Positions 1-64,000 of a stretch of 64,000 nt of DNA are shown one piece after another. Origin of the DNA: Dehalococcoidia bacterium. GTDB lineage: Bacteria > Chloroflexota > Dehalococcoidia > Bin125. The position numbers and the translations under genes were made by a program. The stretch covers positions 174,090 to 238,089 of the forward strand of contig JAJEJC010000001.1 in assembly GCA_022828105.1 (NCBI GenBank), in the 5' to 3' direction. A model generated the notes under the pieces. The model saw only the letters and a program-made list of their open reading frames with translations. It ran no database searches and was not told where the DNA came from. Numbering within the stretch: position 1 is the first letter of the stretch; each line of letters begins with the position of its first letter.

Positions 1-13
1 CTACGACGCGTTC

Positions 14-1096
14 ATGACGGACGACGGGCGGCTTGCGTTCTCGATCGCGGATGTGTCGGGCAAGGGCGTGGCTTCGGCGCTGATGATGGCGGTCGGCCGC
101 GCAGTCTTGCGCAGCGCGGCGAATCAACATCCCGATCCCAGCGAGGCGATCGCCTCGACCAACGATCAGCTGTGCTCGATGAATCCGAAGGAACTGTTCA
201 TCACGGCGTTCTTCGGAGTGATCGACCTGCGGCTCGGCACGTTGACTTATGTCAATGCCGGGCACGATCCGCCTTACATCATGAACTCGAACGGGAAGCC
301 GGAGATGATTCCGCACACCGGGGGGATCGCACTCGGCGTGCTGCCCGGGCTGTCTTACGCGGAGACCACGTTGCCGCTCGATCCCGACGTCACGCTGTTC
401 CTCTACACCGACGGCATCACGGAAGCGGAGGACGCGGCAGGGCGACAGTTTGGACGCGAACGGCTTGAGGACAAACTGACCGAGTTTGCTTCCGAAGCGC
501 CGCAAGCACTGATGGCCGACATCCTGCAGGACCTGGCGGACTTCCGGGGCGATGCGAAGCAGTTCGACGACATTACCTGCATGGCGTTGCAGTTCAACGG
601 CGGCGAGGCGTCGCTCGACTCGTACATTCCGGGTCAGGGCGATGCAAGGCTGGCGTCGGGCTGGCGCCGGATGGTTGTGCAGCCGTCGCTGGATACCTCG
701 CTGCCGAGGGTCGCGGCGTTCATCGAGCGGTTCGCGGAGTCGGAGGGCTTTGATGCGACGGAAGTGTTCCGGCTGAATCTGGCGCTCGACGAGCTGCTGA
801 CCAACACGCTGGAGCACGGGTTCCCGGACCAGACGGAAGATGCGGAGATCACGGTCGCGCTGCGCAGCGAAGGCGATGTGGTCGTGGCACGCTACGAGGA
901 CAACGGTCCGGAGTTCAATCCGCTGGAGGCGGCAGAGCAGGACACTGAACTGGAACTTGATGAACGGCCGATCGGCGGTCTGGGGTTGCAGCTGATTGTG
1001 GCGTCGTTCGATGCAGTAAGCTATGAACGTGTCAATGACCGCAACGTCACTACGCTGAAACAGCGGAGGATGAGCGCGAGCGAGGACAGCGAGTAG
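14..1096 (+). CDS. PP2C/SpoIIE-type Ser phosphatase domain (C-terminal half visible) fused to an RsbW-like HATPase_c anti-sigma-factor kinase domain; the 5' end is cut by the window edge.
   Basis: SIADVSGKGVASALMM and DGITEAED are PP2C/SpoIIE motifs. The C-terminal EVFRLNLALDELLTNTLEHGF region looks like an RsbW/SpoIIAB-type HATPase N-box. The ORF runs to the window start. Confidence 0.75.
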   Translation: MTDDGRLAFSIADVSGKGVASALMMAVGRAVLRSAANQHPDPSEAIASTNDQLCSMNPKELFITAFFGVIDLRLGTLTYVNAGHDPPYIMNSNGKPEMIPHTGGIALGVLPGLSYAETTLPLDPDVTLFLYTDGITEAEDAAGRQFGRERLEDKLTEFASEAPQALMADILQDLADFRGDAKQFDDITCMALQFNGGEASLDSYIPGQGDARLASGWRRMVVQPSLDTSLPRVAAFIERFAESEGFDATEVFRLNLALDELLTNTLEHGFPDQTEDAEITVALRSEGDVVVARYEDNGPEFNPLEAAEQDTELELDERPIGGLGLQLIVASFDAVSYERVNDRNVTTLKQRRMSASEDSE

Positions 1097-1137
1097 GTTC
1101 GCCAGCGAATCTGCAAGCGCCGCAAAGGAGTTGCCCG

Positions 1138-1473
1138 ATGGTCGACCTCTACCCCGAATACGACAACACCGTGCTGGTGCTCAATCCGCTAGGACGAATC
1201 GACGGAACCAATGCCAAGGCGTTCGAGGAGGCGTTGCTGGGCCGCATCGATGCGGGTGATCACAACATCTTGATGAATTTCGAAGGGATCAACTACATCT
1301 CTTCCGCCGGTCTGCGAGTGCTGCTGATGGCGGCCAAGCGAACGAGTCAGTCGGCCGGGAAGCTCGCACTGTGCGCCGTTCAGGACCACATCCAGGAAGT
1401 GTTCAAGTTCTCCGGCTTCTCGGAGATCATCCCGATTCACGATGACCGACCCGGGGCGTTGAACACGTTCTAG
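1138..1473 (+). CDS. STAS-domain anti-sigma-factor antagonist (RsbV/SpoIIAA-like).
   Basis: 111 aa. INYISSAGLRVLL is the STAS signature with a phosphorylatable Ser. AAGGAG sits 8 nt upstream of the ATG. It lies directly downstream of the phosphatase/kinase fusion. Confidence 0.8.
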   Translation: MVDLYPEYDNTVLVLNPLGRIDGTNAKAFEEALLGRIDAGDHNILMNFEGINYISSAGLRVLLMAAKRTSQSAGKLALCAVQDHIQEVFKFSGFSEIIPIHDDRPGALNTF

Positions 1474-1503
1474 GGGCTGAGATCCGACAAGCGTGGGCCG
1501 AGC

Positions 1504-1534
1504 GGGCCCCTGCGTGAAGCAGGGACTAGGGCCC
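1504..1534. terminator. Hairpin repeat copy 1: GGGCCC-CTGC-GTGAA-GCAGG-GACTA-GGGCCC, between convergent genes.
   Basis: Perfect stem CCTGC/GCAGG with a GTGAA loop, flanked by self-complementary GGGCCC. No T-tract follows, as is typical in high-GC genomes. Confidence 0.45.
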
Positions 1535-1549
1535 GTGTTGTGGGAGCGT

Positions 1550-1570
1550 GTCCCTGCGTGAAGCGGGGAC
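1550..1570. terminator. Hairpin repeat copy 2: GTCCCTGC-GTGAA-GCGGGGAC.
   Basis: Same GTGAA loop and CCTGC stem with one G-U position. It sits 35 bp after copy 1, between the STAS gene (+) and the aminotransferase (-), so it could terminate either. Confidence 0.4.
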
Positions 1571-1585
1571 TGTGCATCGCGGCGA

Positions 1586-3022
1586 TTAGAGGCCGAGGTC
1601 GGACTCCAGCTTGGCGATTGCGCGGGAGATGCGGTTGACGAGTTCGTCGGCCTCTTCCAGGTTGGTGGTCAGCGGCGGGGCGAAGGGGATAGCTGCGCCG
1701 CCCCTGGCGAGGACGCCTTCGTCGCGCAGGTACTGGGTGACCCGAGCCTGCACGTTGTCGGCCTCGTCAAAGTCCTCGCCGCTGGCGGGGTCCTTCTTCA
1801 GCTCGATGACCTGCATCAGCCCGATGCCTCGGGTGTGGTGAATGGTGCGGTGCTGCTCGCGCAACTGGACGAGTCGCGAGCGGACGTGCTCGCCGACGCG
1901 GGCGGAGTTCTCGACCAGACCCTCGCGCTCGATGATGTTGAGGTTGCCCAGGGCGACGGCGCAGGAGACGGGGTTGGCGCCCCAGGTGATGCCGCCGATC
2001 GTACCGTCCTTGCCGGCCTCCTCGAAGGTGCGGGCGATGTTGTCGTTGACCAGTGTGGCGGCAATCGGCGAGTAGCCGGAAGAAATCTGCTTGGCAGTGG
2101 TCATGATGTCAGGCTCGACGTCGAAGTGGTCCATGCCGAACCACTTGCCAGTGCGGCCGAAGCCGTTGATCACTTCGTCGGCGATCAGCACGATGTCGTG
2201 CTTGTCGCAGATCTCACGCAGCGTCTGCCAGTACTTCTTGTCGGGGACCCAACTACCATTGGCGGTCGAGATCGGCTCGGCGATCATGGCGGCGACAGTG
2301 CCGGGGCCGGCTGCCATGATCGTGTCCTCGATGGTGCGGGCGCAGAAGACGTCGCAGTCGGGGAAGGTCTTCTCGTAGGGGCAGCGGTCGCAGTTGACGT
2401 TGGGCACGTGGATCGAGCCAGGCACGAGCGGTTCGTAAGGCGCGCGCATGGAGTAGGCGGCGGCGTTGACCGAGAGCGCACCGGCGGTCTGACCGTGGTA
2501 GGAGCCAATCCGCGAGATGACCTTGAACTTCTCGCCGTTGCCGCGGATGTGGTGGTAGTGCTTGGCGATCTTGAGCGCGTTCTCGACGGCTTCGGAGCCT
2601 CCGTTGACGAAGACGGCCTTGCGGATCGTCGAGGGCGTCAGTTCGAAGAGCTTGGACGCGAGCGCGACCGCCGGCTCGGAGGCGTAGGCGAAGGTGTTCT
2701 GGTACGCGAGGTTCGACATCTGCTCATGGGCGATGTCGGCCAGTTCGGTGCGGCCGTGTCCGACGGCGTTGAGCCAGAGTCCCGACATGGCGTCGATGTA
2801 CTCGCGACCCTGGTCGTCGTGGAGGAAGATGCCCTCGCCCTTGCGGATCACCAGCAGGCCGTCATCGGCGGCAAGGTCGGCGTAGGACTGGGTCGGGATC
2901 CAGAGGTGCTCCAGAGATTGCTGTCGGAGTTCCGTATTTGTCTGCGTGGTCATGCAAGGTCCTGTCGTGCCATGTGTTGTCAGGACAGGATAGGCGCAAT
3001 GCCGCGGCGATGGGGCGGTCAA
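1586..3022 (-). CDS. Class III (omega) pyridoxal-phosphate aminotransferase.
   Basis: LIADEVINGFGRTGKWFG and DIMTTAKQISSGY carry the PLP-lysine region of the AT-III family. An alternative ATG at 2953 (MTTQTNTEL) would give the usual ~455 aa. Confidence 0.85.
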   Translation of the reverse strand: MTAPSPRHCAYPVLTTHGTTGPCMTTQTNTELRQQSLEHLWIPTQSYADLAADDGLLVIRKGEGIFLHDDQGREYIDAMSGLWLNAVGHGRTELADIAHEQMSNLAYQNTFAYASEPAVALASKLFELTPSTIRKAVFVNGGSEAVENALKIAKHYHHIRGNGEKFKVISRIGSYHGQTAGALSVNAAAYSMRAPYEPLVPGSIHVPNVNCDRCPYEKTFPDCDVFCARTIEDTIMAAGPGTVAAMIAEPISTANGSWVPDKKYWQTLREICDKHDIVLIADEVINGFGRTGKWFGMDHFDVEPDIMTTAKQISSGYSPIAATLVNDNIARTFEEAGKDGTIGGITWGANPVSCAVALGNLNIIEREGLVENSARVGEHVRSRLVQLREQHRTIHHTRGIGLMQVIELKKDPASGEDFDEADNVQARVTQYLRDEGVLARGGAAIPFAPPLTTNLEEADELVNRISRAIAKLESDLGL

Positions 3023-3624
3023 CGTTGGGCGGAGGTTGGGGCGCCTCGGGCTCGGAGGTCGTAGGCCATGATGACGAGATCGCGGAGCCGGCCGCTGCGG
3101 TCCATGACCCAGCCGGGCAACGTGGCGACCGCCTGGAAGCCGAGCGACTCGAAGACGGCCTGGGCGCTGTGTTGATCGTGGGTCATGCGCGCGGAGATGC
3201 GCTCGAGACCAATCGAGTCGGCGATCGCGAAGATCTCTTCGGCGAGGAAGCGACCCAGGCCCTGACCGCGGATTTGCGAGTTGACGGTGACGCGAATCTC
3301 GCCGATGTGCTCGGTCCAGCCGGCCTCGTTGTGGACCAGCGAGGCCTCGCCGACGATGTCACCGCTGTCGACGGCGAGCACGGTGCTGGTGCGGTGTTCG
3401 GCGATGTTCTCGAGCCAGCGGTCGACGACGCTTTCGTCGGTGATGTCCCAGGGCAGGTAGAGCAGATCGTCGCGGGAGAGCGAGCGGGCGAAGGCGAGGA
3501 ATCTCGACTTGTCGGCCTCACTCATCAGGCGCATGTCGATCTCGCGGCCGCCGCGCAGGGTGGCGCGGCTGGGGTATCGCCGCGCGATCAGGGCGGCTTG
3601 GCGGGCGGATGCTTCGGTGGTCAT
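3019..3624 (-). CDS. GNAT family N-acetyltransferase.
   Basis: RGQGLGRFLAEEIFAIADSIGLERI is the acetyl-CoA-binding motif A of the GNAT fold. Confidence 0.8.
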   Translation of the reverse strand: MTTEASARQAALIARRYPSRATLRGGREIDMRLMSEADKSRFLAFARSLSRDDLLYLPWDITDESVVDRWLENIAEHRTSTVLAVDSGDIVGEASLVHNEAGWTEHIGEIRVTVNSQIRGQGLGRFLAEEIFAIADSIGLERISARMTHDQHSAQAVFESLGFQAVATLPGWVMDRSGRLRDLVIMAYDLRARGAPTSAQR

Positions 3625-3755
3625 CGATCTTCTCCCGTTTCACTGTCCTGACGCGTTGGCGACGGCTCAATCCGATCTCTGCGTTCGCGTGCGCGCAGAG
3701 TACCACCGCGCGCACGCAATCGATTGCAAGCGTGCTACGAGTTTCAGGCGGACCC

Positions 3756-4322
3756 TCAGCTTGACGGTGGTCGCCAACGGGTGGTCTTGGGCTGGAGGCG
3801 GGCGCCGCGGTCGGCGGCCGAGTCTACTTCGATCATGACATCGTCGCCCGGGTACATCGTGCCCTGGCGGACGACGCGCGCGTAGAGTCGTGATCGACCG
3901 GGATGGGTGGCCTGGTTGATGCGGTTGAAGTCGCCGTCGCGGAAGCAGTGGGCGATGATCCGGCAGGGCGCGGCGTAGGAGGTGATTTCTACAATCACCT
4001 GCTCGCCGAGGTGGACGCGCGAGCCGGGCACCAGCTTCTTCCAGTCGAGGCCGCGGACGGTGACGTTCTCACCCGTGGTACCGGGTCCGATTTTGTGACC
4101 GTCGGCGCGCAACTGGTCGAGGATTTCCGCGGAGAAGAGGCAGACGGCGCGCTCGGTTCCGCCGTGGTGGCGGCGGTCGCGCTGGCGGTCTCGGGTCAGG
4201 CCGAACTCGTTGACAACCGCCTCGGGCACGGCGCGTTTGGGCACGCCGCCGGGCGAGACGTTGAGTTGTTCGATGCGGCCGGTGGTCCTGGTGCTCGGTG
4301 TGGTCATGTCGCTCTCCACCAT
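3756..4322 (-). CDS. MOSC-domain protein (YiiM-like).
   Basis: HGGTERAVCLFSAEIL followed by GENVTVRGLD, ending at a conserved Cys (SYAAPC). Confidence 0.75.
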   Translation of the reverse strand: MVESDMTTPSTRTTGRIEQLNVSPGGVPKRAVPEAVVNEFGLTRDRQRDRRHHGGTERAVCLFSAEILDQLRADGHKIGPGTTGENVTVRGLDWKKLVPGSRVHLGEQVIVEITSYAAPCRIIAHCFRDGDFNRINQATHPGRSRLYARVVRQGTMYPGDDVMIEVDSAADRGARLQPKTTRWRPPSS

Positions 4323-4360
4323 GCTTCCGCGATTGGCACGAGTCTAGGGCTTGCTGCGCG

Positions 4361-4478
4361 GGGGGAGAGGGGAGCCCCCCTCTGCCTTCGGCATCTCCCC
4401 CCGCTTCGCGGGGGGAGAGGGGAAGATGCGCTCGGCATTCCACGTGCTGCGCGGGGGGAGAAGGGATCAGCTGCGCCA
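4361..4478. repeat. Palindromic G/C-rich repeat element, copy A (core 4384-4433 with extra GCGCGGGGGGAGAGGGGA arms).
   Basis: The core reads cccccctctgccttcggcatctccccccgcttcgcggggggagaggggaag. It holds an 11-bp perfect hairpin tctccccccgc/ttc/gcggggggaga plus AGAGGGG/CCCCTCT pairing. Confidence 0.8.
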
Positions 4479-6095
4479 GTGGGCGATCATGCCGTCGACG
4501 TAGAGGACTCGGAGGGCGGAGAGGAGGCCGGGGAGGAGTTGGGCTCGCTGTTGATCAGGGACGCCTTCGAGCAGGTCGTCGAGCAGGTCTCGGACGGGGC
4601 GGCGGCCGTCGATTCTTGCGGCGAGCGCGGCGATCAGTGTCGAGATGGGCGCTCCTTGCGGGCGGGAGGTGGAGGAGATCACGGCGCCCCACTCGAACTG
4701 TCCCTCGCCGATGACCGGCTTGCGCTCGATCCGGACGCCGTCGGCGAGGCTGGGTACGGCGTCGAGCATCGGGCTGCGGTTGGGCCAGGCGGCGTCGATC
4801 AGGCGGGCCATCTCGGTGTCGCGGCGCTGGCGCTCCTGCTCGACGGCGGCGACGCCGTCGACGAAGTCGGGCGGCGCTTCGCCCTTTTCCAAGACGACGC
4901 GTTCGTAGCCTTGAGGCGGCTGTCCGGCGACGGCGGCGATAAAGGCTTCGCGCGGGGAGATGTCCTCCGCGCCGTGTACGATGCGGCGCGCTTCCCAGAA
5001 GTAGGAGTCGGAGGTGCGGTTGGAGGCGTAGAAGAGAGCAGCCATCTCGCGGAACTGGTGGTACTGCTGCATGTAGAGCTGGGTGTAGACCTCGGCGGCG
5101 GGCCCGCGCATGTCGGTGTCGCGCAAGGCAGAGGTGACGTAGGCGGAGGCGAGCAGCGCCGAAGAAAGCGCGAGGTGAACGCCGGAGGAGAAGAGCGGGT
5201 CGATGAAGCAGGCCGCGTCGCCAACGAGAATGTAGCCGTCGCCGACCAGGCGTTGCGAGGTGTAGGACCAGTCGCGGATTACGCGCGGCTCGTCGATCGG
5301 GGAGGCGTCGGCGAGCATGGCCGAGGTCTTGCGGGTCATGCCGAGTTGTCCGGCGTAGAACATGTCGGTCCCGGCGTCTGAGAGTTGCGCGCCGCCCCAG
5401 GCGGCGTCGACGACGACGCCAACCGACATCACGTCGTCGGGCAGGGGAATGGCCCAGGACCAGCCGTGCTCGTAGGCCTCGATGAAGATGTTGCCGGCGT
5501 CGGGTTCGGGCAGGCGCTGCGCGCCGCGGTAGTAACTGTAGACGGCGAGGTTGCGGAAGAAGTCGTCGTGCTCGCGCGTCTCGAGGCGACGGGCGATGAA
5601 GCCGGTCTGTCCGCTGGCGTCGACGATCCAGTCGGGCGTGAAGCGGTGCGTCTCGCCGTCGGGCGACTCGACCGTCAGCGAGGTCGGTTTGTCCCCGTCG
5701 AAGGCGACGTCGGTGACGCGCCAGCCTTCGCGCACGTCAACGCCGTTGCGCTCGGCGTTGCGCAGGAGCATCTGGTCGAAGGTCGGACGCCAGACCTGGT
5801 AGGCGTGTGGATAGCTGGCGTTGGTCTCGGCGAAGTGCCAGGACCAGGGCTCGGGGTCGCGGCCCCAGACCATGGTCGCGCCGTACTTGGGGGTGAAGCC
5901 GGCGGCTTCGATCTCATCGATGATCCCGAGGGTTTCAAGTATTGGGATGGAGGCGGGAAGGAGTGACTCGCCGACGTGCTCGCGGGGAAAGACTTCGCGC
6001 TCGAAGAGGGTGATGTTGAAGCCCTGTCGGGCGAGGAGGGTGGCGGCGGTGGAGCCGCCTGGTCCACCGCCGATGACGATGATGCTGTCGGACAT
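4467..6095 (-). CDS. FAD-dependent halogenase-like oxidoreductase (tryptophan-halogenase family) with a ~120-aa C-terminal extension.
   Basis: N-terminal IVIGGGPGGSTAA is GxGxxG. GWSWAIPL matches the WxWxIP flavin-halogenase signature. Lys in GFTPKYGATMVW sits where the catalytic Lys would be. GDAACFIDPLFSSG is the FAD motif. Confidence 0.8.
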   Translation of the reverse strand: MSDSIIVIGGGPGGSTAATLLARQGFNITLFEREVFPREHVGESLLPASIPILETLGIIDEIEAAGFTPKYGATMVWGRDPEPWSWHFAETNASYPHAYQVWRPTFDQMLLRNAERNGVDVREGWRVTDVAFDGDKPTSLTVESPDGETHRFTPDWIVDASGQTGFIARRLETREHDDFFRNLAVYSYYRGAQRLPEPDAGNIFIEAYEHGWSWAIPLPDDVMSVGVVVDAAWGGAQLSDAGTDMFYAGQLGMTRKTSAMLADASPIDEPRVIRDWSYTSQRLVGDGYILVGDAACFIDPLFSSGVHLALSSALLASAYVTSALRDTDMRGPAAEVYTQLYMQQYHQFREMAALFYASNRTSDSYFWEARRIVHGAEDISPREAFIAAVAGQPPQGYERVVLEKGEAPPDFVDGVAAVEQERQRRDTEMARLIDAAWPNRSPMLDAVPSLADGVRIERKPVIGEGQFEWGAVISSTSRPQGAPISTLIAALAARIDGRRPVRDLLDDLLEGVPDQQRAQLLPGLLSALRVLYVDGMIAHWRS

Positions 6096-6130
6096 GAGAT
6101 GAGGTTATCGGGCGTTGTTGGATCGTGAGG

Positions 6131-6190
6131 TGGGGAACCCCCCTCTGCCTTCGGCATCTCCCCCCGCTTGCGCGGGGGGAGAGGGGAGAC
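6131..6190. repeat. Palindromic G/C-rich repeat element, copy B.
   Basis: gggaacccccctctgccttcggcatctccccccgcttgcgcggggggagaggggag. Same family and same orientation as copy A. Confidence 0.8.
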
Positions 6191-6266
6191 CAGAGATGTT
6201 GGTTGAGGGAACGCGAGAGACCCGCGCCGGGGCGCGGGTCTCTGTTGGGTGAACCCGGGTGGTGGA

Positions 6267-7562
6267 CTAGTCGCCGGGGAAGGCGGCTCCGGAACCGGTG
6301 TTGACTTCGAAGGCTCCCTTGAGGTCGAGTTCCTTGCCCATCTCGCGGACGGCGGGGATGACTTCCTCGCCGAAGAGGCGGAGGGAGCGCATGGCGTCGT
6401 CGTGGTTCATCGCGCCGTCGCCGTCCCAGAAGAAGATGTTGCCGGGGCGCAACTCTTCGAGGACGTGGCGGATCTTGGGGATTACGGTCTTGGGCGTACC
6501 CGTGATGATCGAGTACTTGTTGACCTGTTCCTCGTAGGTACCGAAGGCGTCAGCGTCCTGCTTGTCGGTTTCGGCATCCTTCTCGGCCAGCGCGGCGTCG
6601 CGCTCGGCCTGGCGGCCGCGAGCGGCGGCGGCGAAGGTGGTGACCGTCGGCAGCAGCGCGGTGCGGCTGGTCAGACCGGGCAGGTTCTGCAGGTTGCTGC
6701 GAACCGTGCCCTGGTTGCCCTCGAGGAACGGGTTGGCGGGACCGGAGATGTACTTGCGTCCGGCTTCCTCGGCCAGTTCCTCGGTCTCGTCGACGTGGAC
6801 CTTGAAGAGGTAGCCGTGGTGCTCCGTCGATGCCTCGTAGCCGTTTTCGCGCGCGACCTCGTCGTAGTAGTTGAACGACTGCTTGGTCGGCTCGATCTCG
6901 GTGGCGAGCATGACGTAGGGGTAGCGATGCTCGGCGCACCACTTGACGGTGTTGCGCGACATCACGCCGGGGATCCAGATCTGCGGGTGCGGATCCTGGT
7001 AGGGGCGGGCCCAGGGGTTGACGTAGCGGTACTGGTAGTGCTCGCCTTCCCAGCGGAAGGGACCTGGAGTCGACCAGGCCTTGACAACGAAGTCGTGGGC
7101 TTCCTGGAAGCGCTCCCAGTTGAAGGGCGCCTGCGAGTTGTGGGCAACGGACTCGCGGCCGGTACCGCGCACCCAGCCGGTGACCAGGCGGCCGCGCGAG
7201 ATCATGTCGATCTCGGCGAGCTCCTCGGCCAGCCAGAGCGGGTCTTCCCAGATCGGCAGGACGTTGCCGAGCAGGACGATCTTGGCGCGCTTGGTGATGC
7301 GGGCGAGGATGGCCGCTTCGACGTTCATCACGCCGCCCATGCAGAAAGGCGTGGAGTGATGCTCGTTGAGCATCAGGCCGTCGAAGCCCATCTCCTCGGC
7401 GTAGACCTTCTCGTCGAGGTAGCGGTTGTAGAGTTCCGCGCCGATGCGGGGATCGTAGTCCCCGTTGGTCATGCCCAGGTCCTCAATCTCACGCCCGGTC
7501 GCGCCGACCCAGCCTGATTCGAAGTCCTGGTAGGGACGCTCGGTGAAATAGCCAATGAACAT
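6267..7562 (-). CDS. LLM-class (luciferase-like) flavin-dependent oxidoreductase.
   Basis: LNEHHSTPFCMGG and EIDMISRGRL are typical of the luciferase-like monooxygenase TIM barrel. 431 aa including a C-terminal tail. Confidence 0.85.
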   Translation of the reverse strand: MFIGYFTERPYQDFESGWVGATGREIEDLGMTNGDYDPRIGAELYNRYLDEKVYAEEMGFDGLMLNEHHSTPFCMGGVMNVEAAILARITKRAKIVLLGNVLPIWEDPLWLAEELAEIDMISRGRLVTGWVRGTGRESVAHNSQAPFNWERFQEAHDFVVKAWSTPGPFRWEGEHYQYRYVNPWARPYQDPHPQIWIPGVMSRNTVKWCAEHRYPYVMLATEIEPTKQSFNYYDEVARENGYEASTEHHGYLFKVHVDETEELAEEAGRKYISGPANPFLEGNQGTVRSNLQNLPGLTSRTALLPTVTTFAAAARGRQAERDAALAEKDAETDKQDADAFGTYEEQVNKYSIITGTPKTVIPKIRHVLEELRPGNIFFWDGDGAMNHDDAMRSLRLFGEEVIPAVREMGKELDLKGAFEVNTGSGAAFPGD

Positions 7563-7657
7563 GGTTCCGGTTCCTGTTCCTCCGACTCAGTGCGGCATTG
7601 CCCGAGCCGATTGTGCGCTGCTGAGAATGATACGCGATCCCGAACCGCCTGCCCCGC

Positions 7658-8452
7658 CTAGAGTCCCGAGATGAACGAGCTGATTGCGTCGGCGGCGGCC
7701 TGCGGGTTCTCCAGTTCGACGAGGTGTCCCGCGCCCTCGATGACCTGCAGGGTGCTGTTGGGCAGGCTGGCGTCGTAGACCTCGGCCACGCCGATCGGCG
7801 TCACACGGTCGTTCTCGCCCCAGAGCAGCAGCGTAGGCGTCTCGACCTCGCCGATCAGGTGGGGAAGCTGCCGATTGAACATCCACGGCTTCCAGGTCAG
7901 GCGGGCGGTCATCTCGCGGGAGAAGTCCCACAGTTCCTTGAGTTCGGGCGCGGCTTCGTCGCCGAAGACTTCGGCGTACGCCTCGTCGGAGGAGAAGCCG
8001 AGCTTCACGTACTCTTCGAACTCGTAGAAGATCACGTCGGCGATTTCGCCCTCCTCGGGCTGGACGCCGGCGGCGCCGACCAGGACCAGGCTGTCGAGGC
8101 CGTGCAGGTGCATGGCGGCAAGCTCGGCCGCGACCCAGCCGCCGAAGCCCATGCCGACCATGTGGGCGTCGTTGTCGATGCCCATCTTGTGCACGGCGCT
8201 GTGCAGCAGCATGGCAATGTCGCGCGGGTGCCGCGCCCAGGTCGGCCGTTCGGACTGTCCGTAGCCGGGCATGTCGATCGCGGTGACGGTGTGGTTCTGG
8301 GCGAGCAGGTCGTAGAAGGGAATCCAACCGGGCGAGCCGGTGGAGTGGTGGAGGACGACGATGTTCGGTCCGCTGCCGTCCTGCAGCGCGTTCACCTTGA
8401 GTCCCGCGACTTCAACGGCGATCTGCGTGTGTGTCTCTGTCTCTGTGGTCAT
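7658..8452 (-). CDS. Alpha/beta-hydrolase fold protein.
   Basis: HGSTGS region, nucleophile elbow MVGMGFGGW, and a C-terminal GAGHLVELE His motif. The track ORF extends to 8815 but the upstream 121 aa are low-complexity. MTTETETH at 8452 is the plausible start. Confidence 0.8.
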   Translation of the reverse strand: MTTETETHTQIAVEVAGLKVNALQDGSGPNIVVLHHSTGSPGWIPFYDLLAQNHTVTAIDMPGYGQSERPTWARHPRDIAMLLHSAVHKMGIDNDAHMVGMGFGGWVAAELAAMHLHGLDSLVLVGAAGVQPEEGEIADVIFYEFEEYVKLGFSSDEAYAEVFGDEAAPELKELWDFSREMTARLTWKPWMFNRQLPHLIGEVETPTLLLWGENDRVTPIGVAEVYDASLPNSTLQVIEGAGHLVELENPQAAADAISSFISGL

Positions 8453-8636
8453 ACGCGTGCTCCTGAATCCCTGCCGGGGAATTGGCGTCTGAGTGTGCCT
8501 GGATCGTCTGGCGGACGAACTAGTTAGGCGCAGGCTAAGCGCCAATCGAGTGTTGGGCAATTGCGGGTGGGCTGCGGTGTCGGGCGACCCTGCCGGGGGC
8601 CGTGCATAGTACGTGCGGTCGTAGCATGACGGCATC

Positions 8637-11600
8637 ATGCTGGGACTTCTGCGACTGCTCAGACTGGCGGCGTTGCGCGAGTTGCGCGGCGGCTGGGCGC
8701 TGATGCTGGCGGCGTCGGCGCTGCTGATCATCGCGGCCGGATTGGTCGCGCTGCCGCTCGTGTTTCGGGCCGCGTCGGCCGACCTCGCGCTGCGCGAGAC
8801 GATCGAGCAGTCCAATCGCGCCGTCCACTTCGTCGATCACACCCGTGCGGATCGTCCGGCGACACAGGCCGATGTCGTGGCGACGGCGGCGACGGCGGGC
8901 GAGCTGCGCGAACGTCACCTGGGTTCCTTCAAGGGTCTGCAAGGCGCGACGAAGCGGATCCTCGACTCACCGCAGGTGACATCGAGCTTCACGCGTCTCG
9001 ACAACAAAATCACGGAGGAGATGCTGGCCTATCTGACCGTGTTCGAGGACCTGAACGCGCATGCGAGGGTCGTGTCGGGACGCTGGCCGCAGGCGGCAGA
9101 TGAGGTCGTGATCGGCGCGAAGCTGGCGGAGCAACTGAGCCAGGACGTCGGCAGCACGATCGTATTCGGGAGCGCGCAGCCGTACACCATCGTCGGTCTA
9201 ATCGAGCCGGTCTCGGTTGACGTCAGCGGCGTGTTGGCGCTGCATTACACCGATGTCTGGTTTGAGCTTCAGGAGAACCTGGCCGGGCTGGTCGTGATTC
9301 CATACTTCGCGATGTTCGCCGGCGTCGAGGCGCTCGAGCAAGTCGGACTGCCGCTGGTGCATCGGTTCCGGACAGAGCTGAATCCCGATCGGTTGAACTC
9401 GGACCAGGTGGAGAAGGCGGTTGAGGCATTGGCGGCGTGGGAGCAGGAATCGAATCGACTGGTAGGCGGCTCGGCTTCGGCGCTGTTGTTGCCGACTTTG
9501 CAGCGATTCGAGCGGGAGGCGCAGTTCTCGGCCGGGCAGTCGCTGCTGGCCGGTCTGCAGATTGCGGCGGTGGCGATGTTCGGGGTGGCGCTGGTCGGTC
9601 GGGTGATGGCGCAGCGGACGCGGGTGGATCGGGAGCGGCTGGCGGCTCGCGGGGCGAAGCCATGGCAGCAGGCAGGGGCGCAGGCGATGCTGGGCGGACT
9701 GGCGGCAGTCCCGGCGGCGTTGCTCGGCGCGCCGCTGGCTGCGTTTGCATTGAGCCACGCGGGCCGGTTGGACGCCGTGGCGCGTGTGTCTGGCGGCGAG
9801 CCGTTTGACACGCGCCTGACCTGGGAAGCCTGGGCTCTGGCCGTGACCGGCGCACTGATCGCCTGGATCGCGTTCGCCGCCCCCGCCTGGTTCGATTCGC
9901 GCCAGCGGGAAAATCCGCGTGTCGCGGCGGGGCGTCCGCGGCGGCGCTCGCTGTTCCAGCGGGCCTGGCTCGATGTGGCGTTGCTGGCGCTGGCGACGGT
10001 GCTGTTCCTGCAGTTTGAGACCGAAGCTTCGGGCGGCGCGTTCTCGGCGTTCGAGTCGGGCGGGATGAATCCAGTGCTGATGCTCAGCCCGGGGCTGCTG
10101 TTGCTCGGCGCGGCGCTGACGATCATGCGGGTCGCGCCGCGCGTCTGGGGCATCGTTGCCCGGCTGCTCTCGCGATTGCCGATTCCATCCTGGCTCTATC
10201 TCGGCGTGCTCAACGTCGCGCGCAATCCAACCGGTCCGATGTTGCTCACGGCGTTGACCGCATTTGTCACGGCGGTCGGACTGATCTCGGCTACCTATGC
10301 GTCGACGATCGAGACCGTGGAGCGGGAACGGATCGAGTATCAGGTCGGTTCGGACCTGCGCGGCGTCTCGATCGGGGGCAACCTGTCGAACTCGACGATT
10401 GGCCGGGTGACCGAGCCGCTCGAACGGCGAGACGGGATCACGTCGGCGGCGGCGTACCGCGGGATCGGCTCAATCGGCGGCGACCGCGAGGGCAGTCGGG
10501 TGGTGCTGTTGGGGCTGCAAACCAGCCGCATCGGCGAGACCGTGTTGCTCGACGACGATCTGCTCGGCGTGCCGTCGGAGCAGCTATTGGCGGCGATTGC
10601 GCGTGAGCCGGGCCGGGTCGGGCAGGCCTTGCCCGACGGCGCGGAGTCGCTCGTAATCCGTGTGCGCAGCGAACCCGACAACAGCAACCTGGAGATGGCT
10701 GCGCGGGTCATTGACGGGCACGGCCAGGTCCAGATGAGGCAGTTCCGCAGCAACACGGCTACGACCGTGGACTCCGAGTGGCAGACACTGGAGGCGCCGC
10801 TCGCGGGGCTGAATCAGCCGCTTCGGATCGCCGCCATCGTGCTGCGTCCGCAGGCGAGGGTCGTGCGAGCGCCGACGGGCACGCTCTTCATCGCCGGTCT
10901 CGAGGCTCGGGTTGGAGAGCAGTCGGTCGCGGTCGATGCATTCGATGAGGCGGCGCCGTGGCTCGCGGCATCGAGCGGCGCTGGGCAGGACCGGATCGTG
11001 TTTGCGGGCGGCAACCTGGAGTACCGCTGGTCGCAGCTCGACGCGAACGACGAGCGGATCATCGTGCGGGAATCTCCAAACCTGCCTGTGAACGCGGCGA
11101 TGGATCGGAGATCACTGGAGACGGCCGATCTGGACGTCGGCGACGTGGTTCCGATCGTGCTGAGCAATACCACCATTCCGGTGCGGATCACGGCAGCGGT
11201 CGATTACTTTCCGACCTTGAATCCGGCCCAGGGTGGATTCCTGATTGCCGATCTGTTGGCGCTGCGCAGCGCGGCGCTCGTCGCGGCCGTGCGGGCCGTG
11301 CTGCCGATCACGGAAGTCTGGGCGCGCACAGAGACCGGCGCTGCCAATGTGATCGCGGCGGAACTGCTGGACGAGGTGTACCTGTCGAGCACGGTGCTCG
11401 ACGCCGACGCCCAGCTTGCGGCGGCCGAGTCCGATCCGCTGCGCTCGGGCGGGACGGCGGCGTTGTTTGTGGTTGGCTTCATCGGCTTGCTGGTGGTCGG
11501 ATCGGCGGCGCTGGTGTTCACGATGGCGGCGGCCGGCAGCGAGCGGGCGCGTGAGTTCGCGTTGATGCGGACGGTTGGATCGGGCCGGGCGGGACTGACC

Positions 11601-11876
11601 GCGCAGGCGGCGGTGGAGGTGGGCCTGGTGCTGATTGCCGGAGTCGGCCTGGGATTCGGACTGGGCCGGGCCGTCGCCGGCGCACTGCTCGCATTCCTCG
11701 ATGTGACGAGCGACGGTGTCGCGGCCGCGCCGCCCACGGCGTTGTCGATTGACTGGGCACTAGCCGGGATCGGGGTAGGCGTCGTGGCCGCCTGCGCGAT
11801 CCTGGGTACGTCGGCGATTGCCCGCTGGGCGACGGGACGCGATGCCGCGCCGCTGTTGCGGGAAGGCGCCGACTGA
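8637..11876 (+). CDS. Large duplicated FtsX-like (MacB-type) ABC permease, 1079 aa.
   Basis: N-terminal TM, extracellular domain and FtsX 4-TM bundle occur twice. The C-terminal MRTVGSGRAGL...LIAGVGLGFGLG resembles FtsX. Confidence 0.75.
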   Translation: MLGLLRLLRLAALRELRGGWALMLAASALLIIAAGLVALPLVFRAASADLALRETIEQSNRAVHFVDHTRADRPATQADVVATAATAGELRERHLGSFKGLQGATKRILDSPQVTSSFTRLDNKITEEMLAYLTVFEDLNAHARVVSGRWPQAADEVVIGAKLAEQLSQDVGSTIVFGSAQPYTIVGLIEPVSVDVSGVLALHYTDVWFELQENLAGLVVIPYFAMFAGVEALEQVGLPLVHRFRTELNPDRLNSDQVEKAVEALAAWEQESNRLVGGSASALLLPTLQRFEREAQFSAGQSLLAGLQIAAVAMFGVALVGRVMAQRTRVDRERLAARGAKPWQQAGAQAMLGGLAAVPAALLGAPLAAFALSHAGRLDAVARVSGGEPFDTRLTWEAWALAVTGALIAWIAFAAPAWFDSRQRENPRVAAGRPRRRSLFQRAWLDVALLALATVLFLQFETEASGGAFSAFESGGMNPVLMLSPGLLLLGAALTIMRVAPRVWGIVARLLSRLPIPSWLYLGVLNVARNPTGPMLLTALTAFVTAVGLISATYASTIETVERERIEYQVGSDLRGVSIGGNLSNSTIGRVTEPLERRDGITSAAAYRGIGSIGGDREGSRVVLLGLQTSRIGETVLLDDDLLGVPSEQLLAAIAREPGRVGQALPDGAESLVIRVRSEPDNSNLEMAARVIDGHGQVQMRQFRSNTATTVDSEWQTLEAPLAGLNQPLRIAAIVLRPQARVVRAPTGTLFIAGLEARVGEQSVAVDAFDEAAPWLAASSGAGQDRIVFAGGNLEYRWSQLDANDERIIVRESPNLPVNAAMDRRSLETADLDVGDVVPIVLSNTTIPVRITAAVDYFPTLNPAQGGFLIADLLALRSAALVAAVRAVLPITEVWARTETGAANVIAAELLDEVYLSSTVLDADAQLAAAESDPLRSGGTAALFVVGFIGLLVVGSAALVFTMAAAGSERAREFALMRTVGSGRAGLTAQAAVEVGLVLIAGVGLGFGLGRAVAGALLAFLDVTSDGVAAAPPTALSIDWALAGIGVGVVAACAILGTSAIARWATGRDAAPLLREGAD

Positions 11877-14800
11877 TGGCCCGCCAACTGCCGACGCCGC
11901 AACAGAGTCAGAGTGATGCGCCCCGGCGGGGCGAGACGGCGCGCGAGTTGGCGCTGCTCGCGATCCGCCGGATCACGTCGGCACCGCGGCTCTCGGCGGT
12001 GCTGCTGATCGGCGCGCTGCTTGCGGTCGGTCTGGCCAGCAGCGCGCCGATCTTCATCGAGGCGGTTCGGGACCTGGGACTTCGCCAAACGTTGGCCGAA
12101 GCCGATCCTGCCTCGCTTGACCTGCGCGTCGTCCGCTCGAACATCACGGCCAATCAGGAATCGGTTGGCTCGGTTGAGTCGGTGATCCAAACGGAGGCCG
12201 GCAGCGCGCTCGGAGCGCTCAGCTCCGAGCGAATGAGCGCGATTCGGACCGGCGGCTTCACGTTGCGCAGCGACGATCAGCCGTTCAACCCGCCGGATCC
12301 GCCGCACGCGACGTTCCTGGCCCAGAACGACCTGGCGGATGTATCGCTGCTGGCGGATGGTCGCCTGCCGGCTGTTGCCGAGGGAGTGATCGAGGTAGTC
12401 GTCGAGTCGCCGCAGGCGGAACGGTTCGGACTCGTCGTGGGCGACGAGCGCCTGGCGCAGCCGTTCTGGCTGGGCACGCAGCACGAGACGCGGGTGCGCA
12501 TCGTAGGCCTGGTCGAGCCATCGACGGACGAGCGGCGCTGGTCGACGCTGGACCCGCTGTACTTGCCGGTGGCCGCGCGCGACTCCGAACTGCGCTTCTG
12601 GACCAGCCGGGAGAGCATCCTCGGCATCCTGGCCGACCATTCGCCAACGCTGCGGCTGACCGTATTGCAGCGCTACCGAACCGATCTGGCCGGCGTCTCG
12701 GCGACGCAGGCGTCGGCTGCTGCCGATGCGCTCGAACGGATGACGCGGCGGATCGCGCAGGCGATTGACGGCGTGCAGCAGGAGACCGAGTTGGTCGACA
12801 CGCTGGTGGGGTTCCGGGAGCGATTCCAGTTCGCGCAATCGACGCTGCTGATGATCGTCTTGCAACTCGTGGGCGCGGTGCTGGTCTATGCGGTGGTCGC
12901 CTCGGCGATGTTGGCCGAGCAGCGCACCGAGGACACGGCCTGGCTGCGTTCGCGCGGCGCGCGGCAACGGGACGTGGCGGTGTTGCACCTGGTTGAGGCG
13001 GCGATGCTGACCGCTCCGGCGATTGTGCTCGGTCCGCTGATCGGAGTGGGGCTGGTCAGCCTGCTCGGCTTTGTGCCGCCGTTCGACGAGGCGCTTCGGG
13101 AGATCGGGTTCGGCCCGTTCCTGCCTGCGCCGCTTCCGGCCGAATCCTGGTACCTGGCGCTGGGCGCCGGCGCGTTGGCGCTGATTGCGCAGGCCGTGCC
13201 GACGTACCGCGCGACGCGCCAGACGATGGTGACCACAAGGAGAGAGCGAGGCCGTCCGCCCGCGTCGTGGACGCAGCGGGCTCTGATCGACGCGGCTGTT
13301 GTGGCGCTGGGGGCGCTGCTGATCTTCGAGCTGCAGTGGGCCGGGGACCCGATCGATTCGCCGCTGGTCGGGGAGACGCGGCTGGACTGGTTGGCGGTGG
13401 CGACGCCGACGGTGTTGCTGTTCGTGGTCGGACTGGCGGTGCTGCGGCTGTTTCCGACGGCGATGCGGGGCCTGGCCCGCGCCGCGTCGCCGCTGCGATG
13501 GCTCACGCTGTTGCTGGGCGCGTGGTACCTGGGACGGACACCGACCCACTACGGACGCACGGTGTTGCTGCTCACTATCGCCGGCGCGCTGGCCGTGTTC
13601 GCGGCGTCGTTCCGGACCACGCTCGACGCGTCCTACGACGATCGCGCGTTGCATGCGGTCGGCGCTGTGGTGCGCGTGCAGGAGCCGCTCTCGCAGACCC
13701 TGCCGTTCGATCGGATTGCCGAGTCGACGGGCAAGCCGGTGGCGCAGGTGCAGCGGATCACGGGCACGTTCGACGGCGACGAGGACTCGGGCAAGCTGCA
13801 GATTGTCGCTCTCGACGCCTCGACGGTCGCGGGCCAGATGCGCGAGGGCGGGGTCGACTGGTCGATGTCGCCGCAGGAACTCGACACGATCGGCCGGCCA
13901 ATCTCGCAGGCCGAGCGACCGATCCTTGAGTCCGGCGGGCGGGTCAGTCTGCGCCTGACTCCGGTGGGCATCGGACAGAGCGTCACGCTCGGGATCAAGG
14001 TCCAGGACGCGATCGGGCGGTACTGGTGGTATCGGCTGGGAGAGTTGTCGCAGTCCGATAGCGAGACGATTGAGCTGAGCGCCACGATTGGCGGCGAGCC
14101 GACGCTGTACATCCCGCTTGAAGGCGCGAGAGTGGTCGAGCGACGCAGCGCCTGGCGTCCCGGGGTCGGGGAGCGTCCCGAGTGGCCGCTGCAGTTGGTC
14201 TCGGTCGATGTTGCGCTGGCGCGAGCGCCGGGAGCTGTGGTCCTGCACTCGCTCGAGTACCGCTTCGCAGGCGAGACGAGCGTGATCGCCGACTTCAATC
14301 TCGACGAATGGGAGGCGATGCCGCTGTCGGCGGGCGAGGAAGCGGTCGACAGACTTGAGGCCGTGGAGGGCGGTTCGCGATACCGCTGGGATGCGACGCC
14401 GACGTCGCTGCGCGGGGTGCACTACCGCGGCGACAGCGAGCCGCTGCCGGTGCTGCTCTCGTCGGCGGCGATGGCGCAGGGCCGGTTGCGGATCGGGGAG
14501 CTGGTGCGGCTGCGGATTGGTCCGACGCCGATGCGGTTCGAGGTGGTCGGAGAGTTCAAGACCTTCCCCACGTACGACGAGCAGCGCGACGATCCGATCG
14601 TGATCCTCGATCGCGCGTCGCTGGTCGGACGCATCTACGGCAGCGCGTCGGCCGGCGTGTCGCTGGCGGTCGACGATGAGTTGTGGATTTCCGCTCCAAT
14701 CTCGGAGTGGCAGACACTGATCGTTGAGCAAGATGCGGCGGTGGAGAGCGATCAGGCCAACCGGTTCAATGAAGATTCCGACACGCAAGTCACTACTCGT

Positions 14801-15418
14801 ATTGGAATCACGATCATCACTAGATCCGTGCGTCCGGATGACGAACGAGCTTCGACATCGGAGATTGAGCAGCTTGCGGCAGGCGAAGCAGAGGAACAGC
14901 CGCCCCAGGTGCCACACGCAGATGCAACGGTCAGCGGCATTCTGACGCTCGACCAGGCACGCAGTGATTTGGCTGCCGATCCGCTGATTGTGGCCTCGTG
15001 GAACGGCGTCTTCATTGGGGCGCTGGCGGCGGTGGCGATTGCCTCGGCGTTCGGGCTGGTCGTGCTGACGGCGGTGACGGCGCAGGCGCGCAGGGTGGAG
15101 TTCGCGGTTTGCCAGAGCGTGGGCATGAGCATGCGCCAGATCCTGGCAATGATCGCGCTGGAGCAGTCGATTGTGATCGCGATCGGTCTTGGCGCGGGAT
15201 TGGTAGTGGGCACGCAAGCGGGCGCAATCCTGCTTGACTTCTTTGCGCTCACACCGGACGGCCGGGACGTCGTGCCGCCGCTGCAATTCATCGTCGACTG
15301 GCCGGGCGTGGCGGTGCTGTTCGGGGCGTTGGCCGGCCTGTTCGCGCTCAACCTGGGCGCGTTCCTCTGGTTCCTGCGGCGGATCGAGTTGCACGGGGCA
15401 TTGCGGCTGGCGGCATAG
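11876..15418 (+). CDS. Second large duplicated FtsX-like ABC permease, 1180 aa, translationally coupled to the previous gene by an ATGA overlap.
   Basis: VCQSVGMSMRQILAMIALEQSIVIAIGLGAGLVVG is an FtsX signature, and the permease architecture is repeated. The start overlaps the stop of the upstream gene. Confidence 0.75.
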   Translation: MARQLPTPQQSQSDAPRRGETARELALLAIRRITSAPRLSAVLLIGALLAVGLASSAPIFIEAVRDLGLRQTLAEADPASLDLRVVRSNITANQESVGSVESVIQTEAGSALGALSSERMSAIRTGGFTLRSDDQPFNPPDPPHATFLAQNDLADVSLLADGRLPAVAEGVIEVVVESPQAERFGLVVGDERLAQPFWLGTQHETRVRIVGLVEPSTDERRWSTLDPLYLPVAARDSELRFWTSRESILGILADHSPTLRLTVLQRYRTDLAGVSATQASAAADALERMTRRIAQAIDGVQQETELVDTLVGFRERFQFAQSTLLMIVLQLVGAVLVYAVVASAMLAEQRTEDTAWLRSRGARQRDVAVLHLVEAAMLTAPAIVLGPLIGVGLVSLLGFVPPFDEALREIGFGPFLPAPLPAESWYLALGAGALALIAQAVPTYRATRQTMVTTRRERGRPPASWTQRALIDAAVVALGALLIFELQWAGDPIDSPLVGETRLDWLAVATPTVLLFVVGLAVLRLFPTAMRGLARAASPLRWLTLLLGAWYLGRTPTHYGRTVLLLTIAGALAVFAASFRTTLDASYDDRALHAVGAVVRVQEPLSQTLPFDRIAESTGKPVAQVQRITGTFDGDEDSGKLQIVALDASTVAGQMREGGVDWSMSPQELDTIGRPISQAERPILESGGRVSLRLTPVGIGQSVTLGIKVQDAIGRYWWYRLGELSQSDSETIELSATIGGEPTLYIPLEGARVVERRSAWRPGVGERPEWPLQLVSVDVALARAPGAVVLHSLEYRFAGETSVIADFNLDEWEAMPLSAGEEAVDRLEAVEGGSRYRWDATPTSLRGVHYRGDSEPLPVLLSSAAMAQGRLRIGELVRLRIGPTPMRFEVVGEFKTFPTYDEQRDDPIVILDRASLVGRIYGSASAGVSLAVDDELWISAPISEWQTLIVEQDAAVESDQANRFNEDSDTQVTTRIGITIITRSVRPDDERASTSEIEQLAAGEAEEQPPQVPHADATVSGILTLDQARSDLAADPLIVASWNGVFIGALAAVAIASAFGLVVLTAVTAQARRVEFAVCQSVGMSMRQILAMIALEQSIVIAIGLGAGLVVGTQAGAILLDFFALTPDGRDVVPPLQFIVDWPGVAVLFGALAGLFALNLGAFLWFLRRIELHGALRLAA

Positions 15419-15425
15419 GCGCCAT

Positions 15426-15483
15426 GGGGCAGCCCCCCTCTGCCTTCGGCATCTCCCCCCGCTGCGCGGGGGGAGAGGGGAAC
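15426..15483. repeat. Palindromic G/C-rich repeat element, copy C.
   Basis: gcagcccccctctgccttcggcatctccccccgctgcgcggggggagaggggaac, between convergent gene ends. Confidence 0.8.
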
Positions 15484-15491
15484 GAGAGCGA

Positions 15492-16061
15492 CTAGCCCAA
15501 ACGGAAGGGTGGGTAGCGGTCGGTGATGAGGAGGAAGGCGTAGGCCTCGACGCGCAGCAGCCAGCGCTCGACGTTGAGCATGTAGGTGAACAGCGGGCGA
15601 GGGTAGGTGCCGGTGAAGATGATCGCGAGCCAGGCGATCAGCACGACCGGAAACTGCAGGAATCCGAGCACGGCCAGGACGATGTAGTGGGGGACCGCCA
15701 GGAACCACTTGACCAGCGGCAGCCAGCGGCTGAGCTGGGCGGCGTCGGGGTAGTCGAGATCGAGTTTGACCGTCTGCTCCTCGTCGGTGGAGGGGTACTG
15801 ATCGGTCATCAGGTTGAGGTAGGCGTTGACGCGGTTCCAGAGCCTGGTCATCTCGAGGTTGAAGTCGAACCACCAGCGCGGATACTTGTGCCGGACCAGC
15901 AGCATGAGCAGAACCGGCACGGCCATGACGCCGGGCATGAAGTTCATGAGGAACATGATCGGGATGGCAAAGAGCGGACGCAGCAGGGTCGAGATGCGGT
16001 CCAACGATTGCGGGTACTCGATGTCAAGCCGAGCGGGGTACTCGTCAGCGTCGCGCTGCAT
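15492..16061 (-). CDS. DUF4389-family membrane protein.
   Basis: YPPF motif near the C-terminus and two hydrophobic hairpins. The length fits. Confidence 0.7.
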   Translation of the reverse strand: MQRDADEYPARLDIEYPQSLDRISTLLRPLFAIPIMFLMNFMPGVMAVPVLLMLLVRHKYPRWWFDFNLEMTRLWNRVNAYLNLMTDQYPSTDEEQTVKLDLDYPDAAQLSRWLPLVKWFLAVPHYIVLAVLGFLQFPVVLIAWLAIIFTGTYPRPLFTYMLNVERWLLRVEAYAFLLITDRYPPFRLG

Positions 16062-16138
16062 GTGATCGCTCCTTCGAGATGAACCGGTTGGAGTCGATCG
16101 TAGCGATTATGACAAGACGATGCCGGCGAACGGAGGCG

Positions 16139-16708
16139 TCAGGGCGCGATGCCGAGCGTGCGTTGAATCTGGCGGACGTGGAAGAGCTGATGATCGGCAG
16201 CGGTCAGCGCGATCGTGCGCAGCGACATATCCAGTACTTCACCGTCGAGCTCGATGTTGGCCGGTTCGCGCAGTTGCGACGCGGAGAGATCGGCAAGCAG
16301 CCGCTCGGTGTCCTCGCGCACGCTGGTCAGGGCCCAGCGGAACTCCGGCAGCGACGACTCCGACTCGGTGTCGGGCAATGTGACGCCGCCGACTCGGGGC
16401 ACCGCGAGTTGCGGCGCGACCTCGCGGCGCAGCAGCATGAGTTGGGGATGCAGCCAACGCTCGGAGTGGACGAGATGCAAGAGGATTTCACGCACCGACC
16501 ACTCGGTCGGAGCGAGCCGTTCTGCCAGCTGTTCGTCGGCGCACGAGTCGAGCAAGGCGCGCAGTTCGTCGAAGTTCTCGGACAGCGCGGCCTGGACATT
16601 TACAAAGTCAGCGATGATGTTTACCTCAAGCTGTTCCCAACGCCAACGGCGTCGCGCACAGTGTCGAACAACGACGGCGGCGGGACAACTCGACCACGCA
16701 CACTGCAA
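16139..16708 (-). CDS. DinB/YfiT-like (DinB_2 superfamily) protein. The start is uncertain: there is no in-frame ATG, and TTG at 16708 is the best candidate.
   Basis: WSVREILLHLVHSERW is the DinB_2 His-triad helix, with a C-terminal HQLFHVRQIQ. The upstream part of the 533-aa track ORF is an antisense artefact. Confidence 0.55.
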   Translation of the reverse strand: MQCAWSSCPAAVVVRHCARRRWRWEQLEVNIIADFVNVQAALSENFDELRALLDSCADEQLAERLAPTEWSVREILLHLVHSERWLHPQLMLLRREVAPQLAVPRVGGVTLPDTESESSLPEFRWALTSVREDTERLLADLSASQLREPANIELDGEVLDMSLRTIALTAADHQLFHVRQIQRTLGIAP

Positions 16709-16720
16709 TGTCGCTGAGCA

Positions 16721-17650
16721 ATGTTGCTGAGCGACAAGAGGGCATCCAGCTTCATGGCCCGTGTCCGCGAGACTCCGTCCCGAGCAGAGCAACTGGCGAT
16801 CGAACCGACGATCAGCGCGGAGGCTCGCGCCGAGCTTGCGCGCGGGGCGGCCGAGTGGGACGCCGGGCAGTTCTTCGACGCGCATGAGACCTGGGAAGAT
16901 ATCTGGCAGGTCGAGCGGCGCAGCATCCGCAGCTTCTACCAGGGGTTGATCCTGCTGGCCGCCGGTCTGCACCACTGGACCGGAACGCATCGTCCGCGGG
17001 GTGTGCGAATCAAGTTGGCATCGGGAATTGAACGCCTTGCTGCATATGCACCGTCGTACCTGGGGGTGGACGTGACGACGATGATCGCCGAGGCGGCGGC
17101 GCTGCTGCGGCAGGCTCCCGAGGATCCGGCCGGGTTGGCGGACACGCCGCCGGATCGCTTTCCGCCGTTTCGTTGGGCTGTGACGAACGGCGGCGAGCTT
17201 GAGCCTCGGCAGGGGGCTCTGCGTGTGCGGCGACTGCGTGCGGCGGCGCAGTTGCCCACGCGCGGCTCCGAGCTGGCCTCGGGTCTGGACCTGTATGCGG
17301 AACTGTCCGAGTTGGGCGGCGCCGTCACGCTGAGCCAGATGCCGCAGGCGGTGCCGACCGGGATTGCCTGCTCGCCGCCCGACGGTTGCGAGATCCAGAT
17401 CCGGCCGCGCTCCGGGCTGACGCGGCGCGGCGTGGAGATCGGTTGGGGCACGGTCGACGCCGACTATCGCGGAGAATTGCTGGTCTCGATGTTCCTGCGC
17501 GGCCCGGCCGGACGCGGATATCGGATTGAGCACGGTGACCGAATCGCCCAACTGGTGGTTGCGCCGGTCGTGCTCGCGCAGGTCGAAGAAGTCGAGGAGT
17601 TGGAGGAGACGGAGCGGGGCGGCGGCGGCTTTGGTTCGACTGGCCGCTGA
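16721..17650 (+). CDS. dut: DUF309 domain fused to dUTPase in one ORF.
   Basis: The N-terminus FFDAHETWEDIWQ...FYQGLILLAAGLHHW matches DUF309. The C-terminus has dUTPase motifs 3 to 5 (RPRSGL, GTVDADYRGEL, RGGGGFGSTGR). No stop separates the two. Confidence 0.8.
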   Translation: MLLSDKRASSFMARVRETPSRAEQLAIEPTISAEARAELARGAAEWDAGQFFDAHETWEDIWQVERRSIRSFYQGLILLAAGLHHWTGTHRPRGVRIKLASGIERLAAYAPSYLGVDVTTMIAEAAALLRQAPEDPAGLADTPPDRFPPFRWAVTNGGELEPRQGALRVRRLRAAAQLPTRGSELASGLDLYAELSELGGAVTLSQMPQAVPTGIACSPPDGCEIQIRPRSGLTRRGVEIGWGTVDADYRGELLVSMFLRGPAGRGYRIEHGDRIAQLVVAPVVLAQVEEVEELEETERGGGGFGSTGR

Positions 17651-17653
17651 GCG

Positions 17654-18025
17654 ATGACGGTCGCCGCCATCGCTTCGATCGCCCTGGGCGGCGCTGCGGG
17701 ATCCGTGCTGCGCTACGTGCTCAATCGCTGGGTCGGCCAACCTGATGGACTGCCGCTAGGCATCCTCGTGGTCAACCTGAGCGGCACGCTGGCGCTGGGC
17801 ATTGTGGCGACGTTGTTTCTGGACCGCCTGGGCGTGCCCGACAACCTGCGCCTGGCCATCACCGTGGGGCTGCTGGGCGGATTCACGACGTTTTCGACGG
17901 TGTGGCTCGATACGCTGCATCTGCTTAACGGCGGTCGCTGGGCCTGGGCGCTGACCAATCTCGTCGTCTCGGCGGTAGGCGGACTGGCCGCCGCCTGGCT
18001 GGGGCAGCAGCTAGCGCGCCTGTAG
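17654..18025 (+). CDS. crcB: Fluoride channel CrcB/FluC.
   Basis: GGAAGSVLRY, NLSGTLALG and GLLGGFTTFST are CrcB signatures. It starts 3 nt after the dut stop. Confidence 0.85.
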   Translation: MTVAAIASIALGGAAGSVLRYVLNRWVGQPDGLPLGILVVNLSGTLALGIVATLFLDRLGVPDNLRLAITVGLLGGFTTFSTVWLDTLHLLNGGRWAWALTNLVVSAVGGLAAAWLGQQLARL

Positions 18026-18133
18026 GCCTGTTGCGCGACTCCGACCGTTCCTGAGTTGGCGAACGTCCGGCACTCACTCGAATCACGCATTGTGTATAGA
18101 GTGCCTGTAGGCGACGGGGCGGTTGTGTCACTG

Positions 18134-19498
18134 ATGTCATCAAATTCTTGGACGGACCGGCGCGCTGCCGTTGGCTCACGGCTGCTGATCGTCTTGCTCG
18201 TCGCCGGCTCGCTCGTATTGAGCGGCTGCGGCCTATTCGGCGGCGACGACGAGACGCCGAGCGTGGTCGAGCCGCCCGAGTCGGTAACCCAGACCGAGCA
18301 GCAGGACAGCTCGGCCGCGGGAACCGTGAGCGAAGTCGACGACGAGCGAGAGCAGCCGTCCGATGCGGTGCGGGTCACGACCTCGCCCGACCAGGAGTCC
18401 GAAGCAGAGCAAGAAACGCAGGCCGCCCAGCCGCAGCAAGAAGAGACCGACCGCAGCGTGTACGTGGTGCAGGCGGGCGACACGCTGGCCGACATCGCCG
18501 ACCGACTCGGCGTCCGGCTGGACGATCTGATCACGCTCAACGGGATTCAGAACCCCGACCGAATCAGCGTGGGCCAGGTACTGCAGGTGCCGGTCACGGA
18601 AGAGTCGGATGGAGGCGGCGAGACCGGCGTCGATGACGCGGAAGAAGCGCAGCAGTCCCAGGAGTCGGACGAAGAGGACGATCCGCAGGTCGAGCCGCCG
18701 GCGGTGACCTTGCCGACCGTGGCAGTGCCGGCGGCGACGCCGACCCGGGTCTCGTACACCCAGTTCCCGCAGCCGGGATCGGATGAGACGAGCGAGACGA
18801 TCCCCAGTCCTCCGGCCAACTTCCTGCAGTACGGAGCGGCCGCATTGCCCTGGCTGCACGGAATCGCCGAGGTCACGCCAATCATCGAGCTGTTCAAGGC
18901 CTGGCCGATGCCGCAGCTCGCGGTCGGCAGCGACCGCGTCGTGTTGGTCGACACGGGCGGTTTCGGCAGTTTCTCCGTCTCAATCGTCTACACCGACCCC
19001 AACTCTTTCGGCGCGGCGGTGCCGTTCTCGAACCTTGTGGTCTACGACCCGGTGCCCGGCAGCGCATCTCGATACCGCATCGCCTATGACCATGTGCAGG
19101 CCTACGCCCGCGAGGTGCAGGGCATTCAACAACTCTCGGACCTCGATCTGTCGGGCGACGGCATCCGCGACCTGACGTTCCGCGAGATCACCTGCGACGA
19201 GACGGGCTGCGTCAGCAGCTTCTACATCCTGTCGGCCGTTGGCGACGGCTACCAGACGATCACCGGCTCGGCAGCGCAGGTGGCGGAGGTCTCGAACATT
19301 GCGATCGAGGATCGGACCGGCGACGGCGTGTTGGACCTCGTGGTCAGCGGTCTGGCGACGGACGAGTCGGCGCCGGTGCGCTACACCTTCGTGTTTGCAA
19401 CGCGAGGCGTCGACCTCGTTGAGGCGTTGCGCGTCTCTGCCGATGGCGGGACCGAGGCGTCAGCGGACGATGACGACTCGGGCGAACTGGGAGAATAG
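18134..19498 (+). CDS. LysM-domain lipoprotein with an acidic low-complexity linker.
   Basis: Signal peptide plus lipobox LVLSGC. LysM is YVVQAGDTLADIADRLGVRLDDLITLNG. MSSNSW at 18134 is the likely start rather than 18056. Confidence 0.7.
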   Translation: MSSNSWTDRRAAVGSRLLIVLLVAGSLVLSGCGLFGGDDETPSVVEPPESVTQTEQQDSSAAGTVSEVDDEREQPSDAVRVTTSPDQESEAEQETQAAQPQQEETDRSVYVVQAGDTLADIADRLGVRLDDLITLNGIQNPDRISVGQVLQVPVTEESDGGGETGVDDAEEAQQSQESDEEDDPQVEPPAVTLPTVAVPAATPTRVSYTQFPQPGSDETSETIPSPPANFLQYGAAALPWLHGIAEVTPIIELFKAWPMPQLAVGSDRVVLVDTGGFGSFSVSIVYTDPNSFGAAVPFSNLVVYDPVPGSASRYRIAYDHVQAYAREVQGIQQLSDLDLSGDGIRDLTFREITCDETGCVSSFYILSAVGDGYQTITGSAAQVAEVSNIAIEDRTGDGVLDLVVSGLATDESAPVRYTFVFATRGVDLVEALRVSADGGTEASADDDDSGELGE

Positions 19499-19600
19499 GC
19501 CGGTCGGTCCGCGCCTGCCGATTGCCTGCTGATTGCTTCGGGCATAGTCTCATACGGCTAGAGTGCCTGTGGGGTCTGCGTGCGACGGGTAGGGTGACCG

Positions 19601-21712
19601 ATGTCCCTGGTACGACGTCCATCGAGACGCTTCGGGACTCGCTCGGTTGGACTGTTGTGGCGGCTGCCGCTGATCGGGCGAGTCCGGATTCCGCGCAACC
19701 TGGCGCCGCTCCTGCTGGCGGTGGCGGTCGGTCTGGCGGCCGGGTTTGCCGCCGTGGTCTTGACGGCGCTGGTCGACGGCCTGGTCGCGGTGTTCGACGA
19801 GCTTGAGTCGGTGCTGGACAGTCTCGCCGGCGGCTGGACGTTGATGCTGGTCCCGGCGATTGCCGCAATTCCGGTTGCGTTCGTCGTCTCCCGCGTGGCC
19901 TCCGAGTCTCAGGGCGCGGGCGTGCCCTACGTGATGGTCGCGGTCGAGCGCGCGGGCGGGTTTGTGCGGCCAATCATTGCGCCGGCCAAGCTCGTCGCGA
20001 CGGGCTTCACGCTGGGCGGAGGCGGCGCGGCAGGACGCGAGGGTCCGATTGTCCTGATTGCGGCGTCGCTGGCGTCGACGATCGGCCGATTGACTCGCCA
20101 GCCGTCCGACATGCTGGTGCTGATGGTCGCGGCGGCGGCAGCCGGGGGCATTGCGGCCACGTTCAACACGCCGATCGCGGGCACGTTCTTCGCGCTGGAG
20201 GTAGTGCTGCGGCGGTTCAACGTGCGCAACTTCACGGTCGTGGTGGTCTCGGCCGTCGTGGCCAATATCGTCGCGATCGCGTTCTACGGCAGCGCGCACG
20301 ACCTGAACCTGCCCGAGCTCGACTTGGGCAGCAACTGGGAACTGTTCCTGCACGCCCTGGTCGGCGTCTCGGCCGCGATCGCCGGGATTCTCTTCGTGCG
20401 CACGCGGTTCTTCACCGAGGACGTCTTCGAGTTCCTGGGTGTGTCGATGACCGTGCGGCCGATTCTTGGCTTGTTCGCCGTGGGCGTGCTGGCGCTGATC
20501 GAGGCCAACATCCTGGGCCCGGGACTCGACCAGATTCGCCTCTTTGCCGAGGGCGGCATGGCGACCTCGACGCTTGCGGTCCTGATGGTGCTCAAGTTGA
20601 TCGCCGCCTCGCTGACGATCGGTTCTGGCGCATCCGGGGGAGCGTTCGCGCCGCTGCTGTTCGTGGGCGCGACGCTCGGCGCGCTGATGGGCGCGGGCTT
20701 CGAGTCCGCCCTGCCGGGGGTCGTGGGTCCCACCGGCACATACGTCGTGGTCGGCATGGCGGCGGTCTTCGCGGCGGCCGCGCGCGCGCCGATGACCTCG
20801 CTGTTCATCGTCTTCGAGCTGAGCGGTTACTCGCTCGTCTTACCCCTGATGACGGCGGTCGCGCTGGCGACGGCGCTGGCGCAACTGCTCACGCGGGACA
20901 CGATCTACAACGTGCGGCTGCGCCGCGCCGGTCTCGACGTGCGCGACGAACACACGCCGTCGCCGCTGGACAACCTGACCGTGGAGACGACGATGCGGAC
21001 GGACACGCCGATCGTGTCGCGGCTGGCGACGATCCAGGACCTGGCAGCGGCGATGAGCCAGTCGCGCGGCAACGTCGTCGCCGTGGCCGACAACCAAAAC
21101 CGCTTCATCGGGCTGGTCAGCGCGACCGATGTCACGTCGGCCGTGGAGCGCGCGGAACTCGGTCGGCGGGCCTTTGACCTGGCTGCCGTCGCGCCGATCT
21201 TCGTCCATCCCGACGACAATCTCCGCTACGCGCTGTCGCTGCTGGTCGATCATGACGTGCGACAGTTGCCGGTGGTCGCGCGCGAGGACAACACGCGCCT
21301 GGTGGGCATGCTGACCCAGCGCGACGTGCTGCGCGAAGTCGCGCAACCCAGCGATCGGTCGCCCGACCAACGCGGCGCGCCAACACCGGTGCGACGGCTG
21401 GTCGGAGCGGTCGAGATCGAGTGTCGGGTGGAACCGGGCTCCCGAGCCGAAGCCACGACCGTCTCGCGGCTGGCCCTGCCCGAGGCGTCGGTGATTACGG
21501 CGATCCATAGGCGCGGCGAGGTGGTGATCCCGCGCGGCAACGTCTCGCTCGAGGCCAACGACCTGGCCGTGGTACTGACGGTGCCGCCCGAGGAAGGCGC
21601 GGTGCGGTCGCTGTTCGTCAATCGAAGCGGTCAATCGCGGACCAACTGGTGGTTCCTACCGCACCCGCCGCATGCGCCGACCAGCCAGGACGACGACGCT
21701 TCGACGCGCTGA
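19601..21712 (+). CDS. ClC-family chloride/fluoride-type channel or antiporter with two CBS domains and a C-terminal TrkA_C (RCK_C) domain.
   Basis: GREGP and GAFAP (GxFxP) motifs. The first selectivity motif reads GAGVP rather than GSGIP. A CBS pair and a TrkA_C-like region follow the pore. Confidence 0.85.
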   Translation: MSLVRRPSRRFGTRSVGLLWRLPLIGRVRIPRNLAPLLLAVAVGLAAGFAAVVLTALVDGLVAVFDELESVLDSLAGGWTLMLVPAIAAIPVAFVVSRVASESQGAGVPYVMVAVERAGGFVRPIIAPAKLVATGFTLGGGGAAGREGPIVLIAASLASTIGRLTRQPSDMLVLMVAAAAAGGIAATFNTPIAGTFFALEVVLRRFNVRNFTVVVVSAVVANIVAIAFYGSAHDLNLPELDLGSNWELFLHALVGVSAAIAGILFVRTRFFTEDVFEFLGVSMTVRPILGLFAVGVLALIEANILGPGLDQIRLFAEGGMATSTLAVLMVLKLIAASLTIGSGASGGAFAPLLFVGATLGALMGAGFESALPGVVGPTGTYVVVGMAAVFAAAARAPMTSLFIVFELSGYSLVLPLMTAVALATALAQLLTRDTIYNVRLRRAGLDVRDEHTPSPLDNLTVETTMRTDTPIVSRLATIQDLAAAMSQSRGNVVAVADNQNRFIGLVSATDVTSAVERAELGRRAFDLAAVAPIFVHPDDNLRYALSLLVDHDVRQLPVVAREDNTRLVGMLTQRDVLREVAQPSDRSPDQRGAPTPVRRLVGAVEIECRVEPGSRAEATTVSRLALPEASVITAIHRRGEVVIPRGNVSLEANDLAVVLTVPPEEGAVRSLFVNRSGQSRTNWWFLPHPPHAPTSQDDDASTR

Positions 21713-21734
21713 TCGGGTGCCTAGACTCAGGGTC

Positions 21735-22145
21735 ATGCCTCGCCTCTACACGCTCTCGCAGGCTCGCCGCTCGTTGCCCGCGATTGCCGCCGTGGTGACG
21801 GTGATGCGCAAGCGCGCGCTGCGGCTGGACGAGTTGACGGCGATCTCCTCGTCAATGCAGCGCAGTTCCGGCGCCGACGGGGGTCAGGTGGTCGGTGACG
21901 ACTCGGAGATACAGGCCGAAATCACGAAGCTGGAAGGGCAGATCGTCTCGCTAATCGAGCACATCCAGGAGCAGGGAGTGGAGGTCAAGGATGTCCGCCG
22001 GGGACTGGTCGACTGGCGTGCGGAACGCGACGGTCGGGAGGTGTACCTCTGCTGGCAACACGGCGAGCGGACGCTGAGCTGGTGGCACGAGATCGCCGAC
22101 GGCTTCGCCGGACGCCAGCCGATCGTCGCGTCCGAGTGGGTCTGA
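21735..22145 (+). CDS. DUF2203-family protein.
   Basis: MPRLYTLSQARRSLP N-terminus typical of DUF2203, followed by a coiled-coil region. Start taken at 21735. Confidence 0.65.
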   Translation: MPRLYTLSQARRSLPAIAAVVTVMRKRALRLDELTAISSSMQRSSGADGGQVVGDDSEIQAEITKLEGQIVSLIEHIQEQGVEVKDVRRGLVDWRAERDGREVYLCWQHGERTLSWWHEIADGFAGRQPIVASEWV

Positions 22146-22155
22146 GGCGCGTCGC

Positions 22156-22926
22156 ATGACCCATCACCGCACGCTCGCTCCACCCGTACGCCGCGGCGGC
22201 GCGCCTGTGATTCATGCCGAACTGCAGCGTCACTACGACGCGCTGTACGACCAGTTGCTCAACCGGCGTCCAGCGCGTGAGGCTCGGCCCGTGCTCGACG
22301 TGGGCACGGGCGACGGACTCACGCTGGCGGCGATCACGCAGGGCTCGCCGCTGCACGGCGTGGGCGTCGACACGGCCGAGCCCGGCCACTGGCTGGGGCC
22401 GGTCGGATGGAGCGTGATCCAGGCGGATGCGCAACGGCTGCCGTTCGACGACCGGAGTTTCAGGTCGGCGCTGATGGTCGATGTCTTCGAGTGGCTGCGG
22501 CATCCGGCGGCGACGCTGGGCGAGATCGCGCGGGTGACCGACGGACCGATCCTCGTGGTGCAGACGGATTGGGAAGGCCTGTGGTTCCAGGCGGACAAGG
22601 CCGAGGTCGGGCGCCACCTGGTGCGGGCGTTCACGCGCGGCGCGCCGGAGCAGCTTCGCAGCCGGATTCGGGCCGCGTCGACGGAAGCGGGACTGGAAAT
22701 CAGCGGCAGTTCCATCGCGACGATCTCAGCCGAGACGCTGAAACCGAACGGACTTGCCTGGGACGTGCTGGAGTCGATCCGGCGCTATCTGGTGATCGAA
22801 TCGGCGCAGGTCCGCGCGCGGCGCTTCGACGACTGGCGCGCCGAGTTGCAGCGGGCCTCAGACGATGGGCAGTTCACGATGCTGCTGCGTCGCGTCGTGG
22901 CGCTCCTGGAGCGTGCGACTGTCTGA
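22156..22926 (+). CDS. Class I SAM-dependent methyltransferase.
   Basis: VLDVGTGDG is motif I, and QRLPFDDRSFRSALMVDVFEW follows. Methyltransf_11-like. Confidence 0.75.
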   Translation: MTHHRTLAPPVRRGGAPVIHAELQRHYDALYDQLLNRRPAREARPVLDVGTGDGLTLAAITQGSPLHGVGVDTAEPGHWLGPVGWSVIQADAQRLPFDDRSFRSALMVDVFEWLRHPAATLGEIARVTDGPILVVQTDWEGLWFQADKAEVGRHLVRAFTRGAPEQLRSRIRAASTEAGLEISGSSIATISAETLKPNGLAWDVLESIRRYLVIESAQVRARRFDDWRAELQRASDDGQFTMLLRRVVALLERATV

Positions 22927-22940
22927 TCTGAGGCAAGGAG

Positions 22941-22997
22941 CGCCCCCCCTCTGTCGCTACGCGACATCTCCCCCCGCATCGCGGGGGGAGAGGGAAG
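22941..22997. repeat. Palindromic G/C-rich repeat element, copy D (diverged centre).
   Basis: gcgccccccctctgtcgctacgcgacatctccccccgcatcgcggggggagagggaag, between convergent genes. Confidence 0.75.
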
Positions 22998-22998
22998 G

Positions 22999-23886
22999 TC
23001 AGGGGGAGCCGTGGCGGTGGCCTTCTTGATGGACGTGATCGTCCATGTGGAGTTGGAGTTCGTCGCCAATCGTGAAGGTGTGGTGTTCGTCCTGGCGGTC
23101 GGCCTCGTCGTGCACGTCGCCGCGCGAAATGATGGCGAGTTCCCGTCCGAAGGTGCGGCGCAGCACGTCTTCGGTCAACGCGCTGGAGGGGTCGCCCTGG
23201 GCGATCACGCCGCCTTCGGCGGAGTTGATACAGACGACCTGGGAGTAGTGCTCGATCACGGTCGAGAGGTCGTGCGTCGTCATGACCACGGAGGTGCCCA
23301 GGTCGGTCAGGTCGCAGAGCACATCGAAGAGATGATCGTCGGAGACGGCGTCGAGCGCGGCGGACGGTTCGTCAAGCAACAGGATGCGAGGCTGGCGGGC
23401 CAGCGCGCGGGCGATCAGGGCGCGCTTGCGCTGACCGCCGGAGAGCTCGTGGATCTGGCGATCCTGGAGGTCCTGGACGTCCATCATCGCCAGGGCGCGG
23501 TCGACCGCGATCTGGTCCTCGTGGCTGCGAATCAGCCGGCCCAGCCGCCGGTACCAACTGAACTGGTAGCGGCCCATCGAGACCAGTTCGCGCACGGTGA
23601 TCGGAAAGCGCCAATCGACGTTACTGACCTGCGGCATATAGCCGAGAAACGCGCGCGCGCGCTGGGGCGGCTCGCCGCCGATCCGGATCTCGCCGCGTGA
23701 CGGCTTGACGAGTCCGGCGATCGTCTTGAGCAAGGTGCTCTTGCCCGATCCGTTGCCGCCGATGATGCCCGTGAACACGCCGCCCGGAATGTTCAGCGTG
23801 AGGTCCTCAAAGACCGGCTGGCCGGGATAGCCGACGCTGACGCCGCGAATCGCGACATCCGCTCCGGATACCGGTGCAATCGTCAT
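22999..23886 (-). CDS. ABC transporter ATP-binding protein (metal-type, ZnuC/MntB-like) with a His-rich C-terminal tail.
   Basis: Walker A GGNGSGKST, signature LSGGQRKR and Walker B ILLLDEP are present. The tail HDEADRQDEHH...HMDDHVHQEGHRHG is His-rich. MTIAPVSG at 23886 is taken as the start, since upstream of it is low-complexity. Confidence 0.85.
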   Translation of the reverse strand: MTIAPVSGADVAIRGVSVGYPGQPVFEDLTLNIPGGVFTGIIGGNGSGKSTLLKTIAGLVKPSRGEIRIGGEPPQRARAFLGYMPQVSNVDWRFPITVRELVSMGRYQFSWYRRLGRLIRSHEDQIAVDRALAMMDVQDLQDRQIHELSGGQRKRALIARALARQPRILLLDEPSAALDAVSDDHLFDVLCDLTDLGTSVVMTTHDLSTVIEHYSQVVCINSAEGGVIAQGDPSSALTEDVLRRTFGRELAIISRGDVHDEADRQDEHHTFTIGDELQLHMDDHVHQEGHRHGSP

Positions 23887-23944
23887 GGCAACCTCGAACT
23901 GTCCAGGAGCCCGAAGGGCGTTGCCCGCTGATAGCCTCAAGCTC

Positions 23945-24841
23945 ATGCCCAGCCTAGTTGACGCGAGCGGCACAGAGCTATCCCTCGACCGCCCGGCTCG
24001 AACGGTCGTCTCACTGGTGCCTTCGTTCACCGAGCTGGTCTGCGAGATGCGTCTGTCCTCGCGGCTCGTGGGAGTGACCAGGTTCTGCGTCGAACCGGCC
24101 GAACTGGTCACCCCGATCCGAAAGGTCGGCGGCACCAAGAACCCGGACATCGAGCGGATCATCGCGCTGCGTCCCGAGCTGGTCCTGGCCAACCTCGAGG
24201 AGAACACCGAGGACGATGTGCAGGCGCTGCGCGAGGCGGGGCTGAACGTCTACGTCGGCGACGTGCGTACGGCCGACCAGGCGAAGGCAGAGATCGAGCG
24301 GCTCAGCGAGTTGCTGGGCGGGATTGCGATCAGATTGACCGACTCACTTACAGAGGCGCTTGAGGAACAGCAGCATGTCAGCCGTCTCCGCCCACGGGTA
24401 CGGGTCGCGGCGCTGATCTGGCGCAATCCGTACATGGCGGCGTCGGGCGACACGTACATCGGCGATCTGCTGCGGCTCTGCGGCGGGATCAACGTCTGCG
24501 AGGACGCCGCGAGCGGGCGCTATCCGCGCCTCAGCCTGCCCGAGCTGATCGAGCTCGATCCCGAGGTGATCCTGCTGCCCTCGGAGCCATACCGCTTCCG
24601 CGAGCGCCACGCCGAGGAGTTGCTGGCGCAGCACGGCATGTCTGCCGCGCGCGACGGACAGGTTTATCTCTGCGACGGCCAGAACCTGACCTGGTGGGGC
24701 GCGAGGACTCCCGCGGCGATTCGCGATGTGGCCGCGCTGCTCGATCAGGCGCGGGTCGGCTGGCAAGCCGAGGCGGCGATGACGCCCGTGTTGCCGCCGG
24801 GGCTCAACCTGTCGGTGACGCAGCAGGACGTGGTCGAATAG
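23945..24841 (+). CDS. Periplasmic-binding-protein type 2 (BtuF/TroA-like helical-backbone) substrate-binding protein with no obvious signal peptide.
   Basis: ARTVVSLVPSFTELVCEM and PDIERIIALRPELVLAN are Peripla_BP_2 features. Start taken at 23945. Confidence 0.7.
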   Translation: MPSLVDASGTELSLDRPARTVVSLVPSFTELVCEMRLSSRLVGVTRFCVEPAELVTPIRKVGGTKNPDIERIIALRPELVLANLEENTEDDVQALREAGLNVYVGDVRTADQAKAEIERLSELLGGIAIRLTDSLTEALEEQQHVSRLRPRVRVAALIWRNPYMAASGDTYIGDLLRLCGGINVCEDAASGRYPRLSLPELIELDPEVILLPSEPYRFRERHAEELLAQHGMSAARDGQVYLCDGQNLTWWGARTPAAIRDVAALLDQARVGWQAEAAMTPVLPPGLNLSVTQQDVVE

Positions 24842-24856
24842 CGCGGAACCCGGCGA

Positions 24857-25687
24857 TCAAAGCGGGCGGCCGCTGTCGAACATCAGCGCCCGCGCCGCGA
24901 TCTGCGCCGCCAACACCGCTGCCGTCGTCAGATAGAGCAGGCCGGTGGCAGCCATCATCGAGCGCATGCGCGCCGTCGTCCAGGCCATCCAGCCGAAGAG
25001 CAGCGTGAGGCCAAAGCCGATTGCGATGCGCAGCCAGAAGGTCGGGTCGCCGCTCAGCGACTGATCGCGCCCGCCGATCGGTTCGTCGACCGAAACCGCC
25101 ATCGCCGCGCCGAACAGGATCGCCTGGATCACGACTACGAACAGGAACGCAGTCGTGATCTCGACCAGCGGTCGGGCTGGCAGGCGCGGCGTGACCAGGT
25201 ACCAGTGGCCCAGCGCCAGACCGACGGCGGAGAGTCCCAGCGCCAGCGCGCCGAAGGCGAGGCTGAGCGCGGTCAGTGCCGAGGGCGATCCGGCCAGCGT
25301 CGCCGCGGTCAGACCCAGCGCCGCCAGGGAGAGGCCCGAGAGCGCCCAGCCGAGCCGCCGCGCCCAACGGTCGCGATCGGTGTAGAGCGCGAGATTGTGC
25401 AGCACGGAGGCGGCGGTCAGCGCGGCCAGCAGCCAGACGAGCGCCTCGCGCGGTCCGGAGCGGATCAGGAAGCCCTCAACGACGTCGCCGTCCAGCGTGT
25501 AGGCCGTCCAGAAGGCAAGGCCGAGCACGATCGGCACCATGATCGTGGTCGCGCGGACGAATCCGGGGGTCGCCTGACCGCGCAGATGCACGGCGTGCAT
25601 GACCAACACGCCGCCGACGCCGAGTTCCAGCAGCAGCAGCAACAGCGTGTAGGGCAACGCTCCCGAAGCGCTCACCGATCCATCCAC
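24857..25687 (-). CDS. Integral membrane protein of unknown function (about 8 TM).
   Basis: Repeated hydrophobic helices and high GC3. No family recognised. Confidence 0.55.
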   Translation of the reverse strand: MDGSVSASGALPYTLLLLLLELGVGGVLVMHAVHLRGQATPGFVRATTIMVPIVLGLAFWTAYTLDGDVVEGFLIRSGPREALVWLLAALTAASVLHNLALYTDRDRWARRLGWALSGLSLAALGLTAATLAGSPSALTALSLAFGALALGLSAVGLALGHWYLVTPRLPARPLVEITTAFLFVVVIQAILFGAAMAVSVDEPIGGRDQSLSGDPTFWLRIAIGFGLTLLFGWMAWTTARMRSMMAATGLLYLTTAAVLAAQIAARALMFDSGRPL

Positions 25688-25693
25688 CGCGGG

Positions 25694-25906
25694 CTACGCG
25701 TCCAGCTTGAGCAGCAGGACCTCGCGCCGCAACCCCTCGTCGCCGATCTCCACCTGCACGCGCAGGACGCGAAAGCGATCGTCGCGGCCGCCGCGCCGAA
25801 AGCGGAGCACGTCGCCCTTGCTCCACGGATAGTCGGTCTCGAGCGTGTCGAGCAGCGCCTCGCGGCGCTCGGTAAAGGCGTCCGCTTCCCAGAACTCCGT
25901 CAGCAT
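25694..25906 (-). CDS. Small hypothetical protein (70 aa).
   Basis: A strong GGGGAGGGAAGCG-ATG ribosome-binding site and GC3 near 90 percent. Protein is MLTEFWEADAFTERREALLDTLETDYPW. Confidence 0.5.
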   Translation of the reverse strand: MLTEFWEADAFTERREALLDTLETDYPWSKGDVLRFRRGGRDDRFRVLRVQVEIGDEGLRREVLLLKLDA

Positions 25907-26015
25907 CGCTTCCCTCCCCAGACGAACGTACTGCGCAATCGTATCCCATGCGCGGCGATCGTCTGCGCTGATCGGCAGCGTCGGACGCGTGGCGCGCGTG
26001 TGGCACAATGTCGCC

Positions 26016-26459
26016 ATGAGCGACCCCGAGACCTCTCGCCGCTGGTTGACAAAGGCGCTGCGCGAAGCGTCGGGCGAGATGCACGAGCTGATGATCCGCG
26101 CGCTGCGCGGCTCGATGCCCGAGGCCGAAACGCTGGTCGAACGGGCCTGGCGCGACGGGGCGATCTCCGCCTGGCAACTCGGACACCTGCTCTTCCAGGA
26201 TGTCGCAGACCTGCCCCTGCACGACTTCGAGTGGCTGGAGCAGGTCAACCGGCCCGACTGTTACGAGCAGATCCGCGAGTGGTACCAGACGCGGGAGCAG
26301 ATCTCGAGCGTGTTGTACATGCTCTCCGAGTACGAGTGGGAACGAGTGGCAAATCATCGCTTCCAGGGCGAGCTAAGCGTGGAGGCGATTGCGCGCTCGA
26401 TGCACCAGTCGGACCTGGAAATCCTGAACGCGCTGCGGGCGCAGTTGCAGCCCACCTAG
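26016..26459 (+). CDS. Hypothetical protein (147 aa).
   Basis: Very high GC3 and helical composition. Divergent from the previous small gene. Confidence 0.55.
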   Translation: MSDPETSRRWLTKALREASGEMHELMIRALRGSMPEAETLVERAWRDGAISAWQLGHLLFQDVADLPLHDFEWLEQVNRPDCYEQIREWYQTREQISSVLYMLSEYEWERVANHRFQGELSVEAIARSMHQSDLEILNALRAQLQPT

Positions 26460-26469
26460 GTCAGTCGGG

Positions 26470-27366
26470 TCAGTCGGCCGGCCAGCCGAGCGCTGAGGCG
26501 ACCTCAGAGGCGGCGCGGGCAAAGTTCATGGTGTAGATGTGCAGGCCGGGCGCACCGAGTTCAAGCAACTCGCGGCCCAACTCGACCGCGGTCTCGACGC
26601 CGATTTCGCGGCGCTCGGCCTGACTCGACGCACGCTCCAGGCGGTCGTGGATTCCGGACGGAAACTCGGTGCCGTTGAGCGCCGACATGCGCTCGACGCT
26701 TGCCACGTTGGTTGGCGGCATGATCCCGGCGATCACCGGGGTCCGCACCCCGCGCGCATCGAGCTGGCTGACGAACTGCTCGTAGTACTCGGTGCGGTAG
26801 AAGAACTGCGTAATGGCGAAGTCGGCCTGGGCGAGCTTTGTCGACTGATGCGCGAGGTCGGCCTCGACCGACGCCGCCATCGGATGGCCTTCGGGATGTG
26901 CGGCGACGCCGATATCCCAGTCGGCCCGCTCGCGGATGAAGCGGGCGAGTTCGGCGGCGGCGTCGAAGGCAGGGGACCCCCCCTCAGCCTTCGGCAGCTC
27001 CCCCCCTCTGGGGGGGAGCGAAGAAGAGGGGAGCGGAGCGTCGCCGCGGAGGGCGAGGATGTTGGCGATGCCGTCGGACTGGTAGTCGCGGACAATTGCG
27101 GCGACTTCGTCACGCGTGTGGGCGACGCAGGTCAGGTGCGGCATCGCCTCGACGGCGAAGTCCTCGCGGATGGCGCGGACCCAGTCGCGAGTCGGACCGC
27201 GAGTGGCGCCGCCGGCGCCGTACGTGACGGACATGAACTGCGGTCGGTGTGCGGCAAGCCGGGCGAGGGTCTGCCTCAGGCGCTCGGCGCCTTCCTCGTC
27301 GCGCGGGGCGGAAAACTCGAACGACAGCGTTTGGCCCGCATCCAGCAACTGCGAGATGCGGGCCAT
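26470..27366 (-). CDS. metF: 5,10-methylenetetrahydrofolate reductase MetF carrying an in-frame repeat-element insertion.
   Basis: QFMSVTYGAGG, NILALRGD and ITQFFY match the MetF family. Relative to E. coli MetF an extra ~16 aa (PSSSLPPRGGELPKAE) is encoded by repeat copy E. Confidence 0.85.
   Translation of the reverse strand: MARISQLLDAGQTLSFEFSAPRDEEGAERLRQTLARLAAHRPQFMSVTYGAGGATRGPTRDWVRAIREDFAVEAMPHLTCVAHTRDEVAAIVRDYQSDGIANILALRGDAPLPSSSLPPRGGELPKAEGGSPAFDAAAELARFIRERADWDIGVAAHPEGHPMAASVEADLAHQSTKLAQADFAITQFFYRTEYYEQFVSQLDARGVRTPVIAGIMPPTNVASVERMSALNGTEFPSGIHDRLERASSQAERREIGVETAVELGRELLELGAPGLHIYTMNFARAASEVASALGWPAD
26971..27036. repeat. Palindromic G/C-rich repeat element, copy E, located inside the metF coding sequence in frame.
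   Basis: aggggacccccctcagccttcggcagctccccccctctgggggggagcgaagaagaggggag. It translates on the minus strand as PLPSSSLPPRGGELPKAEGGSP. Confidence 0.75.
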
Positions 27367-27396
27367 TACGAGTTACTCCACTCCGCGGCCTTGGGC

Positions 27397-27460
27397 CGCC
27401 CCCCTTCAGTCACTCCGCGGCAGCTTCCCCCCGCAGGGGGGAAGCGAAGAGGGAGGGAGG
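27397..27460. repeat. Palindromic G/C-rich repeat element, copy F (same subfamily as E).
   Basis: ccgccccccttcagtcactccgcggcagcttccccccgcagggggggaagcgaagagggaggg, 30 bp upstream of the metF start. Confidence 0.75.
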
Positions 27461-27469
27461 AGGGTGGAA

Positions 27470-27853
27470 CTAGATGCAGGAGCGGGCCTGGGACGCGCCT
27501 TCGCCGCCGGCCGTGTCGAAGCTCGAACCGCAGGCGCAGGAGTGCGACGCGTTGGGATTCGAGATCGAGAAGCCCTGCTTCATCACGTCGTCGATGTAGT
27601 CGACGCGCGATCCGGCGATCAGCGGCGCGGATTCCTCGTCGACGAGGAAGCGGACGCCGTTCTTCTCGATCACCTGGTCGCCGGCTTCGGCGTCGGTGGC
27701 GAGGGCCATGCCGTACTGGTAACCGGAGCAGCCGCCACCGACCACGAAGACGCGCAGCGCGCCCTCGGCGAAGCCCTTGTCGACCAGCAGGGTCTTGGCC
27801 TTCTCGGCAGCCAGGTCGGTGACATCCAGCATTTCAGTCATCTGAAAGACCAT
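27470..27853 (-). CDS. HesB/IscA/ErpA-family iron-sulfur cluster insertion protein.
   Basis: FVVGGGCSGYQYG and the C-terminal NPNASHSCACGSSF carry the three conserved Cys. GAGAGGA ribosome-binding site before the ATG at 27853. Confidence 0.8.
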   Translation of the reverse strand: MVFQMTEMLDVTDLAAEKAKTLLVDKGFAEGALRVFVVGGGCSGYQYGMALATDAEAGDQVIEKNGVRFLVDEESAPLIAGSRVDYIDDVMKQGFSISNPNASHSCACGSSFDTAGGEGASQARSCI

Positions 27854-27943
27854 CGCGAGCGTCCTCTCAATGGATCGAGTACATGAGCAAGCATAGCGCA
27901 CCTGGCGGATCATCGTGCATCGCGAGCGACGCAGGCAGGGGCG

Positions 27944-27966
27944 GGCAAGCGGGTTCCTGCGTGAAG
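27944..27966. terminator. Hairpin repeat copy 3: TTCCTGC-GTGAA-GCAGGAA, downstream of nuoI.
   Basis: Perfect 7-bp stem with the same GTGAA loop as the copies at 1.5 kb. Confidence 0.4.
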
Positions 27967-27985
27967 CAGGAACTTGGGCGGCTGT

Positions 27986-28471
27986 CTAGTGGTGCTGGCG
28001 ACGGTCCGTGGGGTGGACGGTCTGCTGCACGGCTTTCTGGCCGTTGGGATAGACCCAGTCGTGCTGTTCGAGATACTCGTTGGCCAGCTCGATCAGGTCT
28101 TCCTTGTCCTTGTAGAGGCGGTTGGGGTTGGTGACGACGTTGGTGTAGGAGCCGCCGACCTGGATCGCCTCGTAGGGGCAGGCCTCGGCGCACAGACCGC
28201 AGTACATGCAGAGACGGAAGTCGATCTCGTAGCGATTGACGAGGAAGGAGCCGTCCTCACGCGGCTCGGTGTCGACCAGGATGCAGCCGTCGGGGCAACT
28301 CTGCGCGCAGGTCGAGCAGCCGGTACAGCGCTCGACGAACCAGACGAGGTTGGTGCGCGCGCGCGGCGGGATGTTGCGCTCTTCCTCGGGGAATTGCACG
28401 GTGACCACGGGCTTGCGCACGTGCTTGACGACGGTCATCAGTCCCTTGGCGATGCCTTTGCCGAAAACCAT
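27986..28471 (-). CDS. nuoI: NADH-quinone oxidoreductase subunit I (2x[4Fe-4S] ferredoxin, NuoI/Nqo9).
   Basis: CTGCSTCAQSCP and CMYCGLCAEACP motifs. 161 aa. Confidence 0.85.
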   Translation of the reverse strand: MVFGKGIAKGLMTVVKHVRKPVVTVQFPEEERNIPPRARTNLVWFVERCTGCSTCAQSCPDGCILVDTEPREDGSFLVNRYEIDFRLCMYCGLCAEACPYEAIQVGGSYTNVVTNPNRLYKDKEDLIELANEYLEQHDWVYPNGQKAVQQTVHPTDRRQHH

Positions 28472-28483
28472 GTCGCAATCCTT

Positions 28484-29191
28484 CTAGCGGCTGGTGTAGA
28501 AGTTCTGGTCGTGCGGCAGCGCGCCGGTCCACTTGTCACGCGGCTGGCCGTCGGCGCTGAGGAAGGGTGGGAACAGCGATTCCAGTTCCTGGCGGATCGG
28601 GTCGCCCTCGGGCAGCATGCGCGAGAAGTCGCCGGTCGGCTCCGGCCGCCGCTTGCGGCCGCCGTGGGCGTGCTCGTCGTCGACGACCTGCTGCAGCAGC
28701 ATCAGGCCGGCGAGCAGGGACTCGGGCCGCGGCGGACAGCCGGGCACGTAGACATCGACGGGGACGACGTTGTTGACGCCGGGCAGCGTCGAGTAGCCGT
28801 GGGCGAAGGGTCCGCCGATGTTGGAGCAGGAGCCCATCGAGATGACCCACTTGGGCTCGGGCATCTGCAGGTAGATGCGGCGCACAGGCGGCGCCATCTT
28901 CCAGGTCACGGTGCCGGCGACGATCATCAGATCGGCCTGTCGCGGCGAGGCGCGAAAGATTTCGGCGCCGAAGCGCGACAGGTCGTAGCGGGCGTTAGCG
29001 GTGGCGATCATCTCGATCGCGCAGCAGGCGAGGCCGAACATCGCCGGCCAGAGCGACGACCGCCGGGCCCAGCCGAAGACCTTGTCGACCGTCGAGACGA
29101 GGATTTGAGAACGAAGCTCGTCCTCGACATCGGTGACCGGGTCGAGCAGAGGGATCGGCGCCCCTCCAGTGTCAATCGTCGGAGAAACCAT
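28484..29191 (-). CDS. nuoB: NADH-quinone oxidoreductase subunit B (NuoB/Nqo6, N2 cluster) with a ~60-aa C-terminal extension.
   Basis: [20 protein letters not shown] and GCPPRPE are NuoB Cys motifs. Confidence 0.85.
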
Positions 29192-29318
29192 GCCAACTCC
29201 GTTCAGCCATCCGCGTCAGGATACACGAGCCTTCAAATTGTTCGCCGTGGGCGGGAGCGGCCAACCTGGGCGGCGATGGTAGGTGATCTCGATCGACAAG
29301 GGTGAAACCGCGCCTCGG

Positions 29319-29561
29319 TCAGGCGGGAACCTGCTCGATGTCGAGTTCGGGAAGCACGTTCCGCTCGCGCGCGTGCTCGATGGTCAATGCGACCGGGTTG
29401 CCGTCGCAGTCCAGCTCGAGCAGCGTTTGGTGATCGAGATCGACGATGTCGGTGATGCGTCCGACGGAGAAGACGAACATCAGCGTGTCGGTGTCCTTGG
29501 AGTAAATCCGATTCACTGCCTGAACCTTCCGTCGATAAACGCTGTCACTGACTAGTCGCAC
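29319..29561 (-). CDS. DUF2283-family small protein with a GTG start.
   Basis: IYSKDTDTLMFVF and DLDHQTLLELDCDGNPVALTIEHA match the DUF2283 pattern (YD...D.L...LD.DG.lvGIEi). Confidence 0.6.
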   Translation of the reverse strand: MRLVSDSVYRRKVQAVNRIYSKDTDTLMFVFSVGRITDIVDLDHQTLLELDCDGNPVALTIEHARERNVLPELDIEQVPA

Positions 29562-30111
29562 TCGGAGCTGGACCGCCGATGCTGCCCGTAGGCTTCCTCG
29601 AGCGCCGCATACTCTTGGAAGTACTTCTCCCAGCTCCCGGAGACGCGCTCGCGGAGCTTGCGGGCCTCTTCAGGGTCCATCGGCGGTCCGCCGCCTCGCA
29701 CCGCCTGGCCGACGGTCAAGAGCTTCTCTTCGTCCGGAATTGCGCGTCTCTTCCCGATCGCTGTCCACCCACTTTACTCCGCCAGACCGGGCCCACGCGC
29801 ACAGCAACCGATACAGCACCGGCGTTCTGACCGACGCTCCAATTCGGATATATCCTCAACATCGCGTCAACAGAGCCAATGTCGAGGATAACGTTCGGCT
29901 CACTAATGGCTCAAACTGAAGAACTCCCGTGAATGAAGAACATAGAGGCATCAAGCAAAGACCAGCACGGCGACTGTCGCCTAACAGACTCTCACGAGAC
30001 GGCTGCAGTCATTATACACCCTACTCGTTCCGGCCTCTATTCTAGACTCTTGAAGAACTGGTCTACCTCAATGCGGGAAAGTTCTGGGCCGGGGGACATT
30101 CTCTCCAGTTG

Positions 30112-30348
30112 TCATTGGCAAAGATCGTTCACTGCGTCTGCAATTGAATGGTAGTTAGCCGTGTTGCGAATCAACCCATCTTCGACTACGTGATTTCCAG
30201 TTGAATTCGTGAATCTCTTGTCATAGGACTTAGCGATGGAAGTGCCGCCAGCCCTGCCGATTGATTGGCCCTCACAAAAGACCTCCAGGACTCCATCACG
30301 TTTTTCGATCTCGAACTTCGTGTGTGCGTAGATGTACTGCTTCTTCAC
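30112..30348 (-). CDS. Hypothetical 78-aa protein inside a low-GC islet (GTG start).
   Basis: AAGGAA-like ribosome-binding site. GC is ~50 percent against ~67 percent for the flanks. No family recognised. Confidence 0.35.
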   Translation of the reverse strand: MKKQYIYAHTKFEIEKRDGVLEVFCEGQSIGRAGGTSIAKSYDKRFTNSTGNHVVEDGLIRNTANYHSIADAVNDLCQ

Positions 30349-30719
30349 TCTCTGTTCCTTAGCATCTCAGCGGGTGGCTCCATTGCGCATGAGCGTATCT
30401 AGGATTTCCTTATGTGCAAGCCTTCCGCTCGCGTAGCGACCGCCACGCTTGGGAGCCCTCGGTACTGGGCGGAGTGAGGTTGCCACCTGCCGCGCTCTAG
30501 TGCGGTCGATGTCCCATTGAGGTGTCGGTGCGAAGTGCGCGAGTGTCGTCCTGACTTGGAATCGTTTCTATCTCTCGGCGGAAGAGACTGCCGTGGCCAA
30601 CCAAGCAGGACCATCCCACCCGATACAGTGTCCCAATGACCGACTGGACCAACCAGCTCTACTTCAGCGACATCATCTCCGTCTTGCGGGAGCACATTGC
30701 TGACTGGTAGGCGGGTCGG

Positions 30720-31364
30720 CTACCGAGGTCGCCAGATTCGGTGGAGGTCGACGGTGAGGCCGGGGAGGACTTCCTCGTCCGATAGCTCGTTGGGGCGCTC
30801 CAGGAGGATTGGCTCGGCGTTGGGGCGATGGACCCAGACTTGCTGATTGAACGGGTCGACCAGCCAGCCGAGGCGGACGCCGTTGCGCAGCCACAGATCC
30901 ATCTTGGCCTGTGCTCACTCCAGTTGGTCAGATACCGAACGTACTTCAACCACAAAGTCGGGCGCGACCGGCAACGGGTCGCCGTCGAAGAGGTTGGCAC
31001 TCGCCATTCGCTCGGCGCTGACCCACGCGGCGTCGGGTACTCGCCGGTTGCCGTCGGGCAGCTCGAACTGTCCGCCCGAGCCGTAGACCATGTCTCCCGC
31101 GTCCGTATCCATCCAGTTGCCGATCGCCAGGACGAACGTCATGGCAATCCACTCGCTGGTGTGACCGCTTGGCATGTTCAAGATCAGCGCTCCCGTCTCG
31201 TCCACCTCAAACGGCACGGTCTCGTTCAGGCTGCAGAGTTCAAGCAGCTTCTCGTTGGTCAGTTCCCAGTCGGGCGGAAGGCGCAGGGCGAGCGGGCCGA
31301 TGCCCAGCGACGCCAGCAGCGCCGTCACTTCTTCAGCTTTGCTCTTGGGATGTGCCGCAACCAT
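30720..31364 (-). pseudogene. Uma2-family (DUF820) endonuclease interrupted by a single in-frame TGA at 30915-30917.
   Basis: The N-terminal ORF ends ...VVEVRSVSDQLE-TGA and the protein continues in the same frame as AQAKMDLWLRNGVRLGWLVDPF. It is colinear with the intact paralog at 33315-33989. Confidence 0.7.
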
Positions 31365-31373
31365 GTGGACAGT

Positions 31374-32168
31374 CTACCGAGCGCGTTCGGGCTTCCGGGC
31401 CCACAGCAGAATTCGCTTGAAGGGGTAGAGGAAGGGGCGGTCGTTGGGGAGGATGGTGAGGAGGCGGTCTCGATAGGCGGCTTCGAAGGCCTCGTAGTCC
31501 GGGGTCGGCAGGCGGTCGCGGTAGCCGGTCAGAAGCGAGCCCTTGACCCACTCGACGACGTCCTCGGGACCGGGCAGCCGATGCAGGTAGACCTGCACGC
31601 GGACGTGCTGCTCGGCGAATCCGAGCCGGGCGAGCTGCTCGGCGTACCACTCGGGCGACTCGATGGCGTGTCGGTAGACGAAGCCGTCGAGCGCGTCGGC
31701 GTGCGGCTGCTGCTGCGCCACCTCGCGGGCGACGGCGTGCGAGGGATGGTCCTCGTTAGCCGGCATCTGCACCGCCAGTTGCCCGGCGGAGCGCAGCATC
31801 GCCGCTAACCGGGGGAACAGCGAAGCATGATCTTCCACCCATTGCAGCGACGCGTTGGCGAAGACCAGGTCGAGCTTGCTCGCCTCGAACGCCGCGATGT
31901 CGCCTCGTTCAAAGCGCAGGCCGCTGCCGGCATACTGCTCCGTGTGCTCCAGCATCGCCTCCGAGCGGTCGATGCCGATCGTCTCCTCCGCCATCGTGCG
32001 GATGTGCAACTCCTGCGTCAACTTGCCGGTACCGCAACCTAGATCGACGGCGCGCCCGGCATACACCGGCTCGACCAAGTTGAGGAGGTCGTAGAACGGC
32101 TGCTCCCGCTCGGCGCGGAAGCGCGCATACTGGTCGGGTTGCCAGCCGTCGGGTCGTTGCGAGGTCAC
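31374..32168 (-). CDS. tam: Trans-aconitate 2-methyltransferase.
   Basis: VDLGCGTGKLT, LVFANASLQWV and LAVQMP match E. coli Tam closely. Confidence 0.85.
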   Translation of the reverse strand: MTSQRPDGWQPDQYARFRAEREQPFYDLLNLVEPVYAGRAVDLGCGTGKLTQELHIRTMAEETIGIDRSEAMLEHTEQYAGSGLRFERGDIAAFEASKLDLVFANASLQWVEDHASLFPRLAAMLRSAGQLAVQMPANEDHPSHAVAREVAQQQPHADALDGFVYRHAIESPEWYAEQLARLGFAEQHVRVQVYLHRLPGPEDVVEWVKGSLLTGYRDRLPTPDYEAFEAAYRDRLLTILPNDRPFLYPFKRILLWARKPERAR

Positions 32169-32185
32169 GGATGTGAGCCTAGCAA

Positions 32186-33361
32186 TTGCATCGCCCTAGC
32201 CTGAGACAACGCAAGGGACGGAGGCGGGCTGTCGTGGAACTGAGCTGGTCCGACGCACGCAGGCTGCGCATCCAGGCGCAGGGCCTGGGCTTTGAGCGCG
32301 CGGCCGATGTCGAGTCGGCGGTTCGCGCGGCCGGCGCGATCCAGGCGCAGGACCGGCTGGGGATGCTGCTCGGCGTCGGCACGCGATCGGTCGGGCTAAC
32401 GGCTGCCGACGTCGACCACGCGCGCAACGTGGAGCGGTCGGTGGTGCGGTCGTGGCTGATGCGCGGGACGCTGCACCTGGTGGCGGGGTCCGACTTCCGC
32501 TGGATGCTCGGACTGCTCGGCGAGAAGATGGACGCCAAGGCGCTTAAGCGTCGCGCCGACCTGGGAATCTCGGCAGACGACCACGCGCGGGTGCTGGAGC
32601 TCTTCCGCCGACATCTCGCCGGCGGAGGAACGATCGTGCGAAGCGAGATTCCCGGCGCGCTCGAAGCTGCGGGACTGCCGGCGGCCGGACAGGCGCCGAG
32701 GCATCTGCTGCGCACAGCCTCAATGCTGGGCGTGATCTGCTTCGGCGCCGATCGCGACGACGACGAGGCGCACGTGCTGATCGACGAATGGCTGCCCGAT
32801 CCGGGTTTAGAGCCGTCCGATCCCGCGGCCGAGCTCGCGCGCCGCTACTTCGCCGCCTACGGTCCTGCCACGGCCGCTGACTTCCGCTGGTGGACCGGAC
32901 TCCCCGCCGCCGACACGAGGCGCGGATTCGAGGCTGTCGCGGGCGAACTTGCCGAGGTCAGCGTCGAGGGAACCGCGATGTGGATGACGTCCGAGGCGGC
33001 TGCTCAGACAGAGCAGGTGCTGGCTGCGCCCGACCATCGTGTGCGCGTCGCGGGACCGTTCGATCCCTATCTGCTCGGCTATGCGAAGCGCGAATTGGGC
33101 GTGGCCGGTTCGTTGCTCAAGCGAATCAACGCCGGCGGGGGGATGATCCGCTCCTGCGTCCTGATTGACGGGCGGCTCGTGGGCACCTGGGATCGCAAGC
33201 GGCGGGCGCGCGGACTCGCGGTCACGGTGACAGCGTTCGAGGCGCTCTCGGACGAGGCGCAGTCGCAGCTTGACGCCGAGTTTGCCGAGATCGGACGCTT
33301 CCTCGGTACGGAGATCAACTGGTCTCTGGCGTTGGATCCTGCTGCGGCCAGATCCGAGTGA
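32186..33361 (+). CDS. Winged-helix HTH_42 (YcaQ/AlkZ-like) DNA glycosylase family protein. The probable true start is GTG at 32234 after a GGAGG site.
   Basis: RRLRIQAQGL is the family N-terminus. AGAIQAQD gives a Q-x-Q type motif. Length and overall architecture fit the HTH_42 family. Confidence 0.65.
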   Translation: MHRPSLRQRKGRRRAVVELSWSDARRLRIQAQGLGFERAADVESAVRAAGAIQAQDRLGMLLGVGTRSVGLTAADVDHARNVERSVVRSWLMRGTLHLVAGSDFRWMLGLLGEKMDAKALKRRADLGISADDHARVLELFRRHLAGGGTIVRSEIPGALEAAGLPAAGQAPRHLLRTASMLGVICFGADRDDDEAHVLIDEWLPDPGLEPSDPAAELARRYFAAYGPATAADFRWWTGLPAADTRRGFEAVAGELAEVSVEGTAMWMTSEAAAQTEQVLAAPDHRVRVAGPFDPYLLGYAKRELGVAGSLLKRINAGGGMIRSCVLIDGRLVGTWDRKRRARGLAVTVTAFEALSDEAQSQLDAEFAEIGRFLGTEINWSLALDPAAARSE

Positions 33362-33989
33362 AGTCGATGGTCAGGTCTTCGGCGATCTCGGTCGCCGTCA
33401 ATGACTCCGGCCGTTCCACCTGCTCCGCCTCTTGTTCGGGTCGGTAAATCCAGACGGACGCGTCGAACGGGTCGACCAGCCAGCCCAATCGCGCGCCCTG
33501 CGCGACCCACATCTCCATCTTCTCCTGCTGGGCAGCAAGCTGATCACTGGCCGACCGTACTTCAACGACAAAGTCGGGACACACGCGCCAGATGGTATGG
33601 CCATCACCGGCTATCTCTGCCAGTCGCGCATCGCTGATCCACGCGGCATCGGCCATCCGGCGCTCTCCATTCGGCAACATGAAAGTGGCGCTCGATTCGA
33701 ACGCACGCCCGTTGGCCCTGGTGTCACTCCAAATCAGCGTCTGCGAGTAGATGCGGCCACCCTGATCGCTGCTGTCCGGACCAGTCGGCGCCATGATCAA
33801 CAGTCCTCCCTCGCAGTCGGATTCGATCCGCCAGCCCTCGTTCAGGGCGCCAAGTTCAAGGAACTGCTCGTCCGTCAACTCCCAGAGTCGTGGCAGTTGC
33901 ACTCGAAGCGGAAATGCGCCGTCCGCAACCGCCCGCAATTCACTCGCTGGCCCCGCCGCAGGCGACTTGGGTCGTTCCGCCGTAACCAT
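33315..33989 (-). CDS. Uma2-family (DUF820) putative restriction endonuclease-like protein, intact.
   Basis: PDFVVEVRSASD and GARLGWLVDPFDASVWIYRP are Uma2 family hallmarks. Confidence 0.75.
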   Translation of the reverse strand: MVTAERPKSPAAGPASELRAVADGAFPLRVQLPRLWELTDEQFLELGALNEGWRIESDCEGGLLIMAPTGPDSSDQGGRIYSQTLIWSDTRANGRAFESSATFMLPNGERRMADAAWISDARLAEIAGDGHTIWRVCPDFVVEVRSASDQLAAQQEKMEMWVAQGARLGWLVDPFDASVWIYRPEQEAEQVERPESLTATEIAEDLTIDFTRIWPQQDPTPETS

Positions 33990-34013
33990 CGATTTCCTCC
34001 AGTGCCACCAATC

Positions 34014-35183
34014 CTAGACCGGCGACAGCGCGCGCAGCCGTGCCGTGATCTCCTCGATTGACCGCGCGATGCCCTGGATCTGCTCCTCGGTATTGGACTG
34101 GCCCAGGCTCAGACGAACGGTGCTGTGCGCGGTGTCGGAGTCGAGACCGATCGCCGAGAGCACGTGACTCGGCTCGGTGCTGCCCGTTGAACAGGCGCTG
34201 CCCGACGACGCCGCGAAGCCATCGAGGTCGAGCTGCAGCAGGATGCTCTCCCCTTCGACGCCGGGGAAGCTGACGTTGAGGTTGTTGGCCAGCCGGCGCG
34301 ACCAGTCGGAAGGACCATTCAGGCGGAGCGGATGCACGCGTTCGTTCAGTTCTCGCCACAGGCTGTTGCGCAGCTCGGATGCATGACCTGTGCGAAGCGA
34401 TCGTTCTTCTTCGGCCAGCGCCAACGCCTTGGCCAGACCAACCGCCTGCGCCACCGACTCGGTGCCTGCGCGGCGTTCCTCTTCCTGACCTCCGCCCAGT
34501 TGCAGCGCCTGCAGCGGCGTACGCCGCCTGACGTAGAGCACGCCCGCGCCCTTGGGACCGTAGATCTTGTGGGCCGTCAGGGACATCATGTCGACGCCCA
34601 GCGCGTCGGGACGGATATCGACCGCGCCTGCCGCCTGCACCGCATCGGTATGCACAATCGTGCGCCGGTTCCGCGCCTTCACCGACTGCGCGATTTCAGC
34701 AATCGGCTGCAGCGTCCCGATCTCGTTGTTGGCCGCCATGATGCTGACCACGGTGGTGTCGTCGCGCACGGCCGACGCCAGCGCGTCGGGGTCCACGAAA
34801 CCATCCGAGTCGACGCCCAGCACGGTTAGCTCGAAGCCCTCGCGTTCGAGCTGCTCCATCGTGTGCAGCACGGCATGATGCTCCGTGGCCTGCGTGATCA
34901 GGTGCCGTCCGCGACCCAGCTCGCGCTGCGCCAATGCCGCGCCGCGGATTGCCAGGTTGTCCGATTCCGTCCCGCCCGAATTCAGCACTACCTCCGACGC
35001 TGAGCATTCGAGCACCGCGGCGATCTCGTCCCGAGCTTGATCGAGGAGTCCCGCCGCATACTGGGCTTCGCGGTAGATTCCCGATGGGTTGCCCCAACCA
35101 AGTTCGAGCGCCGGGATCATTGCTTCCAGCACCCGAGGGTCCAGGGGGGTCGTCGCCGCGTGGTCGAAATAGGCTCGGTTCAT
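34014..35183 (-). CDS. Cysteine desulfurase (NifS/IscS-like class V aminotransferase).
   Basis: SLTAHKIYGPKGAG carries the PLP lysine, and SSGSACSTGS is the active-site Cys loop. Confidence 0.85.
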   Translation of the reverse strand: MNRAYFDHAATTPLDPRVLEAMIPALELGWGNPSGIYREAQYAAGLLDQARDEIAAVLECSASEVVLNSGGTESDNLAIRGAALAQRELGRGRHLITQATEHHAVLHTMEQLEREGFELTVLGVDSDGFVDPDALASAVRDDTTVVSIMAANNEIGTLQPIAEIAQSVKARNRRTIVHTDAVQAAGAVDIRPDALGVDMMSLTAHKIYGPKGAGVLYVRRRTPLQALQLGGGQEEERRAGTESVAQAVGLAKALALAEEERSLRTGHASELRNSLWRELNERVHPLRLNGPSDWSRRLANNLNVSFPGVEGESILLQLDLDGFAASSGSACSTGSTEPSHVLSAIGLDSDTAHSTVRLSLGQSNTEEQIQGIARSIEEITARLRALSPV

Positions 35184-35203
35184 GCGCTCAGCGTAACGGG
35201 TTT

Positions 35204-35317
35204 CGGAGCCTGCTCTCGGACCGGGGCCAACGCGTAACGCACGTTGGGCGGGCGCCGAGACGGGAACACGGAGTCGGGGACGGGGTGATTGTGCGCTGGT
35301 GGCGATCAGGGCAAATC
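35204..35317. promoter_or_regulatory. Divergent intergenic region with two exact copies of TCGGAGCCTGCT (35204-35215 and 35306-35317).
   Basis: A 12-bp direct repeat spaced 102 bp apart between the divergent desulfurase and NuoG-like genes. GGGGAGG ribosome-binding site at 35373. Confidence 0.3.
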
Positions 35318-35383
35318 GGAGCCTGCTGATAGACTGCGGGCTGATTCCGCGTGCATGCGCCCGGCTGCACCTGGGGAGGCCCT

Positions 35384-38011
35384 ATGGCGACGATCACGAT
35401 CAATGGACGATCGATTGAGGCTGAGGTTGGCGCACCGCTGGTTGAGGTGATTAAGAACTCCGGATTCCCGATCTCGAACCTTTGCTACCTGGACGGACTG
35501 CCGCCCTACGCGGGTTGCCGCACCTGCGCGGTCGAGGTCGAGGGGATGCGCGGACTGCCGCTGTCCTGCACGACCACGGTGATGGACGGCATGGTCGTGC
35601 GAACCGACACGCCGGAAGTGACCGAGATGCGGCAGGAAGTCCTGGCGGTGATCCTGGCCAATCACTCCGACCGTTGCCTGACCTGTCACCGGATCGAACA
35701 CTGCCGCACGGGCGAGATCTGCCTGCGCGACAACGAGGTCACGCATCGCTGCGTGACCTGCTCGAAGAACTACCGCTGCGAACTGCAGACCAGTTGCGAC
35801 GCCGCCGATGTGGGACGGGCCAACGTTGAGCCGTATCTCGACGAAGCGCGAACCTACTACCGCTTCCAGCAGCCGGAGCCCGATCGGGCCAATCCGTTCT
35901 TCGAGTTCGACCCGCAGATGTGCATCATTTGCACGCGCTGCGTGCGGGCCTGCGACGACCTGCGCCACACGACGGCGATCACGCTGGCGGGGCGCGGCTT
36001 CTCGACCCGGATCGCGTTCGGCGCGGGCGGGCAGATTGACGAGTCGAACTGCGATTTCTGCGGCGCCTGCGTCGATGTCTGCCCGACCGCGACGTTGATG
36101 GAAGCGCCGAACAAGTGGGTCGCACGTCCCGACAAGTGGGTAACCACGACCTGCACGGAATGCTCGATGGGTTGCACAATCCAGATGGGGGTGCGCGACG
36201 GGCGCGGCGTCCAGGTGCGGCCCGGCAACGGAAACGATGTCTCGCGATCGCAGATCTGCGTGCGCGGACGATTCGGATACGACCAGACGCGAGACAAGGA
36301 TCGACTTCGCGCGGCGTCGATTGGCCGTGGGGAAGACGCCTTCGAGCAATCCGGGGAGGCCGTGGTCGAGCACGCGGCGGCTGCGCTGTCGGCGCTGATT
36401 GATCAGCATGGTCCGTCGGCGGTCGGCGTCCTCGGCTCGGGACAGGCGACGCTGGAAGAGCTGTACGCGCTACGGACACTCGCGGCCAGGTTGGGCGTCG
36501 TCAATCTCGACTCCTCGCTGGGGCCAATCACGGCCGCGATCGGTGAGGCGCTGAATGACGCCTTCGGTTCGGAGCATCTGCCTGCGCGGCTGACTTCGGT
36601 GGAATCGGCCGACCTGATTGTCGCCATCGGCGACGACATCTCTTCCTCAAACAATGTGCTGGGCGTGCGGATCAAGGACGCGGTGGCCAACAACGGCGCA
36701 TCGCTGATCAGCATCTCGTCGCGGCGCAATCCGTTGGCCGAATACGCGGTCGACGACGCGCATGCGATTCACCCGGCCAACGGCGATCTCGCGTCGGTCG
36801 CGCAAGCACTGGCGTCGAGCGTGCTGAAGGACCTCGACGTGCGTACGGGGCTAACCGCTGTTGAAGGACTTGCCGACATGAGCGGGTCCGTCGATGGCAT
36901 CGAGTCGGCCGCGGCGACGCTCCTGCGCCGTCGCGGGGGAGCGGTTGCGATAGTCGTCGCGCCGTCTCGCGCCAACGCGTCGCAGGCGGGCGCGCAGGTA
37001 CGCGCAGCGTCGAACCTTGCGATCGCGCTGGCAGGACCGGCAGACGCGCCGGCGGCGCTTCACGTCCTGCCTCCGGAAGCGAACTCGGTCGGTCTGCGCG
37101 ACCTGGGGATTGCTCCGGGCGAGGGCGGACTGGACATCGGCGGGATGCTCGAAGCGGCGCGCAGCGGCAGCCTGAAGGCGCTGCTGGTGGCACGGGACAA
37201 CCCCGTGTTGCTGCATCCTGACCGCGCCGCAACGATTGCGGCGCTCGACGCTCTCGATTGCCTGGTCGTGATCGACGAAGTGGAAAGCGAACTGTCGCAG
37301 CGAGCGACGCACGTGCTGCCCGACGTTTCGGCCTTTGCCAAGGATGGCCACATCACCAATGCGGACCGGCAGATCCTGCGCCTGCGCAGCGCGGCGGCTC
37401 CGCAGCGCGGTGCGGGGACGCTGATCTCCTGGTTGGCCGAACTCGCCGCCCGCTTGCCTGCGGTCGAGACGCCGACGATCACTGAAGACGGCGATCCTGG
37501 CGAGCCGATACCGGCGCCCCAACAGCCGGCCGATGAGCGCGAAGCTCGCGCCGCGCTGGCCGCGCTCGACAACCGCTATGAGGCGCTGGCGGCGGCCGGA
37601 GCCACGCAGTCGCGGATGCCGATCAACGGCGCGGCGACCCAACGCTTCCTCGCGGTCGGAGACATCGGCGCGCCGGGAGCCGAGCAAGACCTGACTCTGC
37701 TGAGCGGGCGCGACCTGTACACCGACCGACTGTCGGCGGCGCGAGGCGATGTCAATTCCGATCTGCTGCATCGGTCCGGCTCGGTGCAGATCCATCCTGC
37801 CGACGCGGCAGCCCGCAACATCGCCGACGGCGCAAAGGTCAGCCTCTCGGCGAACGAGGCGCAGATGATCCTGCCGGCGGAGATCACCGAGGACGTGCCG
37901 CAGGGCGCGGTCTGGGCCTCGCTCCTGCACGACGGCGGAGCGCTCCAGGCGCTGCATCGGGCAGAAGCGGACTCGCCGCCGACGGCAGAGGTGTCGCCGA
38001 CTCCCGACTAG
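35384..38011 (+). CDS. NuoG-like 75-kDa subunit family protein (2Fe-2S, 4Fe-4S, molybdopterin-oxidoreductase-like domains). An FdhA-like protein is not excluded.
   Basis: N-terminal CxxC...C 2Fe-2S ferredoxin fold, CHRIEHC, CVTCSKNYRC and CIICTRCVRAC FeS motifs. GGGGAGG ribosome-binding site. Start at 35384. Confidence 0.8.
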   Translation: MATITINGRSIEAEVGAPLVEVIKNSGFPISNLCYLDGLPPYAGCRTCAVEVEGMRGLPLSCTTTVMDGMVVRTDTPEVTEMRQEVLAVILANHSDRCLTCHRIEHCRTGEICLRDNEVTHRCVTCSKNYRCELQTSCDAADVGRANVEPYLDEARTYYRFQQPEPDRANPFFEFDPQMCIICTRCVRACDDLRHTTAITLAGRGFSTRIAFGAGGQIDESNCDFCGACVDVCPTATLMEAPNKWVARPDKWVTTTCTECSMGCTIQMGVRDGRGVQVRPGNGNDVSRSQICVRGRFGYDQTRDKDRLRAASIGRGEDAFEQSGEAVVEHAAAALSALIDQHGPSAVGVLGSGQATLEELYALRTLAARLGVVNLDSSLGPITAAIGEALNDAFGSEHLPARLTSVESADLIVAIGDDISSSNNVLGVRIKDAVANNGASLISISSRRNPLAEYAVDDAHAIHPANGDLASVAQALASSVLKDLDVRTGLTAVEGLADMSGSVDGIESAAATLLRRRGGAVAIVVAPSRANASQAGAQVRAASNLAIALAGPADAPAALHVLPPEANSVGLRDLGIAPGEGGLDIGGMLEAARSGSLKALLVARDNPVLLHPDRAATIAALDALDCLVVIDEVESELSQRATHVLPDVSAFAKDGHITNADRQILRLRSAAAPQRGAGTLISWLAELAARLPAVETPTITEDGDPGEPIPAPQQPADEREARAALAALDNRYEALAAAGATQSRMPINGAATQRFLAVGDIGAPGAEQDLTLLSGRDLYTDRLSAARGDVNSDLLHRSGSVQIHPADAAARNIADGAKVSLSANEAQMILPAEITEDVPQGAVWASLLHDGGALQALHRAEADSPPTAEVSPTPD

Positions 38012-38203
38012 CACGATTGCCATCGGCATTATGGTTCGGCCCGCTCCGTCGGCGCCACGAACTGTCGATCGGCGAGCGATCCTGCGTGATTGACGGTACG
38101 CTGGATTCGACCGACAGCCGAAGCCGCATCCACTACCCAACCCGTCGGATGTCGCGTCTATCGATCATGCATTGCCCATCCAAGCGCAAACGAGTCAGCC
38201 ACC

Positions 38204-39466
38204 ATGACACTGCAGCATCCCGACTACCCCACCGCTTCGCCGCGCGGACACTATGTGTTGATCGACGGCCCATCAATTGACGGCACGCTTGGCCGCGTGA
38301 TTGGGCAACCGCCTGGTCCCGACACGCGCCCCGACTGGCGGCGGCTTGAGGCGTTCGTCAAGCAGACCTGTGGACCCGCGCCGTACCACGCCACGTTCGT
38401 GTTCTGGTCGCCGGGCCAGCAGGGGTTCATGCATTTCCTGCGCTCCTCGGGATTCATGATCGCGCTGGGCGATCGCTTTGTGCCCGGACAGAGCTGCGCC
38501 GACTTGATCCGCGAGCGGATCAGCAGGCTGAATGAAGCGGCGTTGCCCGACCAGGAGTGGCAGATCATCGTGGGGACGCACAACGAGGAGCTAATCGCCT
38601 CGCTGCCGCAACTGGCCGATCAGGCCGCTCGCATCTCCGTGTTCGGGTTCACCGAATTCCTGCCTGAGATTCCGGAGATTGAAGCGCAGGTCGACTTCTA
38701 TGACATCGAGGACGACGCTCGACTGTTCCGCACGCCGCTTCCGCGGGTTGAGTTCGACGACGAGGGCAACGGAGGCTTCGAGGCCGACGATGAGTACGCC
38801 TTTCAGCCGACACTAGATCGGAGCGCGCCCCGGCCTGCGATTCCGGCGCCGGTGTTCACGCGGCTGGAAGTCGGCGAGCAGCGGGAGCTGTTCCTGATCG
38901 TCGACGGTCGCAGCATCGAAAAGGAGCTGGGAGAAATCCTGGGCGAGAAGCCGAATCCCGAGACCCGGCCCGACTGGGGTACCGTGCTGGAGTTTGCGCG
39001 CAGCCGTGCGCAAACGGCCGACGGCGACGTCAAGGCGCTGTTTGCGCACGTTGCGCCTGGTCACGCCGGATTCCGGCGCGCGCTCAAGGACATCGGATAT
39101 ACGTCCAGCCCGGTCAAGCTCGACGATGCGCAGCCGATGCGTCCGGTGGTCGAGGAGTTCATCTGCGGGCTGTTGGCGGCGCGGGCGTTCCGCGGCGACG
39201 ACAGCGGCGAGGCCGATGCGCCGGACATCATCGTGCTGGCTCACGGCCAGGCGATCTTCGAGGCGCTGAGCGAGATTCCCGATCAGGGCCAACGGCTGTG
39301 CGCGCTGGGATTCCCGGAGCGGATGCCGCCTTCGGAGTTCTATCCCAGGGTGGAACAACTCGATCTTGAGCGCGACGCGCAGGCGTTTGGCGCGGAACTG
39401 CCCAGAGAGTTCGGGGTCGACGTTGACAACTTCGACCCGGACGAGGAACTGTCGCGCCTGTTCTAG
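38204..39466 (+). CDS. Protein built from two tandem LabA/NYN-like (PIN-related) domains. Tentative.
   Basis: Internal duplication: YVLIDGPSIDG...PDW...ISVFGF and LFLIVDGRSIEKE...PDW...LCALGF. The (I/V)DG(x)S plus AD pattern resembles NYN, but the SgDsD acidic motif is degenerate in both copies. Confidence 0.5.
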   Translation: MTLQHPDYPTASPRGHYVLIDGPSIDGTLGRVIGQPPGPDTRPDWRRLEAFVKQTCGPAPYHATFVFWSPGQQGFMHFLRSSGFMIALGDRFVPGQSCADLIRERISRLNEAALPDQEWQIIVGTHNEELIASLPQLADQAARISVFGFTEFLPEIPEIEAQVDFYDIEDDARLFRTPLPRVEFDDEGNGGFEADDEYAFQPTLDRSAPRPAIPAPVFTRLEVGEQRELFLIVDGRSIEKELGEILGEKPNPETRPDWGTVLEFARSRAQTADGDVKALFAHVAPGHAGFRRALKDIGYTSSPVKLDDAQPMRPVVEEFICGLLAARAFRGDDSGEADAPDIIVLAHGQAIFEALSEIPDQGQRLCALGFPERMPPSEFYPRVEQLDLERDAQAFGAELPREFGVDVDNFDPDEELSRLF

Positions 39467-39481
39467 AACGCCGCTCGGTCG

Positions 39482-40636
39482 CTAGAGGTCGAAGGGAAGC
39501 AGGCTGCCGACGCCGAAAGTGACGGCGGCGGCAAGCATCCCGACGAACACGGAGCGAGCGCCGGCGTAGAGCGGGTTTCGGCTGGTGACGAGCGACGTGA
39601 AGAGTCCGGCCACGGCGAGCGTGACCACGCTGGCCACGACGCCGGTGACGAGCGCCCAGTAATCGACGTTCCAGCCGGAGGCGTGCCAGATCAGGAAGGG
39701 CACGAGCGGGATCAGCGCGCCGATGGAGAACGCGGCGAACGAACTGCCGGCCGCCTTCCAGGGATCGCCGAGTTGTTCGGGATCGAGTCCCAGTTCTTCA
39801 CGCACCATCGTGTCGATCAGCGACTCAGGGTTGGCCGACAACTCTTCGGCGACTTGCTCGGCGAGCTCTTGGGAGAGTCCCTTGGCAGAGTAAATGGCGA
39901 CCAGCTCCTGCTTCTCTTCCTCGGGATCGAGCAGGACTTCGTCGCGCTCCATGGCGATCTGGCGCTGCAGCACCTCGGACTGACCCCGCACGGAGATGTA
40001 CTCGCCGGCGGCCATCGAGAACGCGCCGGCCAGCCAACCGCCGATGCCCGCGACGAGGACGGCTTCGGAACCGATCGCGACGCCGGCGACGCCGGCGATC
40101 AGGGCGAGATTCGAAACGATGCCGTCGTTGAGTCCGAACAGCGCCGCGCGGAAGGTCGATGCGCCGTCGGCGCCGACTCCGGCGTGGCCTTCGCCGACGG
40201 CGCCGACCGCGCCGAACTGCGGGGCAAGCTCGGCCAGCGCGGCGCGGTGTTCGCGTTCCTCTTCGGCCAGGTCTCCCGAGTCCGGGTCGGAGACGTACTT
40301 CTTGATATCGACCAGCTCCTCGCGCCGGAGCTGCGAGATGACGAAGCCCAGCCCCCAGATGCGGGCCTGGAAGGCCATCAGGCGGACGCGCAGCGAGGGT
40401 CGGTGCAGCTCGGTCGGGAACCGCTCGTCGCCGAGCAGGCGCACCCAATGGGTGGCGTGTTCCAACTCCGACTCGGCCATGCGGCTGAGCACCTGGGCCT
40501 GCGGAGGATTGCTCATCATAGCGAGGCGGTCGTAGAGCCAGGCGGCGTCGAGCTCGTCAGCGATCATCTCGCGCAGACGCTCGCGGCGCTCCTCCGTCAG
40601 CGGCACCTGGGCGCGTGGCGTATCGAGCGTCGTCAT
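39482..40636 (-). CDS. Membrane-bound ferritin-like / VIT1 (CCC1) family iron transporter (MbfA-like).
   Basis: N-terminal Er/ferritin-like helix pair (ELDAAWLYDRL...ESELEHATHW) followed by VIT1 TM domains with a GLNDGIVSNLAL motif. Confidence 0.8.
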   Translation of the reverse strand: MTTLDTPRAQVPLTEERRERLREMIADELDAAWLYDRLAMMSNPPQAQVLSRMAESELEHATHWVRLLGDERFPTELHRPSLRVRLMAFQARIWGLGFVISQLRREELVDIKKYVSDPDSGDLAEEEREHRAALAELAPQFGAVGAVGEGHAGVGADGASTFRAALFGLNDGIVSNLALIAGVAGVAIGSEAVLVAGIGGWLAGAFSMAAGEYISVRGQSEVLQRQIAMERDEVLLDPEEEKQELVAIYSAKGLSQELAEQVAEELSANPESLIDTMVREELGLDPEQLGDPWKAAGSSFAAFSIGALIPLVPFLIWHASGWNVDYWALVTGVVASVVTLAVAGLFTSLVTSRNPLYAGARSVFVGMLAAAVTFGVGSLLPFDL

Positions 40637-40751
40637 GCGGCCAGTGTATCCCGCGACACCGGAGTTCCCGCGCATGGGCGATGATCAGTCGCAGACGACC
40701 AGCAGACTGGAACACAACGCTGCGAACAGGTTCCACGACGGAGAACGCAAC

Positions 40752-41621
40752 ATGCTCAGACTGGGAATGCCCAAGGGATCGTTGGAGACGCCGACCCTCG
40801 ACCTGTTTCGCCGCGCGGGGTTCGGCGTCACGCTGTCCTCGCGCAGCTACTTCCCGCAGATCGACGACGACGAGATCAGTTGCACGATGTTTCGGGCGCA
40901 GGAGATGGCGCGTTATGTGGAAGACGGAGTCGTCGATGTGGGGATCACCGGGCACGACTGGGTGATCGAGACGGGCGCCGACGTGGTTGAAGTAGCGGAG
41001 ATGACCTATAGCAAGGCGACCAGCCGACCGGCGCGCTGGGTGCTGGCGGTACCGGCCGAGTCGAGTGTGCGGGAGTTGGAGCAGCTTGAGGGCGGCGTGA
41101 TCGCGACCGAGCTGGTGCGCACGACGCGTGAGTTCTTCGAAGCGCGCGGCGTCGACGTGCGGGTCGAGTTCAGTTGGGGCGCGACCGAGGTCAAGGCGCG
41201 GATCATCGACGCAATTGTCGACGTGACCGAAACGGGCTCGTCGCTGCGGGCCAACAATCTGCGCGTGATCGCCGAGGTGCTGGAGAGCACGCCGCGGCTG
41301 ATCGCGAACCGGGACGCCTGGTCGGACCCCGATCGCCGCGAGAAGATCGAGGCGATCAACACGTTGCTGCAGGGCGCGATTAGCGCGACCAGCAAGGTGG
41401 GCCTGAAGCTCAACACGCCGCGCTCATCACTGCAGGACGTGCTCGCCATCATCGGCAAGTTCGGCGAGCACGCCCCCACGATCAGTCCGCTGATTGACGA
41501 CTCATGGGTTGCGCTGGAGATTGTTCTCGATGAACGAGAGGAGCGAGAGATGATCCCCGAACTGCGCCGTGCCGGCGCCAGCGGGCTGGTCAGCTACCCG
41601 CTGAACAAGGTCATCTCCTGA
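40752..41621 (+). CDS. hisG: ATP phosphoribosyltransferase, long form.
   Basis: MLRLGMPKGSLETPTLDLF N-terminus, then DVTETGSSLRANNL and a C-terminal regulatory domain. Start taken at 40752. Confidence 0.85.
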   Translation: MLRLGMPKGSLETPTLDLFRRAGFGVTLSSRSYFPQIDDDEISCTMFRAQEMARYVEDGVVDVGITGHDWVIETGADVVEVAEMTYSKATSRPARWVLAVPAESSVRELEQLEGGVIATELVRTTREFFEARGVDVRVEFSWGATEVKARIIDAIVDVTETGSSLRANNLRVIAEVLESTPRLIANRDAWSDPDRREKIEAINTLLQGAISATSKVGLKLNTPRSSLQDVLAIIGKFGEHAPTISPLIDDSWVALEIVLDEREEREMIPELRRAGASGLVSYPLNKVIS

Positions 41622-44081
41622 GCCGAGGGCGGCGCTCTCGATCCTGCCGCTGAAGAGCCAGACGCCGGCGGCGGCATCTGCAGGCAGACTCCAACGCGCT
41701 GCGCTCGCGGGGCTGGCGCCTGTAGCGACGAACGCTGCCTCGATGACGCCCGAGCCGAGCCTGCGCGCGTAGATCCGGCCCAGATCGTGCTCGCCGATCA
41801 TCACCGGTTCGGTGCGCAACCAGACGTTGCTCGCCGGGTTGGCGGGGAACATGCGGTCCGAAGGCAAGACTTGTTCGCCGTTCGAGAGTTCAGCGCCGAA
41901 CTCGATCCGGCCATCATTATGAACGCGGGCCAGGATCCAGCTCACGCTGGGCAGGTCAGGCGTACGGCTTGGCGGGAGTTCGGCTTCGGGCTCCGGGATC
42001 AACGGGTTCATTTCGAGGCCGAGGCCGGTCAGGAGCAGATCGTGGTTCTCGGCTGCTGCCGCAATTCCGCAGAATGCGCGGTCGAGCATTGCCGCGTAGA
42101 TCGGCGACAGGTGTCTGAGGACGGCGTCGCCAGAGGACAGCGCGGCGCGGTCGACACGGCAGTCGATGCCGCGGCGGTAATCGGCCAACGCTGCCGCGAC
42201 ACCCGGATCTTGCCATCCGTCGGCGGCGTCGCGCTTGCGCAGGACCAGTGCGGCGGCCTCGACCAGCCTGGCGTCGACCTGAGCGGAGAGCGACACGCTG
42301 GCGTGGCTTGCGATCGCGTCCTGCGCGGAGATGACGCTGCCCAGCAAGGCCCATGCGTCGATGGAACGCTCGATACGCAGCGCCGCCGCTCGACCGGCGC
42401 GGACGACCAGCGCCTCGGCGGTCTCGGCCGACTGGAAGCGGCTCGGATCGAATCCTGCTCGGTCAAGCAACTCGCGATGAGCAGCGGCCGAAACAGACTG
42501 CAATGCGTCGCGCGTGGGCGCGGCCGGCGGGGCCACCTCAGTCAGCGGCAGTCCGCCGCGCGACACTTGTGCGAACAGGGACTCGGTGGCGGCTTGCAGC
42601 GTGGTGGTCAGTTCGGACAGATCGCTTAGCACCTGGGTCCGGACGCCGGCCGCGTAGATCGCCTTGAGCTGTACATCGTCGGGGAGTTCAGGCGGTTGTT
42701 CGTCGGACTCGCCGGACAGAGTCTCAGTAGTGACCTCGGTGACTTCAGTGTTGACTTCACCATCTTCGTCAACCGTCGAGACCACCCGGTACTCACTGCC
42801 ATCGACGCTGACCGTCGAGGCGCCGAGATCAAAACCGGTCAGCACCATGATCGGCTGGCTGAGCACATGCCGACTCAGTCGCTCGTCGTCCGGGTCAAGT
42901 GTGATGACTTCGAGCATCACGTCCGTCGGACCGAAGCGCCACGTGAAGAGTCCCCGGAAGGAATGGAGTTGCTCCAGCGGACGGCTGCCGAACGCCGCCA
43001 GCGATTCGTCGCTGTGATAACTCGCGCCGACGCCCCAGAGTTCGCCGTCGTCGCTGTCAGTGCCAATCGCTGAGGTGCGCCAATCGGAGATGTACGGCCA
43101 GCGAACTCGGACCTGGGCATTGCCGTCGACCGAGGACAGCGGGGCGTCGCCAAGATTGCTTACGCGGTAGTGGATATCGAAGGGCAAGTTGAGCACTGCC
43201 TGCTGGGGTGCGAGGATTGCGTCAAGCTTGATCACCGGACCATCGGCGGCCGCCGCGATGCTCAGCCGGTAGCCGGCTTCCTGCAGGTTCTTGAGATCTC
43301 GGTCGCCCCAGTTGGTGGTCTCAAGCGTGTAGGTACCGGCGCCCAGCAGGCGCACGATACGGGAGTTCCAGCGGTCGCCGCCGTCGTCATCGCTCTCAAG
43401 CAGCGCACCGCCGGCGTCGAGCAAGTAGAGAAAGGGGTCGGCTACGGCCGAGGTGAGGTCAATCTGCACTCTGGTCTGCTCGGACAACTCGAAGCGATAG
43501 CGCTGCGAGGAGCGATCGGCGCGGAAGGCGGACTCACAGCCGAAGTGCGACCAGACGCCCTCGGTGGCAATCGAGTCGTCCAGCGTTCCCAGGTCGATGG
43601 CCTCCTGGCAACCGCTGACCACGCGCACGAAGAGCTGGAACGATCCGGAGTCGCGACCCGCCCAGCCGGCGGTACTTGCTTCGATCAAGTATTGCCCGGC
43701 GGGCAGACTCCGCTCGATCCGGGCGTCGTTGCTGCCGCCGGTGTCGTCATCGAAGTCGATCAGGCTGCCGTCCGCGCTCTGCAGGTACAGCACCGGATCA
43801 CGGTCGCTGGAATTCAGATCGATGCGCACTACCGCTTCGGCGTCAAGCGAGAAGCGGAACTGCCGGCCTGGTCGGCCGTCGCGGAAGCGGGACTCGTTGC
43901 ATTCGTCGCCGCTCCAGTCGCTCAACTCGCTCAACGGGCTGTTCGCTTCGCTCAGCTCGCCCAGGTCCGTTGGCGGACAAAGGCCCGGATCGTCCTGGGC
44001 CAGCGCCGACTGCCAGGCGGCCAGTGCCGCGATTGCTGCGACCACTGCGACGATCGACGAGAAGACGAGGAGTCTGCGCAT
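41502..44081 (-). CDS. Secreted 859-aa protein with two N-terminal pre-peptidase C-terminal (PPC)-type domains and a large uncharacterised C-terminal region.
   Basis: Signal peptide MRRLLVFSSIVAVVAAIAALAA. Two repeats of the pattern RFxL...V.IDL.S...DP.LYL...G.L...DDDGG...RI...L.AG.Y.LE. Its 3' end overlaps the hisG 3' end by 120 nt. Confidence 0.7.
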   Translation of the reverse strand: MRRLLVFSSIVAVVAAIAALAAWQSALAQDDPGLCPPTDLGELSEANSPLSELSDWSGDECNESRFRDGRPGRQFRFSLDAEAVVRIDLNSSDRDPVLYLQSADGSLIDFDDDTGGSNDARIERSLPAGQYLIEASTAGWAGRDSGSFQLFVRVVSGCQEAIDLGTLDDSIATEGVWSHFGCESAFRADRSSQRYRFELSEQTRVQIDLTSAVADPFLYLLDAGGALLESDDDGGDRWNSRIVRLLGAGTYTLETTNWGDRDLKNLQEAGYRLSIAAAADGPVIKLDAILAPQQAVLNLPFDIHYRVSNLGDAPLSSVDGNAQVRVRWPYISDWRTSAIGTDSDDGELWGVGASYHSDESLAAFGSRPLEQLHSFRGLFTWRFGPTDVMLEVITLDPDDERLSRHVLSQPIMVLTGFDLGASTVSVDGSEYRVVSTVDEDGEVNTEVTEVTTETLSGESDEQPPELPDDVQLKAIYAAGVRTQVLSDLSELTTTLQAATESLFAQVSRGGLPLTEVAPPAAPTRDALQSVSAAAHRELLDRAGFDPSRFQSAETAEALVVRAGRAAALRIERSIDAWALLGSVISAQDAIASHASVSLSAQVDARLVEAAALVLRKRDAADGWQDPGVAAALADYRRGIDCRVDRAALSSGDAVLRHLSPIYAAMLDRAFCGIAAAAENHDLLLTGLGLEMNPLIPEPEAELPPSRTPDLPSVSWILARVHNDGRIEFGAELSNGEQVLPSDRMFPANPASNVWLRTEPVMIGEHDLGRIYARRLGSGVIEAAFVATGASPASAARWSLPADAAAGVWLFSGRIESAALGSGDDLVQRVADQPAGAGTAQFGDHLSLLSFIENNLQRNP

Positions 44082-44190
44082 CTGGACGGTCCGTTCGTTG
44101 GCTCACTATGTTCGTCCGCGTGTCATGTTACGGGGACACGCGAAATCCTCCGTCTGCCATGGTCAAGGTGGGCAAGGTGAGCACGGGAAG

Positions 44191-45348
44191 TCACGGGTTG
44201 GGGCCGGCGGGATCTTCGGTTCGTTCCTGCTCGGTGTCCGGTGTCTCGGTCTCGGCGGAGTCCGTTTGGGGTCGGAAGCGCTCAGGGACGTCCAGGCGAG
44301 GATCGCCGCTGCGGAAGTCGCTCCAACAGTCGATGGCGCCTTCCAAGGTGATGGCGCAGGCTGCGCGATCGCCGAAGAGCTGCATGTAGGTTCGTCCGGC
44401 GGTGGTCTCGCGATCCGGTCCGCCCTCGAATAGGATGGTGAAGGGGATCGCCCACGCCTGGTAACGAATCAGCTCGGGCGACGGACAGTGATCGAGTTCC
44501 TTGGGCACCAGATGGTCGCACCAGTGGTGGGCCTGACCGCACTGCATGGCGCCGTCGGCGTCGATGGCGCAGCCCTGTGAGCCGATCACATGGACATTGC
44601 GGAACAGCTGCGAGAACTCGGCCGGCGGTCCCGGAGCGTCGCGGGAGGACGCGGTGCGGCAGCGGATCGACCCATCTGCCAGTTCTCCACAAAGTCCGTT
44701 GCCACTCGAGGCGATGCGCACGAACGACCCCATCGCCGAGACGAAGCCCTCAAAGTTCATCCCGCCCCAGCATGTCGTCGCGCCCTCCGAGTCGAGGGCA
44801 CAGAACTCCCTTCCCGTGCTGATCAACTGGACAAAGCCCTCGCCGGCGGGAGACGGGCTGTCGGGGATTGGCCGACCCCAGCAGACGATCTCGCCCGGCT
44901 CGGTACGTGCACACGCGTAGTGCCGCCAGGGATGGACCACGACCTGGACGAGGTCGGACCGCTCTGGCGGCAGCTGTCCGTCCAGCCCGGCCAATGCGAG
45001 ATCGGCATCGGGATTGCGGCTGAGCAACGAGTCAATGTTGTTGCGGAGGTACTGGTAACCGGCTCCCCAGCAGACGGCCGCGCCTTCCAGGCTGATCGCG
45101 CAGGCGTCGGCCGGGCCAACGCTCAGATCGATGAACACGCCCTGAGGTTCATTGTGTACGAGAGTAATATCAAAGCCCCAGCAGTCGATCGCTCCGTCGT
45201 CGGTGAGCGCGCAGACCGCCGTTGCGCCAATGCTGATACGTACCGGCGTCTGGGCTTCGACCGATGCAGCGGGCAACAGCGCAGGAATCAGGGCGAACAG
45301 AGCAATCAGGGCAAACAGGGCAGTTGGTAGCCGGCGGCGAGCGTTCAT
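44191..45348 (-). CDS. Secreted protein with about seven RCC1-like repeats (C-A-[IL]-x-x-[DE]-G-x-[IV]-x-C-W-G).
   Basis: Signal peptide. Repeats CALTDDGAIDCWG, CAISLEGAAVCWG, CARTEPGEIVCWG, CALDSEGATTCWG, CGELADGSIRC, CAIDADGAMQCG and CAITLEGAIDCW. Confidence 0.7.
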   Translation of the reverse strand: MNARRRLPTALFALIALFALIPALLPAASVEAQTPVRISIGATAVCALTDDGAIDCWGFDITLVHNEPQGVFIDLSVGPADACAISLEGAAVCWGAGYQYLRNNIDSLLSRNPDADLALAGLDGQLPPERSDLVQVVVHPWRHYACARTEPGEIVCWGRPIPDSPSPAGEGFVQLISTGREFCALDSEGATTCWGGMNFEGFVSAMGSFVRIASSGNGLCGELADGSIRCRTASSRDAPGPPAEFSQLFRNVHVIGSQGCAIDADGAMQCGQAHHWCDHLVPKELDHCPSPELIRYQAWAIPFTILFEGGPDRETTAGRTYMQLFGDRAACAITLEGAIDCWSDFRSGDPRLDVPERFRPQTDSAETETPDTEQERTEDPAGPNP

Positions 45349-45457
45349 GTCGTGGGACGCAAGATAGGCGAAGACGAATCCGCGAGGTGGTCTAGGATCG
45401 CTGCACGAACCAGCCCGTCAACAGGATCAAGCGATTGCTCTCGATTGGAAGTGCACC

Positions 45458-46897
45458 ATGGGCCTGCGAACGCCCGCCGAGTATGTCGAGTCGCTGAGGG
45501 ACGGCCGCGAGATCTGGTACCGCGGCGAGCGAGTCGACGACGTGACGACGCATCCGACGATCAGCAAGGCGGTCAAGCACGCCTGCATCGACTACGAGAT
45601 GGCGGAGTCGGACGAATACCGCGAGCTGGCCACCTACGAGGAGGACGGCGAGACGCACTCGGCCTACTACCGGGTGCCGAGGACGACTGAGGATCTGCTC
45701 AATCGCTCGAAGTTGATCGAGGCGGCGACCGCGGAAGGCGACACGCTGGTCGTGCTGATCAAGGAGATCGGCACCGACGCGCTGTTTGCGCTGCTGGCGG
45801 TGACGGCCGAGTTTGAGGATCAGACCTACTTCGAGCGCGTCCAGGCGTTCTACGAGCATTGCCGCTCGAACGACCTGGCGCTGGCGGTCGCACAAACAGA
45901 CGTCAAGGGCGACCGGGTCAAGAGGCCGTCGCAGCAGTCGGATCCGGACATGTACCTGCGGGTCGTAGAGCGGCGACCCGACGGCGTCGTGGTGCGCGGG
46001 GCCAAGGCGCACACGTCGGTGGTGACGAATACGAACGAAGTGATCGTGCTGCCGACGCGGGCCATGGGTCCGGATGAGCAGGACTGGTCGATCGCCTTCG
46101 CGCTGCCGGTCGACACGCCCAACCTGCGCTTCATCGCGTCGCCGTTCGGCGACAACGCCACGCACGACGGCGAGCGCCCGATCTCGGCGGTGCGCAAGAT
46201 GATGGAGACGATCACCGTCTTCGACGACGTGTTCGTGCCCAACGAGCGCATCTTCCTCGACGGCGACACCGAGGCGGCGGGCCAGTTGGCGCTGACCTTT
46301 GTCGAATATCACCGCTTCACGGCGGTCTCCTACAAGCTGCCGCTGATCGATGCGCTGGGCGGCTGCGCGGCGCTGGCGGCGGACTACAACGGGATTCTCA
46401 ACGTGTCGCACGTGCGCGAGAAGTTTGTTGACCTGATCCAGTACGCCGAGACGACGCGGGCGCTGCTGGAGAAGTCGGCCGACCGCTGCATTGGCAAGCC
46501 CAACGGCCAGGTCGCGCCCGATCCGATGACGGTCAACATGGCCAAGTCGATCTTCGCGCACGGCTATCACGAGGCGGTCCAGCACGTGCAGGAGCTGGCC
46601 GGTGGCATTTTGGTCACGGGACCGGGAGACGAAGACTGGGAGACGGAGGAGTTGCGGCCGTTGCTGCAGAAGTACCTCGCCGGCCGCGACGGGATCGACG
46701 GCGCGCAGCGGATGAAGCTGCTCAACTTCATTCGCGACCTGACCTCGTCGGACTACGGCGCGTACCAGGAGGTGTTGGCGATTCACGCCGAGGGATCGCT
46801 GCAGGCGGAGCGGTTGCAGATCTTTCGCGCCTTCAACGAGAACGGCGGCGCGCGGCGGGTGATGCGGCTCGCCGGTAGAATGGCGGGCGTCAGGTAA
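45458..46897 (+). CDS. HpaB-family two-component flavin-dependent monooxygenase, oxygenase component (4-hydroxyphenylacetate 3-hydroxylase family).
   Basis: 479 aa with family-typical N- and C-terminal acyl-CoA-dehydrogenase-like folds. Conserved HpaB-like segments such as RGAKAHTS. Confidence 0.85.
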   Translation: MGLRTPAEYVESLRDGREIWYRGERVDDVTTHPTISKAVKHACIDYEMAESDEYRELATYEEDGETHSAYYRVPRTTEDLLNRSKLIEAATAEGDTLVVLIKEIGTDALFALLAVTAEFEDQTYFERVQAFYEHCRSNDLALAVAQTDVKGDRVKRPSQQSDPDMYLRVVERRPDGVVVRGAKAHTSVVTNTNEVIVLPTRAMGPDEQDWSIAFALPVDTPNLRFIASPFGDNATHDGERPISAVRKMMETITVFDDVFVPNERIFLDGDTEAAGQLALTFVEYHRFTAVSYKLPLIDALGGCAALAADYNGILNVSHVREKFVDLIQYAETTRALLEKSADRCIGKPNGQVAPDPMTVNMAKSIFAHGYHEAVQHVQELAGGILVTGPGDEDWETEELRPLLQKYLAGRDGIDGAQRMKLLNFIRDLTSSDYGAYQEVLAIHAEGSLQAERLQIFRAFNENGGARRVMRLAGRMAGVR

Positions 46898-46928
46898 GGG
46901 CCCGCCGACGAGCTCTCGGGGAGCGTTC

Positions 46929-47594
46929 ATGCCGGAACTGCCGCTGTTTCCGCTTCAGATCGTGGTCTTTCCCGGCGAGACCGTGCCGCTGCACATCTTC
47001 GAGCCGCGCTACCGCCAACTGGTCAAGGACACGCTGGAGAGCGGCGAACCCTTCGGCATCGTGCTGACCAAGCGCACTCGACAGGCTGCCACGCCCGAGG
47101 ATCGGGAGCCGACCCACGAGGTCGGCTGCACCGTGCGGATGGAATCCAACGAGGTGTTCCCCGACGGCCGTTTCAACATCGGTTGCATCGGCGAGCGGCG
47201 CTTTCGGATCGTCGAAAAGCTGGGCGAACGGCCCTACTGGGTCGCCGACGTGGATTATCTCGACGACCCGACGGATCGCGACTCGGACGGAGCCTATGTC
47301 GCCTACGACGCCGCGGCCGACCTGTATCGCGATCATCTGGGATTGGCGCTGGCGCTGCAGAACTCGTGGCAGCGCTCATACCGATTGCCGCGTCAGCCGT
47401 ATCCGTTGGTCAATCACATCGCCTCGCGGATCGAGGCGCCGGCGACGGTGAAGCAGGAGATTCTCAAGTCGGAGTCGACGGTGGAGCAACTGAACCTGCT
47501 CAGCCGCATTCTGCGCGCTTCAAACCGCCAACTCACCGACCGCGTGCATCTGCACCATCGCCAGCGTTACGAGGGTCTTGGCGTGGGCAACTGA
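46929..47594 (+). CDS. LON-N (Lon protease N-terminal substrate-binding) domain protein.
   Basis: LPLFPLQIVVFPGETVPLHIFEPRYRQL is the canonical LON_N start. Confidence 0.8.
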   Translation: MPELPLFPLQIVVFPGETVPLHIFEPRYRQLVKDTLESGEPFGIVLTKRTRQAATPEDREPTHEVGCTVRMESNEVFPDGRFNIGCIGERRFRIVEKLGERPYWVADVDYLDDPTDRDSDGAYVAYDAAADLYRDHLGLALALQNSWQRSYRLPRQPYPLVNHIASRIEAPATVKQEILKSESTVEQLNLLSRILRASNRQLTDRVHLHHRQRYEGLGVGN

Positions 47595-47642
47595 CCAGCC
47601 GGCCACAATCGGCATAATCGGCAAAATCGACCCTGCGAGCGC

Positions 47643-48836
47643 GTGCACAGCATGCGGACTCGCTTGCGAGTTGTCGCCGCCCGAATTAACGTGCGAACAC
47701 GAACCGGGAACCTGCCGATTGCGCGGGCCGGTTCGCAGCAACATCAACACGGGGGACCGGCCTTGACTCAATCCGACGAACATCCACAATCACCTCGGTC
47801 CGGCGATGCACGCGGCACCGCAGTTGCCGATCCATCCGACAGCCCGAAGCAAGCCCTTCGCGACTACCACCAGATCACGCGGCTGAGCGAATCGCAGGAG
47901 GATGAGGACCGGATTGCGGAGCAGCCGAAGCTGGTCAGCCGCTTCTATGACGCCGTAACCCGGTTCTACGAGTTTGGCTGGGGTACGACCTTCCACTTCT
48001 CGCCGCGCCGACCGGGCGAGAGCCTGGTCGAGTCGCAACGCCGGCACGACGAGGGGATCGGCGAGACGCTGCGGCTCAAGCCCGGCATGGAGGTCGCCGA
48101 TCTTGGATGTGGGGTTGGCGGACCAATGATCTCGATCGCGCGCGCGACCGGAGCCAGCATCACCGGGATCAACTTCAGTCCCTTGCAGATCGAGCGAGGC
48201 CAACGACTGGTGGCGAAGGCGGGGCTCGAAGACACTTGCCGCTTCCTGTACGCCAACTTCATGGACGTCCCGCTCGAGGATGGCGCGTTTGACGCGATCT
48301 ACTCGTTTGAAGCGGTCTGCCACGCGCCCAACAACCTGCTGCTCTTCCGCGAGCTGTACCGGCTGCTCAGGCCGGGCGGCGAGATTGCCATCGTCGATTG
48401 GTGCTTCACGGATCGCTTCGACCCGGACGACGCGCGGCATGCGCGCATCCGCAGTGAAATCGAGACCAACAACGCGGTCCCCGATCTGCTCACGACGACG
48501 CAACAGGTGGAGACCGCGCAGAAGGCAGGGTTCGAGATCATCGAGGCGATTGATCAGCAGGCGGAGTTTGGCGATCCGCGCGCTCCCTGGTACATGGCGC
48601 TGCAGGGACGCGACTTCTCGTTCACATCGTGGGCGCGAACGCCGATGGGGCGCGGCTTTACGGCGGCGGTGACGAGGCTGCTCGAGTTCGTCCGCATTGC
48701 GCCGTCTGGCACGAGCGAGACCGCCAGGTTCCTGAACGTCGCCGCCGACGCCCTGGTCGAAGGTGGCGAACTGGAGATCTTCACGCCCAGCTTCCTGATC
48801 CACGCTCGCAAGCCGGAGTCGACCGAGGCGTCATGA
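47643..48836 (+). CDS. SAM-dependent methyltransferase of the sterol-24-C / MPBQ (ERG6/SMT-like) family. The start is uncertain, with TTG at 47764 preceded by GGGGGA.
   Basis: FYDAVTRFYEFGWG...FHF and VADLGCGVGGP are the SMT family signature and motif I. Confidence 0.75.
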   Translation: MHSMRTRLRVVAARINVRTRTGNLPIARAGSQQHQHGGPALTQSDEHPQSPRSGDARGTAVADPSDSPKQALRDYHQITRLSESQEDEDRIAEQPKLVSRFYDAVTRFYEFGWGTTFHFSPRRPGESLVESQRRHDEGIGETLRLKPGMEVADLGCGVGGPMISIARATGASITGINFSPLQIERGQRLVAKAGLEDTCRFLYANFMDVPLEDGAFDAIYSFEAVCHAPNNLLLFRELYRLLRPGGEIAIVDWCFTDRFDPDDARHARIRSEIETNNAVPDLLTTTQQVETAQKAGFEIIEAIDQQAEFGDPRAPWYMALQGRDFSFTSWARTPMGRGFTAAVTRLLEFVRIAPSGTSETARFLNVAADALVEGGELEIFTPSFLIHARKPESTEAS

Positions 48837-49927
48837 TGCTGAGCCTGCGGTCTCGACGCAGGGACGACCTCACCGCACTCGACGCGCTGCGCGCCGCGAC
48901 GTATCCCTATCCCTACCCGACGGGCTGGTACCGGATCGCCGACGCGGACTCGATCCGACCCGGCGAGATACGCGCGATCACCTGCCTTGGCAAGCAGTTC
49001 GTCCTCTGGCGAACGCGGGAGAGCGGCGAGATTCACTTGATGGACGCCGCCTGCCCGCATCTCGGCGCCAATCTTGCCGGCGGGCGAGTCGAGGGCGATT
49101 GCATCGAGTGTCCGTTTCACCTCTGGCAGTTCGACGGCACAGGGCGGGCGCAGCGGATTCCCTATAGCGAACAGCCGCCCGAGCGCGTGTTGACCCGGCC
49201 TTACGAGTTGGAAGATGTGCACGGGCAGTTGTTCCTGTTTCACCGCAGCGAGGCGGACCCGGGGGCTGCGGATCAACCGCCCCCCTACGACGTGCCGCGG
49301 ATCGCCGAGGTCGACGAGGGCAGCTTCGTGCGCCGAGGTCAGCGGAACGCGGGGCGTGTGCGGATGCACATCATCGAGATCTGCGAAAACGCCGTCGATA
49401 CCGCGCACTTCCAGGCCTTGCACAGTCAGCTGCACCTGCCCTGGACGCAGGTCCGCGTGCCGGGGGTCGAAATCGTTCACCGCGCCAAGTGGGTGCTGGA
49501 CGAGGACCAGCCCTGGATGATGCACTTCGACGACGACGTGTCGCTGCGGGCGTTGGGTCGGACGCTGCCCGGCGGCGAGACCCACGTGCGGGTCTCCTAC
49601 CACGGACCCGGCAGCGTGCTGACCTTCCGCTTCGAGCTTCCCGGTTGGGGCGAACTCGCCATGGTCAAGACCTTTCTTCCGATTGGTCCGTTGGAACAGC
49701 AGATTGACTTCCAGTGGTACGCCCCGAGGTCGGTGCCGCGCTGGTTGGTCTGGTGGGTGATCGGCAACTGGGTCTCGCAGTTCCCGCAGGACATCGACAT
49801 CTGGGAGAACAAGAGCTTCCAGGCTCAACCCAAGCTCTGCCGCGACGACGGCCCGGTCTTCGCCATGCGGCGCTGGTTCGAGCAATTCCTGCCCGAGTCC
49901 GACGCCGAGCGACTGCCGGGCGCGTAA
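48833..49927 (+). CDS. Rieske [2Fe-2S] non-heme-iron oxygenase (KshA/Neverland-like family), translationally coupled to the methyltransferase by an ATGA overlap.
   Basis: CPHLGANL...CIECPFHLWQF is the Rieske CxH...CxxH motif. ENAVDTAHFQALH is the mononuclear iron D-x2-H-x4-H motif. Confidence 0.8.
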   Translation: MMLSLRSRRRDDLTALDALRAATYPYPYPTGWYRIADADSIRPGEIRAITCLGKQFVLWRTRESGEIHLMDAACPHLGANLAGGRVEGDCIECPFHLWQFDGTGRAQRIPYSEQPPERVLTRPYELEDVHGQLFLFHRSEADPGAADQPPPYDVPRIAEVDEGSFVRRGQRNAGRVRMHIIEICENAVDTAHFQALHSQLHLPWTQVRVPGVEIVHRAKWVLDEDQPWMMHFDDDVSLRALGRTLPGGETHVRVSYHGPGSVLTFRFELPGWGELAMVKTFLPIGPLEQQIDFQWYAPRSVPRWLVWWVIGNWVSQFPQDIDIWENKSFQAQPKLCRDDGPVFAMRRWFEQFLPESDAERLPGA

Positions 49928-49981
49928 TTCCAGCCTCGGACGCCAGAGGGAGCGGGTCCCTGGGCAAGCCAGGGACTGGGA

Positions 49982-51136
49982 CTAGAGCGCGTCGGAACCG
50001 TTTTGGCGGATGTGGCGGGCGACCGTGAGTCGCAGCAGCTCGGTTGGCCCCTCGGCGATCCTGAGCGAACGACTCCAGCGGTAGAGACGCTCCAGCGGGT
50101 GGCCTCGCAGGAGCGCCTGGGCTCCGTGCAACTGGATGGCTCGGTCCACGCTGCGATGCAGGCATTCGGACGCCAGCCACTTGGCGGCGGCGACCTGCGT
50201 GCCGGCGGTCGACTCGTCGGACTCTCTCGCCTCTGCGGCCCGGTAGAGCGCGGCGCGGGCGGCGAAGCTGTCCGCCGCGATGTCGGCGAAGATCGCCTGC
50301 ACCTGCTGCTGCTCGGCGAGCGGCTGTCCGCTGCGGTGCGGACCCTCGATCCGCTCCAGCGTCGCCCGCGCGACCCAGCGCGTCCAGCCGACGCAATCGG
50401 CGGCGACACCGAGTCTCATCCGATCGATGTTCTGCATGGCCCGCGGCATACCGTCGCCGACGTTGCCCAGCAGTCTCGAATCGGGAACGGGTACGGCGTC
50501 AAAGTAAAACGGCGAGTGCGTGCTGCCGTCGATCGATGCGCCCAGTTCGCCCTCGGTGACCCCCGGCGCTTCGCGGTCGACGACGAGCAGCGCCGTGCCT
50601 TCATCGGGCACGTTGGCGACCACGACGAGCCAGTCGGAGTCTGCGCCGCCGGTGACGAATCCCTTGGCCCCGCTGACGAGGAAGCCGTCGGAACCGTCCG
50701 CCAGGGTTGTGCGGATCGCTTCGGTCGGCGCGCGGCGGCCGTCGGTTCGCAGCGCTTCGGTGAAGGCGAAGGCGGCGCGGCGCTCGCCGCGGACGACCGG
50801 TTCGTACAGCGCTTCACGCTGGGCGGGGTTGTCGGCCAGCCGCATGATGCCGGGTCCGGCGCCGAGCGCGGCGGAGGCGAAGGCATTGCCGCTCAGGGCA
50901 AGCGCCTCACGCGCCGCGGTCAGCAGCCGAGGTCCGCCGCCGAGTCCACCATCGGATTCGGGCAGCGCCAGCCGATAGAAGCCGGCGGCCTCGGAGCGCC
51001 GCGCAATCTCGCGCCGCAGCTCCGGCGGCGGCGCTTCCGGGTCGACGCCGCTGGTGATCGGGTCGATCTGCTCGGTCACGAACTGGAGCAGGCGCGATTG
51101 CAAGTCGGACAGGTCGGGAGTCAACTCAAACTGCAT
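49982..51136 (-). CDS. Acyl-CoA dehydrogenase family protein.
   Basis: ACAD N, middle and C domains, with a C-terminal QLHGAQALLRGHPLERLYRW. Confidence 0.85.
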   Translation of the reverse strand: MQFELTPDLSDLQSRLLQFVTEQIDPITSGVDPEAPPPELRREIARRSEAAGFYRLALPESDGGLGGGPRLLTAAREALALSGNAFASAALGAGPGIMRLADNPAQREALYEPVVRGERRAAFAFTEALRTDGRRAPTEAIRTTLADGSDGFLVSGAKGFVTGGADSDWLVVVANVPDEGTALLVVDREAPGVTEGELGASIDGSTHSPFYFDAVPVPDSRLLGNVGDGMPRAMQNIDRMRLGVAADCVGWTRWVARATLERIEGPHRSGQPLAEQQQVQAIFADIAADSFAARAALYRAAEARESDESTAGTQVAAAKWLASECLHRSVDRAIQLHGAQALLRGHPLERLYRWSRSLRIAEGPTELLRLTVARHIRQNGSDAL

Positions 51137-51187
51137 GGATCCGCCTCTCGCTGCGGTTGCCTGGTCTCGGCATGGGATCGGGCATGG

Positions 51188-52435
51188 TCATTCAGTCGAA
51201 TGCGCCAGTGCAAACTCGCGCAAATCACTCGGCGGCGCGTGGCTCAGAACCACGCCGAGCAAGGGCACCGAGCGGAGCGCGTCGCGGGCCTCGATCAGTT
51301 GCTCGTCCGACGCATCGGCGCGCGCCACCAGGATGACGCCGACCGCGGAACGCGCGATTGCGCGGGCGCTGGAGTCGGCGAGCGGATCGCTGGGCAACAG
51401 CACATAGCCGTTGGGGCGAAGCACTCGCGCGGCCTCGCGGAGAATCAGCTCGGAGCGGCGCGGCCGCGACCAGCCCGCACCGTGCAACCAGTGCGGCGGC
51501 TGCGTGTGCGTGAGCTCGAAGGCCGGACGCCGGGCGTCGAGCCAGGTGACCGCGTTGCCGCGAGCAGCCAGCGTCTGCGCCGCGCGAATCAACGAACCGT
51601 TGAGATCGGATCCCTCATCGAGCGGAGTGAAGACGACGATCCCAGAGACCGGGTTCAACGCATTGGCGAGCTGGACGGCGTCGTCGAGCATCGAGCCGCG
51701 CTCCGTCGTCTCAGCGACCCGTTCGCCTGAGACCTGGAAGAGGTCTGCCTGGGCCGCCCGCTCTGCGGCGTCGCTGACCACCGCGATCGGGCGCAGGCCG
51801 AGCCGACCGACGCGGCCGAGGTTGGACGCCGGCGTGCGCGCGACGCGGGCGGTCGCCGCGGCGAGAGCGAGACCGACCAGCAACCCGACCGCCGAGGCCC
51901 AGGCCGCCGACCACTCGGTCGCCGGAGCGATCTTGCGCGCGCCGGGGCGGACCAGGCCGAGCAGGTCGAGCCCTGCATCGTCGCCATAGCGGAAGTGAGC
52001 CTCCTCGACGGCGGCGTTGGCCAGGGACAGGGCGAGCGCCTCGGCGTCGGCTTGCCCGGAGGCGCGCACAGTGACCCGGATCAGCGTGTCGGTCAGTTCC
52101 ACCGCGACGCCGTCGAGTTGAGGCAAGCCCGACTCGCTGGCCATCATTCCCTGGGTCGCGGACTCCTGGACCGAGCGATCCAGCACGAGTTCCGCGTACT
52201 GCTGCGGCGGACGGCCATCTCGCGCCCAGAGATGAACGTCGGCGCTCCAGGCGGCGGCCGTCGTCTGCGAGAGCAGGACGGCGATGATTGCGCCGAGCAC
52301 CGCCGTCAAAGGAGGCAGCCACCAGGCGAACCCGCTGCGCAGTCCGGGAAGAGTCGGCACAGAACGAGTGTATCCGCCACAGTGCAGCAGTCCGCGCACA
52401 GTGAACAGGCAGAGGATTGGCTGAGGCGATTGCAT
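51188..52435 (-). CDS. Wzz/chain-length-determinant-like membrane protein with a BY-kinase-like cytoplasmic domain whose Walker A is degenerate. The start is uncertain.
   Basis: Two TM segments flank a periplasmic domain. The C-terminal VVFTPLDEGSDLNGSL replaces the expected GEGKST. VTWLDAR (Walker A'-like) and VILVAR...PLLGVVLSH match the CpsD/Wzc layout. Confidence 0.6.
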   Translation of the reverse strand: MQSPQPILCLFTVRGLLHCGGYTRSVPTLPGLRSGFAWWLPPLTAVLGAIIAVLLSQTTAAAWSADVHLWARDGRPPQQYAELVLDRSVQESATQGMMASESGLPQLDGVAVELTDTLIRVTVRASGQADAEALALSLANAAVEEAHFRYGDDAGLDLLGLVRPGARKIAPATEWSAAWASAVGLLVGLALAAATARVARTPASNLGRVGRLGLRPIAVVSDAAERAAQADLFQVSGERVAETTERGSMLDDAVQLANALNPVSGIVVFTPLDEGSDLNGSLIRAAQTLAARGNAVTWLDARRPAFELTHTQPPHWLHGAGWSRPRRSELILREAARVLRPNGYVLLPSDPLADSSARAIARSAVGVILVARADASDEQLIEARDALRSVPLLGVVLSHAPPSDLREFALAHSTE

Positions 52436-52456
52436 CGCCTCAGTTACTCTCCGCGC

Positions 52457-55400
52457 ATGTCTCGACTCATGCGTATCTGCCTGCTCACGCTCTGCGCCGC
52501 ACTGGCGCTGTACATGCAGGCCGGGGTGGGGCATGGCGCAGAGTCGCGCGCAGACCTGCGCCTGCACGTGGATGTGCGCGTCGAGCGCGTGAAGCCGGAG
52601 ACCCAGCTCCTCCTGCAGCGGGCGGGACTGGAGATTGAACTGGCGGTGCCCGAACTCAGCCGCTGGCAAGGCTGGGTCTCGACCGATCGGATTTCGGAAC
52701 TTCGCCGCGCCGACGGCGTACTGTCGGTGAGGACGCCGCGCTATGCCAGGTTCGCCGCCGGCAGCGCGTTGTCCGAGGGCGACGAGGCGCTCAACGCCGC
52801 CGCGGCGCGAACGCGGTTCAATGTCAATGGTTCCGGCATTCGCATCGCCGTCATCTCCGACGGCATCGTGGGTCTGCAGGAGGCGCAGCAGCTCGGCGAA
52901 GCTCCAAAACTGGTCGATGCGGAAGCATTCGGCGCAGGCAGCCTGGGCGGCGGGGAGGAAGGCACGGCGATGATCGAGGTCATTCACGACCTTGCGCCGG
53001 GCGCGGCCATTTCCTTCGCCGCCGTGGAGACCGACCTCGACCACATCGCCGCGGTCAAACACTATGCCCAGATCGTCGACATCATCGTCGACGACGTCGC
53101 CTACCCGCTGCCCGCCGATCAGCGCAGCGAGGTGTCGCGCAACACGACGGCCGCGCTTGAACATCCCGATTGGCCGCTGCGCGTTTACGTCACCTCGGCC
53201 GGCAACTGGGCGGAATCGCATTGGTCGGACGGGTGGCGTCCCGGCGTCGACGGCCGCCGGTTGGGTCTGCCGACCCCTGGAGCGACGCACCGATTCGGCG
53301 CGGCGAACGAGAAGGATGGAGCAGAGCCATTGCTCGGCTCGGGTAATGGCTTTCAAGTCCAAGACGGGGATCGAATTCTGGTCGTGCTGTTCTGGGACGA
53401 TGCCTGGGACCGTTCGTCCAATGATTACAACCTCTACTTGGTGTCGGACGACGGCGAGGTGATCGCCTCCGGCGAGACGACGCAAGGCATCGGCAGCGAG
53501 AATCACGAGCCGCGCGAATACATCGAGCACCGACACCAGGGAGAGGAGGCGACGCTCTACGCGGTGATCCAGAATCCCTACAACGACGCGGCGCCGGCGA
53601 CGCTCGACCTGTTCGTCTTCAATACCGGCGGGCCGAGGCCAGAGCTTGCCTACTTCACACCGGACGCAAGTCTGCTCGCGCAGTCCGACGCCGGGGGCGC
53701 GATCACCGTCGCCGCGGTCAACGTCGGCGCGCAAACTGTCGCCGCATACTCCAGCCGCGGCCCAACGCTGAATGGTCTCGACAAGCCTGACCTGGCTGCC
53801 GTCGACCTGGTCACGGTGTCCGAGATCACGGCGTATTCGCCGCGCTTCCGAGGATCATCCGCCGCCGCGCCTCATGTGGCGGCGGTCGCGGCGCTGTTGC
53901 TGGAAGCGCAGCCTGCGCTGCTCGCGGCCGACGGCGGCAACCCGTTGCTGGAACGCCGCCTGATCCGCGATCTGCTGACCGAAACGGCGACGGACCTGCC
54001 GCCGCCCGGGCGCGACCGAGCGTCCGGCGCGGGACTGGTCAATGCGGAAGCAGCCTTGAATGCCGCAATCAGCGACACCGCCGTCGTGTCGTCCACACGT
54101 GACGACGGTCCTGACACGTTGCGTGCCGCGTTGGCCTCCGGCGCGCGATTCATTCTCTTCGACGGCAGGCCGCCAGAGCGAACGATTTCGCTGCGTTCGC
54201 CGCTTCCGCCAATCGCTTCGGGAACGATCATCGACGGCACTGGTTGGACGCTTGACGCATCGAGCGTTGCCACCGGGATCGCGCTTGGCGCCGACTGCGA
54301 GCTCTGGGGCTTGACGATTCGCGGCGGCGCGGAATCCGGAGTACGCGTGAACGGAGACCATGCACTGGTGCGTCGGGTGGGCGTCGAAGGCAGCCGGGTC
54401 GGAGTTGCGGTACACGGCAAAGACGCGTTGATTGTCGAGGTTGACGTACGAGATAACGACGCTCACGGCGTGTGGATCGGCGACGGCAGTTCAGCCGAAC
54501 TGAAGGACAGCAGGATCGAGTCGAACGGGGGCGCCGGCGTGTTGGTCGCCGCCGCGGCGCTGGGCGCTCGGATCGGACCGGAGGGCGAGCCGCCCGTTGC
54601 CGCGCCTCGCTTCCAGGATTGGCCGCCAATCGTGCCAGTCAGTTCGGCCTGGAGCCAACCACGCTCAGGGCCGTCGCGGCAGTTGACAGGAGTGGTGAGT
54701 CTCGACGGCCTGCCTGCTCCAGCCGGCGCGCGGGTCGATGTCTATCTCGATCGCCGTCTCAGCGCTTCGCTACTGATCGATGACCAATCGCGCTTCCGTG
54801 CGACGGTCACGGGTCCGGGCAGCGAGCTTCGGTTCTCGGTCGACGGCGTTGCGGTGGCGGAGCGCGTGCCGTTCACCGCCGGCAGCGATCTGGCGCTCAA
54901 TCTCCGAGCGGTGAGCGCGACCGCCAGGAGCCGTACCGATCCGCCGAGCGGAGGCAACCTGATCCGGGACAACCAGGCAGGCATCGTGATCGAGGACTCA
55001 GCCGCCGGCCCGCGCGGCCCGCGGCTCGTCTGGGGCAACGACGTGGGTGGGCAGCGGTTGGACATCACCTCGCCATGGCCCGCGCCGACGATTGCGGAAC
55101 TCTCCTCGAACGCGGCCGGCGTGAGCGTGTCCGGCACAGCGCCGGGCGCGGCCACGGCGCATCTCTATGCCGGCACCGCCGGCGTGCGCCACTTCGTCTC
55201 GGCAGCGCCGGTCGTGGACGGCGCGTTTCGCTTCGACGGAATGGATGTCGAACCGTCTGCAACTCACTTCTCGGTCCTCGCGCAGCGCCCAGGCGACCAG
55301 ACGACATCGGAGAGCAACGTGCTCCGGATTGCGGTGGCCGGCCAGATCGACCGCGTCACTCCGGACTTCGGATACATCGAGGGTGGCGAGACGGTTCAGA

Positions 55401-55858
55401 TCTGCGGGTCCGGCATCGCCCGAGACACTGCGGCTCCGCAAGTCTGGTTGGGCAACCGGACGGCCAGGGTGCTCTTCTGGTCGCCGGACTGCGTCAGCGT
55501 GTCAATACCGGCAGGCGAGCTTGGCTTGGCAGACATCGCGCTGTTGGTGGAAGACGCGAGGCCGATTGTCGCGCTGGACGCTTTCGAGTACCGAGCTGAG
55601 CGGGTCGTGCGGCTGCGCAGCGGTTGGAACATGGTCACCTGGAGCGGGTCCAGCACCCGAGTCGGCAGCGCATTCGCTGCGTTGGCTCAGCGCAACTTCC
55701 GCGTCTTCGCCTGGGACACGGAAGGCCAGTTCTGGAAGATCTACGCGCCCGAACTGCCGGCCAGCCTGAACACGCTGCGGACGCTGACTCACGATCAGCC
55801 GCTGATGATCTTGCTCGACGACGCCGACGTCGACTGGCCGCAGCCTGCGCCTGAGTAG
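52457..55858 (+). CDS. Secreted S8 (subtilisin-like) peptidase with parallel beta-helix repeats and C-terminal IPT/TIG-like domains.
   Basis: Signal peptide MSRLMRICLLTLCAALALY. Catalytic Asp (AVISDG), His (MIEVIHDLAPGA) and Ser (GSSAAAPHVAAVAALL). The start at 52457 is 21 bp from the divergent upstream gene. Confidence 0.8.
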   Translation: MSRLMRICLLTLCAALALYMQAGVGHGAESRADLRLHVDVRVERVKPETQLLLQRAGLEIELAVPELSRWQGWVSTDRISELRRADGVLSVRTPRYARFAAGSALSEGDEALNAAAARTRFNVNGSGIRIAVISDGIVGLQEAQQLGEAPKLVDAEAFGAGSLGGGEEGTAMIEVIHDLAPGAAISFAAVETDLDHIAAVKHYAQIVDIIVDDVAYPLPADQRSEVSRNTTAALEHPDWPLRVYVTSAGNWAESHWSDGWRPGVDGRRLGLPTPGATHRFGAANEKDGAEPLLGSGNGFQVQDGDRILVVLFWDDAWDRSSNDYNLYLVSDDGEVIASGETTQGIGSENHEPREYIEHRHQGEEATLYAVIQNPYNDAAPATLDLFVFNTGGPRPELAYFTPDASLLAQSDAGGAITVAAVNVGAQTVAAYSSRGPTLNGLDKPDLAAVDLVTVSEITAYSPRFRGSSAAAPHVAAVAALLLEAQPALLAADGGNPLLERRLIRDLLTETATDLPPPGRDRASGAGLVNAEAALNAAISDTAVVSSTRDDGPDTLRAALASGARFILFDGRPPERTISLRSPLPPIASGTIIDGTGWTLDASSVATGIALGADCELWGLTIRGGAESGVRVNGDHALVRRVGVEGSRVGVAVHGKDALIVEVDVRDNDAHGVWIGDGSSAELKDSRIESNGGAGVLVAAAALGARIGPEGEPPVAAPRFQDWPPIVPVSSAWSQPRSGPSRQLTGVVSLDGLPAPAGARVDVYLDRRLSASLLIDDQSRFRATVTGPGSELRFSVDGVAVAERVPFTAGSDLALNLRAVSATARSRTDPPSGGNLIRDNQAGIVIEDSAAGPRGPRLVWGNDVGGQRLDITSPWPAPTIAELSSNAAGVSVSGTAPGAATAHLYAGTAGVRHFVSAAPVVDGAFRFDGMDVEPSATHFSVLAQRPGDQTTSESNVLRIAVAGQIDRVTPDFGYIEGGETVQICGSGIARDTAAPQVWLGNRTARVLFWSPDCVSVSIPAGELGLADIALLVEDARPIVALDAFEYRAERVVRLRSGWNMVTWSGSSTRVGSAFAALAQRNFRVFAWDTEGQFWKIYAPELPASLNTLRTLTHDQPLMILLDDADVDWPQPAPE

Positions 55859-55913
55859 GCAGGTCGAGCGTCGCTATCATCGAGGCAACCTCCCCGGCAA
55901 TCCGACGACGAAA

Positions 55914-56762
55914 GTGAGCAGGACCATGGCGATCGGCAAGTTTGTGGAACCGCAACCGGGCGTAGACCTCGGAACGGCGCAGATCGTGATCGACGAACGA
56001 GCGCTCGACGACTACTACCGCGGACTGGAGATCGAGCAGCCGGGCCAGGCCGCCAGCGCGCCCTCGATGGTTGCTGCAAACGTCGACATGTCGACGCGCA
56101 TGTACTTCGAGAACGACTTCGGCAATCTCTGGCTGCGGCAGGAATGGGACTTCCGCAAGCCGCTGCAACCCGGCGCGACGTACGAAGCCTCGGGGCGGTC
56201 GTTGGACGTCTACCAGCGCCGCGACCGCAGCGTGATCCTGACCGAGACGGTGCTCAAGGATGAGTCGGGCGACGTGGCGGTGGTGCAGCGGCATCACCAG
56301 TCCTTCGTGCTGGACCAGAGCGAAGGCCAGGTGACGCTGCGCGATCCGTCGAAGAAGGAGGGGGCGCGATCCTACTCACTGCCCCAGGGAAAACCGTTCG
56401 GTCCGATCGTGCGCACGATCAGCCTGGAGATGTGCGGTTCCTTTTTTCACGGCGACCGCAACTACCACACGGACAAAGAGGCGTCGGAAGAGCTCGGATT
56501 CACCGACGTGGTCGTGGGCGGCAAGATGACGATGTCGCTGATCGGCGAGCTGTTGGATCGGCGCTTCGGCGACGCGTGGAAGTCGTCGGGCAAGCTGCTG
56601 GTCAAGTTCACCAACATCGTCTGGCCGAACGAGACGGTCCTTGTCAAAGGCGTATTGCAGGGCGCGAATTCCGACGATCCCTCACGCCGCGACATCGCCT
56701 GTTGGGTGGAGAAGGACAATGGCGTCATCGCGGTAGTCGCCGAGGGCAGCCTCGAGCTCTGA
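55914..56762 (+). CDS. Double hot-dog fold MaoC-like dehydratase.
   Basis: C-terminal GDRNYHTDKEASEELGFTDVVVGGKMTMS is the MaoC dehydratase motif. The N-terminal half is MaoC_N-like. Confidence 0.75.
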   Translation: MSRTMAIGKFVEPQPGVDLGTAQIVIDERALDDYYRGLEIEQPGQAASAPSMVAANVDMSTRMYFENDFGNLWLRQEWDFRKPLQPGATYEASGRSLDVYQRRDRSVILTETVLKDESGDVAVVQRHHQSFVLDQSEGQVTLRDPSKKEGARSYSLPQGKPFGPIVRTISLEMCGSFFHGDRNYHTDKEASEELGFTDVVVGGKMTMSLIGELLDRRFGDAWKSSGKLLVKFTNIVWPNETVLVKGVLQGANSDDPSRRDIACWVEKDNGVIAVVAEGSLEL

Positions 56763-56795
56763 TGCCTGAGAGCGGGAATCTGACTGCGCGGTCCG

Positions 56796-57068
56796 ATGTC
56801 CGATGACCTGACGGTCTTCGTCCCGATCGGTATGCGGCCGCTCACCGGGGGTCTGAGAACCGTTGCGGCCAGCGGCGCCACCATCTCACAGGTAATCGAC
56901 GATCTGGAGTCGCGCTATCCCGGCTTTCGCGTCTCGCTGGTCGAAGACGGACACCTGAAACCGAGTCTGACAATTGCCGTAAACAGCGTCGAGCAGCCAC
57001 TGGGTTTGCTGGCTCGGGTACCGGCGGGCGCGGAGATTCACATCATCCAGGCAATGGCCGGGGGCTAA
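56796..57068 (+). CDS. MoaD/ThiS-family sulfur-carrier-like small protein ending in Gly-Gly.
   Basis: 90 aa with a beta-grasp pattern and a C-terminal AMAGG. Confidence 0.75.
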   Translation: MSDDLTVFVPIGMRPLTGGLRTVAASGATISQVIDDLESRYPGFRVSLVEDGHLKPSLTIAVNSVEQPLGLLARVPAGAEIHIIQAMAGG

Positions 57069-57308
57069 AGGACCGCGATCAGGATTCCAACGACGCCCAC
57101 GGCGACGGCGATCGTTCCGATCAGGATCGCGGTGTGGCGATTGGCGCGGCGTTCGGCGTCGGCGTCAGCCTGGGCAATCCTGTACTCCATGCGAGCGTCC
57201 TGCTCCCGGAACCTGGCGTCAATACGGTCGAAACCGCCAAGCGATTGCAGCGAATATCCTGTTGAGGATGATGAATCAGCACTCTCCCAGCAGATCGAGG
57301 AGCCGCCG

Positions 57309-59597
57309 ATGACTACCGAAGCCAAGCCAGCGTTCAACGTGGTTGGAACTCGCCCGATTCGGCCTGACGGCGTTGACAAGGTCACCGGCCGCGCCAACTA
57401 TGGCGCCGACATCGCACTGCCGGGCATGCTCTACGGTCGGATTCTGCGTTCGCCGCACGCGCACGCGCGGATCCTCAACATCGACACGTCGAAAGCGGAG
57501 GCGCTGGACGGCGTTCGTTGCGTGATCACGCACGACGACTTGCCCGGCGCATCCGACGCGATCCTCGACTTCGGCGAGAGCGTGTCGCCATACAAGTGGG
57601 TGCTGGAGCAGACGTTCGCCTCCGAGAAGGTGCTGTTCCAGGGTCATCCGGTCGCCGGCGTCTGCGCCACCGATCCGCACATCGCCGAGGACGCGCTGTC
57701 GCTGATCGACGTGGAGTACGAAGTCTTGCCGCCGGTGCTGTCGGTGCACGACGCAATGGCGGATGGCGCGCCGATCCTGCATGAGGGGATGAAGACGGTC
57801 GAGATGGTTGCCCGGTTCGTACCCGGCGACGGTCGAGGCGAGCGTGATTCGAACGTTGCCTCGCAGCTCGAGCTTGAGCATGGCGATCCGGCGGCCGGCT
57901 TCGAGCAAGCGGACATCATCCTTGAGGGCGAGTACGAAACGGCGGCGGCGCACCAGGGATACATCGAGCCGCAGACCGGCACCGCGTACTGGAATCCCGA
58001 CGGCACGCTGACCATCTGGACGTCGTCGCAAGGGCCGTTCGCGATCCGCGACACGGTCGCGCACATGCTCGGCATTCCCATGGCGGACGTGAAAGTCGTG
58101 CCGATGGAGATCGGCGGCGGATTCGGCGGCAAGACGAAGCCGTACATGGAGCCGGCCGCAGCGATCATGTCCAAGAAAACCGGCCGGCCGGTGAAGATGT
58201 ACATGAACCGCGAAGAGGTGCTGATCGGCACAGGTCCGACATCGGCGACCTACGTGCGCTGCAAGATCGGTGCCAAGAACGACGGCACGCTGGTGGCCGC
58301 CGAGGCGACGCTGGCGTACGAGGCCGGCGCGTTCCCGGGATCGCCTGTGGGCGCGGGCGCGTCCTGCATGTTCTCCTCCTACGACGTGCCCAATCTCTAT
58401 GTCAACGCGCTCGACGTGCTGACCAACAAGCCGAAAGCGCACGCTTATCGCGCGCCGGGGTCGCCTCAAGCAACATACGCCGTCGAGTCGCTGCTCGACC
58501 AGCTCGCCGAGCGGTTGGAGCGCGACCCGATGGAGCTGCGCGCGCAAAACACTGCTCGCGAGGGCACACGCCGGGCGGACGGGACGCGGATGCCGCAGAT
58601 CGGGGCTGAGGAGACGATGCAGGCGGCCATGGACTCGGCCCACTACCGTTCGGAACTCGGCATCGACGAGGACGGCCGCCTGCTCGGCCGCGGCGTTTCA
58701 ATGGGGTTCTGGCACAACGCCGGCGGCGAGTCATCGGCGTACGCCATGACCAACGCCGACGGAACGGTCAACCTGTCGTTGGGCTCGGTCGATATCGGCG
58801 GGCAGCGCGCCGGTCTGGCGATGCAGTTTGCGGAGTCGATGGGGATTGGCTACGAGCAGGTGCGGCCGCAGGTCGTCGACACCGACCAGATCGGTTTCAC
58901 CAACGTCACTGGCGGCTCGCGAGTTTCGTACGCCAGCGGCCTCGCCGTCCACGAAGCAGCGCTGGACATGCAGCAGCAACTGTCAGCGCGCGCGGCGCGA
59001 ATCTGGGAGTGCGACGAAGCCGCGGTCTCGTACGCGAATGGCGTCGTGCACGGTCCAGACGGCAAATCGATGCCGTTCGCGGAACTTTGCGGACAGCTAC
59101 AGCGGACGGGCGGTCAGATCCAGGGCGCGGCGGACGTGTCGCCGAATCGTCCGGGTCCCGCCTTTGCCTGCCACATCGTCGATGTAGCGGTGGATCAGGA
59201 CACGGGCAAGGTGGACGTCGTGCGCTACTCGGCGGTCCAGGATGTCGGCACGGCGGTGCACCCGTCCTACGTCGAAGGCCAGGTGCAGGGCGGCGTCGCT
59301 CAGGGCGCCGGCATGGCGCTGACGGAGGAGTACGTCTACTCGCCGGAAGGCCGGATGACCAACGCCAGCCTGCTCGACTACCGCATGCCGACCTCGCTCG
59401 ACCTGCCGGAGATCGAGACGATCCTGGTCGAGGTGCCCAACCCAAGCCATCCCTACGGGGTGCGAGGCGTCGGCGAGGTGCCGATCGTGCCCCCGCTGGC
59501 CGCCATCGCCAATGCCATCTACGACGCCACTGGCATCCGCATGAACTCGCTGCCGGCCAGCCCAACCAAGCTGCTGGATCGGCTGTTGGAGGAGTAG
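57309..59597 (+). CDS. Xanthine dehydrogenase / aldehyde oxidase family molybdopterin-binding large subunit (CoxL/XdhB-like).
   Basis: Ald_Xan_dh_C and C2 domains. Motifs GGGFGGK and ...QVQGGVAQG...E. GAGGAG ribosome-binding site. Start at 57309. Confidence 0.85.
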   Translation: MTTEAKPAFNVVGTRPIRPDGVDKVTGRANYGADIALPGMLYGRILRSPHAHARILNIDTSKAEALDGVRCVITHDDLPGASDAILDFGESVSPYKWVLEQTFASEKVLFQGHPVAGVCATDPHIAEDALSLIDVEYEVLPPVLSVHDAMADGAPILHEGMKTVEMVARFVPGDGRGERDSNVASQLELEHGDPAAGFEQADIILEGEYETAAAHQGYIEPQTGTAYWNPDGTLTIWTSSQGPFAIRDTVAHMLGIPMADVKVVPMEIGGGFGGKTKPYMEPAAAIMSKKTGRPVKMYMNREEVLIGTGPTSATYVRCKIGAKNDGTLVAAEATLAYEAGAFPGSPVGAGASCMFSSYDVPNLYVNALDVLTNKPKAHAYRAPGSPQATYAVESLLDQLAERLERDPMELRAQNTAREGTRRADGTRMPQIGAEETMQAAMDSAHYRSELGIDEDGRLLGRGVSMGFWHNAGGESSAYAMTNADGTVNLSLGSVDIGGQRAGLAMQFAESMGIGYEQVRPQVVDTDQIGFTNVTGGSRVSYASGLAVHEAALDMQQQLSARAARIWECDEAAVSYANGVVHGPDGKSMPFAELCGQLQRTGGQIQGAADVSPNRPGPAFACHIVDVAVDQDTGKVDVVRYSAVQDVGTAVHPSYVEGQVQGGVAQGAGMALTEEYVYSPEGRMTNASLLDYRMPTSLDLPEIETILVEVPNPSHPYGVRGVGEVPIVPPLAAIANAIYDATGIRMNSLPASPTKLLDRLLEE

Positions 59598-59622
59598 GCG
59601 CTGCAGCGCAGGATGCTGCGCT

Positions 59623-60354
59623 CTACTCGGCGTACTCGCGGGCGAGGTCGTCCAGCAGATCGACCATGAAACCGGGTGCGGAGAAGAAGGGCGAGTGGTC
59701 GGTGGACCACTCGACGACCCGGTCGGCTCGACGGGCGAGCGTGCGTTGACCCTCGGCGAGCAGCGCCTGGTCCTCGGTGCAGACGACGTAGGTGGTCGTG
59801 ATCTTGCTCCAGGCGGTGTCGCGCGGAGCGTCCTCAAGCGGGATCGCCGCCTCGTCGCGGACCAGTTGAGTTAGCGCGTGCTCGTAATCCTCGTCCGAGC
59901 ATTGATGGTAGAAGGCGTAGCGAATCTTGTCGTCCTGCACCGTAGTCGAGCCGTCTTCGCCGGCGATCACGGCCGTAGCGAGTTCGGGATTTACGAAGTT
60001 GTCAGGCATCGAGCCGTCGGTGTCGGGCATGATCGCGGTGAGGTAGACAAGATGCTTGACGTTGTCGTTGCCCAGCGGCGCCGTGGTCAGCGAGACACCG
60101 CCGAAAGAGTGGCCCAGCGCCACCACAGGGCCGTCGATCGCGTCCAGCGCAGCGCGGACGATCGCCTCATTCTCGGCGGAGTCGGTGACGCCGCGGAGCT
60201 GGCCGCTGGGCTCGTGCATTCGACGCCGCTCGACGGCGACGACCGGCACGCCGCGAGCCTCAAGGCCCCCGACGACCTTGTCGAAGCACCAGGGCCCGTG
60301 CCAGGCGCCGTGAATCAGTACGACGGTTGCCGGTGTGCTGTTAGCAGTGGTCAT
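59623..60354 (-). CDS. Alpha/beta hydrolase (esterase/lipase-like).
   Basis: VLIHGAWHG and the nucleophile elbow GHSFGG. Confidence 0.8.
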   Translation of the reverse strand: MTTANSTPATVVLIHGAWHGPWCFDKVVGGLEARGVPVVAVERRRMHEPSGQLRGVTDSAENEAIVRAALDAIDGPVVALGHSFGGVSLTTAPLGNDNVKHLVYLTAIMPDTDGSMPDNFVNPELATAVIAGEDGSTTVQDDKIRYAFYHQCSDEDYEHALTQLVRDEAAIPLEDAPRDTAWSKITTTYVVCTEDQALLAEGQRTLARRADRVVEWSTDHSPFFSAPGFMVDLLDDLAREYAE

Positions 60355-60392
60355 GCGCTTACTCCTGCCGCTGTCGCACGCAGGCTAGCGGA

Positions 60393-60469
<77 letters not shown>

Positions 60470-60530
60470 ACGGGGGTCAGCGTACCATCGTCCCGCACTG
60501 AGGATGACCCGCCTGGGCTAAGATTGGGAC

Positions 60531-60815
60531 ATGGCACTCAACAAGTTCGCCTTCCACAACATCCTGGCCCAGGAGATGGACGCGCCCTCTTCCACTGCTG
60601 AGAAGCTGGCCGACCTCATTGACGAAGCGAACGACGAGCTAGTCACCAAGCAAGACTTGGCAGCAACCGAGGCTCGGCTTCGAAACGAGTTAGCGGACTT
60701 TCGAGCTGAGTACCTCGCAGAAATGAACCGACATCTCCGCTGGCTGATGACGGCGGCCATCACTCTCGGTGGGGCGATGATCGGTTTGCTCGCCTTCATC
60801 GCAACAAAGATCTGA
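60531..60815 (+). CDS. DUF1640-like coiled-coil protein with a C-terminal membrane anchor.
   Basis: TKQDLAATEARLRNELADFRAE coiled coil, then the TM segment AITLGGAMIGLLAFIATKI. Confidence 0.6.
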   Translation: MALNKFAFHNILAQEMDAPSSTAEKLADLIDEANDELVTKQDLAATEARLRNELADFRAEYLAEMNRHLRWLMTAAITLGGAMIGLLAFIATKI

Positions 60816-60841
60816 CGCACAATCACGCGGTCGCTTGCGGG

Positions 60842-61300
60842 CTAAGCGTTCTGCGGCCGCTTGAGCATCATGCCTGCTCTTCGGCACTTCACGACCAGCT
60901 CACCCCGCTGATTGATCCCGCGATGCTCGAAAATCACGATCCCTCGATCGGACCGACTCCGTGATTCTCGTCGTTCGATTACCTCGGTTTCGCATGTGAT
61001 CGTGTCGCCGATGAAGACGGGGTTGGGGAACGTGGTTTCGTCGAAGCCCAGGTTGCCGAGCGTGGTGCCCAGCGTGGTGTCGGCGACGCTCAGGCCGACC
61101 GCCAGCCCGAGCGTGAAGATGCTGTTGACGATGCGTTGGCCGAACTGCGTGTTGCCCGCGAACTCGGCGTCGAGATGTAGCGGCTGACTGTTGTGCGTGA
61201 GGGCGGTGAAGAGGAGATTGTCGGCCTCGGTCACGGTGCGCGACGGCTCGTGCCGAATCACGAGCCCCGGTTCCAGTTCCTCGAACCACTTGCCGGGCAT
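60842..61300 (-). CDS. MaoC-family (R)-hydratase / dehydratase.
   Basis: [12 protein letters not shown] and [13 protein letters not shown] MaoC motifs. GGGGAG ribosome-binding site before the ATG at 61300. Confidence 0.8.
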
Positions 61301-61314
61301 GCCGGTCTCCCCGC

Positions 61315-62025
61315 CTACGCGAAGCGCGCCATGTCGTCGGCGGCGTATTGGGCGACCGCGCGGTCGGCGACCGCGGTTTCCTCCAGTCGCTCCAACAGAC
61401 CGGAAAGCTGCGCAGCCGGGATGGCGCAGGTTACCTCGGCGTTGGGCATCTGCGTGCGGACGCGCGAGAGCTGGCAACCGACCGATGCCGCCATTTCACC
61501 GGCCTTGGCGATGGCGATGATGTGACACTGCGGCTTGCCCTCAATGCGCAGGTCGGGGAAGGCGTCGTGCAACACCATCAACTGGCGTCCGGTGATCCGC
61601 AGCAGCACGACATCGGGGTCGGACGGCGACTCGCCCAGGGGTCCGTAGACGACCTCCTCCGGCTTCTCCTCGACAACGGGAATGGCCATTGCGGCTTCGG
61701 GGGTGACCCAGCCCGATTCGAGCAGCGCGCCGACATCACCGCTCTCCAGCACGTCGCCGAGTTCGAGGAATCCGTGCGTGACCGATCCAACAGAGCAGTT
61801 GCGGTGATCGGCGGCGACGGTGGAGAAGGTGCGGTCGGCGGCGTGCATCCAGAACACGCAACCTGCCGAGACCCGGCCGGTGCGCCCGTCGTCGGACGGC
61901 GCTGGCATCGGATTGTCGAAGCCCGCGACGCCCGAGGGCGCGTCGTGGAAGGTGATCGCGAGCGGCGCGTTGGCGAGCCCAAGCGCGCCTTCGAGCTGCT
62001 CGGAGAGTTCGGTCCAGTTGGTCAT
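61315..62025 (-). CDS. DUF169-family protein.
   Basis: Length and conserved Cys/His pattern (CVFWMHAAD...[10 protein letters not shown]) resemble DUF169. Low certainty. Confidence 0.5.
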
Positions 62026-63350
62026 GCGTGAGTTCCTTCACTCGGAACCGCGCCGGGGCGCTGAAAGGCCTCGCGCAGCGTAGGCGGGAAGAGCCGCCAG
62101 TGGCTCGGCAGCATCGCCGCCGCGCAGCCAAGATAGATGACCCCGAAGATCCAGCGAATCAAGTTGTTTTCCTGGAAGAAGAACTGGCTGATCAACTGGG
62201 CCAGGAAGACGCCGAGCAGCGCGAAGCCGGCCCGCGCTGTGAGCTGGCGGTCGATGATCAGCATGACGCCGAAGATCGACTGCGCAGCGGTGATAAACAC
62301 CTCCGCCACCTGCGTGTCGCTCGACGTGATCCCCGACAACGCGCCGCCGCCGGCAATGTAGGCAATCGGCACCGACGCGATCAGCAACGTCCACTGATTG
62401 ACCTTGCTGGAGATGAGCATGTTGACGCCCAACCCGGCCGAGCCTCGCCAGACCAGGTAGAGCGCGGCCAGGAACTCGGGAGACTCCGAGGCGAGTGGCG
62501 CGATCCATTGGATCACGAAGAACTCGCCGATGCCTACGTCGCGGCCGACGTATTCGAGTCCGTGCACGAACGGCTCGGCGGCGAGCCCGATCACGATGGC
62601 CGAGTAGACGATGCAGAAAATCACCGTCGCGCGGCGCGGCCAGGGCGGCAGGCGTCCAATGGCTTCCGCCGGGCCCTCCAGGTCGGGCTCGTGGACGGGA
62701 GCGCGCGCGAGCCGGATCACGTACCAGAGAAACAGCACGCCCAGCAGGATCGTGTCTTCGAGCGCGATGCGTCCCTTGGCGACGATCACGAACGAGTAGA
62801 GCGTGGCGACAATCAGGATGCCGATGTCGAGCGTGATGCCGCGCGGCAGTGTCAGCTCGGGCTCGGTGCCGTCGTTGGGGCGGCCGCGCAGGTCTCGCCA
62901 GGCGTGGCGGGCCGTGGACATGATCAGCTCGCGCGGGCCCGCCGCCTTCCAGGCGAAGAGGAAGATCACGGTCGCCCAACCGACGCCGAGCAGCAATCGG
63001 TTGGCGCCGGTCATGTTGGCCAGCGCCAGATTGGCCTTCTCCGAGAAGCCGGCGAACGCCACCGGATCGGAGGCGAACTGGCCTGCCTCGAACGCGAGGA
63101 GCAGGTCGACCGCGTACTCGGGCAGCACGGCGATGAAGGCGACCAGGGCGACGGCCAGCGCCGCCGGAATGTCGTGCTGCGACGCCTCTGCGCCGGAGGA
63201 GATGAGGAACGCCGCCGTCAGGATCGCCAGCCCGGAGATGGCCACCTCGAGGTACGTATCCAGCTCGATTCCGCCAAGCCGGAAGACCAAGGAAGGGATA
63301 CCCGCCAGGACAGCAAGGATCAGCAGCGTCCACGGAGATCGAAGGTTCAC
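62022..63350 (-). CDS. CaCA-family cation/Ca2+ antiporter (YrbG-like Na+/Ca2+ exchanger).
   Basis: Two alpha-repeats (GAEASQHDIPAAL...; ...SESPEFLAAL) and 10+ TM segments. Confidence 0.8.
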   Translation of the reverse strand: MNLRSPWTLLILAVLAGIPSLVFRLGGIELDTYLEVAISGLAILTAAFLISSGAEASQHDIPAALAVALVAFIAVLPEYAVDLLLAFEAGQFASDPVAFAGFSEKANLALANMTGANRLLLGVGWATVIFLFAWKAAGPRELIMSTARHAWRDLRGRPNDGTEPELTLPRGITLDIGILIVATLYSFVIVAKGRIALEDTILLGVLFLWYVIRLARAPVHEPDLEGPAEAIGRLPPWPRRATVIFCIVYSAIVIGLAAEPFVHGLEYVGRDVGIGEFFVIQWIAPLASESPEFLAALYLVWRGSAGLGVNMLISSKVNQWTLLIASVPIAYIAGGGALSGITSSDTQVAEVFITAAQSIFGVMLIIDRQLTARAGFALLGVFLAQLISQFFFQENNLIRWIFGVIYLGCAAAMLPSHWRLFPPTLREAFQRPGAVPSEGTHA

Positions 63351-63410
63351 TGGAACAGCGTAGTCAGCAATCCCGTGAACGCCAGCGCCGACCGGGCGCA
63401 GGAACGCAGT

Positions 63411-64000
63411 TCAGGCGTCGCCCAGCCTCGCCAGCGCGTCCGACAGTGCCGGGTCCCAGTCCGACTCGGCGAGCCGGCGGGGCGGCGTGAAGCGGAGTTG
63501 GGTGGGACCGATCTCGATCTGGCGCGGCACGGGGATGCGGCGCTGGGCGTCGCTGAAGCGGAGACCGGGTGCGAGGCGAATGACGACTCGGTCGCCCTGC
63601 GACTGGATCGACTCGGCGCCGATTCTCGAGGCCAGCACCTTGAGCTTGAGCGCGCCGAGCAGATTGCGCGCCGGTAGCGGGAGCGCGCCGAATCGATCCT
63701 GCAGCTCGCGTCCCAGTTCCTCGACCGTCTGCGGCGACGCTGCCGCGGCCAGACGCTGATAGAGCGACATGCGCAGGCCGGTGTCGTCGACGTAGGACTC
63801 GGGCAGGAAGCTGGGCACCGCAAGGTCGACGCTGACCCGCGTGCCCTGCTGCGTGCTGACCGTAAGTTGGCCGGAACGCCTGGAGCGGGCGCGCTCGACT
63901 GCTTCTCCCAGCAGTTGCGTGAACAGCGTAAAGCCGACCGCGCCGATGTGTCCCGATTGCTGCGCGCCGAGCAGGTTGCCGGCGCCTCGAATCTCCAGGT
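63411..64000 (-). CDS. mfd: Transcription-repair coupling factor Mfd, C-terminal part. The gene continues beyond the window.
   Basis: The C-terminal TRCF domain (PESYVDD...LYQRLA...ELQDRFG.LP) and the upstream in-frame LEIRGAGNLLGAQQSG helicase motif VI run to the window edge. Confidence 0.8.
   Translation of the reverse strand, partial: LEIRGAGNLLGAQQSGHIGAVGFTLFTQLLGEAVERARSRRSGQLTVSTQQGTRVSVDLAVPSFLPESYVDDTGLRMSLYQRLAAAASPQTVEELGRELQDRFGALPLPARNLLGALKLKVLASRIGAESIQSQGDRVVIRLAPGLRFSDAQRRIPVPRQIEIGPTQLRFTPPRRLAESDWDPALSDALARLGDA

Follow-up and report, generated by a model that had tools for sequence, protein, structure and literature searches.

Small palindromic repeats of the REP/BIME, REPIN and RPE classes have been well studied mainly in Proteobacteria; E. 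coli BIMEs bind IHF, DNA gyrase or Pol I, and the RPEs (Rickettsia palindromic elements) measure roughly 100–150 bp. A hallmark of REPs is a stem bordered on one side by a conserved tetranucleotide, either GTAG or CGTC, and the only Chloroflexi REP family named in the same work, GTAG-23, is clustered at a few loci in T. roseum (PMC3733652). RPEs are palindromes present both between genes and in frame inside conserved protein-coding genes (summarized in PMC3733652), and single-strand transposition of the IS200/IS605 type inserts into the lagging-strand template (PMC6006769). When the literature on Chloroflexi and sponge symbionts was searched, no description was found of the repeat family reported here, and the palindromes of the window (the whole 64-kb stretch of DNA analyzed, positions 1–64000) are true members of a large and apparently undescribed REP/BIME-like family.

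An earlier note on this DNA had described six palindromic copies, all in the same orientation. This was borne out by a covariance model built from 95 copies and run with the filters off over positions 1–64000, which detected exactly six full copies, all on the + strand (E values from 4e-17 to 1e-3), and no seventh full copy. The same copies, A–F, were also recovered by repeat finding within the window. These copies, their remnants and the gene that hosts copy E are the following:

4346–4373, + strand: truncated copy holding only the loop and 3′ arm (GCGCGGGGGGAGAGGGGA), directly abutting copy A; repeat family D3
4369–4424 (covariance-model match 4369–4427), + strand: copy A, a full unit with a short hairpin 1 (GCCTTCGGC); 80.8 bits, E 4.7e-17
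About 4425–4466, + strand: decayed copy (GCGCTCGGCATTCCACGTGCTGCGCGGGGGGAGAAGGGA), 3-mismatch match at 4439–4459; repeat family D3
6132–6191, + strand: copy B, with a short hairpin 1 and a 4-nt loop; 75.1 bits
15427–15485, + strand: copy C; 81.0 bits
22938–23000, + strand: copy D, with a long hairpin 1 (GTCGCTACGCGAC); 66.1 bits
26470–27366, – strand: MTHFR (metF-like) gene, host of copy E; Pfam PF02219 over the full length, E 4.7e-74
26972–27036 (match 26972–27028, unit to about 27036), + strand: copy E, second subfamily; 44.3 bits, E 1.8e-8
27394–27460 (match 27394–27454, unit to about 27460), + strand: copy F, second subfamily with a degenerate hairpin 1; 23.8 bits, E 1.2e-3

Copy A, formerly placed at 4384–4433, thus had to be moved; a truncated copy adjoins it on one side and a decayed copy on the other, both on the + strand. 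The only minus-strand matches of the model in the window corresponded to hairpin 2, which is self-complementary, and no element was detected within 27.5–64 kb. The pattern TCCCCCCGCNNNGCGGGGGGA matched four times against 0.2 expected, a number reached by 0 of 100 shuffles. Rfam 15 at the gathering threshold gave no match at the elements, and its only match in the whole window was a tRNA at 60396–60469.

The gene calls agreed with the earlier note in placing five copies (A, B, C, D, and F) in short spacers after gene 3′ ends, two of them (C and D) between convergent genes. Copy A lies between the start of a MOSC gene (3756–4322, –) and the stop of a halogenase-like gene (4467–6095, –), and the 3′ end of the decayed copy beside it touches the stop codon of this minus-strand gene (TCA at 4467). 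Copy B was found between the start of the halogenase gene (6095) and the stop of a luciferase-like monooxygenase gene (6267–7562, –). Copy C fills the convergent spacer between an FtsX permease gene (11876–15418, +) and a DUF4389 gene (15492–16061, –), and copy D is located in the one between a methyltransferase gene (22207–22926, +) and an ABC ATPase gene (22999–23886, –). Copy F occupies the whole gap that separates the MTHFR start (27366) from the stop of an Fe-S biosynthesis gene (27470–27853, –); in a TARA relative (L115, 456–518) a copy is found in the same spacer. Copy E had been listed as well, but its in-frame position inside the MTHFR gene had been missed.

The host clade is an uncultured group of Dehalococcoidia (Chloroflexota) with roughly 66% GC. 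The unit was abundant in about 10 species-level Dehalococcoidia/Chloroflexota genomes and was carried by more than 111 genome loci, mostly from Dehalococcoidia/Chloroflexota MAGs and including seven complete chromosomes (among them OZ253504.1 and OZ244584.1), with about 165 full copies across 637 kb of related loci. It was also present in more than 120 metagenome loci, and no copy was found in the viral contigs searched.

The unit is G/C-rich, has a size of 49–57 nt and reads GGGGAG-CCCCCCTCTG-(hairpin 1)-CATCT-CCCCCCGC-loop-GCGGGGGGAGAGGGGA. A 5′ C-run box (GGGGAG-CCCCCCTCTG) is followed by hairpin 1 and then by hairpin 2, which has 11 G/C base pairs and a free loop and whose 3′ arm continues into AGAGGGGA, complementary to the 5′ box. 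In the consensus of 95 copies (GGGGnGCCCCCCTCTG...GGGGGGAGAGGGGA) the termini were complementary over 7 nt (CCCCTCT/AGAGGGG), and neither hairpin was flanked by GTAG or CGTC. The two hairpins were conserved in different ways. The sequence of hairpin 1 varied while its pairing was always kept (CG 56/UA 34; AU 19/CG 11/GC 3/UA 1), with no one-sided change and with 99.6% of cells paired, compared with 50–69% when the partner was slid. The stem of hairpin 2 was invariant across 145 distinct copies, and its loop was hypervariable, with 133 copies showing 43 variants. The earlier note had ascribed the 11-bp perfect hairpin TCTCCCCCCGC/GCGGGGGGAGA to every copy in the window; this held for copies A–D, but copies E and F carry 10-bp variants (GCTCCCCCCC/GGGGGGGAGC and GCTTCCCCCC/GGGGGGAAGC).

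Like REP/BIMEs of the E. coli type and REPINs, the element is a short, G/C-rich, imperfect palindrome of high copy number. It differs from REPs in lacking the GTAG/CGTC tag next to the stem and in having, instead of a single stem, two neighboring hairpins enclosed between a C run and a complementary G run. Since its two ends are complementary over 7 nt, it might be regarded as a MITE derived from a DDE-type insertion sequence, with short terminal inverted repeats (CCCCTCT ... AGAGGGG) that serve its cut-and-paste or copy-paste transposition; the dispersal of the element, its polymorphic presence and its occasional nesting in other repeats would agree with such an origin. Nevertheless, the sampled loci yielded neither a transposase nor any longer element sharing these ends, and a DDE mechanism is not expected to yield structure-only conservation of hairpin 1 or strand polarity. 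This origin is therefore considered quite improbable.

Furthermore, close relatives have no element at two of the sites occupied in the window. Where copy C lies, a relative with a DUF4389 protein of 98% identity in the alignment has a spacer of 3 nt; a 95% relative has no element there, and the site is filled in relatives of 87 and 86%. Where copy D lies, an 88% relative has overlapping stop codons (CTAG), an 87% relative carries a single copy, and another relative has three copies plus a second repeat family. According to these alignments, closely related genomes have acquired and lost copies at orthologous positions. Neither empty/filled comparison revealed a clean junction or a target-site duplication, which may also speak against a MITE; the flanks have diverged and, with no clean junction at either site, insertion is indistinguishable from deletion there. 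That the unit is almost perfectly conserved from species to species could be due to host selection instead of recent transposition.

The placement of the copies relative to genes was clearly biased. Of the 137 classified copies in the related genomes, 46 were located between convergent genes and 9 between divergent ones. The 580 spacers taken as background included 93 of the convergent and 84 of the divergent type, so that copies favor the former and avoid the latter. This agreed with the enrichment at gene ends that the earlier note had proposed to check. In the related loci 149 of 156 copies were extragenic and 7 intragenic, and in 23 of 95 cases the G-rich end lay no more than 15 nt from the stop of the converging gene. 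REPs are likewise mostly extragenic, after gene 3′ ends, and rare between divergent genes (cf. PMC3733652).

Such a distribution could also be produced by a host RNA 3′-end element, a bidirectional, U-tract-independent terminator or a block to 3′ exonucleases serving convergent and tandem genes, kept by selection and not spread by transposition. The enrichment after stop codons and in convergent spacers, the depletion in divergent ones and the nearness of the G-rich end to converging stops would all fit, as would hairpin 2, which is self-complementary and therefore forms in either transcript, and whose stem is invariant across species. Against this, the stem is not followed by a T/U run, a terminator scan flagged no copy, and close relatives manage without the element, with a 3-nt spacer or overlapping stops. 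Copies within the MTHFR and CCA-type enzyme genes would terminate essential transcripts, and the conserved 5′ box, hairpin 1, the heterotypic doublets and the strand polarity would be left unexplained. We consider this explanation unlikely. An intrinsic (Rho-independent) terminator shares with the element a stable G/C hairpin just after stop codons, but it was rejected: none of the six terminator-like sites in 4000–23999 is an element, and the unit has no T-run, possesses an extra conserved 5′ box and a second hairpin, and occurs in either orientation relative to genes and also inside them. The earlier reading of the repeats as REP/BIME-like elements, not simple terminators, was upheld on these grounds and by the head-to-head heterotypic pairs. 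Integron attC sites, which the shared orientation of copies after gene 3′ ends had brought to mind, were rejected by eye: the consensus lacks RYYYAAC/GTTRRRY cores, and housekeeping genes flank the copies on either strand.

Copy E is antisense and in frame inside the MTHFR gene, with the layout CCCCCCTCAG-hairpin 1-CAGCTCCCCCCC-TCT-GGGGGGGAGC-GAAGAAGAGGGG, and encodes about PLPSSSLPPRGGELPKAEGGSP. In the alignment, the protein with the insert has 298 aa and those of relatives without it have 285 aa (+13 aa). The insert was absent in relatives of 86–93% identity, present in others and doubled in one. In the AlphaFold model a pLDDT below 50 was obtained only at residues 51–56 and 113–129, and the insert is thus predicted to be a disordered loop within a confidently modeled barrel. 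Other intragenic copies were found in a PolyA_pol/CCA-type enzyme, with the PolyA_pol head domain split by a copy in one locus (L051), and in a CoA-transferase linker. Such in-frame copies would be read as a Pro/Ser/Gly-rich surface loop. Like RPEs, the family therefore comprises both intergenic and in-frame copies, the latter (MTHFR and the PolyA_pol/CCA-type enzyme) adding a peptide apparently without destroying the modeled fold; unlike RPEs, its units have 49–57 nt, are G/C-rich and not A/T-rich, are mostly intergenic and belong to free-living or symbiotic Chloroflexota.

The orientation of the copies had been described as independent of gene direction. Every copy in the window adjoins the 3′ end of a minus-strand gene or lies inside one, so the window alone cannot show this independence, whereas in the related loci the orientation relative to co-directional genes was 48:34. 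The possibility that the upstream gene sets the orientation was rejected for the same reason: the six window copies fit, but the 82 co-directional cases do not (p=0.15). Orientation was non-random in another respect, since non-adjacent copies within one 8-kb block were co-oriented 38:9 in the related genomes. Single copies were oriented in accord with the local coding-strand GC skew in a ratio of 87:22, which became 47:5 where |skew| exceeded 0.08; an independent metagenome set gave 81:27. The proxy used was the all-position coding skew split by gene strand, by which the skew belongs to the strand and not to gene direction; GC3 skew was abandoned as a replication proxy because codon usage biases GC3. 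Along the complete chromosomes the GC skew flips over tens of kb, 64% of genes lie on the C-rich strand, and the sampled blocks did not reveal a simple division of skew or orientation into two replichores. Of the proposed replication-oriented element, the regional polarity was therefore confirmed; given the patchy skew and the share of genes on the C-rich strand, replication direction and the leading/lagging assignment are inferred.

Close pairs behaved differently from single copies. In the related loci they were head-to-head in 22 of 26 and 35 of 38 cases, and heterotypic, combining a long-hairpin-1 with a short-hairpin-1 unit, in 24 of 24 and 35 of 38, respectively. These doublets, none of which occurs within the window, carry both orientations and showed no polarity (15:9). 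They resemble the Y/Z REPs of BIMEs or REPINs, in which two subtypes are paired inverted with short spacers, and, as in BIMEs, copies also form mosaic clusters with other repeats. REPs do not share the strong strand polarity of single copies or the in-frame location of some copies inside genes. A host polar motif for chromosome architecture or protein binding, with selection on orientation itself (cf. the polarity of KOPS/Chi and the gyrase/IHF binding of E. coli BIMEs), would explain the skew concordance, which is strong, replicated and grows with the size of the skew, as well as the invariance of hairpin 2 at the primary-sequence level; in addition, the copies of another, unrelated hairpin family of the window are likewise all on the + strand. 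This appears highly improbable: the doublets lack polarity, copies are dispensable at orthologous sites, and a 50-nt length with irregular spacing (none in 27.5–64 kb) is unlike known polar motifs.

The repeats are probably non-autonomous, selfish, REP/BIME-like mobile DNA, possibly spread through single-stranded DNA. Copies accumulate just after stop codons, chiefly between convergent genes, where harm is least, and build head-to-head heterotypic doublets and mosaic clusters. Their spread would probably depend on a trans-acting enzyme recognizing the hairpins on single-stranded DNA, most likely during replication, and such an enzyme would explain the Watson-Crick double changes, the lack of target duplication and the strand polarity of single copies. 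The copies may bring a secondary benefit as hairpins at RNA 3′ ends, which the data do not require. In IS200/IS605 derivatives (PATEs), too, structure and not sequence is kept in one module, there is no target duplication, and orientation is tied to strand asymmetry, the link with replication being presumptive here. PATEs are far larger, and unlike theirs, the two hairpins of the unit are dissimilar and do not mark distinct left and right termini; neither TnpA nor TnpB was found near copies.

RAYT is the Y1 HUH transposase that mobilizes REPs, and its gene is usually flanked by its own REPs. In about 1.85 Mb of element-bearing loci (about 0.9 + 0.95 Mb), no such gene was detected by phmmer with E. 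coli RayT or by a motif scan; one phmmer match (E=0.21) was discarded as lying in a non-coding frame. No transposase was detected in the 8–15-kb blocks around copies or by a Pfam scan of the genes in the most repeat-dense block (L085). In a bolder version, which we regard as rather doubtful, the element would be the substrate of an unrecognized replication-coupled single-strand mobilization system in Chloroflexota, REP-like but with neither the GTAG tag nor a canonical RAYT, in which polar insertions record the past replication direction, patchy skew marks inversions, and peptide loops are routinely created in housekeeping enzymes.

The family shows the small-palindrome way of life in uncultured Dehalococcoidia and combines three unusual features, namely an untagged two-hairpin unit, an orientation strongly coupled to local strand composition and in-frame copies in essential enzymes. 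It offers a concrete case for asking what mobilizes REP-like DNA outside the RAYT paradigm and, if the polarity reflects replication, its copies would be markers for reconstructing inversions in these genomes. For MAG annotation, copies alter C-termini and stop codons, fuse or lengthen ORFs, and may be mistaken for terminators or small genes.

Additionally, proteobacterial matches of the genome scan were treated as unrelated, as they were fully symmetric palindromes without the 5′ box and hairpin 1; the exception was one second-subfamily (E/F-type) unit in Phenylobacterium. Many of the carrier MAGs bear names suggestive of a sponge or marine origin.

Spurious ORFs arise often in DNA as G/C-rich as the window (62–71% GC, with GC skew above 0 in every 2-kb segment along it), and genes were therefore called in two steps, by GC3 and afterwards by a codon log-odds model for which long ORFs served as the training set; the result was consistent with the gene calls of the public contig. 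A repeat search grouped five of the six copies of the main element, a G/C-rich repeat of ~50–57 nt forming two hairpins, as one family, together with partial copies around copy A, and the hairpin pattern gave four matches versus 0.2 expected. With filters off, a covariance model derived from 95 related copies detected six full units and no more; all six lie on the + strand, as the earlier note had claimed, and the 27.5–64 kb part contains none.

Full units of the main element in the window (covariance model).
Copy A, start 4369, + strand: spacer of tandem minus-strand genes
Copy B, start 6132, + strand: spacer of tandem minus-strand genes
Copy C, start 15427, + strand: convergent spacer, FtsX-permease and DUF4389 genes
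Copy D, start 22938, + strand: convergent spacer, methyltransferase and ABC-ATPase genes
Copy E, start 26972, + strand: within the MTHFR gene 26470–27366 (minus strand), antisense and in frame
Copy F, start 27394, + strand: spacer of tandem minus-strand genes

Copy A, which is accompanied by one truncated and one decayed copy, had been placed ~15 nt off in the earlier note. The 11-bp hairpin ascribed there to every copy was present in A–D but not in E and F, and the position of two copies (C and D) between convergent genes was borne out by the gene calls.

The hairpin 2 pattern was found in at least 111 stretches of species-representative genomes. Dehalococcoidia/Chloroflexota MAGs made up most of the matches listed, and seven complete chromosomes of 3.0–3.4 Mb were among them. 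The full unit was common to all Chloroflexota matches listed; the proteobacterial ones listed were mostly symmetric palindromes that lacked both the 5′ box and hairpin 1. The consensus of the 95 copies was GGGGnG-CCCCCCTCTG-hairpin 1-CATCT-CCCCCCGC-(3–5 nt)-GCGGGGGGAGAGGGGA. In 637 kb of element-bearing related loci (L-numbers below) the covariance model detected ~165 full copies, and scanning metagenomes for the 5′ module yielded at least 120 loci; none was found in the viral contigs scanned, and no description of the family was found in the literature searched. Copies E and F, previously regarded as a diverged subfamily, are members of a second subfamily that proved real, CCCCCTCAG-hairpin 1-CAGCTCCCCC-loop-GGGGGAGC, with 17 copies in related loci. 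One full unit of this type, CCCCTCAG-TCCCTTCGGGA-CAGCTCCCCC-TGA-GGGGGAGC, was observed in the alphaproteobacterium Phenylobacterium terrae (L007, 3203), which suggests a cross-phylum distribution, or convergence.

The two adjacent hairpins were predicted by folding to form on either strand, as DNA or RNA. Hairpin 1 occurred as GCC-TKC-GGC (short form) or GTCNC-TNC-GNGAC (long form); 99.6% of its cells were paired versus 50–69% with the partners slid, and two of its pairs varied only on both sides together, never on one (CG 56/UA 34; AU 19/CG 11/GC 3/UA 1). The stem of hairpin 2 showed zero variation in 145 distinct copies, including ones not chosen by the search pattern, and its loop had 43 variants in 133 copies (alignment of 150 copies from related loci). 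The commonest loops were reverse-complement pairs (GGA 18/TCC 15, TCT 7/AGA 6, AAA 7/TTT 3), which suggests that the palindrome flips, as if by inversion in place.

The organisation of doublets was BIME-like. Close pairs in related genome loci were head-to-head in 22 of 26 cases, all 24 opposite-orientation doublets (<120 nt apart) joined one long-hairpin-1 and one short-hairpin-1 unit, and the close pairs of the metagenome loci were head-to-head in 35/38 and heterotypic in 35/38. Mosaic clusters were also observed: at L085 (1–8000), at least 13 copies above 55 bits (15 above 40 bits) surround small ORFs without a Pfam match, and L103 (3700–4800) contains three tandem units of ~365–371 bp, each composed of the main element and several other C-run/G-run palindromes. 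A second, unrelated hairpin family, GAGCGGGYCCCTGCGTGAAGCAGGGAC (8-bp stem, GTGAA loop), adjoins the main element in L041, L061, L069 and L244, and its four copies in the window all lie in spacers 3′ of genes.

Copies of the second hairpin family in the window.
1496–1532, + strand
1540–1576, + strand
27943–27979, + strand
49946–49982, + strand

The placement relative to genes was counted for 156 copies in related loci and compared with a spacer background of 403 tandem, 93 convergent and 84 divergent.

Placement of 156 copies of the main element.
Tandem genes, strand opposite to the element: 48
Tandem genes, same strand as the element: 34
Convergent genes: 46
Divergent genes: 9
Within ORFs, antisense to the gene in every case: 7
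Locus ends, called gene on one side only: 12

The location at gene ends noticed in the window extended to related loci, and the element clearly prefers gene 3′ ends and avoids promoter regions. From the two tandem counts, its orientation relative to neighboring genes was weak (p = 0.15). None of the copies carried a T-run, and the terminator scan, over 4000–23999, flagged none as terminator-like, in agreement with the earlier view that this is not a simple intrinsic terminator. In some genomes (L039, L046, L047, L049, L055, L030 and L084) the unit carried a conserved 3′ extension of ~22 nt, ATCCGGCTTGTTCAGAGCGTTC, whose end coincides with the stop codon of unrelated converging genes (CTA/TTA on the element strand); this composite element may supply or target a stop codon.

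Furthermore, a real strand polarity was observed. Coding-region GC skew was strong, up to 0.27, and did not change sign with the strand of the gene (the window; blocks L004–L108 of OZ253504.1 and OZ244584.1); in related genomes it followed the strand, not gene direction (average transcription term −0.01, strand term 0.07). The non-random orientation expected from the window was found in single copies, which were oriented with the skew 87:22 (47:5 where |skew| > 0.08), replicated at 81:27 in an independent metagenome set. Copies further apart within one block were co-oriented 38:9. Both hairpin 1 types were alike in polarity, and doublets were not polar. The window, with all copies on its G-rich + strand, was consistent with this. 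Replication is a putative cause of the polarity. Against this link, a two-replichore skew pattern was not seen in the sampled blocks of the complete chromosomes OZ253504.1 and OZ244584.1, where the sign flips within tens of kb, and 64% of genes in strongly skewed blocks lay on the C-rich strand.

Copy E was not intergenic: the Pfam match spans the whole MTHFR protein (E 4.7e-74), in which the copy is translated as PLPSSSLPPRGGELPKAEGGSP. The AlphaFold model was confident (mean pLDDT 84), falling below 50 only at the insert (residues 113–129), located in the loop that follows the LRGD strand, and at residues 51–56. An identical protein occurs on ENA scaffold KELL22-1_SAMN22237339_METAG-scaffold_115, and the named homologues come from Chloroflexota MAGs. 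Relatives of 86–93% identity have a 285-aa MTHFR without the insert; others carry it, one as a tandem double copy. At L051, a PolyA_pol/CCA-type enzyme has its head domain split by a copy. These in-frame copies parallel the Rickettsia RPEs. A single 827-aa ORF with two CoA-transferase family III domains and an element-encoded linker, PLSPRSAGGDAEGRGG, was also found (L094, 1065–3548), and may be a gene fusion from an in-frame copy between tandem genes.

At the site of copy C, the element was absent in a 95% relative and present in 87% and 86% relatives; in a further relative, 98% identical in its DUF4389 protein, only TGA-GCG-CTA separates the stops. At the site of copy D, the stops overlap (CTAG) in an 88% relative, an 87% relative has one copy, and another has three copies and one unit of the second hairpin family. 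No clean target duplication was visible at filled and empty orthologous sites, and adjacent C-termini and stop codons differed between them. The flanks have also changed, and the data are compatible with insertion or deletion alike. The empty copy C site of the 95% relative (L118, 1770–1820) has a 23-nt tandem duplication (TTATGCGGCCAACCGCACGTCGG, twice) at the FtsX 3′ end, which may be a scar.

A non-autonomous REP/BIME-like mobile repeat is consistent with the data; a REP/BIME-like or replication-oriented element had been proposed earlier. Y1 HUH enzymes recognize single-stranded DNA (PMC6006769), and the hairpins of the main element would be recognized in that manner, because the structure-only conservation of hairpin 1, the lack of a visible duplication and the strand polarity point to it. 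A RayT homologue was not found in ~1.85 Mb of element-bearing loci. Most REP families are defined by a GTAG/CGTC tag (PMC3733652); the main element, unlike them, lacks it and therefore was not filed as a canonical REP.

Additionally, the sole Rfam match in the window was a tRNA gene (60396–60469, minus strand), and two ~80% identical segments 2616 bp apart (30922–31269 and 33538–33885; repeat families D17 and D20) are probably parts of paralogous genes.

Follow-up and report, generated by a model that had tools for sequence, protein, structure and literature searches.

A flavin-dependent halogenase is commonly taken for a tailoring enzyme of an NRPS/PKS cluster, and several enzymes of the CndH, SgcC3, CrpH and FasV type act on carrier-bound tyrosyl substrates. 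SgcC3 and CrpH are phenol halogenases that act on tyrosine-derived phenols. The genes of this phenol-type group ("variant B") belong to clusters of the NRPS/PKS or aromatic polyketide kind, and the alignments of these enzymes with the protein described here (36–42% identity over residues ~5–392, with the same signature motifs and the same lysine) stop near residue 392–400, without a winged-helix lobe. Such a lobe follows the same core in CmlS (PDB 3I3L), the chloramphenicol halogenase of Streptomyces venezuelae; we know of no defined substrate for CmlS and of no peptide substrate for its lobe. A core and a winged helix are also joined in QhpG (7CTQ), a peptidyl-tryptophan dihydroxylase that serves in maturing quinohemoprotein amine dehydrogenase and whose gene lies in the qhp operon together with those for a radical-SAM enzyme and a precursor. 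QhpG is a monooxygenase that keeps W181/W183, and the pocket between its core and its winged helix is the docking site of the peptide substrate (PMC7876137). Three strands followed by three helices are likewise found in PqqD and the RiPP recognition elements (RREs), among them the lasso-peptide B1 proteins TbiB1 and 6JX3. The gene analyzed here, in a 64-kb stretch of DNA (the window), encodes a halogenase core fused to a winged helix and occupies the third place in a conserved four-gene cassette; the winged-helix nature of the C-terminal extension and the cassette are both new beyond a preliminary description of this DNA.

The gene occupies positions 4467..6095 of the window on the minus strand, as do the features of this gene and of its cassette that are located below, and consists of an ATG start, 542 codons and a stop; its GC3 of 0.88 is what a genuine gene would show at a genomic GC of 66%. 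On the plus strand the same interval is interrupted by many stops, so that this reading was discarded. The preliminary description had recognized a 542-aa flavin-dependent halogenase-like ORF here without giving its strand, and the HMM search that it proposed bears this out: Pfam Trp_halogenase (PF04820) matches at 151 bits, where the gathering threshold is 21 (E=6e-44), and the best NCBIfam match is the CmlS model (NF033113), at 344 bits over residues 4–392, which is far below the cut-off of 900 for this equivalog. No cml (chloramphenicol-cluster) genes were found among the window ORFs scanned. The PDB matches are CndH (3e1t, E=8e-90), CmlS (3i3l, E=2e-87) and FasV (8zop, E=5e-74), with identities over ~390 aa of 41, 39 and 36%, respectively, whereas PrnA, RebH and Thal align in short stretches only (E of 1e-7 to 1e-4); a tryptophan halogenase of the PrnA/RebH type was therefore rejected, the similarity being partial and not running the full length through the C-terminal tryptophan-binding module and the catalytic Glu. 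The preliminary description had further named the geranylgeranyl-reductase and squalene-monooxygenase clades as those into which a mistaken assignment would fall. The protein belongs to neither, scoring 119.6 bits against the cut-off of 158.8 for geranylgeranyl reductase (TIGR02032) and resembling squalene monooxygenase only along the N-terminal Rossmann stretch. UbiH and KMO gave sub-cut-off scores or matches to the Rossmann region only. Orthology to QhpG or LodB was also rejected, because the scores are below cut-off (215 bits against 240 for the QhpG model NF049967; 147 bits for LodB), the gene context is wrong, with no qhp genes nearby, and the lysine is present. The halogenase matches in these profile and structure comparisons are well outside what chance would give, and the product of the gene is very probably a true flavin-dependent halogenase, within the CmlS/CndH/FasV branch.

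The uncharacterized branch to which it belongs holds thousands of database matches. Full-length relatives of 55–93% identity include the sponge-metagenome "putative halogenase" E0X6N2 and proteins of Chloroflexota MAGs named "tryptophan 7-halogenase" by PGAP; for these homologs there is annotation only, without analysis of function, operon or domains. E0X6N2 is presumably linked to Bayer et al. 2013. A 73%-identical homolog is recorded as "putative halogenase" of an uncultured microorganism. Plasmid-borne relatives, 35–42% identical, appear in their records as "tryptophan 7-halogenase" or "NAD(P)/FAD-dependent oxidoreductase," and some are annotated cmlS; two of them, which the records do not name, we take to be SgcC3 (C-1027 plasmid) and CrpH (Nostoc ATCC 53789).

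The FAD-binding/halogenase core (residues 1–392, 4920..6095) aligns end-to-end with CndH 10–400 and CmlS chain 25–420, and its AlphaFold block-mean pLDDT is mostly 76–97, with values of ~58–70 beyond residue 350. Conservation was judged in 115 database homologs and 79 genome loci (194 sequences). The motifs that the preliminary description had listed are all present. The GxGxxG dinucleotide-binding motif (6054..6071) reads GGGPGG at residues 9–14, with G9, G10, G11, P12 and G14 invariant in the 115 database homologs and G13 alternating with Ala; the GESxxP-type FAD contact is GESLLP at residues 42–47, invariant in the 194 sequences; and the WxWxIP motif (W212–P217, 5445..5462) lies within GWSWAIPL at residues 211–218, W212, W214, I216 and P217 being 100% conserved. 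The lysine in TPKYG, Lys70 (5886..5888), is 100% conserved in the 194 sequences and is predicted to be the catalytic (haloamine/HOX-guiding) residue. The preliminary description had proposed to align it with PrnA and RebH themselves. These two align only partially, the PrnA alignment covering residues 4–61 and so stopping short of Lys70, but the residue does align with CndH K76 and CmlS K71, which we take from the published structures to be the equivalents of PrnA K79. A second halogenase signature near the flavin/halide site, FxDPxFSxG (F297–G305, 5181..5207, within GDAACFIDPLFSSGVHLA at residues 292–309), aligns in CndH, CmlS and FasV and is invariant save for I/V at 298 and S/T at 304. Residues E43, K70 and D275 align with CmlS E44, K71 and the flavin-linking D277; the D275–D277 pair fits a CmlS-like architecture, in which D275 may be the site of a covalent flavin link. 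WxWxIP had been called diagnostic in the preliminary description, which holds for the full motif in combination with the lysine but not for WxW alone: genuine QhpG retains WxW (in WAWMAR) while lacking the IP, the GESLLP motif and, through a gap at the position of Lys70, the lysine.

Beyond the core aligned with CndH lies the C-terminal extension, which the preliminary description had regarded as unusual and ~120 aa long. The extension exists, but it measures ~150 aa (393–542) and represents the architecture of CmlS and QhpG rather than an oddity. Its first part is a linker of ~48 aa (residues 393–440, 4776..4919), in which a conserved "VAGQPPQGYERVVL" segment precedes a helix; it is modeled with low confidence (pLDDT <50 at residues 390–421) yet conserved in the homolog alignment, and it forms part of a ~50-aa insertion relative to QhpG at residues ~370–440. 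The structure prediction that had been suggested for the C-terminal domain gave a confident winged helix for residues 441–542 (4470..4775), with a pLDDT of 95.6 for the domain model: three strands (15–23, 26–34 and 42–44 in domain numbering) are followed by three helices (46–54, 61–68 and 74–93), with a short flanking strand at each end (7–10 and 97–101).

The full-length protein finds its best structural match in CmlS (Foldseek, 553 columns, TM 0.70, 30% identity), although the sequences of the two C-terminal domains cannot be aligned, since the CmlS model reaches no further than residue 392. The winged helix itself is closer to QhpG and the RREs than to the CmlS lobe. An hhalign comparison of the whole halogenase with genuine QhpG spans the winged helix (probability 99%, E=5e-18, 412 columns), and a comparison of the C-terminal domain with nine PqqD sequences gives a probability of 72% (P=3.4e-5), the "PEG" and "DGxRxV" motifs of both sides falling opposite each other. 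Foldseek matches of the domain comprise QhpG, the lasso-peptide RREs TbiB1 (5v1u/5v1v) and 6jx3 (TM 0.6–0.7), CmlS, CteB and TglHI, every fold-search E-value being >1e-3. As judged from these alignments, the winged helix is homologous to that of QhpG and resembles PqqD-type RiPP recognition elements. It differs from the latter in being fused to a halogenase and in having no adjacent precursor peptide. Pfam and NCBIfam searches with the C-terminal 102 and 152 aa gave no match, PqqD included, and the domain had no match in plasmids (tblastn). When its profile was run against 1.84 billion representative proteins, there were 135 matches, eight of which were inspected; seven were C-terminal pieces of the same halogenase family and the remaining one was a repetitive protein with a weak multi-stretch match. 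No other architecture was therefore seen, and the sequence family of this winged helix appears confined to these halogenases, as far as the eight of the 135 matches indicate.

Upstream of the halogenase gene lie those for a 264-aa alpha/beta-hydrolase (7658..8452; Pfam Abhydrolase_1/6), which is the first gene of the cassette, and for a 431-aa LLM (luciferase-like) flavin oxidoreductase (6267..7562; Pfam Bac_luciferase, 6e-34) that falls into no specific NCBIfam family. The hydrolase ORF extends to 8815, and the length of 264 aa is that of the gene call on the source contig. Its PDB relatives are meta-cleavage-product (MCP) hydrolases and esterases, and its S33/TAP-like Pfam matches are weak, so that a peptidase was rejected. 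Downstream of the halogenase gene lies that for a YiiM-like MOSC-domain protein (3756..4322; Pfam MOSC 1.5e-19; YiiM 5yhh 1.3e-9), directly followed by GNAT and class-III aminotransferase genes. The LLM and MOSC neighbors that the preliminary description had mentioned are thus both there, on the same strand as the halogenase gene. It had also placed the gene outside any biosynthetic cluster, which is true of NRPS/PKS clusters, but the gene does belong to a conserved hydrolase-LLM-halogenase-MOSC cassette.

This gene order recurs in Dehalococcoidia (SAR202-like, Tepidiformaceae and sponge symbionts, from marine, sponge-associated and other environmental sources), in some Pseudomonadales MAGs and in unbinned metagenome contigs. 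An LLM gene lies within the 8-kb flanks of the halogenase gene in 50 of the 79 genome loci, directly upstream and on the same strand in ~45, and the LLM proteins are still 78–82% identical where the halogenases are only ~54% identical. The alpha/beta-hydrolase gene is nearby in 36 of these 79 loci, and MOSC follows the halogenase in 15, distant ones included, as well as in distant metagenome loci; in four loci the two genes share a 4-nt stop/start overlap. The linkage holds through inverted and divergent arrangements. A reverse test on independent metagenome contigs, with the LLM gene as the starting point, found a clear halogenase in 30/50 loci and an alpha/beta-hydrolase upstream of LLM in 44/62. 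Since the halogenase is missing from 15 of the 50 LLM loci and paralogous halogenase clades occur in other contexts (XDH and CoA-transferase; TPP enzyme and HpcH aldolase; NHL and DUF1800), the linkage is strong but not obligate. Literature searches turned up nothing relevant on operons that combine a halogenase with an LLM and a hydrolase, on MOSC paired with a halogenase or on "8ZOP."

The preliminary description had reported no NRPS, PKS or carrier-protein genes in view, and none of their domains was found in ~45 ORFs scanned across the 64 kb, a set that covers the long and most of the mid-size ORFs. The two ORFs of >1000 aa next door (8637–15418), considered as NRPS/PKS candidates, encode FtsX/MacB-type permeases. 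There was no flavin reductase among the window ORFs scanned; the gene after hpaB, a candidate for HpaC, encodes a LON substrate-binding domain protein. No precursor-peptide ORF is conserved within −4 kb/+3 kb of the halogenase gene across the 79 loci, where the only recurrent small ORF encodes a DUF2277-like protein in one paralog clade.

On balance, the enzyme, which falls into the phenol/enol-type ("variant B") branch of CmlS, CndH and FasV, is probably a two-component halogenase that acts on a free phenolic or enolic substrate in a small pathway without an assembly line. In contrast to CndH, SgcC3, CrpH and FasV, it is encoded with no carrier protein among the ORFs scanned and in a different conserved operon, and the absence of an NRPS/PKS assembly line together with the conserved cassette therefore points to a free, non-carrier-bound phenolic or enolizable small molecule. 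While family, motifs, architecture and conserved gene linkage are directly observed, the activity, the halide used, the substrate class and the order of steps are predicted, and the chemistry is taken from the established halogenase mechanism. FADH2 would be supplied by an unlinked flavin reductase and would react with O2 to a C4a-hydroperoxide, on which attack by halide would yield HOX. The W212/W214 wall would shield HOX from bulk substrate, and HOX would pass to Lys70, with Glu43 nearby, for delivery of X+ onto an electron-rich carbon. As in CmlS, the catalytic core and the winged-helix lobe at the C terminus may enclose the substrate pocket between them. Within one short pathway, the LLM enzyme may then oxidize the product further, the alpha/beta-hydrolase may hydrolyze it and, possibly, the MOSC protein may reduce it.

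The likeness of the C-terminal domain to RREs and its homology to the winged helix of QhpG count for a peptide over a small molecule, since QhpG acts on a peptide. By analogy with QhpG acting on QhpC, the PqqD-like winged helix might dock a ribosomal peptide whose gene lies elsewhere or a partner protein (such as the LLM enzyme or the hydrolase), and the core might halogenate a Tyr/Trp-type side chain, although we regard this as rather unlikely. The register shared with PqqD, the fold matches to CteB, TglHI and lasso-peptide RREs that were solved with bound leader peptides, the alignment with QhpG through the winged helix and the peptide-docking pocket of that enzyme (PMC7876137) are all consistent with such a role, as is the use of tyrosine-derived phenols by the core relatives CndH and, among the plasmid-borne ones, those taken to be SgcC3 and CrpH. 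The same kind of lobe occurs, however, in CmlS, which has no known peptide substrate, and the missing Pfam PqqD and NCBIfam matches and the fold-search E-values count against this reading. The surroundings also speak against it: no small ORF is conserved, and the conserved partners, an MCP-hydrolase/esterase-like protein, an LLM enzyme and a MOSC protein, include no RiPP enzyme, peptidase or exporter.

The likeness to QhpG also raises the prospect, which we consider improbable, of a halogenase-like protein that does not halogenate, namely a flavoprotein monooxygenase of the QhpG/LodB type, or some other oxidase, that would join the LLM enzyme in breaking down dissolved organic matter by oxidation. 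The QhpG score is near its cut-off, LodB also matches, QhpG itself combines WxW with monooxygenase chemistry (PMC7876137), and the neighbors of the paralogs (CoA-transferase III, SDR, GMC, HpcH aldolase and LLM) match the picture of SAR202 catabolic families (PMC5395668). It is difficult to reconcile with this, however, that Lys70, the full WxWxIP and FxDPxFSxG are kept over the 194 sequences when genuine QhpG has neither the Lys nor the IP, and that halogenase models and structures score far above any monooxygenase. More improbable still is a role in tailoring a natural product of a symbiont, such as the bromotyrosine-type alkaloids of sponges, with the GNAT and the class-III aminotransferase in the biosynthetic pathway. 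The closest relatives of the halogenase do include Entotheonella and the MAGs RHO1, IRC3 and SB066x, labels that we take to denote sponge-derived MAGs; the 73%-identical homolog is likewise recorded as a halogenase, and a link of the Chloroflexi of sponges with halogenases and with brominated alkaloids has been described (PMC6644159). Although the GNAT and aminotransferase genes directly follow the MOSC gene here, their conservation is limited to the five closest loci. Core biosynthetic genes are absent from the vicinity, and the cassette is also present in MAGs labeled ALOHA or SAR202, on a TARA contig and in the genome of a single SAR202 cell from a depth of 505 m.

A large halogenase branch in a compact cassette, not in NRPS/PKS clusters, extends across seawater and sponge Dehalococcoidia and unbinned metagenome contigs. 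An active enzyme would represent a widespread halogenating pathway without an assembly line in very abundant uncultured bacteria, and would bear on who makes or transforms marine organohalogens, on the origin of halogenated sponge metabolites and on the purpose of the winged-helix lobes of CmlS and QhpG. With an ordinary phenol as its substrate, it would extend the halogenase family usefully but without surprise. It is also tempting to speculate, though the chance seems small, that it is either the first flavin-dependent halogenase with a built-in PqqD/RRE-type recognition domain, whose target would be a ribosomal peptide or else a partner protein, perhaps one encoded in the same operon, much as LodB and QhpG mature their operon partners, or part of a SAR202-type module for halogenation-assisted catabolism of recalcitrant marine organic matter. 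The latter would activate an enolizable or phenolic carbon, followed by oxygenation and then C–C or ester hydrolysis, and would tie abundant SAR202-type bacteria to the ocean organohalogen cycle. For enzymologists, the cassette offers a defined four-gene expression unit.

The intergenic regions of the cassette contain repeated elements. A scan of the cassette for sigma-70 promoters and terminators gave nothing above shuffled sequences. The 171-nt spacer between the LLM and halogenase genes (z = −5.5) carries a 12-bp perfect hairpin just past the LLM stop codon, ahead of a REP-like, GC-rich hairpin element (6138..6190); co-transcription is therefore not assured in this genome. A second copy of the same element lies in the spacer between the halogenase and MOSC genes (4375..4417).

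The putative flavin-dependent halogenase is encoded on the minus strand at 4467–6095 (ATG at 6095, stop codon at 4467–4469, 542 aa); a plus-strand reading of the same interval was rejected, as stops interrupt the frame. The window has a GC content of 66%, and the GC3 of this ORF (0.88) gives the codon-position pattern of a real gene. All of the motifs named in the preliminary description were found, namely GGGPGG (residues 9–14), GESLLP (residues 42–47), TPKYG, which contains Lys70, and GWSWAIPL (residues 211–218); a second halogenase signature, GDAACFIDPLFSSGVHLA, occupies residues 292–309. Across 115 database homologues and 79 genome loci, conservation is 100% at K70, E43, W212, W214, I216, P217 and D275 and at each of the F-D-P-F-S-G positions.

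The Pfam Trp_halogenase model matches at 151 bits (cut-off 21, E = 6e-44), and the top NCBIfam model is the CmlS equivalog (344 bits, residues 4–392), although this score is so far under the cut-off of 900 bits that the protein is not a CmlS orthologue. The QhpG model scores 215 bits against a cut-off of 240 and the LodB model 147 bits; the geranylgeranyl-reductase subfamily was ruled out at 119.6 bits against a cut-off of 158.8. The best sequence matches with solved structures are CndH (8e-90), CmlS (2e-87) and 8ZOP (5e-74), the last of which is labelled FasV in Foldseek, with identities of 41, 39 and 36%, respectively, over ~390 residues; Mpy16, ChlB4, PltA, Bmp2 and RadH follow, and tryptophan halogenases, KMO and squalene monooxygenase were discarded as short-stretch matches. 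With the numbering cross-checked, Lys70 aligns with CndH K76 and CmlS K71, Glu43 with CmlS E44, and Asp275 with D277, the aspartate that links the flavin in CmlS. The alignment of Lys70, the model and structure scores and the invariant residues thus support and sharpen the halogenase assignment of the preliminary description, and place the protein outside the geranylgeranyl-reductase and squalene-monooxygenase clades against which it had been weighed. The protein adds a new branch to a known family, and its architecture is also of a known type. Its homologues are numerous (of the candidates scored, 4148 proteins have E < 1e-10). Apart from one “putative halogenase” of an uncultured microorganism, the close relatives bear no annotation beyond “tryptophan 7-halogenase” in Chloroflexota MAGs.

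The C-terminal extension (residues 393–542) has no match in Pfam or NCBIfam, nor among plasmids by tblastn, despite being conserved across all of this family. In the AlphaFold model, the linker is poorly ordered (residues 390–421, pLDDT < 50); the last 102 residues, modeled alone, form a very confident winged-helix domain (residues 441–542, pLDDT 95.6) in which three strands precede three helices and each end carries a short additional strand. Foldseek matches in the PDB comprise a GdmN domain, QhpG (24% identity), TbiB1, 6JX3, CmlS, CteB and TglHI, all with high probability yet with E-values > 1e-3; TbiB1 and 6JX3 (TM 0.6–0.7) are lasso-peptide recognition proteins solved with leader peptides. 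The domain profile also matches that of nine annotated PqqD proteins (probability 72%, P = 3.4e-5, 74 columns), with “rPEGxP” paired with “YPEGM” and “IDGrrtV” with “DGxRxV.” When the profile of the entire protein is aligned with a genuine QhpG, the match covers residues 1–520, winged helix included (probability 99%, E = 5e-18), with an insertion of ~50 residues in the halogenase, and CmlS is the best match of the full-length model (553 columns, TM 0.70). Therefore, the extension, described initially as unusual, is indeed present but corresponds in kind to the lobe of CmlS and of QhpG, and it resembles PqqD and the RiPP recognition element (RRE). Its profile has only 135 matches among 1.84 billion representative proteins; seven of the eight inspected are C-terminal pieces of such halogenases and the eighth is a repetitive protein that matches weakly, over several stretches, so that, judged by sequence, the domain family appears confined to these enzymes. 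A 260-aa database protein (P0123) combines an N-terminal fragment that, by eye, looks to be of the LLM (luciferase-like) oxidoreductase type with the linker and winged helix from a halogenase of this family; it represents either a chimeric assembly or the fusion of the two adjacent genes by a deletion.

On the minus strand, the halogenase gene lies in the order alpha/beta-hydrolase (7658–8452, from the gene call on the source contig), LLM oxidoreductase (6267–7562), halogenase, MOSC (3756–4322), GNAT (3019–3624) and class-III aminotransferase (1586–3022), which agrees with the LLM and MOSC neighbors first reported. Divergent from this cassette on the plus strand are two adjacent FtsX/MacB-type permeases of 1079 and 1180 aa (8637–11876 and 11876–15418), very large proteins whose genes' adjacency to the cassette is limited to the five closest genomes. 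A SpoIIE phosphatase fused to a HATPase_c_2 kinase-like domain (14–1096, plus strand) and a STAS protein (1138–1473, plus strand) constitute a compact partner-switching module. Pfam scans of the long and most of the mid-size ORFs (~45, spread over the window) identified ordinary housekeeping and catabolic genes: a CLC-type chloride channel (703 aa, 19601–21712, plus strand) that contains CBS and TrkA-C domains and lies ~13.5 kb away from the halogenase gene, MTHFR, NADH-dehydrogenase parts, a formate-dehydrogenase-like molybdoenzyme, an HpaB-type FADH2-dependent two-component monooxygenase (45458–46897, plus strand), a KshA-like Rieske oxygenase (48629–49927, plus strand), acyl-CoA dehydrogenase, an XDH-family enzyme and a large subtilase. 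None of these ~45 ORFs was found to encode an NRPS, a PKS, a carrier protein or a flavin reductase, as the preliminary description had noted for the first three; the gene that follows hpaB codes not for a flavin reductase but for a protein with a LON substrate-binding domain.

Scanning species-representative genomes yielded 79 halogenase loci, nearly all from Dehalococcoidia, including SAR202 and Tepidiformaceae; the others are from Entotheonella, one Acidimicrobiaceae MAG and several Pseudomonadales MAGs. Within 8-kb flanks, LLM is present at 50 of the 79 loci, the hydrolase at 36 and MOSC at 15, and the GNAT, aminotransferase, STAS, SpoIIE and FtsX neighbors are retained only in the five closest genomes. 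The hydrolase–LLM pair accompanies most clades of the halogenase tree, including cases where it is downstream or divergently oriented; LLM proteins are 78–82% identical at loci whose halogenases are ~54% identical, and in four loci the halogenase stop and the MOSC start lie in a 4-nt overlap of the two genes. In the reverse search, which started from the LLM protein on independent metagenome contigs, a clear halogenase occurred at 30 of the 50 loci with enough flank, a weak partial match at five and none at 15; the hydrolase occurred at 44 of 62 metagenome loci. Paralogous halogenase clades neighbor other catabolic-type genes. For three sets of loci from the genome scan (L014, L021, L024, L035, L057; L038, L045, L051, L055, L058; L067, L070, L073–L075), these are an XDH-family molybdoenzyme and CoA-transferase III, a TPP enzyme and HpcH aldolase, and an NHL-repeat protein and DUF1800; a further neighborhood pairs a cyclase with SDR and GMC oxidoreductase. 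In one such clade only (L014, L021, L024, L035), a conserved protein of ~70 aa (MCRSIKTLRR…), which we take to be DUF2277-like, is encoded directly 3′ of the halogenase. These different conserved neighborhoods, together with two halogenase copies in several genomes, suggest that the halogenase paralogues have expanded in the manner of other enzyme families in SAR202. The neighboring genes belong to the families whose expansion in SAR202 is already known (PMC5395668; PMC6306507).

The protein is probably a genuine two-component halogenase. Its family, motifs, fold and gene linkage are demonstrated by the results above, and we infer its activity, halide preference, substrate and order of steps. 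FADH2 would be supplied by an unlinked reductase, and the flavin hydroperoxide would oxidize halide to HOX. This HOX would be steered beyond the Trp wall toward Lys70 and Glu43, and the substrate, lodged between the core (residues 1–392) and the winged-helix lobe, would be halogenated at an electron-rich carbon. Of the closest characterized relatives, CndH acts on a tyrosine-derived phenol and FasV on an aromatic polyketide, and the target suggested for CmlS is an activated acyl carbon; the plasmid matches include what we take to be SgcC3 and CrpH, which act on tyrosine-derived phenols. These substrates, and the absence of a carrier protein or precursor peptide nearby, point to a free phenolic or enolizable small molecule. 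The LLM enzyme may then oxygenate the product, the hydrolase, whose PDB relatives are MCP hydrolases and esterases, may cleave an ester, lactone or C–C bond, and the YiiM-like MOSC protein may process the product further.

It is unlikely that the enzyme uses its RRE-like domain to halogenate a peptide or protein: the lasso-peptide recognition proteins among the structural matches would accord with such a role, and no conserved small ORF was found beside the halogenase. If true, an RRE-fused peptide halogenase would be new, since only MibH, SrpI, MppI and ChlH are listed as acting on Trp within peptides in a September 2025 preprint (10.1101/2025.09.03.674030). Neither the conserved hydrolase–LLM–halogenase–MOSC cassette nor the RRE-like nature of the lobe was found in the literature searched. 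A halogenase-like monooxygenase is a still more doubtful reading. QhpG, a proven monooxygenase, keeps the WxW pair (PMC7876137), so that WxW alone does not mark a halogenase. A genuine QhpG from a Cupriavidus qhp operon has WAWMAR at this site, without IP, and a gap at Lys70; the diagnostic feature is the lysine and the complete WxWxIP together, and both are present here. Tailoring of a symbiont natural product is very improbable; Entotheonella and some Dehalococcoidia MAGs that we assume to be sponge-derived are among the 79 loci, and no core biosynthetic genes were found near the halogenase. The two-component halogenase is the reading that we favor.

A GC-rich REP-like element, consisting of a hairpin CTCCCCCCGC…GCGGGGGGAG followed by GATGCCGAAGGCAGAGGGGGG, occurs on both sides of the halogenase gene (4375–4417 and 6138–6190) and again after the second FtsX gene (15433–15475), with a weaker copy at 26978–27005; the number of copies expected by chance is zero. 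The LLM–halogenase spacer has a folding z of −5.5. In the closest genome (OZ241962.1; locus L034, 6870–7995), the LLM and halogenase genes are separated by an insertion of ~0.9 kb that holds a 277-aa ORF with an HTH-like stretch by eye, and the ORF translations around it resemble REP-like GC-rich repeats; the interval has the appearance of a small mobile insertion between the two genes.

Follow-up and report, generated by a model that had tools for sequence, protein, structure and literature searches.

A palindromic repeat unit in frame in the catalytic loop L4 of metF from an uncultured Dehalococcoidia lineage

We found that a unit of a G/C-rich palindromic repeat family lies in frame within the metF gene of an uncultured Dehalococcoidia lineage, where it takes up the distal portion of loop L4, immediately following the invariant catalytic residue Asp109. 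This unit, named copy E, is a true member of a family with six copies (A–F) in the window, i.e., the whole 64-kb stretch of DNA analysed here. It is very probable that the repeat unit replaced the distal L4 in frame by one or a few insertions followed by recombination, and that it is carried as a near-neutral passenger.

The repeat copy within metF

Codon comparison of 12 loci, pairwise DNA alignments, and the repeat search (26972–27027) place copy E on the minus strand at 26971–27039, with 69 nt and 23 codons (APLPSSSLPPRGGELPKAEGGSP) in place of the 30 nt (LPQGAELPPQ) of insert-less orthologues. In the metF frame, positions 27036–26971 encode the peptide PLPSSSLPPRGGELPKAEGGSP. The 26-nt family core, which reads CCCCCTCAGCCTTCGGCAGCTCCCCC on the plus strand and includes the small hairpin 1, is located by an exact pattern match at 26979–27004, and the reading frame is kept, as the earlier note on this DNA had proposed. 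Hairpin 1 is GCC-GAA-GGC in the mRNA sense (26987–26995), and hairpin 2, identified on the minus strand from the sequence and the RNA fold (26997–27019), consists of GCTCCCCCCC-AGA-GGGGGGGAGC with a 10-bp stem and a 3-nt loop. With its GCT-C7-AGA-G7-AGC hairpin and the core subtype C..T, copy E follows the closing-triplet rule of the family.

In both the codon and the DNA alignments, the stretch that differs from the orthologues coincides with the repeat, so that the loop boundaries match the repeat ends as anticipated. The event was not the clean insertion first described, but a replacement in which 69 nt took the place of the native 30-nt loop at L4 and lengthened the gene by a net 39 nt (13 aa); the window MetF has 298 aa versus 285 aa in the closest insert-less orthologues (+13 aa). 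A hand count against the E. coli MetF sequence reproduces the earlier figure of ~16 additional residues in this segment.

The repeat family in the window

The repeat search recovered five of the six copies, and the sixth was recognised by its hairpin at 27427–27441; on the plus-strand alignment, all six have the same orientation. Copies A (4369–4424) and B (6132–6187) are intergenic, and the locus of copy A also holds three copies of the block CGCGGGGGGAGAGGGGA (4355–4466). Copies C (15427–15482) and D (22942–22997) are both situated between convergent ORFs; copy D belongs to a long hairpin-1 subfamily and is kept at the same site in the related locus L003. Copy F (27394–27456), of a longer hairpin-1 subfamily, lies in the intergenic region from the Fe-S biosynthesis gene (stop at 27470; the ORF at 27470–27913 matches Pfam Fe-S_biosyn) to the metF start. 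The exact 26-nt core CCCCCTCWGCCTKCGGCAKCTCCCCC is present in copies A, B, C, and E, and copies D and F are the long hairpin-1 variants.

In the metF sense, the unit comprises a C-run, a loop, and a G-run (hairpin 2), then TGCC-GAA-GGCA/T (hairpin 1), and then GAG with a further G-run. The element is G/C-rich, with two hairpins and a size of about 45–70 nt. Its outer complementarity extends over only 7–9 nt, such as the pairing of UUCCCCUCU with AGAGGGGGG in the copy C fold and CCCCTCT/AGAGGGG. Some of the long hairpin-1 copies carry CGTAGCG in the loop, not as a terminal tag. No stop codon exists in the element in any frame examined, and copies occur within open frames of all six kinds.

The pattern CCCCCCN{3,9}GGGGGG gave seven matches at the six sites (two overlap at copy E) versus 0.06 expected, and a 31-mer specific to copies E and F matched twice versus 0.00 expected in 100 shuffles; such counts, far above the shuffled expectation, exclude chance for the repeat family. 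They also bear on the idea that no repeat was inserted in metF and that a native, lineage-specific G/C-rich loop merely resembles the repeats through codon bias. High-GC genomes do yield Pro/Gly-rich loops, and the distant orthologues P0086 and P0103 have a native GGELP-like loop (LPSGGGELP). However, the exact 26-nt core is common to more than 150 copies, the adjoining hairpin carries the covarying closing triplet of the family, shuffled sequence holds no such matches, and sisters 91–97% identical do not have the segment. Codon bias as the source of the loop can thus be practically dismissed, and the similarity to the intergenic copies lies in a shared core and hairpin, in favour of the earlier note.

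The host gene and loop L4

The metF CDS, identified from the ORF list and Pfam PF02219 (methylenetetrahydrofolate reductase, MTHFR), is intact and encodes 298 aa on the minus strand (26470–27366). Residues 4–294 of the product align with positions 2–287 of the 287-position profile (E 4.7e-74), and this full-length match scores 249.7 bits versus a curated cut-off of 24. The closest solved structures are those of T. thermophilus (1v93/3apy) and E. coli (1zp3). The Asp109 codon at 27040–27042 (minus strand), assigned from the alignment and the literature (PMC9900621), specifies the Asp of the RGD motif, the invariant catalytic residue with which L4 begins. Its column is invariant across 39 aligned orthologues and corresponds to Asp109 of the T. 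thermophilus enzyme (tMTHFR). The same alignment contains 121 invariant columns, all of which are kept by the window MetF.

In the AlphaFold model, which has a mean pLDDT of 85 and is confident outside the loop, residues 110–129 (pLDDT <50) form a predicted disordered coil between the strand 102–106 and the helix 137–145. The segment is therefore modelled as an unstructured loop, in line with the structural check that the earlier note called for. Rather than just any surface loop, the site is L4, which bears the catalytic Asp and whose open and closed states matter for catalysis (PMC9900621).

Three ORFs in different frames span the insert site. The filled (insert-bearing) metF allele was assembled by two pipelines (ENA scaffold and Logan contig), and the related filled alleles L004 and L011 are found on 3.1-Mb chromosome records whose contig names suggest long-read assemblies. 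Because the two pipelines agree and related filled alleles exist on chromosome records, the insert is not an assembly artefact. The metF copy could also be inactivated or dispensable, as an incipient pseudogene whose open frame is incidental, since an element that is stop-free in the examined frames leaves the ORF uninterrupted as long as the net length change is divisible by three, and the genome outside the 64-kb window leaves room for another metF. Against such decay, all 121 invariant MTHFR positions are kept, the MTHFR domain of Pfam is matched over its full length, the model has high confidence except in the loop, and the filled allele is intact across nine orthologue clusters with conserved synteny; we regard it as very improbable.

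Filled and empty alleles in relatives

The closest comparison is provided by P0003, which has 93% protein identity to the window MetF and the same gene neighbourhood, and reads GD-LPQGAELPPQ-AFDT without the insert; close orthologues without the segment thus exist, as predicted. Syntenic orthologues 91–97% identical in DNA have the ancestral 10-aa loop (LPQGxxxxxQ) in place of the insert, and this loop measures 10–11 aa almost everywhere among 120 orthologue clusters. Repeat-like loops occur only in nine of the 120 (P0001, P0002, P0005, P0006, P0007, P0009, P0010, P0013, and P0017), of which P0009 and P0013, like the locus L012, have partly deleted or decayed inserts. In a tree with the loop masked, these nine clusters are scattered, each beside insert-less sisters. 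The sister pairs L004|L006 (97.1% DNA identity, with perfectly identical flanks) and L009|L010 (95.8%) differ essentially only in the loop.

The filled alleles of the window, L004, L007, and L009 share the 69-nt length and the register. In L005, there are about 1.6 tandem units, and the complete unit aligns codon for codon with the 69-nt alleles. Among the alleles read as DNA, a hairpin 2 with 7C, a 3-nt loop, and 7G is present in the window, L004, L005, L007, and L009 and absent in L011 and L012; this form occurs in no other C-type copy across 1.2 Mb of sampled loci, where 5C/5-nt/5G is typical. Common to the type-I alleles (L005, L007, and L009) is the 5' stretch CCRCAAYCCACN, a non-element sequence present nowhere else. 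The inserts of L007 and L009 are about 93% identical (hand count over 69 nt), whereas the genes are only 78% identical. In the pairs L007|L008 and L012|L013, the sister relationship is lost in one or both 60-nt loop flanks. The shared 7C/3-nt/7G hairpin, the common length and register, the non-element flank, and the mosaic flanks together favour one insertion, or a few, with subsequent spread by recombination.

In the allele L011, the metF site is occupied by a 90-nt unit of another subfamily, that with the long hairpin 1. Owing to this subfamily and to the tandem units of L005, a strictly single origin must be supplemented by, for example, gene conversion from other copies, slippage, or another insertion. 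L4 might instead be a true insertion hot spot, which received eight or more independent insertions guided by the similarity between the loop and hairpin 1 or by the target preference of a mobilising enzyme. The scatter of insert-bearing sequences among insert-less sisters in the tree would fit this explanation, as would the perfectly identical L004|L006 flanks, which show no visible recombination tract, and the second subfamily in L011. Furthermore, native loops contain CTGCCGCAGGC (found in L006), which equals 11 nt inside the element and could alternatively mark a homology-guided hot spot, and the metF copies of the window, L009, and L011 are each similar to the intergenic copy roughly 330–400 nt upstream. 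However, independent insertions sit poorly with a 7C/3/7G hairpin common to the sequenced filled alleles save L011 and the decayed L012, with a codon-for-codon alignment in which four alleles have exactly 69 nt, with the non-element flank of the type-I alleles, and with the mosaic flanks of two sister pairs. The upstream repeat in L004 and L007 is of another repeat family, and a local donor therefore does not hold for all alleles. We therefore consider repeated insertion rather unlikely; the similarity among inserts could partly come from the constraint of the hairpin instead of a recent shared origin.

Copy F as the local donor of copy E was also considered; it fits the window, L009, and L011 and fails in L004 and L007, where the upstream repeat belongs to the other family. 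The earlier note had viewed copies E and F as bracketing the 5' third of metF. The position of copy F is correct, with its G-run ending at 27399, 32 nt upstream of the metF ATG (27366–27364), but there is no sign of joint action, and L004 and L007 have the other family upstream. A further candidate, the origin of empty alleles by deletion, was rejected: deletion between CTGCCGCAR repeats would not restore the LPQGxxxxxQ loop, which is matched by outgroups.

Under the favoured reading of one or a few insertions, one repeat unit would have joined the metF coding sequence and taken over the variable distal part of L4 after Asp109. The frame stays open because the element is stop-free in the examined frames and the net change is 39 nt. 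The element would then be translated as a Pro/Gly/Ser-rich, disordered loop of 23 residues in exchange for the ancestral 10-residue loop. One possible reconstruction places a 51-nt element between the Thr and Gln codons of LPQGAESPTQ, accompanied by a 12-nt deletion. The insert probably arose once or very few times within this Dehalococcoidia group, after which filled and empty alleles may have been shuffled among lineages by homologous recombination, and partial deletions would have given the shorter derivatives.

The enzyme core is untouched, hence the insert is most likely no functional module but selfish or junk DNA that the gene tolerates as a nearly neutral passenger; since L4 shifts conformation during catalysis (PMC9900621), neutrality is here an assumption. 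A contrasting possibility is that the insert was co-opted and kept by selection, either as a hairpin in the mRNA with a slowing or regulatory effect on metF translation or as a flexible L4 lid that tunes substrate binding. The palindrome is intact in five lineages, the insert is next to the catalytic Asp, in a loop with catalytically relevant open and closed states, and the filled allele persists or spreads over lineages only 78% identical. The mRNA strand of copy E, with the hairpin 2 stem, folds at -42.8 kcal/mol, but this energy is ordinary for the composition (z = -1.56). Most close relatives do not have the insert, decayed or partly deleted forms exist (P0009, P0013, and L012), the peptide is predicted to be disordered, and the same element, mostly intergenic, occurs in unrelated proteins. 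Such a role is quite improbable on these grounds.

The element in other bacteria and other genes

The family extends beyond this lineage, and the exact 26-nt core pattern is present in at least 116 stretches of public genomes from at least five phyla. The core and the two-hairpin architecture were found in Chloroflexota, Pasteurellaceae, Negativicutes, Clostridia, several Bacteroidota families, and Abditibacteriales. There are two subtypes, one with GCT..AGC and a C..T core and the other with TCT..AGA and an A..A core. Among 154 unique copies, this subtype linkage has no exceptions and the closing triplet has one, with the GCT/AGC triplet covarying; the three positions that distinguish the subtypes are thus almost completely linked. 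The same core is in frame in MnmE, an MTS methyltransferase (tRNA-type), and an S9 peptidase. When other host proteins were sought with a 65-aa composite of four reading frames, no candidate could be scored.

In the 8–20 kb genome pieces sampled, no transposase was found near the elements, and no RAYT or tyrosine-transposase gene near any copy; ORF clustering gave only common metabolic paralogue families and a DUF559 endonuclease. The core does make up or adjoin the 3' end of DUF559 genes in Aggregatibacter, Haemophilus, and an Abditibacteriales MAG, but the endonuclease was rejected as a general autonomous partner, for among 120 homologues an element-coded tail exists in only five close ones (P0123–P0127), of which the single named one belongs to the Pasteurellaceae genus Rodentibacter. 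Filled and empty metF alleles show no duplicated flank, i.e., no target-site duplication at metF, and five sister-locus alignments contain no clean presence/absence indels in intergenic DNA.

At the gathering threshold, Rfam returned only a tRNA in the window, and at E<=1 it returned nothing at the element in eight loci from other phyla. A plasmid BLAST with a 44-nt consensus gave no match, for which the low-complexity filter is possibly responsible. Only 3 matches were found in 2.9 million viral contigs, so the element is not phage-borne. The element sequence strings occur in no indexed paper, and keywords on Chloroflexi and sponge repeats gave nothing specific. Taken together with the wider distribution, the metF insert may exemplify a mobile mini-element, as yet undescribed, whose range extends across phyla, a reading that we put forward tentatively and hold to be somewhat doubtful.

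Comparison with known systems

The repeat family and its in-frame copy E are of a known kind, represented by the Rickettsia RPEs and the intragenic REPs, while we found no description of the family itself, which is apparently undescribed. RPEs are about 150 bp and are confined to Rickettsia and relatives (Ogata et al. 2000, summarised in PMC10969869). As with RPEs, a dispersed palindrome occurs in intergenic DNA as well as in frame within conserved housekeeping genes, whose ORFs remain uninterrupted and gain a further peptide segment by translation of the element, and orthologues without the insert exist. The metF element thus behaves as an RPE does, and the comparison drawn in the earlier note holds for behaviour (PMC10969869), with intragenic REPs known elsewhere too (PMC3733652). 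By size and host lineage, however, it falls outside the RPE families: it has 45–70 nt, is extremely G/C-rich, and resides in Chloroflexota, which sets it apart from RPEs by description. Its exact 26-nt core spans at least five phyla, and the insert replaces a native loop beside a catalytic residue.

Intragenic REPs are documented in many species and include the GTAG- and CGTC-tagged super-families (Di Nocera et al. 2013, PMC3733652). They, too, are short stem-loop repeats. Most are found downstream of genes, and the minority lying wholly in ORFs encode 20–30 extra residues; the inserts are often revealed by shorter homologues in related strains. In contrast, by our own reading, neither strand of copy E (26971–27039) carries a GTAG or CGTC tag, and the element consists of two hairpins and a third G-run instead of a single tagged palindrome. 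In the case of MITEs, such as intragenic ERIC, BOX, and the Anabaena MITEs (PMC10969869), the likeness lies in a small, non-autonomous repeat that makes in-frame additions to host proteins. However, 45–70 nt is below their usual 70–300 bp, terminal inverted repeats of 15–30 bp are absent (outer complementarity 7–9 nt), no target-site duplication was seen, and no parent IS element was identified.

With regard to the enzyme, the loop that holds the insert begins with the invariant catalytic Asp (Asp120 in E. coli and Asp109 in T. thermophilus) and alternates between an open and a closed state (PMC9900621). In contrast to the window MetF, the solved bacterial MTHFRs have a short L4; the T. thermophilus enzyme aligns with 10 gap positions, and no solved structure has such a loop extension.

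Implications

In-frame palindromic repeats are one of the few routes by which selfish DNA can add peptide to housekeeping enzymes, and most knowledge of them comes from Rickettsia and a few proteobacteria. The present case is from an uncultured Dehalococcoidia lineage with filled and empty alleles 91–97% identical in DNA, and with alleles this close, one can read where the insertion took place, how recombination acted, and in what steps the insert decayed. As the site is beside a catalytic residue, the tolerance of the enzyme to the insert is open to experiment. Repeats that are stop-free in the frames examined would also leave MAG annotations with spurious ORFs, seeming gene fusions, and unusual loops. 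In L066, two CoA-transferase domains form an apparent gene fusion through the repeat.

A core that crosses phyla with two linked subtypes raises the question of what recognises and moves such a small element in unrelated bacteria. If the cross-phylum element is real, an unknown or host-encoded conserved factor would recognise and mobilise the sequence; alternatively, the element would have a conserved DNA or RNA function and travel by horizontal transfer.

Repeat family in the window and its structure

The metF ORF (26470..27366, − strand) encodes a full-length methylenetetrahydrofolate reductase (MTHFR) of 298 aa, which matches Pfam PF02219 over residues 4-294 (249.7 bits) and whose closest solved relatives are the T. 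thermophilus and E. coli MTHFRs. A repeat search grouped five copies of a G/C-rich two-hairpin family at 4369-4424, 6132-6187, 15427-15482, 22942-22997, and 26972-27027, and pattern searches added a sixth, copy F, at ~27394-27456. All six are co-oriented on the + strand in the alignment; five are intergenic and copy E lies within metF. The hairpin pattern gave seven hits in the window, two of them overlapping at copy E, hence six sites, where 0.06 were expected, and a 31-mer specific to E and F was observed twice and never in the shuffles; both expectations come from shuffles with dinucleotide content preserved. The family claimed in the earlier note is thus real, its six co-oriented copies lying far above the shuffle expectation. 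Copy E (27039..26971, − strand) is read through in the metF frame as APLPSSSLPPRGGELPKAEGGSP.

In the metF sense, the element comprises a C/T-rich 5' extension, hairpin 2 ((G/T)CT-C5-7, loop, G5-7-AG(C/A)), hairpin 1 (TGCC-GAA-GGC(T/A)), and a 3' end of GAG-G5-7. The four complete units of copies A, C, and E have fold energies of -38 to -43 kcal/mol on either strand, and F has -35.5 kcal/mol; the z-scores are modest because of composition. No stop codon was seen in any frame read, so a length change in multiples of three keeps the host ORF open.

Copy A is part of a composite locus (4355-4466) with three occurrences of the block CGCGGGGGGAGA(G/A)GGGA, at about 4355, 4408, and 4447, a pattern suggestive of slippage between parts of the repeat or of their partial duplication. 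A second, unrelated hairpin family (GGGCAAGCGGGTTCCTGCGTGAAGCAGGAACTTGGGC) occurs at 1496-1532, 1540-1576, 27943-27979, and 49946-49982, one copy being directly upstream of the Fe-S biosynthesis gene that adjoins metF. The sole Rfam match in the window at the gathering threshold is a tRNA gene (60396-60469, − strand).

The repeat replaces the native loop of MetF

A search over 5.8 billion proteins yielded 120 close MetF clusters, of which 39 were aligned and all 120 entered the loop table. Nearly all clusters have 10-11 residues separating the invariant RGD from AFD(T/A)AAEL (LPQGxxxxxQ or LPxGSDELPSG), and long repeat-like loops are found only in clusters P0001, 2, 5, 6, 7, 9, 10, 13, and 17. 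At the DNA level we compared 12 metF alleles with a common gene neighbourhood, consisting of the Fe-S biosynthesis gene, metF, and a conserved run of downstream genes. By codon-level comparison, the DNA separating GAC (Asp) from GCN-TTC measures 30 nt in the empty alleles and 69 nt in the filled alleles of the window and of the relatives' loci L004, L007, and L009. The metF DNA identity between filled and empty alleles is 97.1% for L004 and L006, with perfectly identical flanks of ~95 and ~75 nt, 95.8% for L009 and L010, and 91.2% for the window and L003.

The native loop is therefore replaced and not split, with a net gain of 39 nt (13 aa). Of the insertion of ~16 aa proposed in the earlier note, the in-frame gain stands, but the figure of 16 holds only against E. 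coli MetF, by hand count. The note had also proposed to look for the loop in close relatives and to compare its boundaries with the repeat; close orthologues lack the long loop and the stretch that differs between orthologues is the repeat, so these tests fail to refute the insert. Plausibly, a 51-nt unit would have entered LPQGAESPTQ between its Thr and Gln codons, together with a 12-nt deletion.

The insert begins directly after Asp109, which is invariant in the MetF alignment and corresponds to Asp109 of T. thermophilus MTHFR. The E. coli counterpart, Asp120, is the catalytically essential Asp at the head of L4, a loop with open and closed states that influence folate binding (PMC9900621). 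In an AlphaFold2 model of the window MetF built on the orthologue alignment (mean pLDDT 85), residues 110-129 form a coil with pLDDT <50 between strand 102-106 and helix 137-145; translation of the repeat is thus predicted to extend L4 by a disordered stretch and to leave the barrel unaffected.

History of the insert

Masking the loop gave a tree in which the sequences with the insert are dispersed, each next to insert-less sisters. Loss by deletion fails to explain the empty alleles, whose conserved loop is that of the outgroups. We think it somewhat probable, on the 12 alleles compared, that one or a few insertions took place and that the allele was then moved by recombination. The filled alleles of the window, L004, L007, and L009 share one length and one register, and L005 has a complete unit that matches them codon for codon, which favours this history over recurrent insertion at a metF hot spot, a reading that we regard as rather unlikely. 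The latter gains from L011, which has a different repeat subfamily at the metF site, and from the ~1.6 tandem units of L005, but a 7C/3-nt/7G hairpin is limited to the window, L004, L005, L007, and L009 alleles and is absent from all other C-type copies, typically 5C/5-nt/5G, across the 1.2 Mb of loci sampled. Likewise, the 11 nt (CTGCCGCAGGC) that native loops have in common with the hairpin-1 region of the element, and the lack of a visible recombination tract between L004 and L006, count toward a hot spot; against it, the L005, L007, and L009 alleles have in common a 5' stretch (CCRCAAYCCACN) that is outside the element and found nowhere else, and the sister relationships of L007 with L008 and of L012 with L013 are lost in one or both 60-nt loop flanks, as expected for recombination patches. 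The L007 and L009 inserts are ~93% identical over 69 nt by hand count, and the genes are 78% identical. Judged by sequence, P0009, P0013, and L012 have shortened loops that resemble products of decay.

Surroundings of metF in relatives

Between the Fe-S gene and metF, 11 of the 12 alleles have a repeat in the spacer, the L003 spacer being partly cut by a scaffold end. The spacers of the window, L003, L009, L010, and L011 carry the two-hairpin family, and a different family, with CCCCTCTCCCTCCGGGAGAGGG and then GGGTGAGGG blocks, occupies those of L004 (9890-10000), L006 (9900-10000), L007 and L008 (both 9900-10000), and L013 (9910-10000). Element copies bound a 137-nt tandem duplication in L010 (18328-18500), which is missing in the 96%-identical sister L009 (18396-18420) and looks like a repeat-mediated rearrangement in intergenic DNA. 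In several relatives, two or three putative endonuclease genes of the Uma2 family (PF05685) lie upstream of metF (L001 3378-6647, L009 14-3689, and L012 4650-6661), adjacent in L012 and in part in other loci, and the restriction-modification genes at this position differ between strains. These strain-varying genes mark a variable island beside the conserved metF block.

In-frame copies in other genes

Other conserved genes also contain the core of the element in frame. In L042, a Flavobacteriaceae MAG of 35% GC (core 2451-2476, − strand; ORF 1986-3407), it adds residues to the G domain of an MnmE with TrmE_N, MnmE_helical, and MMR_HSR1 domains (YMFD-APSAFGISPQGGE-FNKV), relative to the solved MnmE 3gee. 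In Aequorivita nionensis (L049, a complete genome; core 747-772, − strand; ORF 392-1132), it directly follows the NPPF motif of a small-domain (MTS) methyltransferase (NPPFY-SPPLPSASPPKGEK-IISTSRE). Among Chloroflexi MAGs, it lies between a PD40 propeller and a Peptidase_S9 domain in L093 (2877-2902, − strand), and in L066 (3809-3834, − strand) element-derived sequence links two CoA_transf_3 domains in an 889-aa open frame with no stop codon, which represents a gene fusion or else a missed stop. In-frame insertion is therefore a property of the family, as with the Rickettsia palindromic elements (RPEs), although most copies are intergenic.

Genes for DUF559 (Vsr-like) endonucleases end in, or just before, an element copy in L026 (1538-1996, − strand), L048 (3717-4106, + strand), and L119 (296-760, − strand); in Pasteurellaceae the element encodes the tail PLSLRQLPP, and another G-rich element lies directly upstream of the gene in L026. 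Only 5 of 120 DUF559 homologues have the element-coded tail (P0123-P0127, of which one alone has a source name, the Pasteurellaceae genus Rodentibacter), and the association is therefore local.

Taxonomic range and two subtypes

Scanning one genome per GTDB species, we found that the 26-nt core matches at least 116 stretches, its taxonomic range being likewise a lower bound, against ~0.002 expected by chance in a back-of-envelope estimate (23+3-position pattern, 1.2e12 positions, uniform composition). Most matches listed are Dehalococcoidia or Chloroflexota MAGs, including chromosomes bearing the metF relatives; names and expanded CoA-transferase and monooxygenase paralogue families suggest that many of these hosts are sponge symbionts. 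Also among the matches listed, the exact core occurs in Pasteurellaceae (Aggregatibacter, Haemophilus, Actinobacillus, and Glaesserella), Dialister, a Clostridia MAG, several Bacteroidota families, and an Abditibacteriales MAG. These copies outside Chloroflexota, for example L026 1540-1565, L048 4079-4104, L097 1772-1797, L118 2291-2316, and L119 180-205 and 295-320, have low-GC surroundings, and some genomes hold several.

The 154 unique copies fall into two completely linked core subtypes, GAG-A-TGCCGMAGGC-A-GAG (111) and GAG-C-TGCCGMAGGC-T-GAG (43), and include no recombinant. Hairpin 2 has a closing pair that covaries with the subtype (TCT/AGA 84, GCT/AGC 38, one exception). Both patterns hold inside and outside Chloroflexota, and both subtypes occur in several phyla. 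Since the linked core pair is not Watson-Crick, stem stability alone does not explain the linkage.

Relation to known elements

We found no matching Rfam family for the element in the window or the loci from other phyla, no occurrence of its sequence strings in indexed papers, and no prior description in the literature. REP super-families are marked by a GTAG/CGTC tag (PMC3733652), whereas the element has neither. No target-site duplication was seen in the metF alleles or sister loci, and no recurrent transposase neighbour was found near the sampled copies; "REP/MITE-like" is a label for its behaviour, not for family membership. In-frame palindromic repeats are established for RPEs in Rickettsia (PMC10969869) and reported too for REPs, ERIC, and some MITEs (PMC10969869; PMC3733652). 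The likeness to RPEs drawn in the earlier note holds for behaviour, the core being in frame in several conserved genes, and the metF case joins this established class. What goes beyond the known pattern is that the insert adjoins a catalytic residue, that filled and empty alleles are shuffled among close lineages, and that a two-subtype core extends across phyla.
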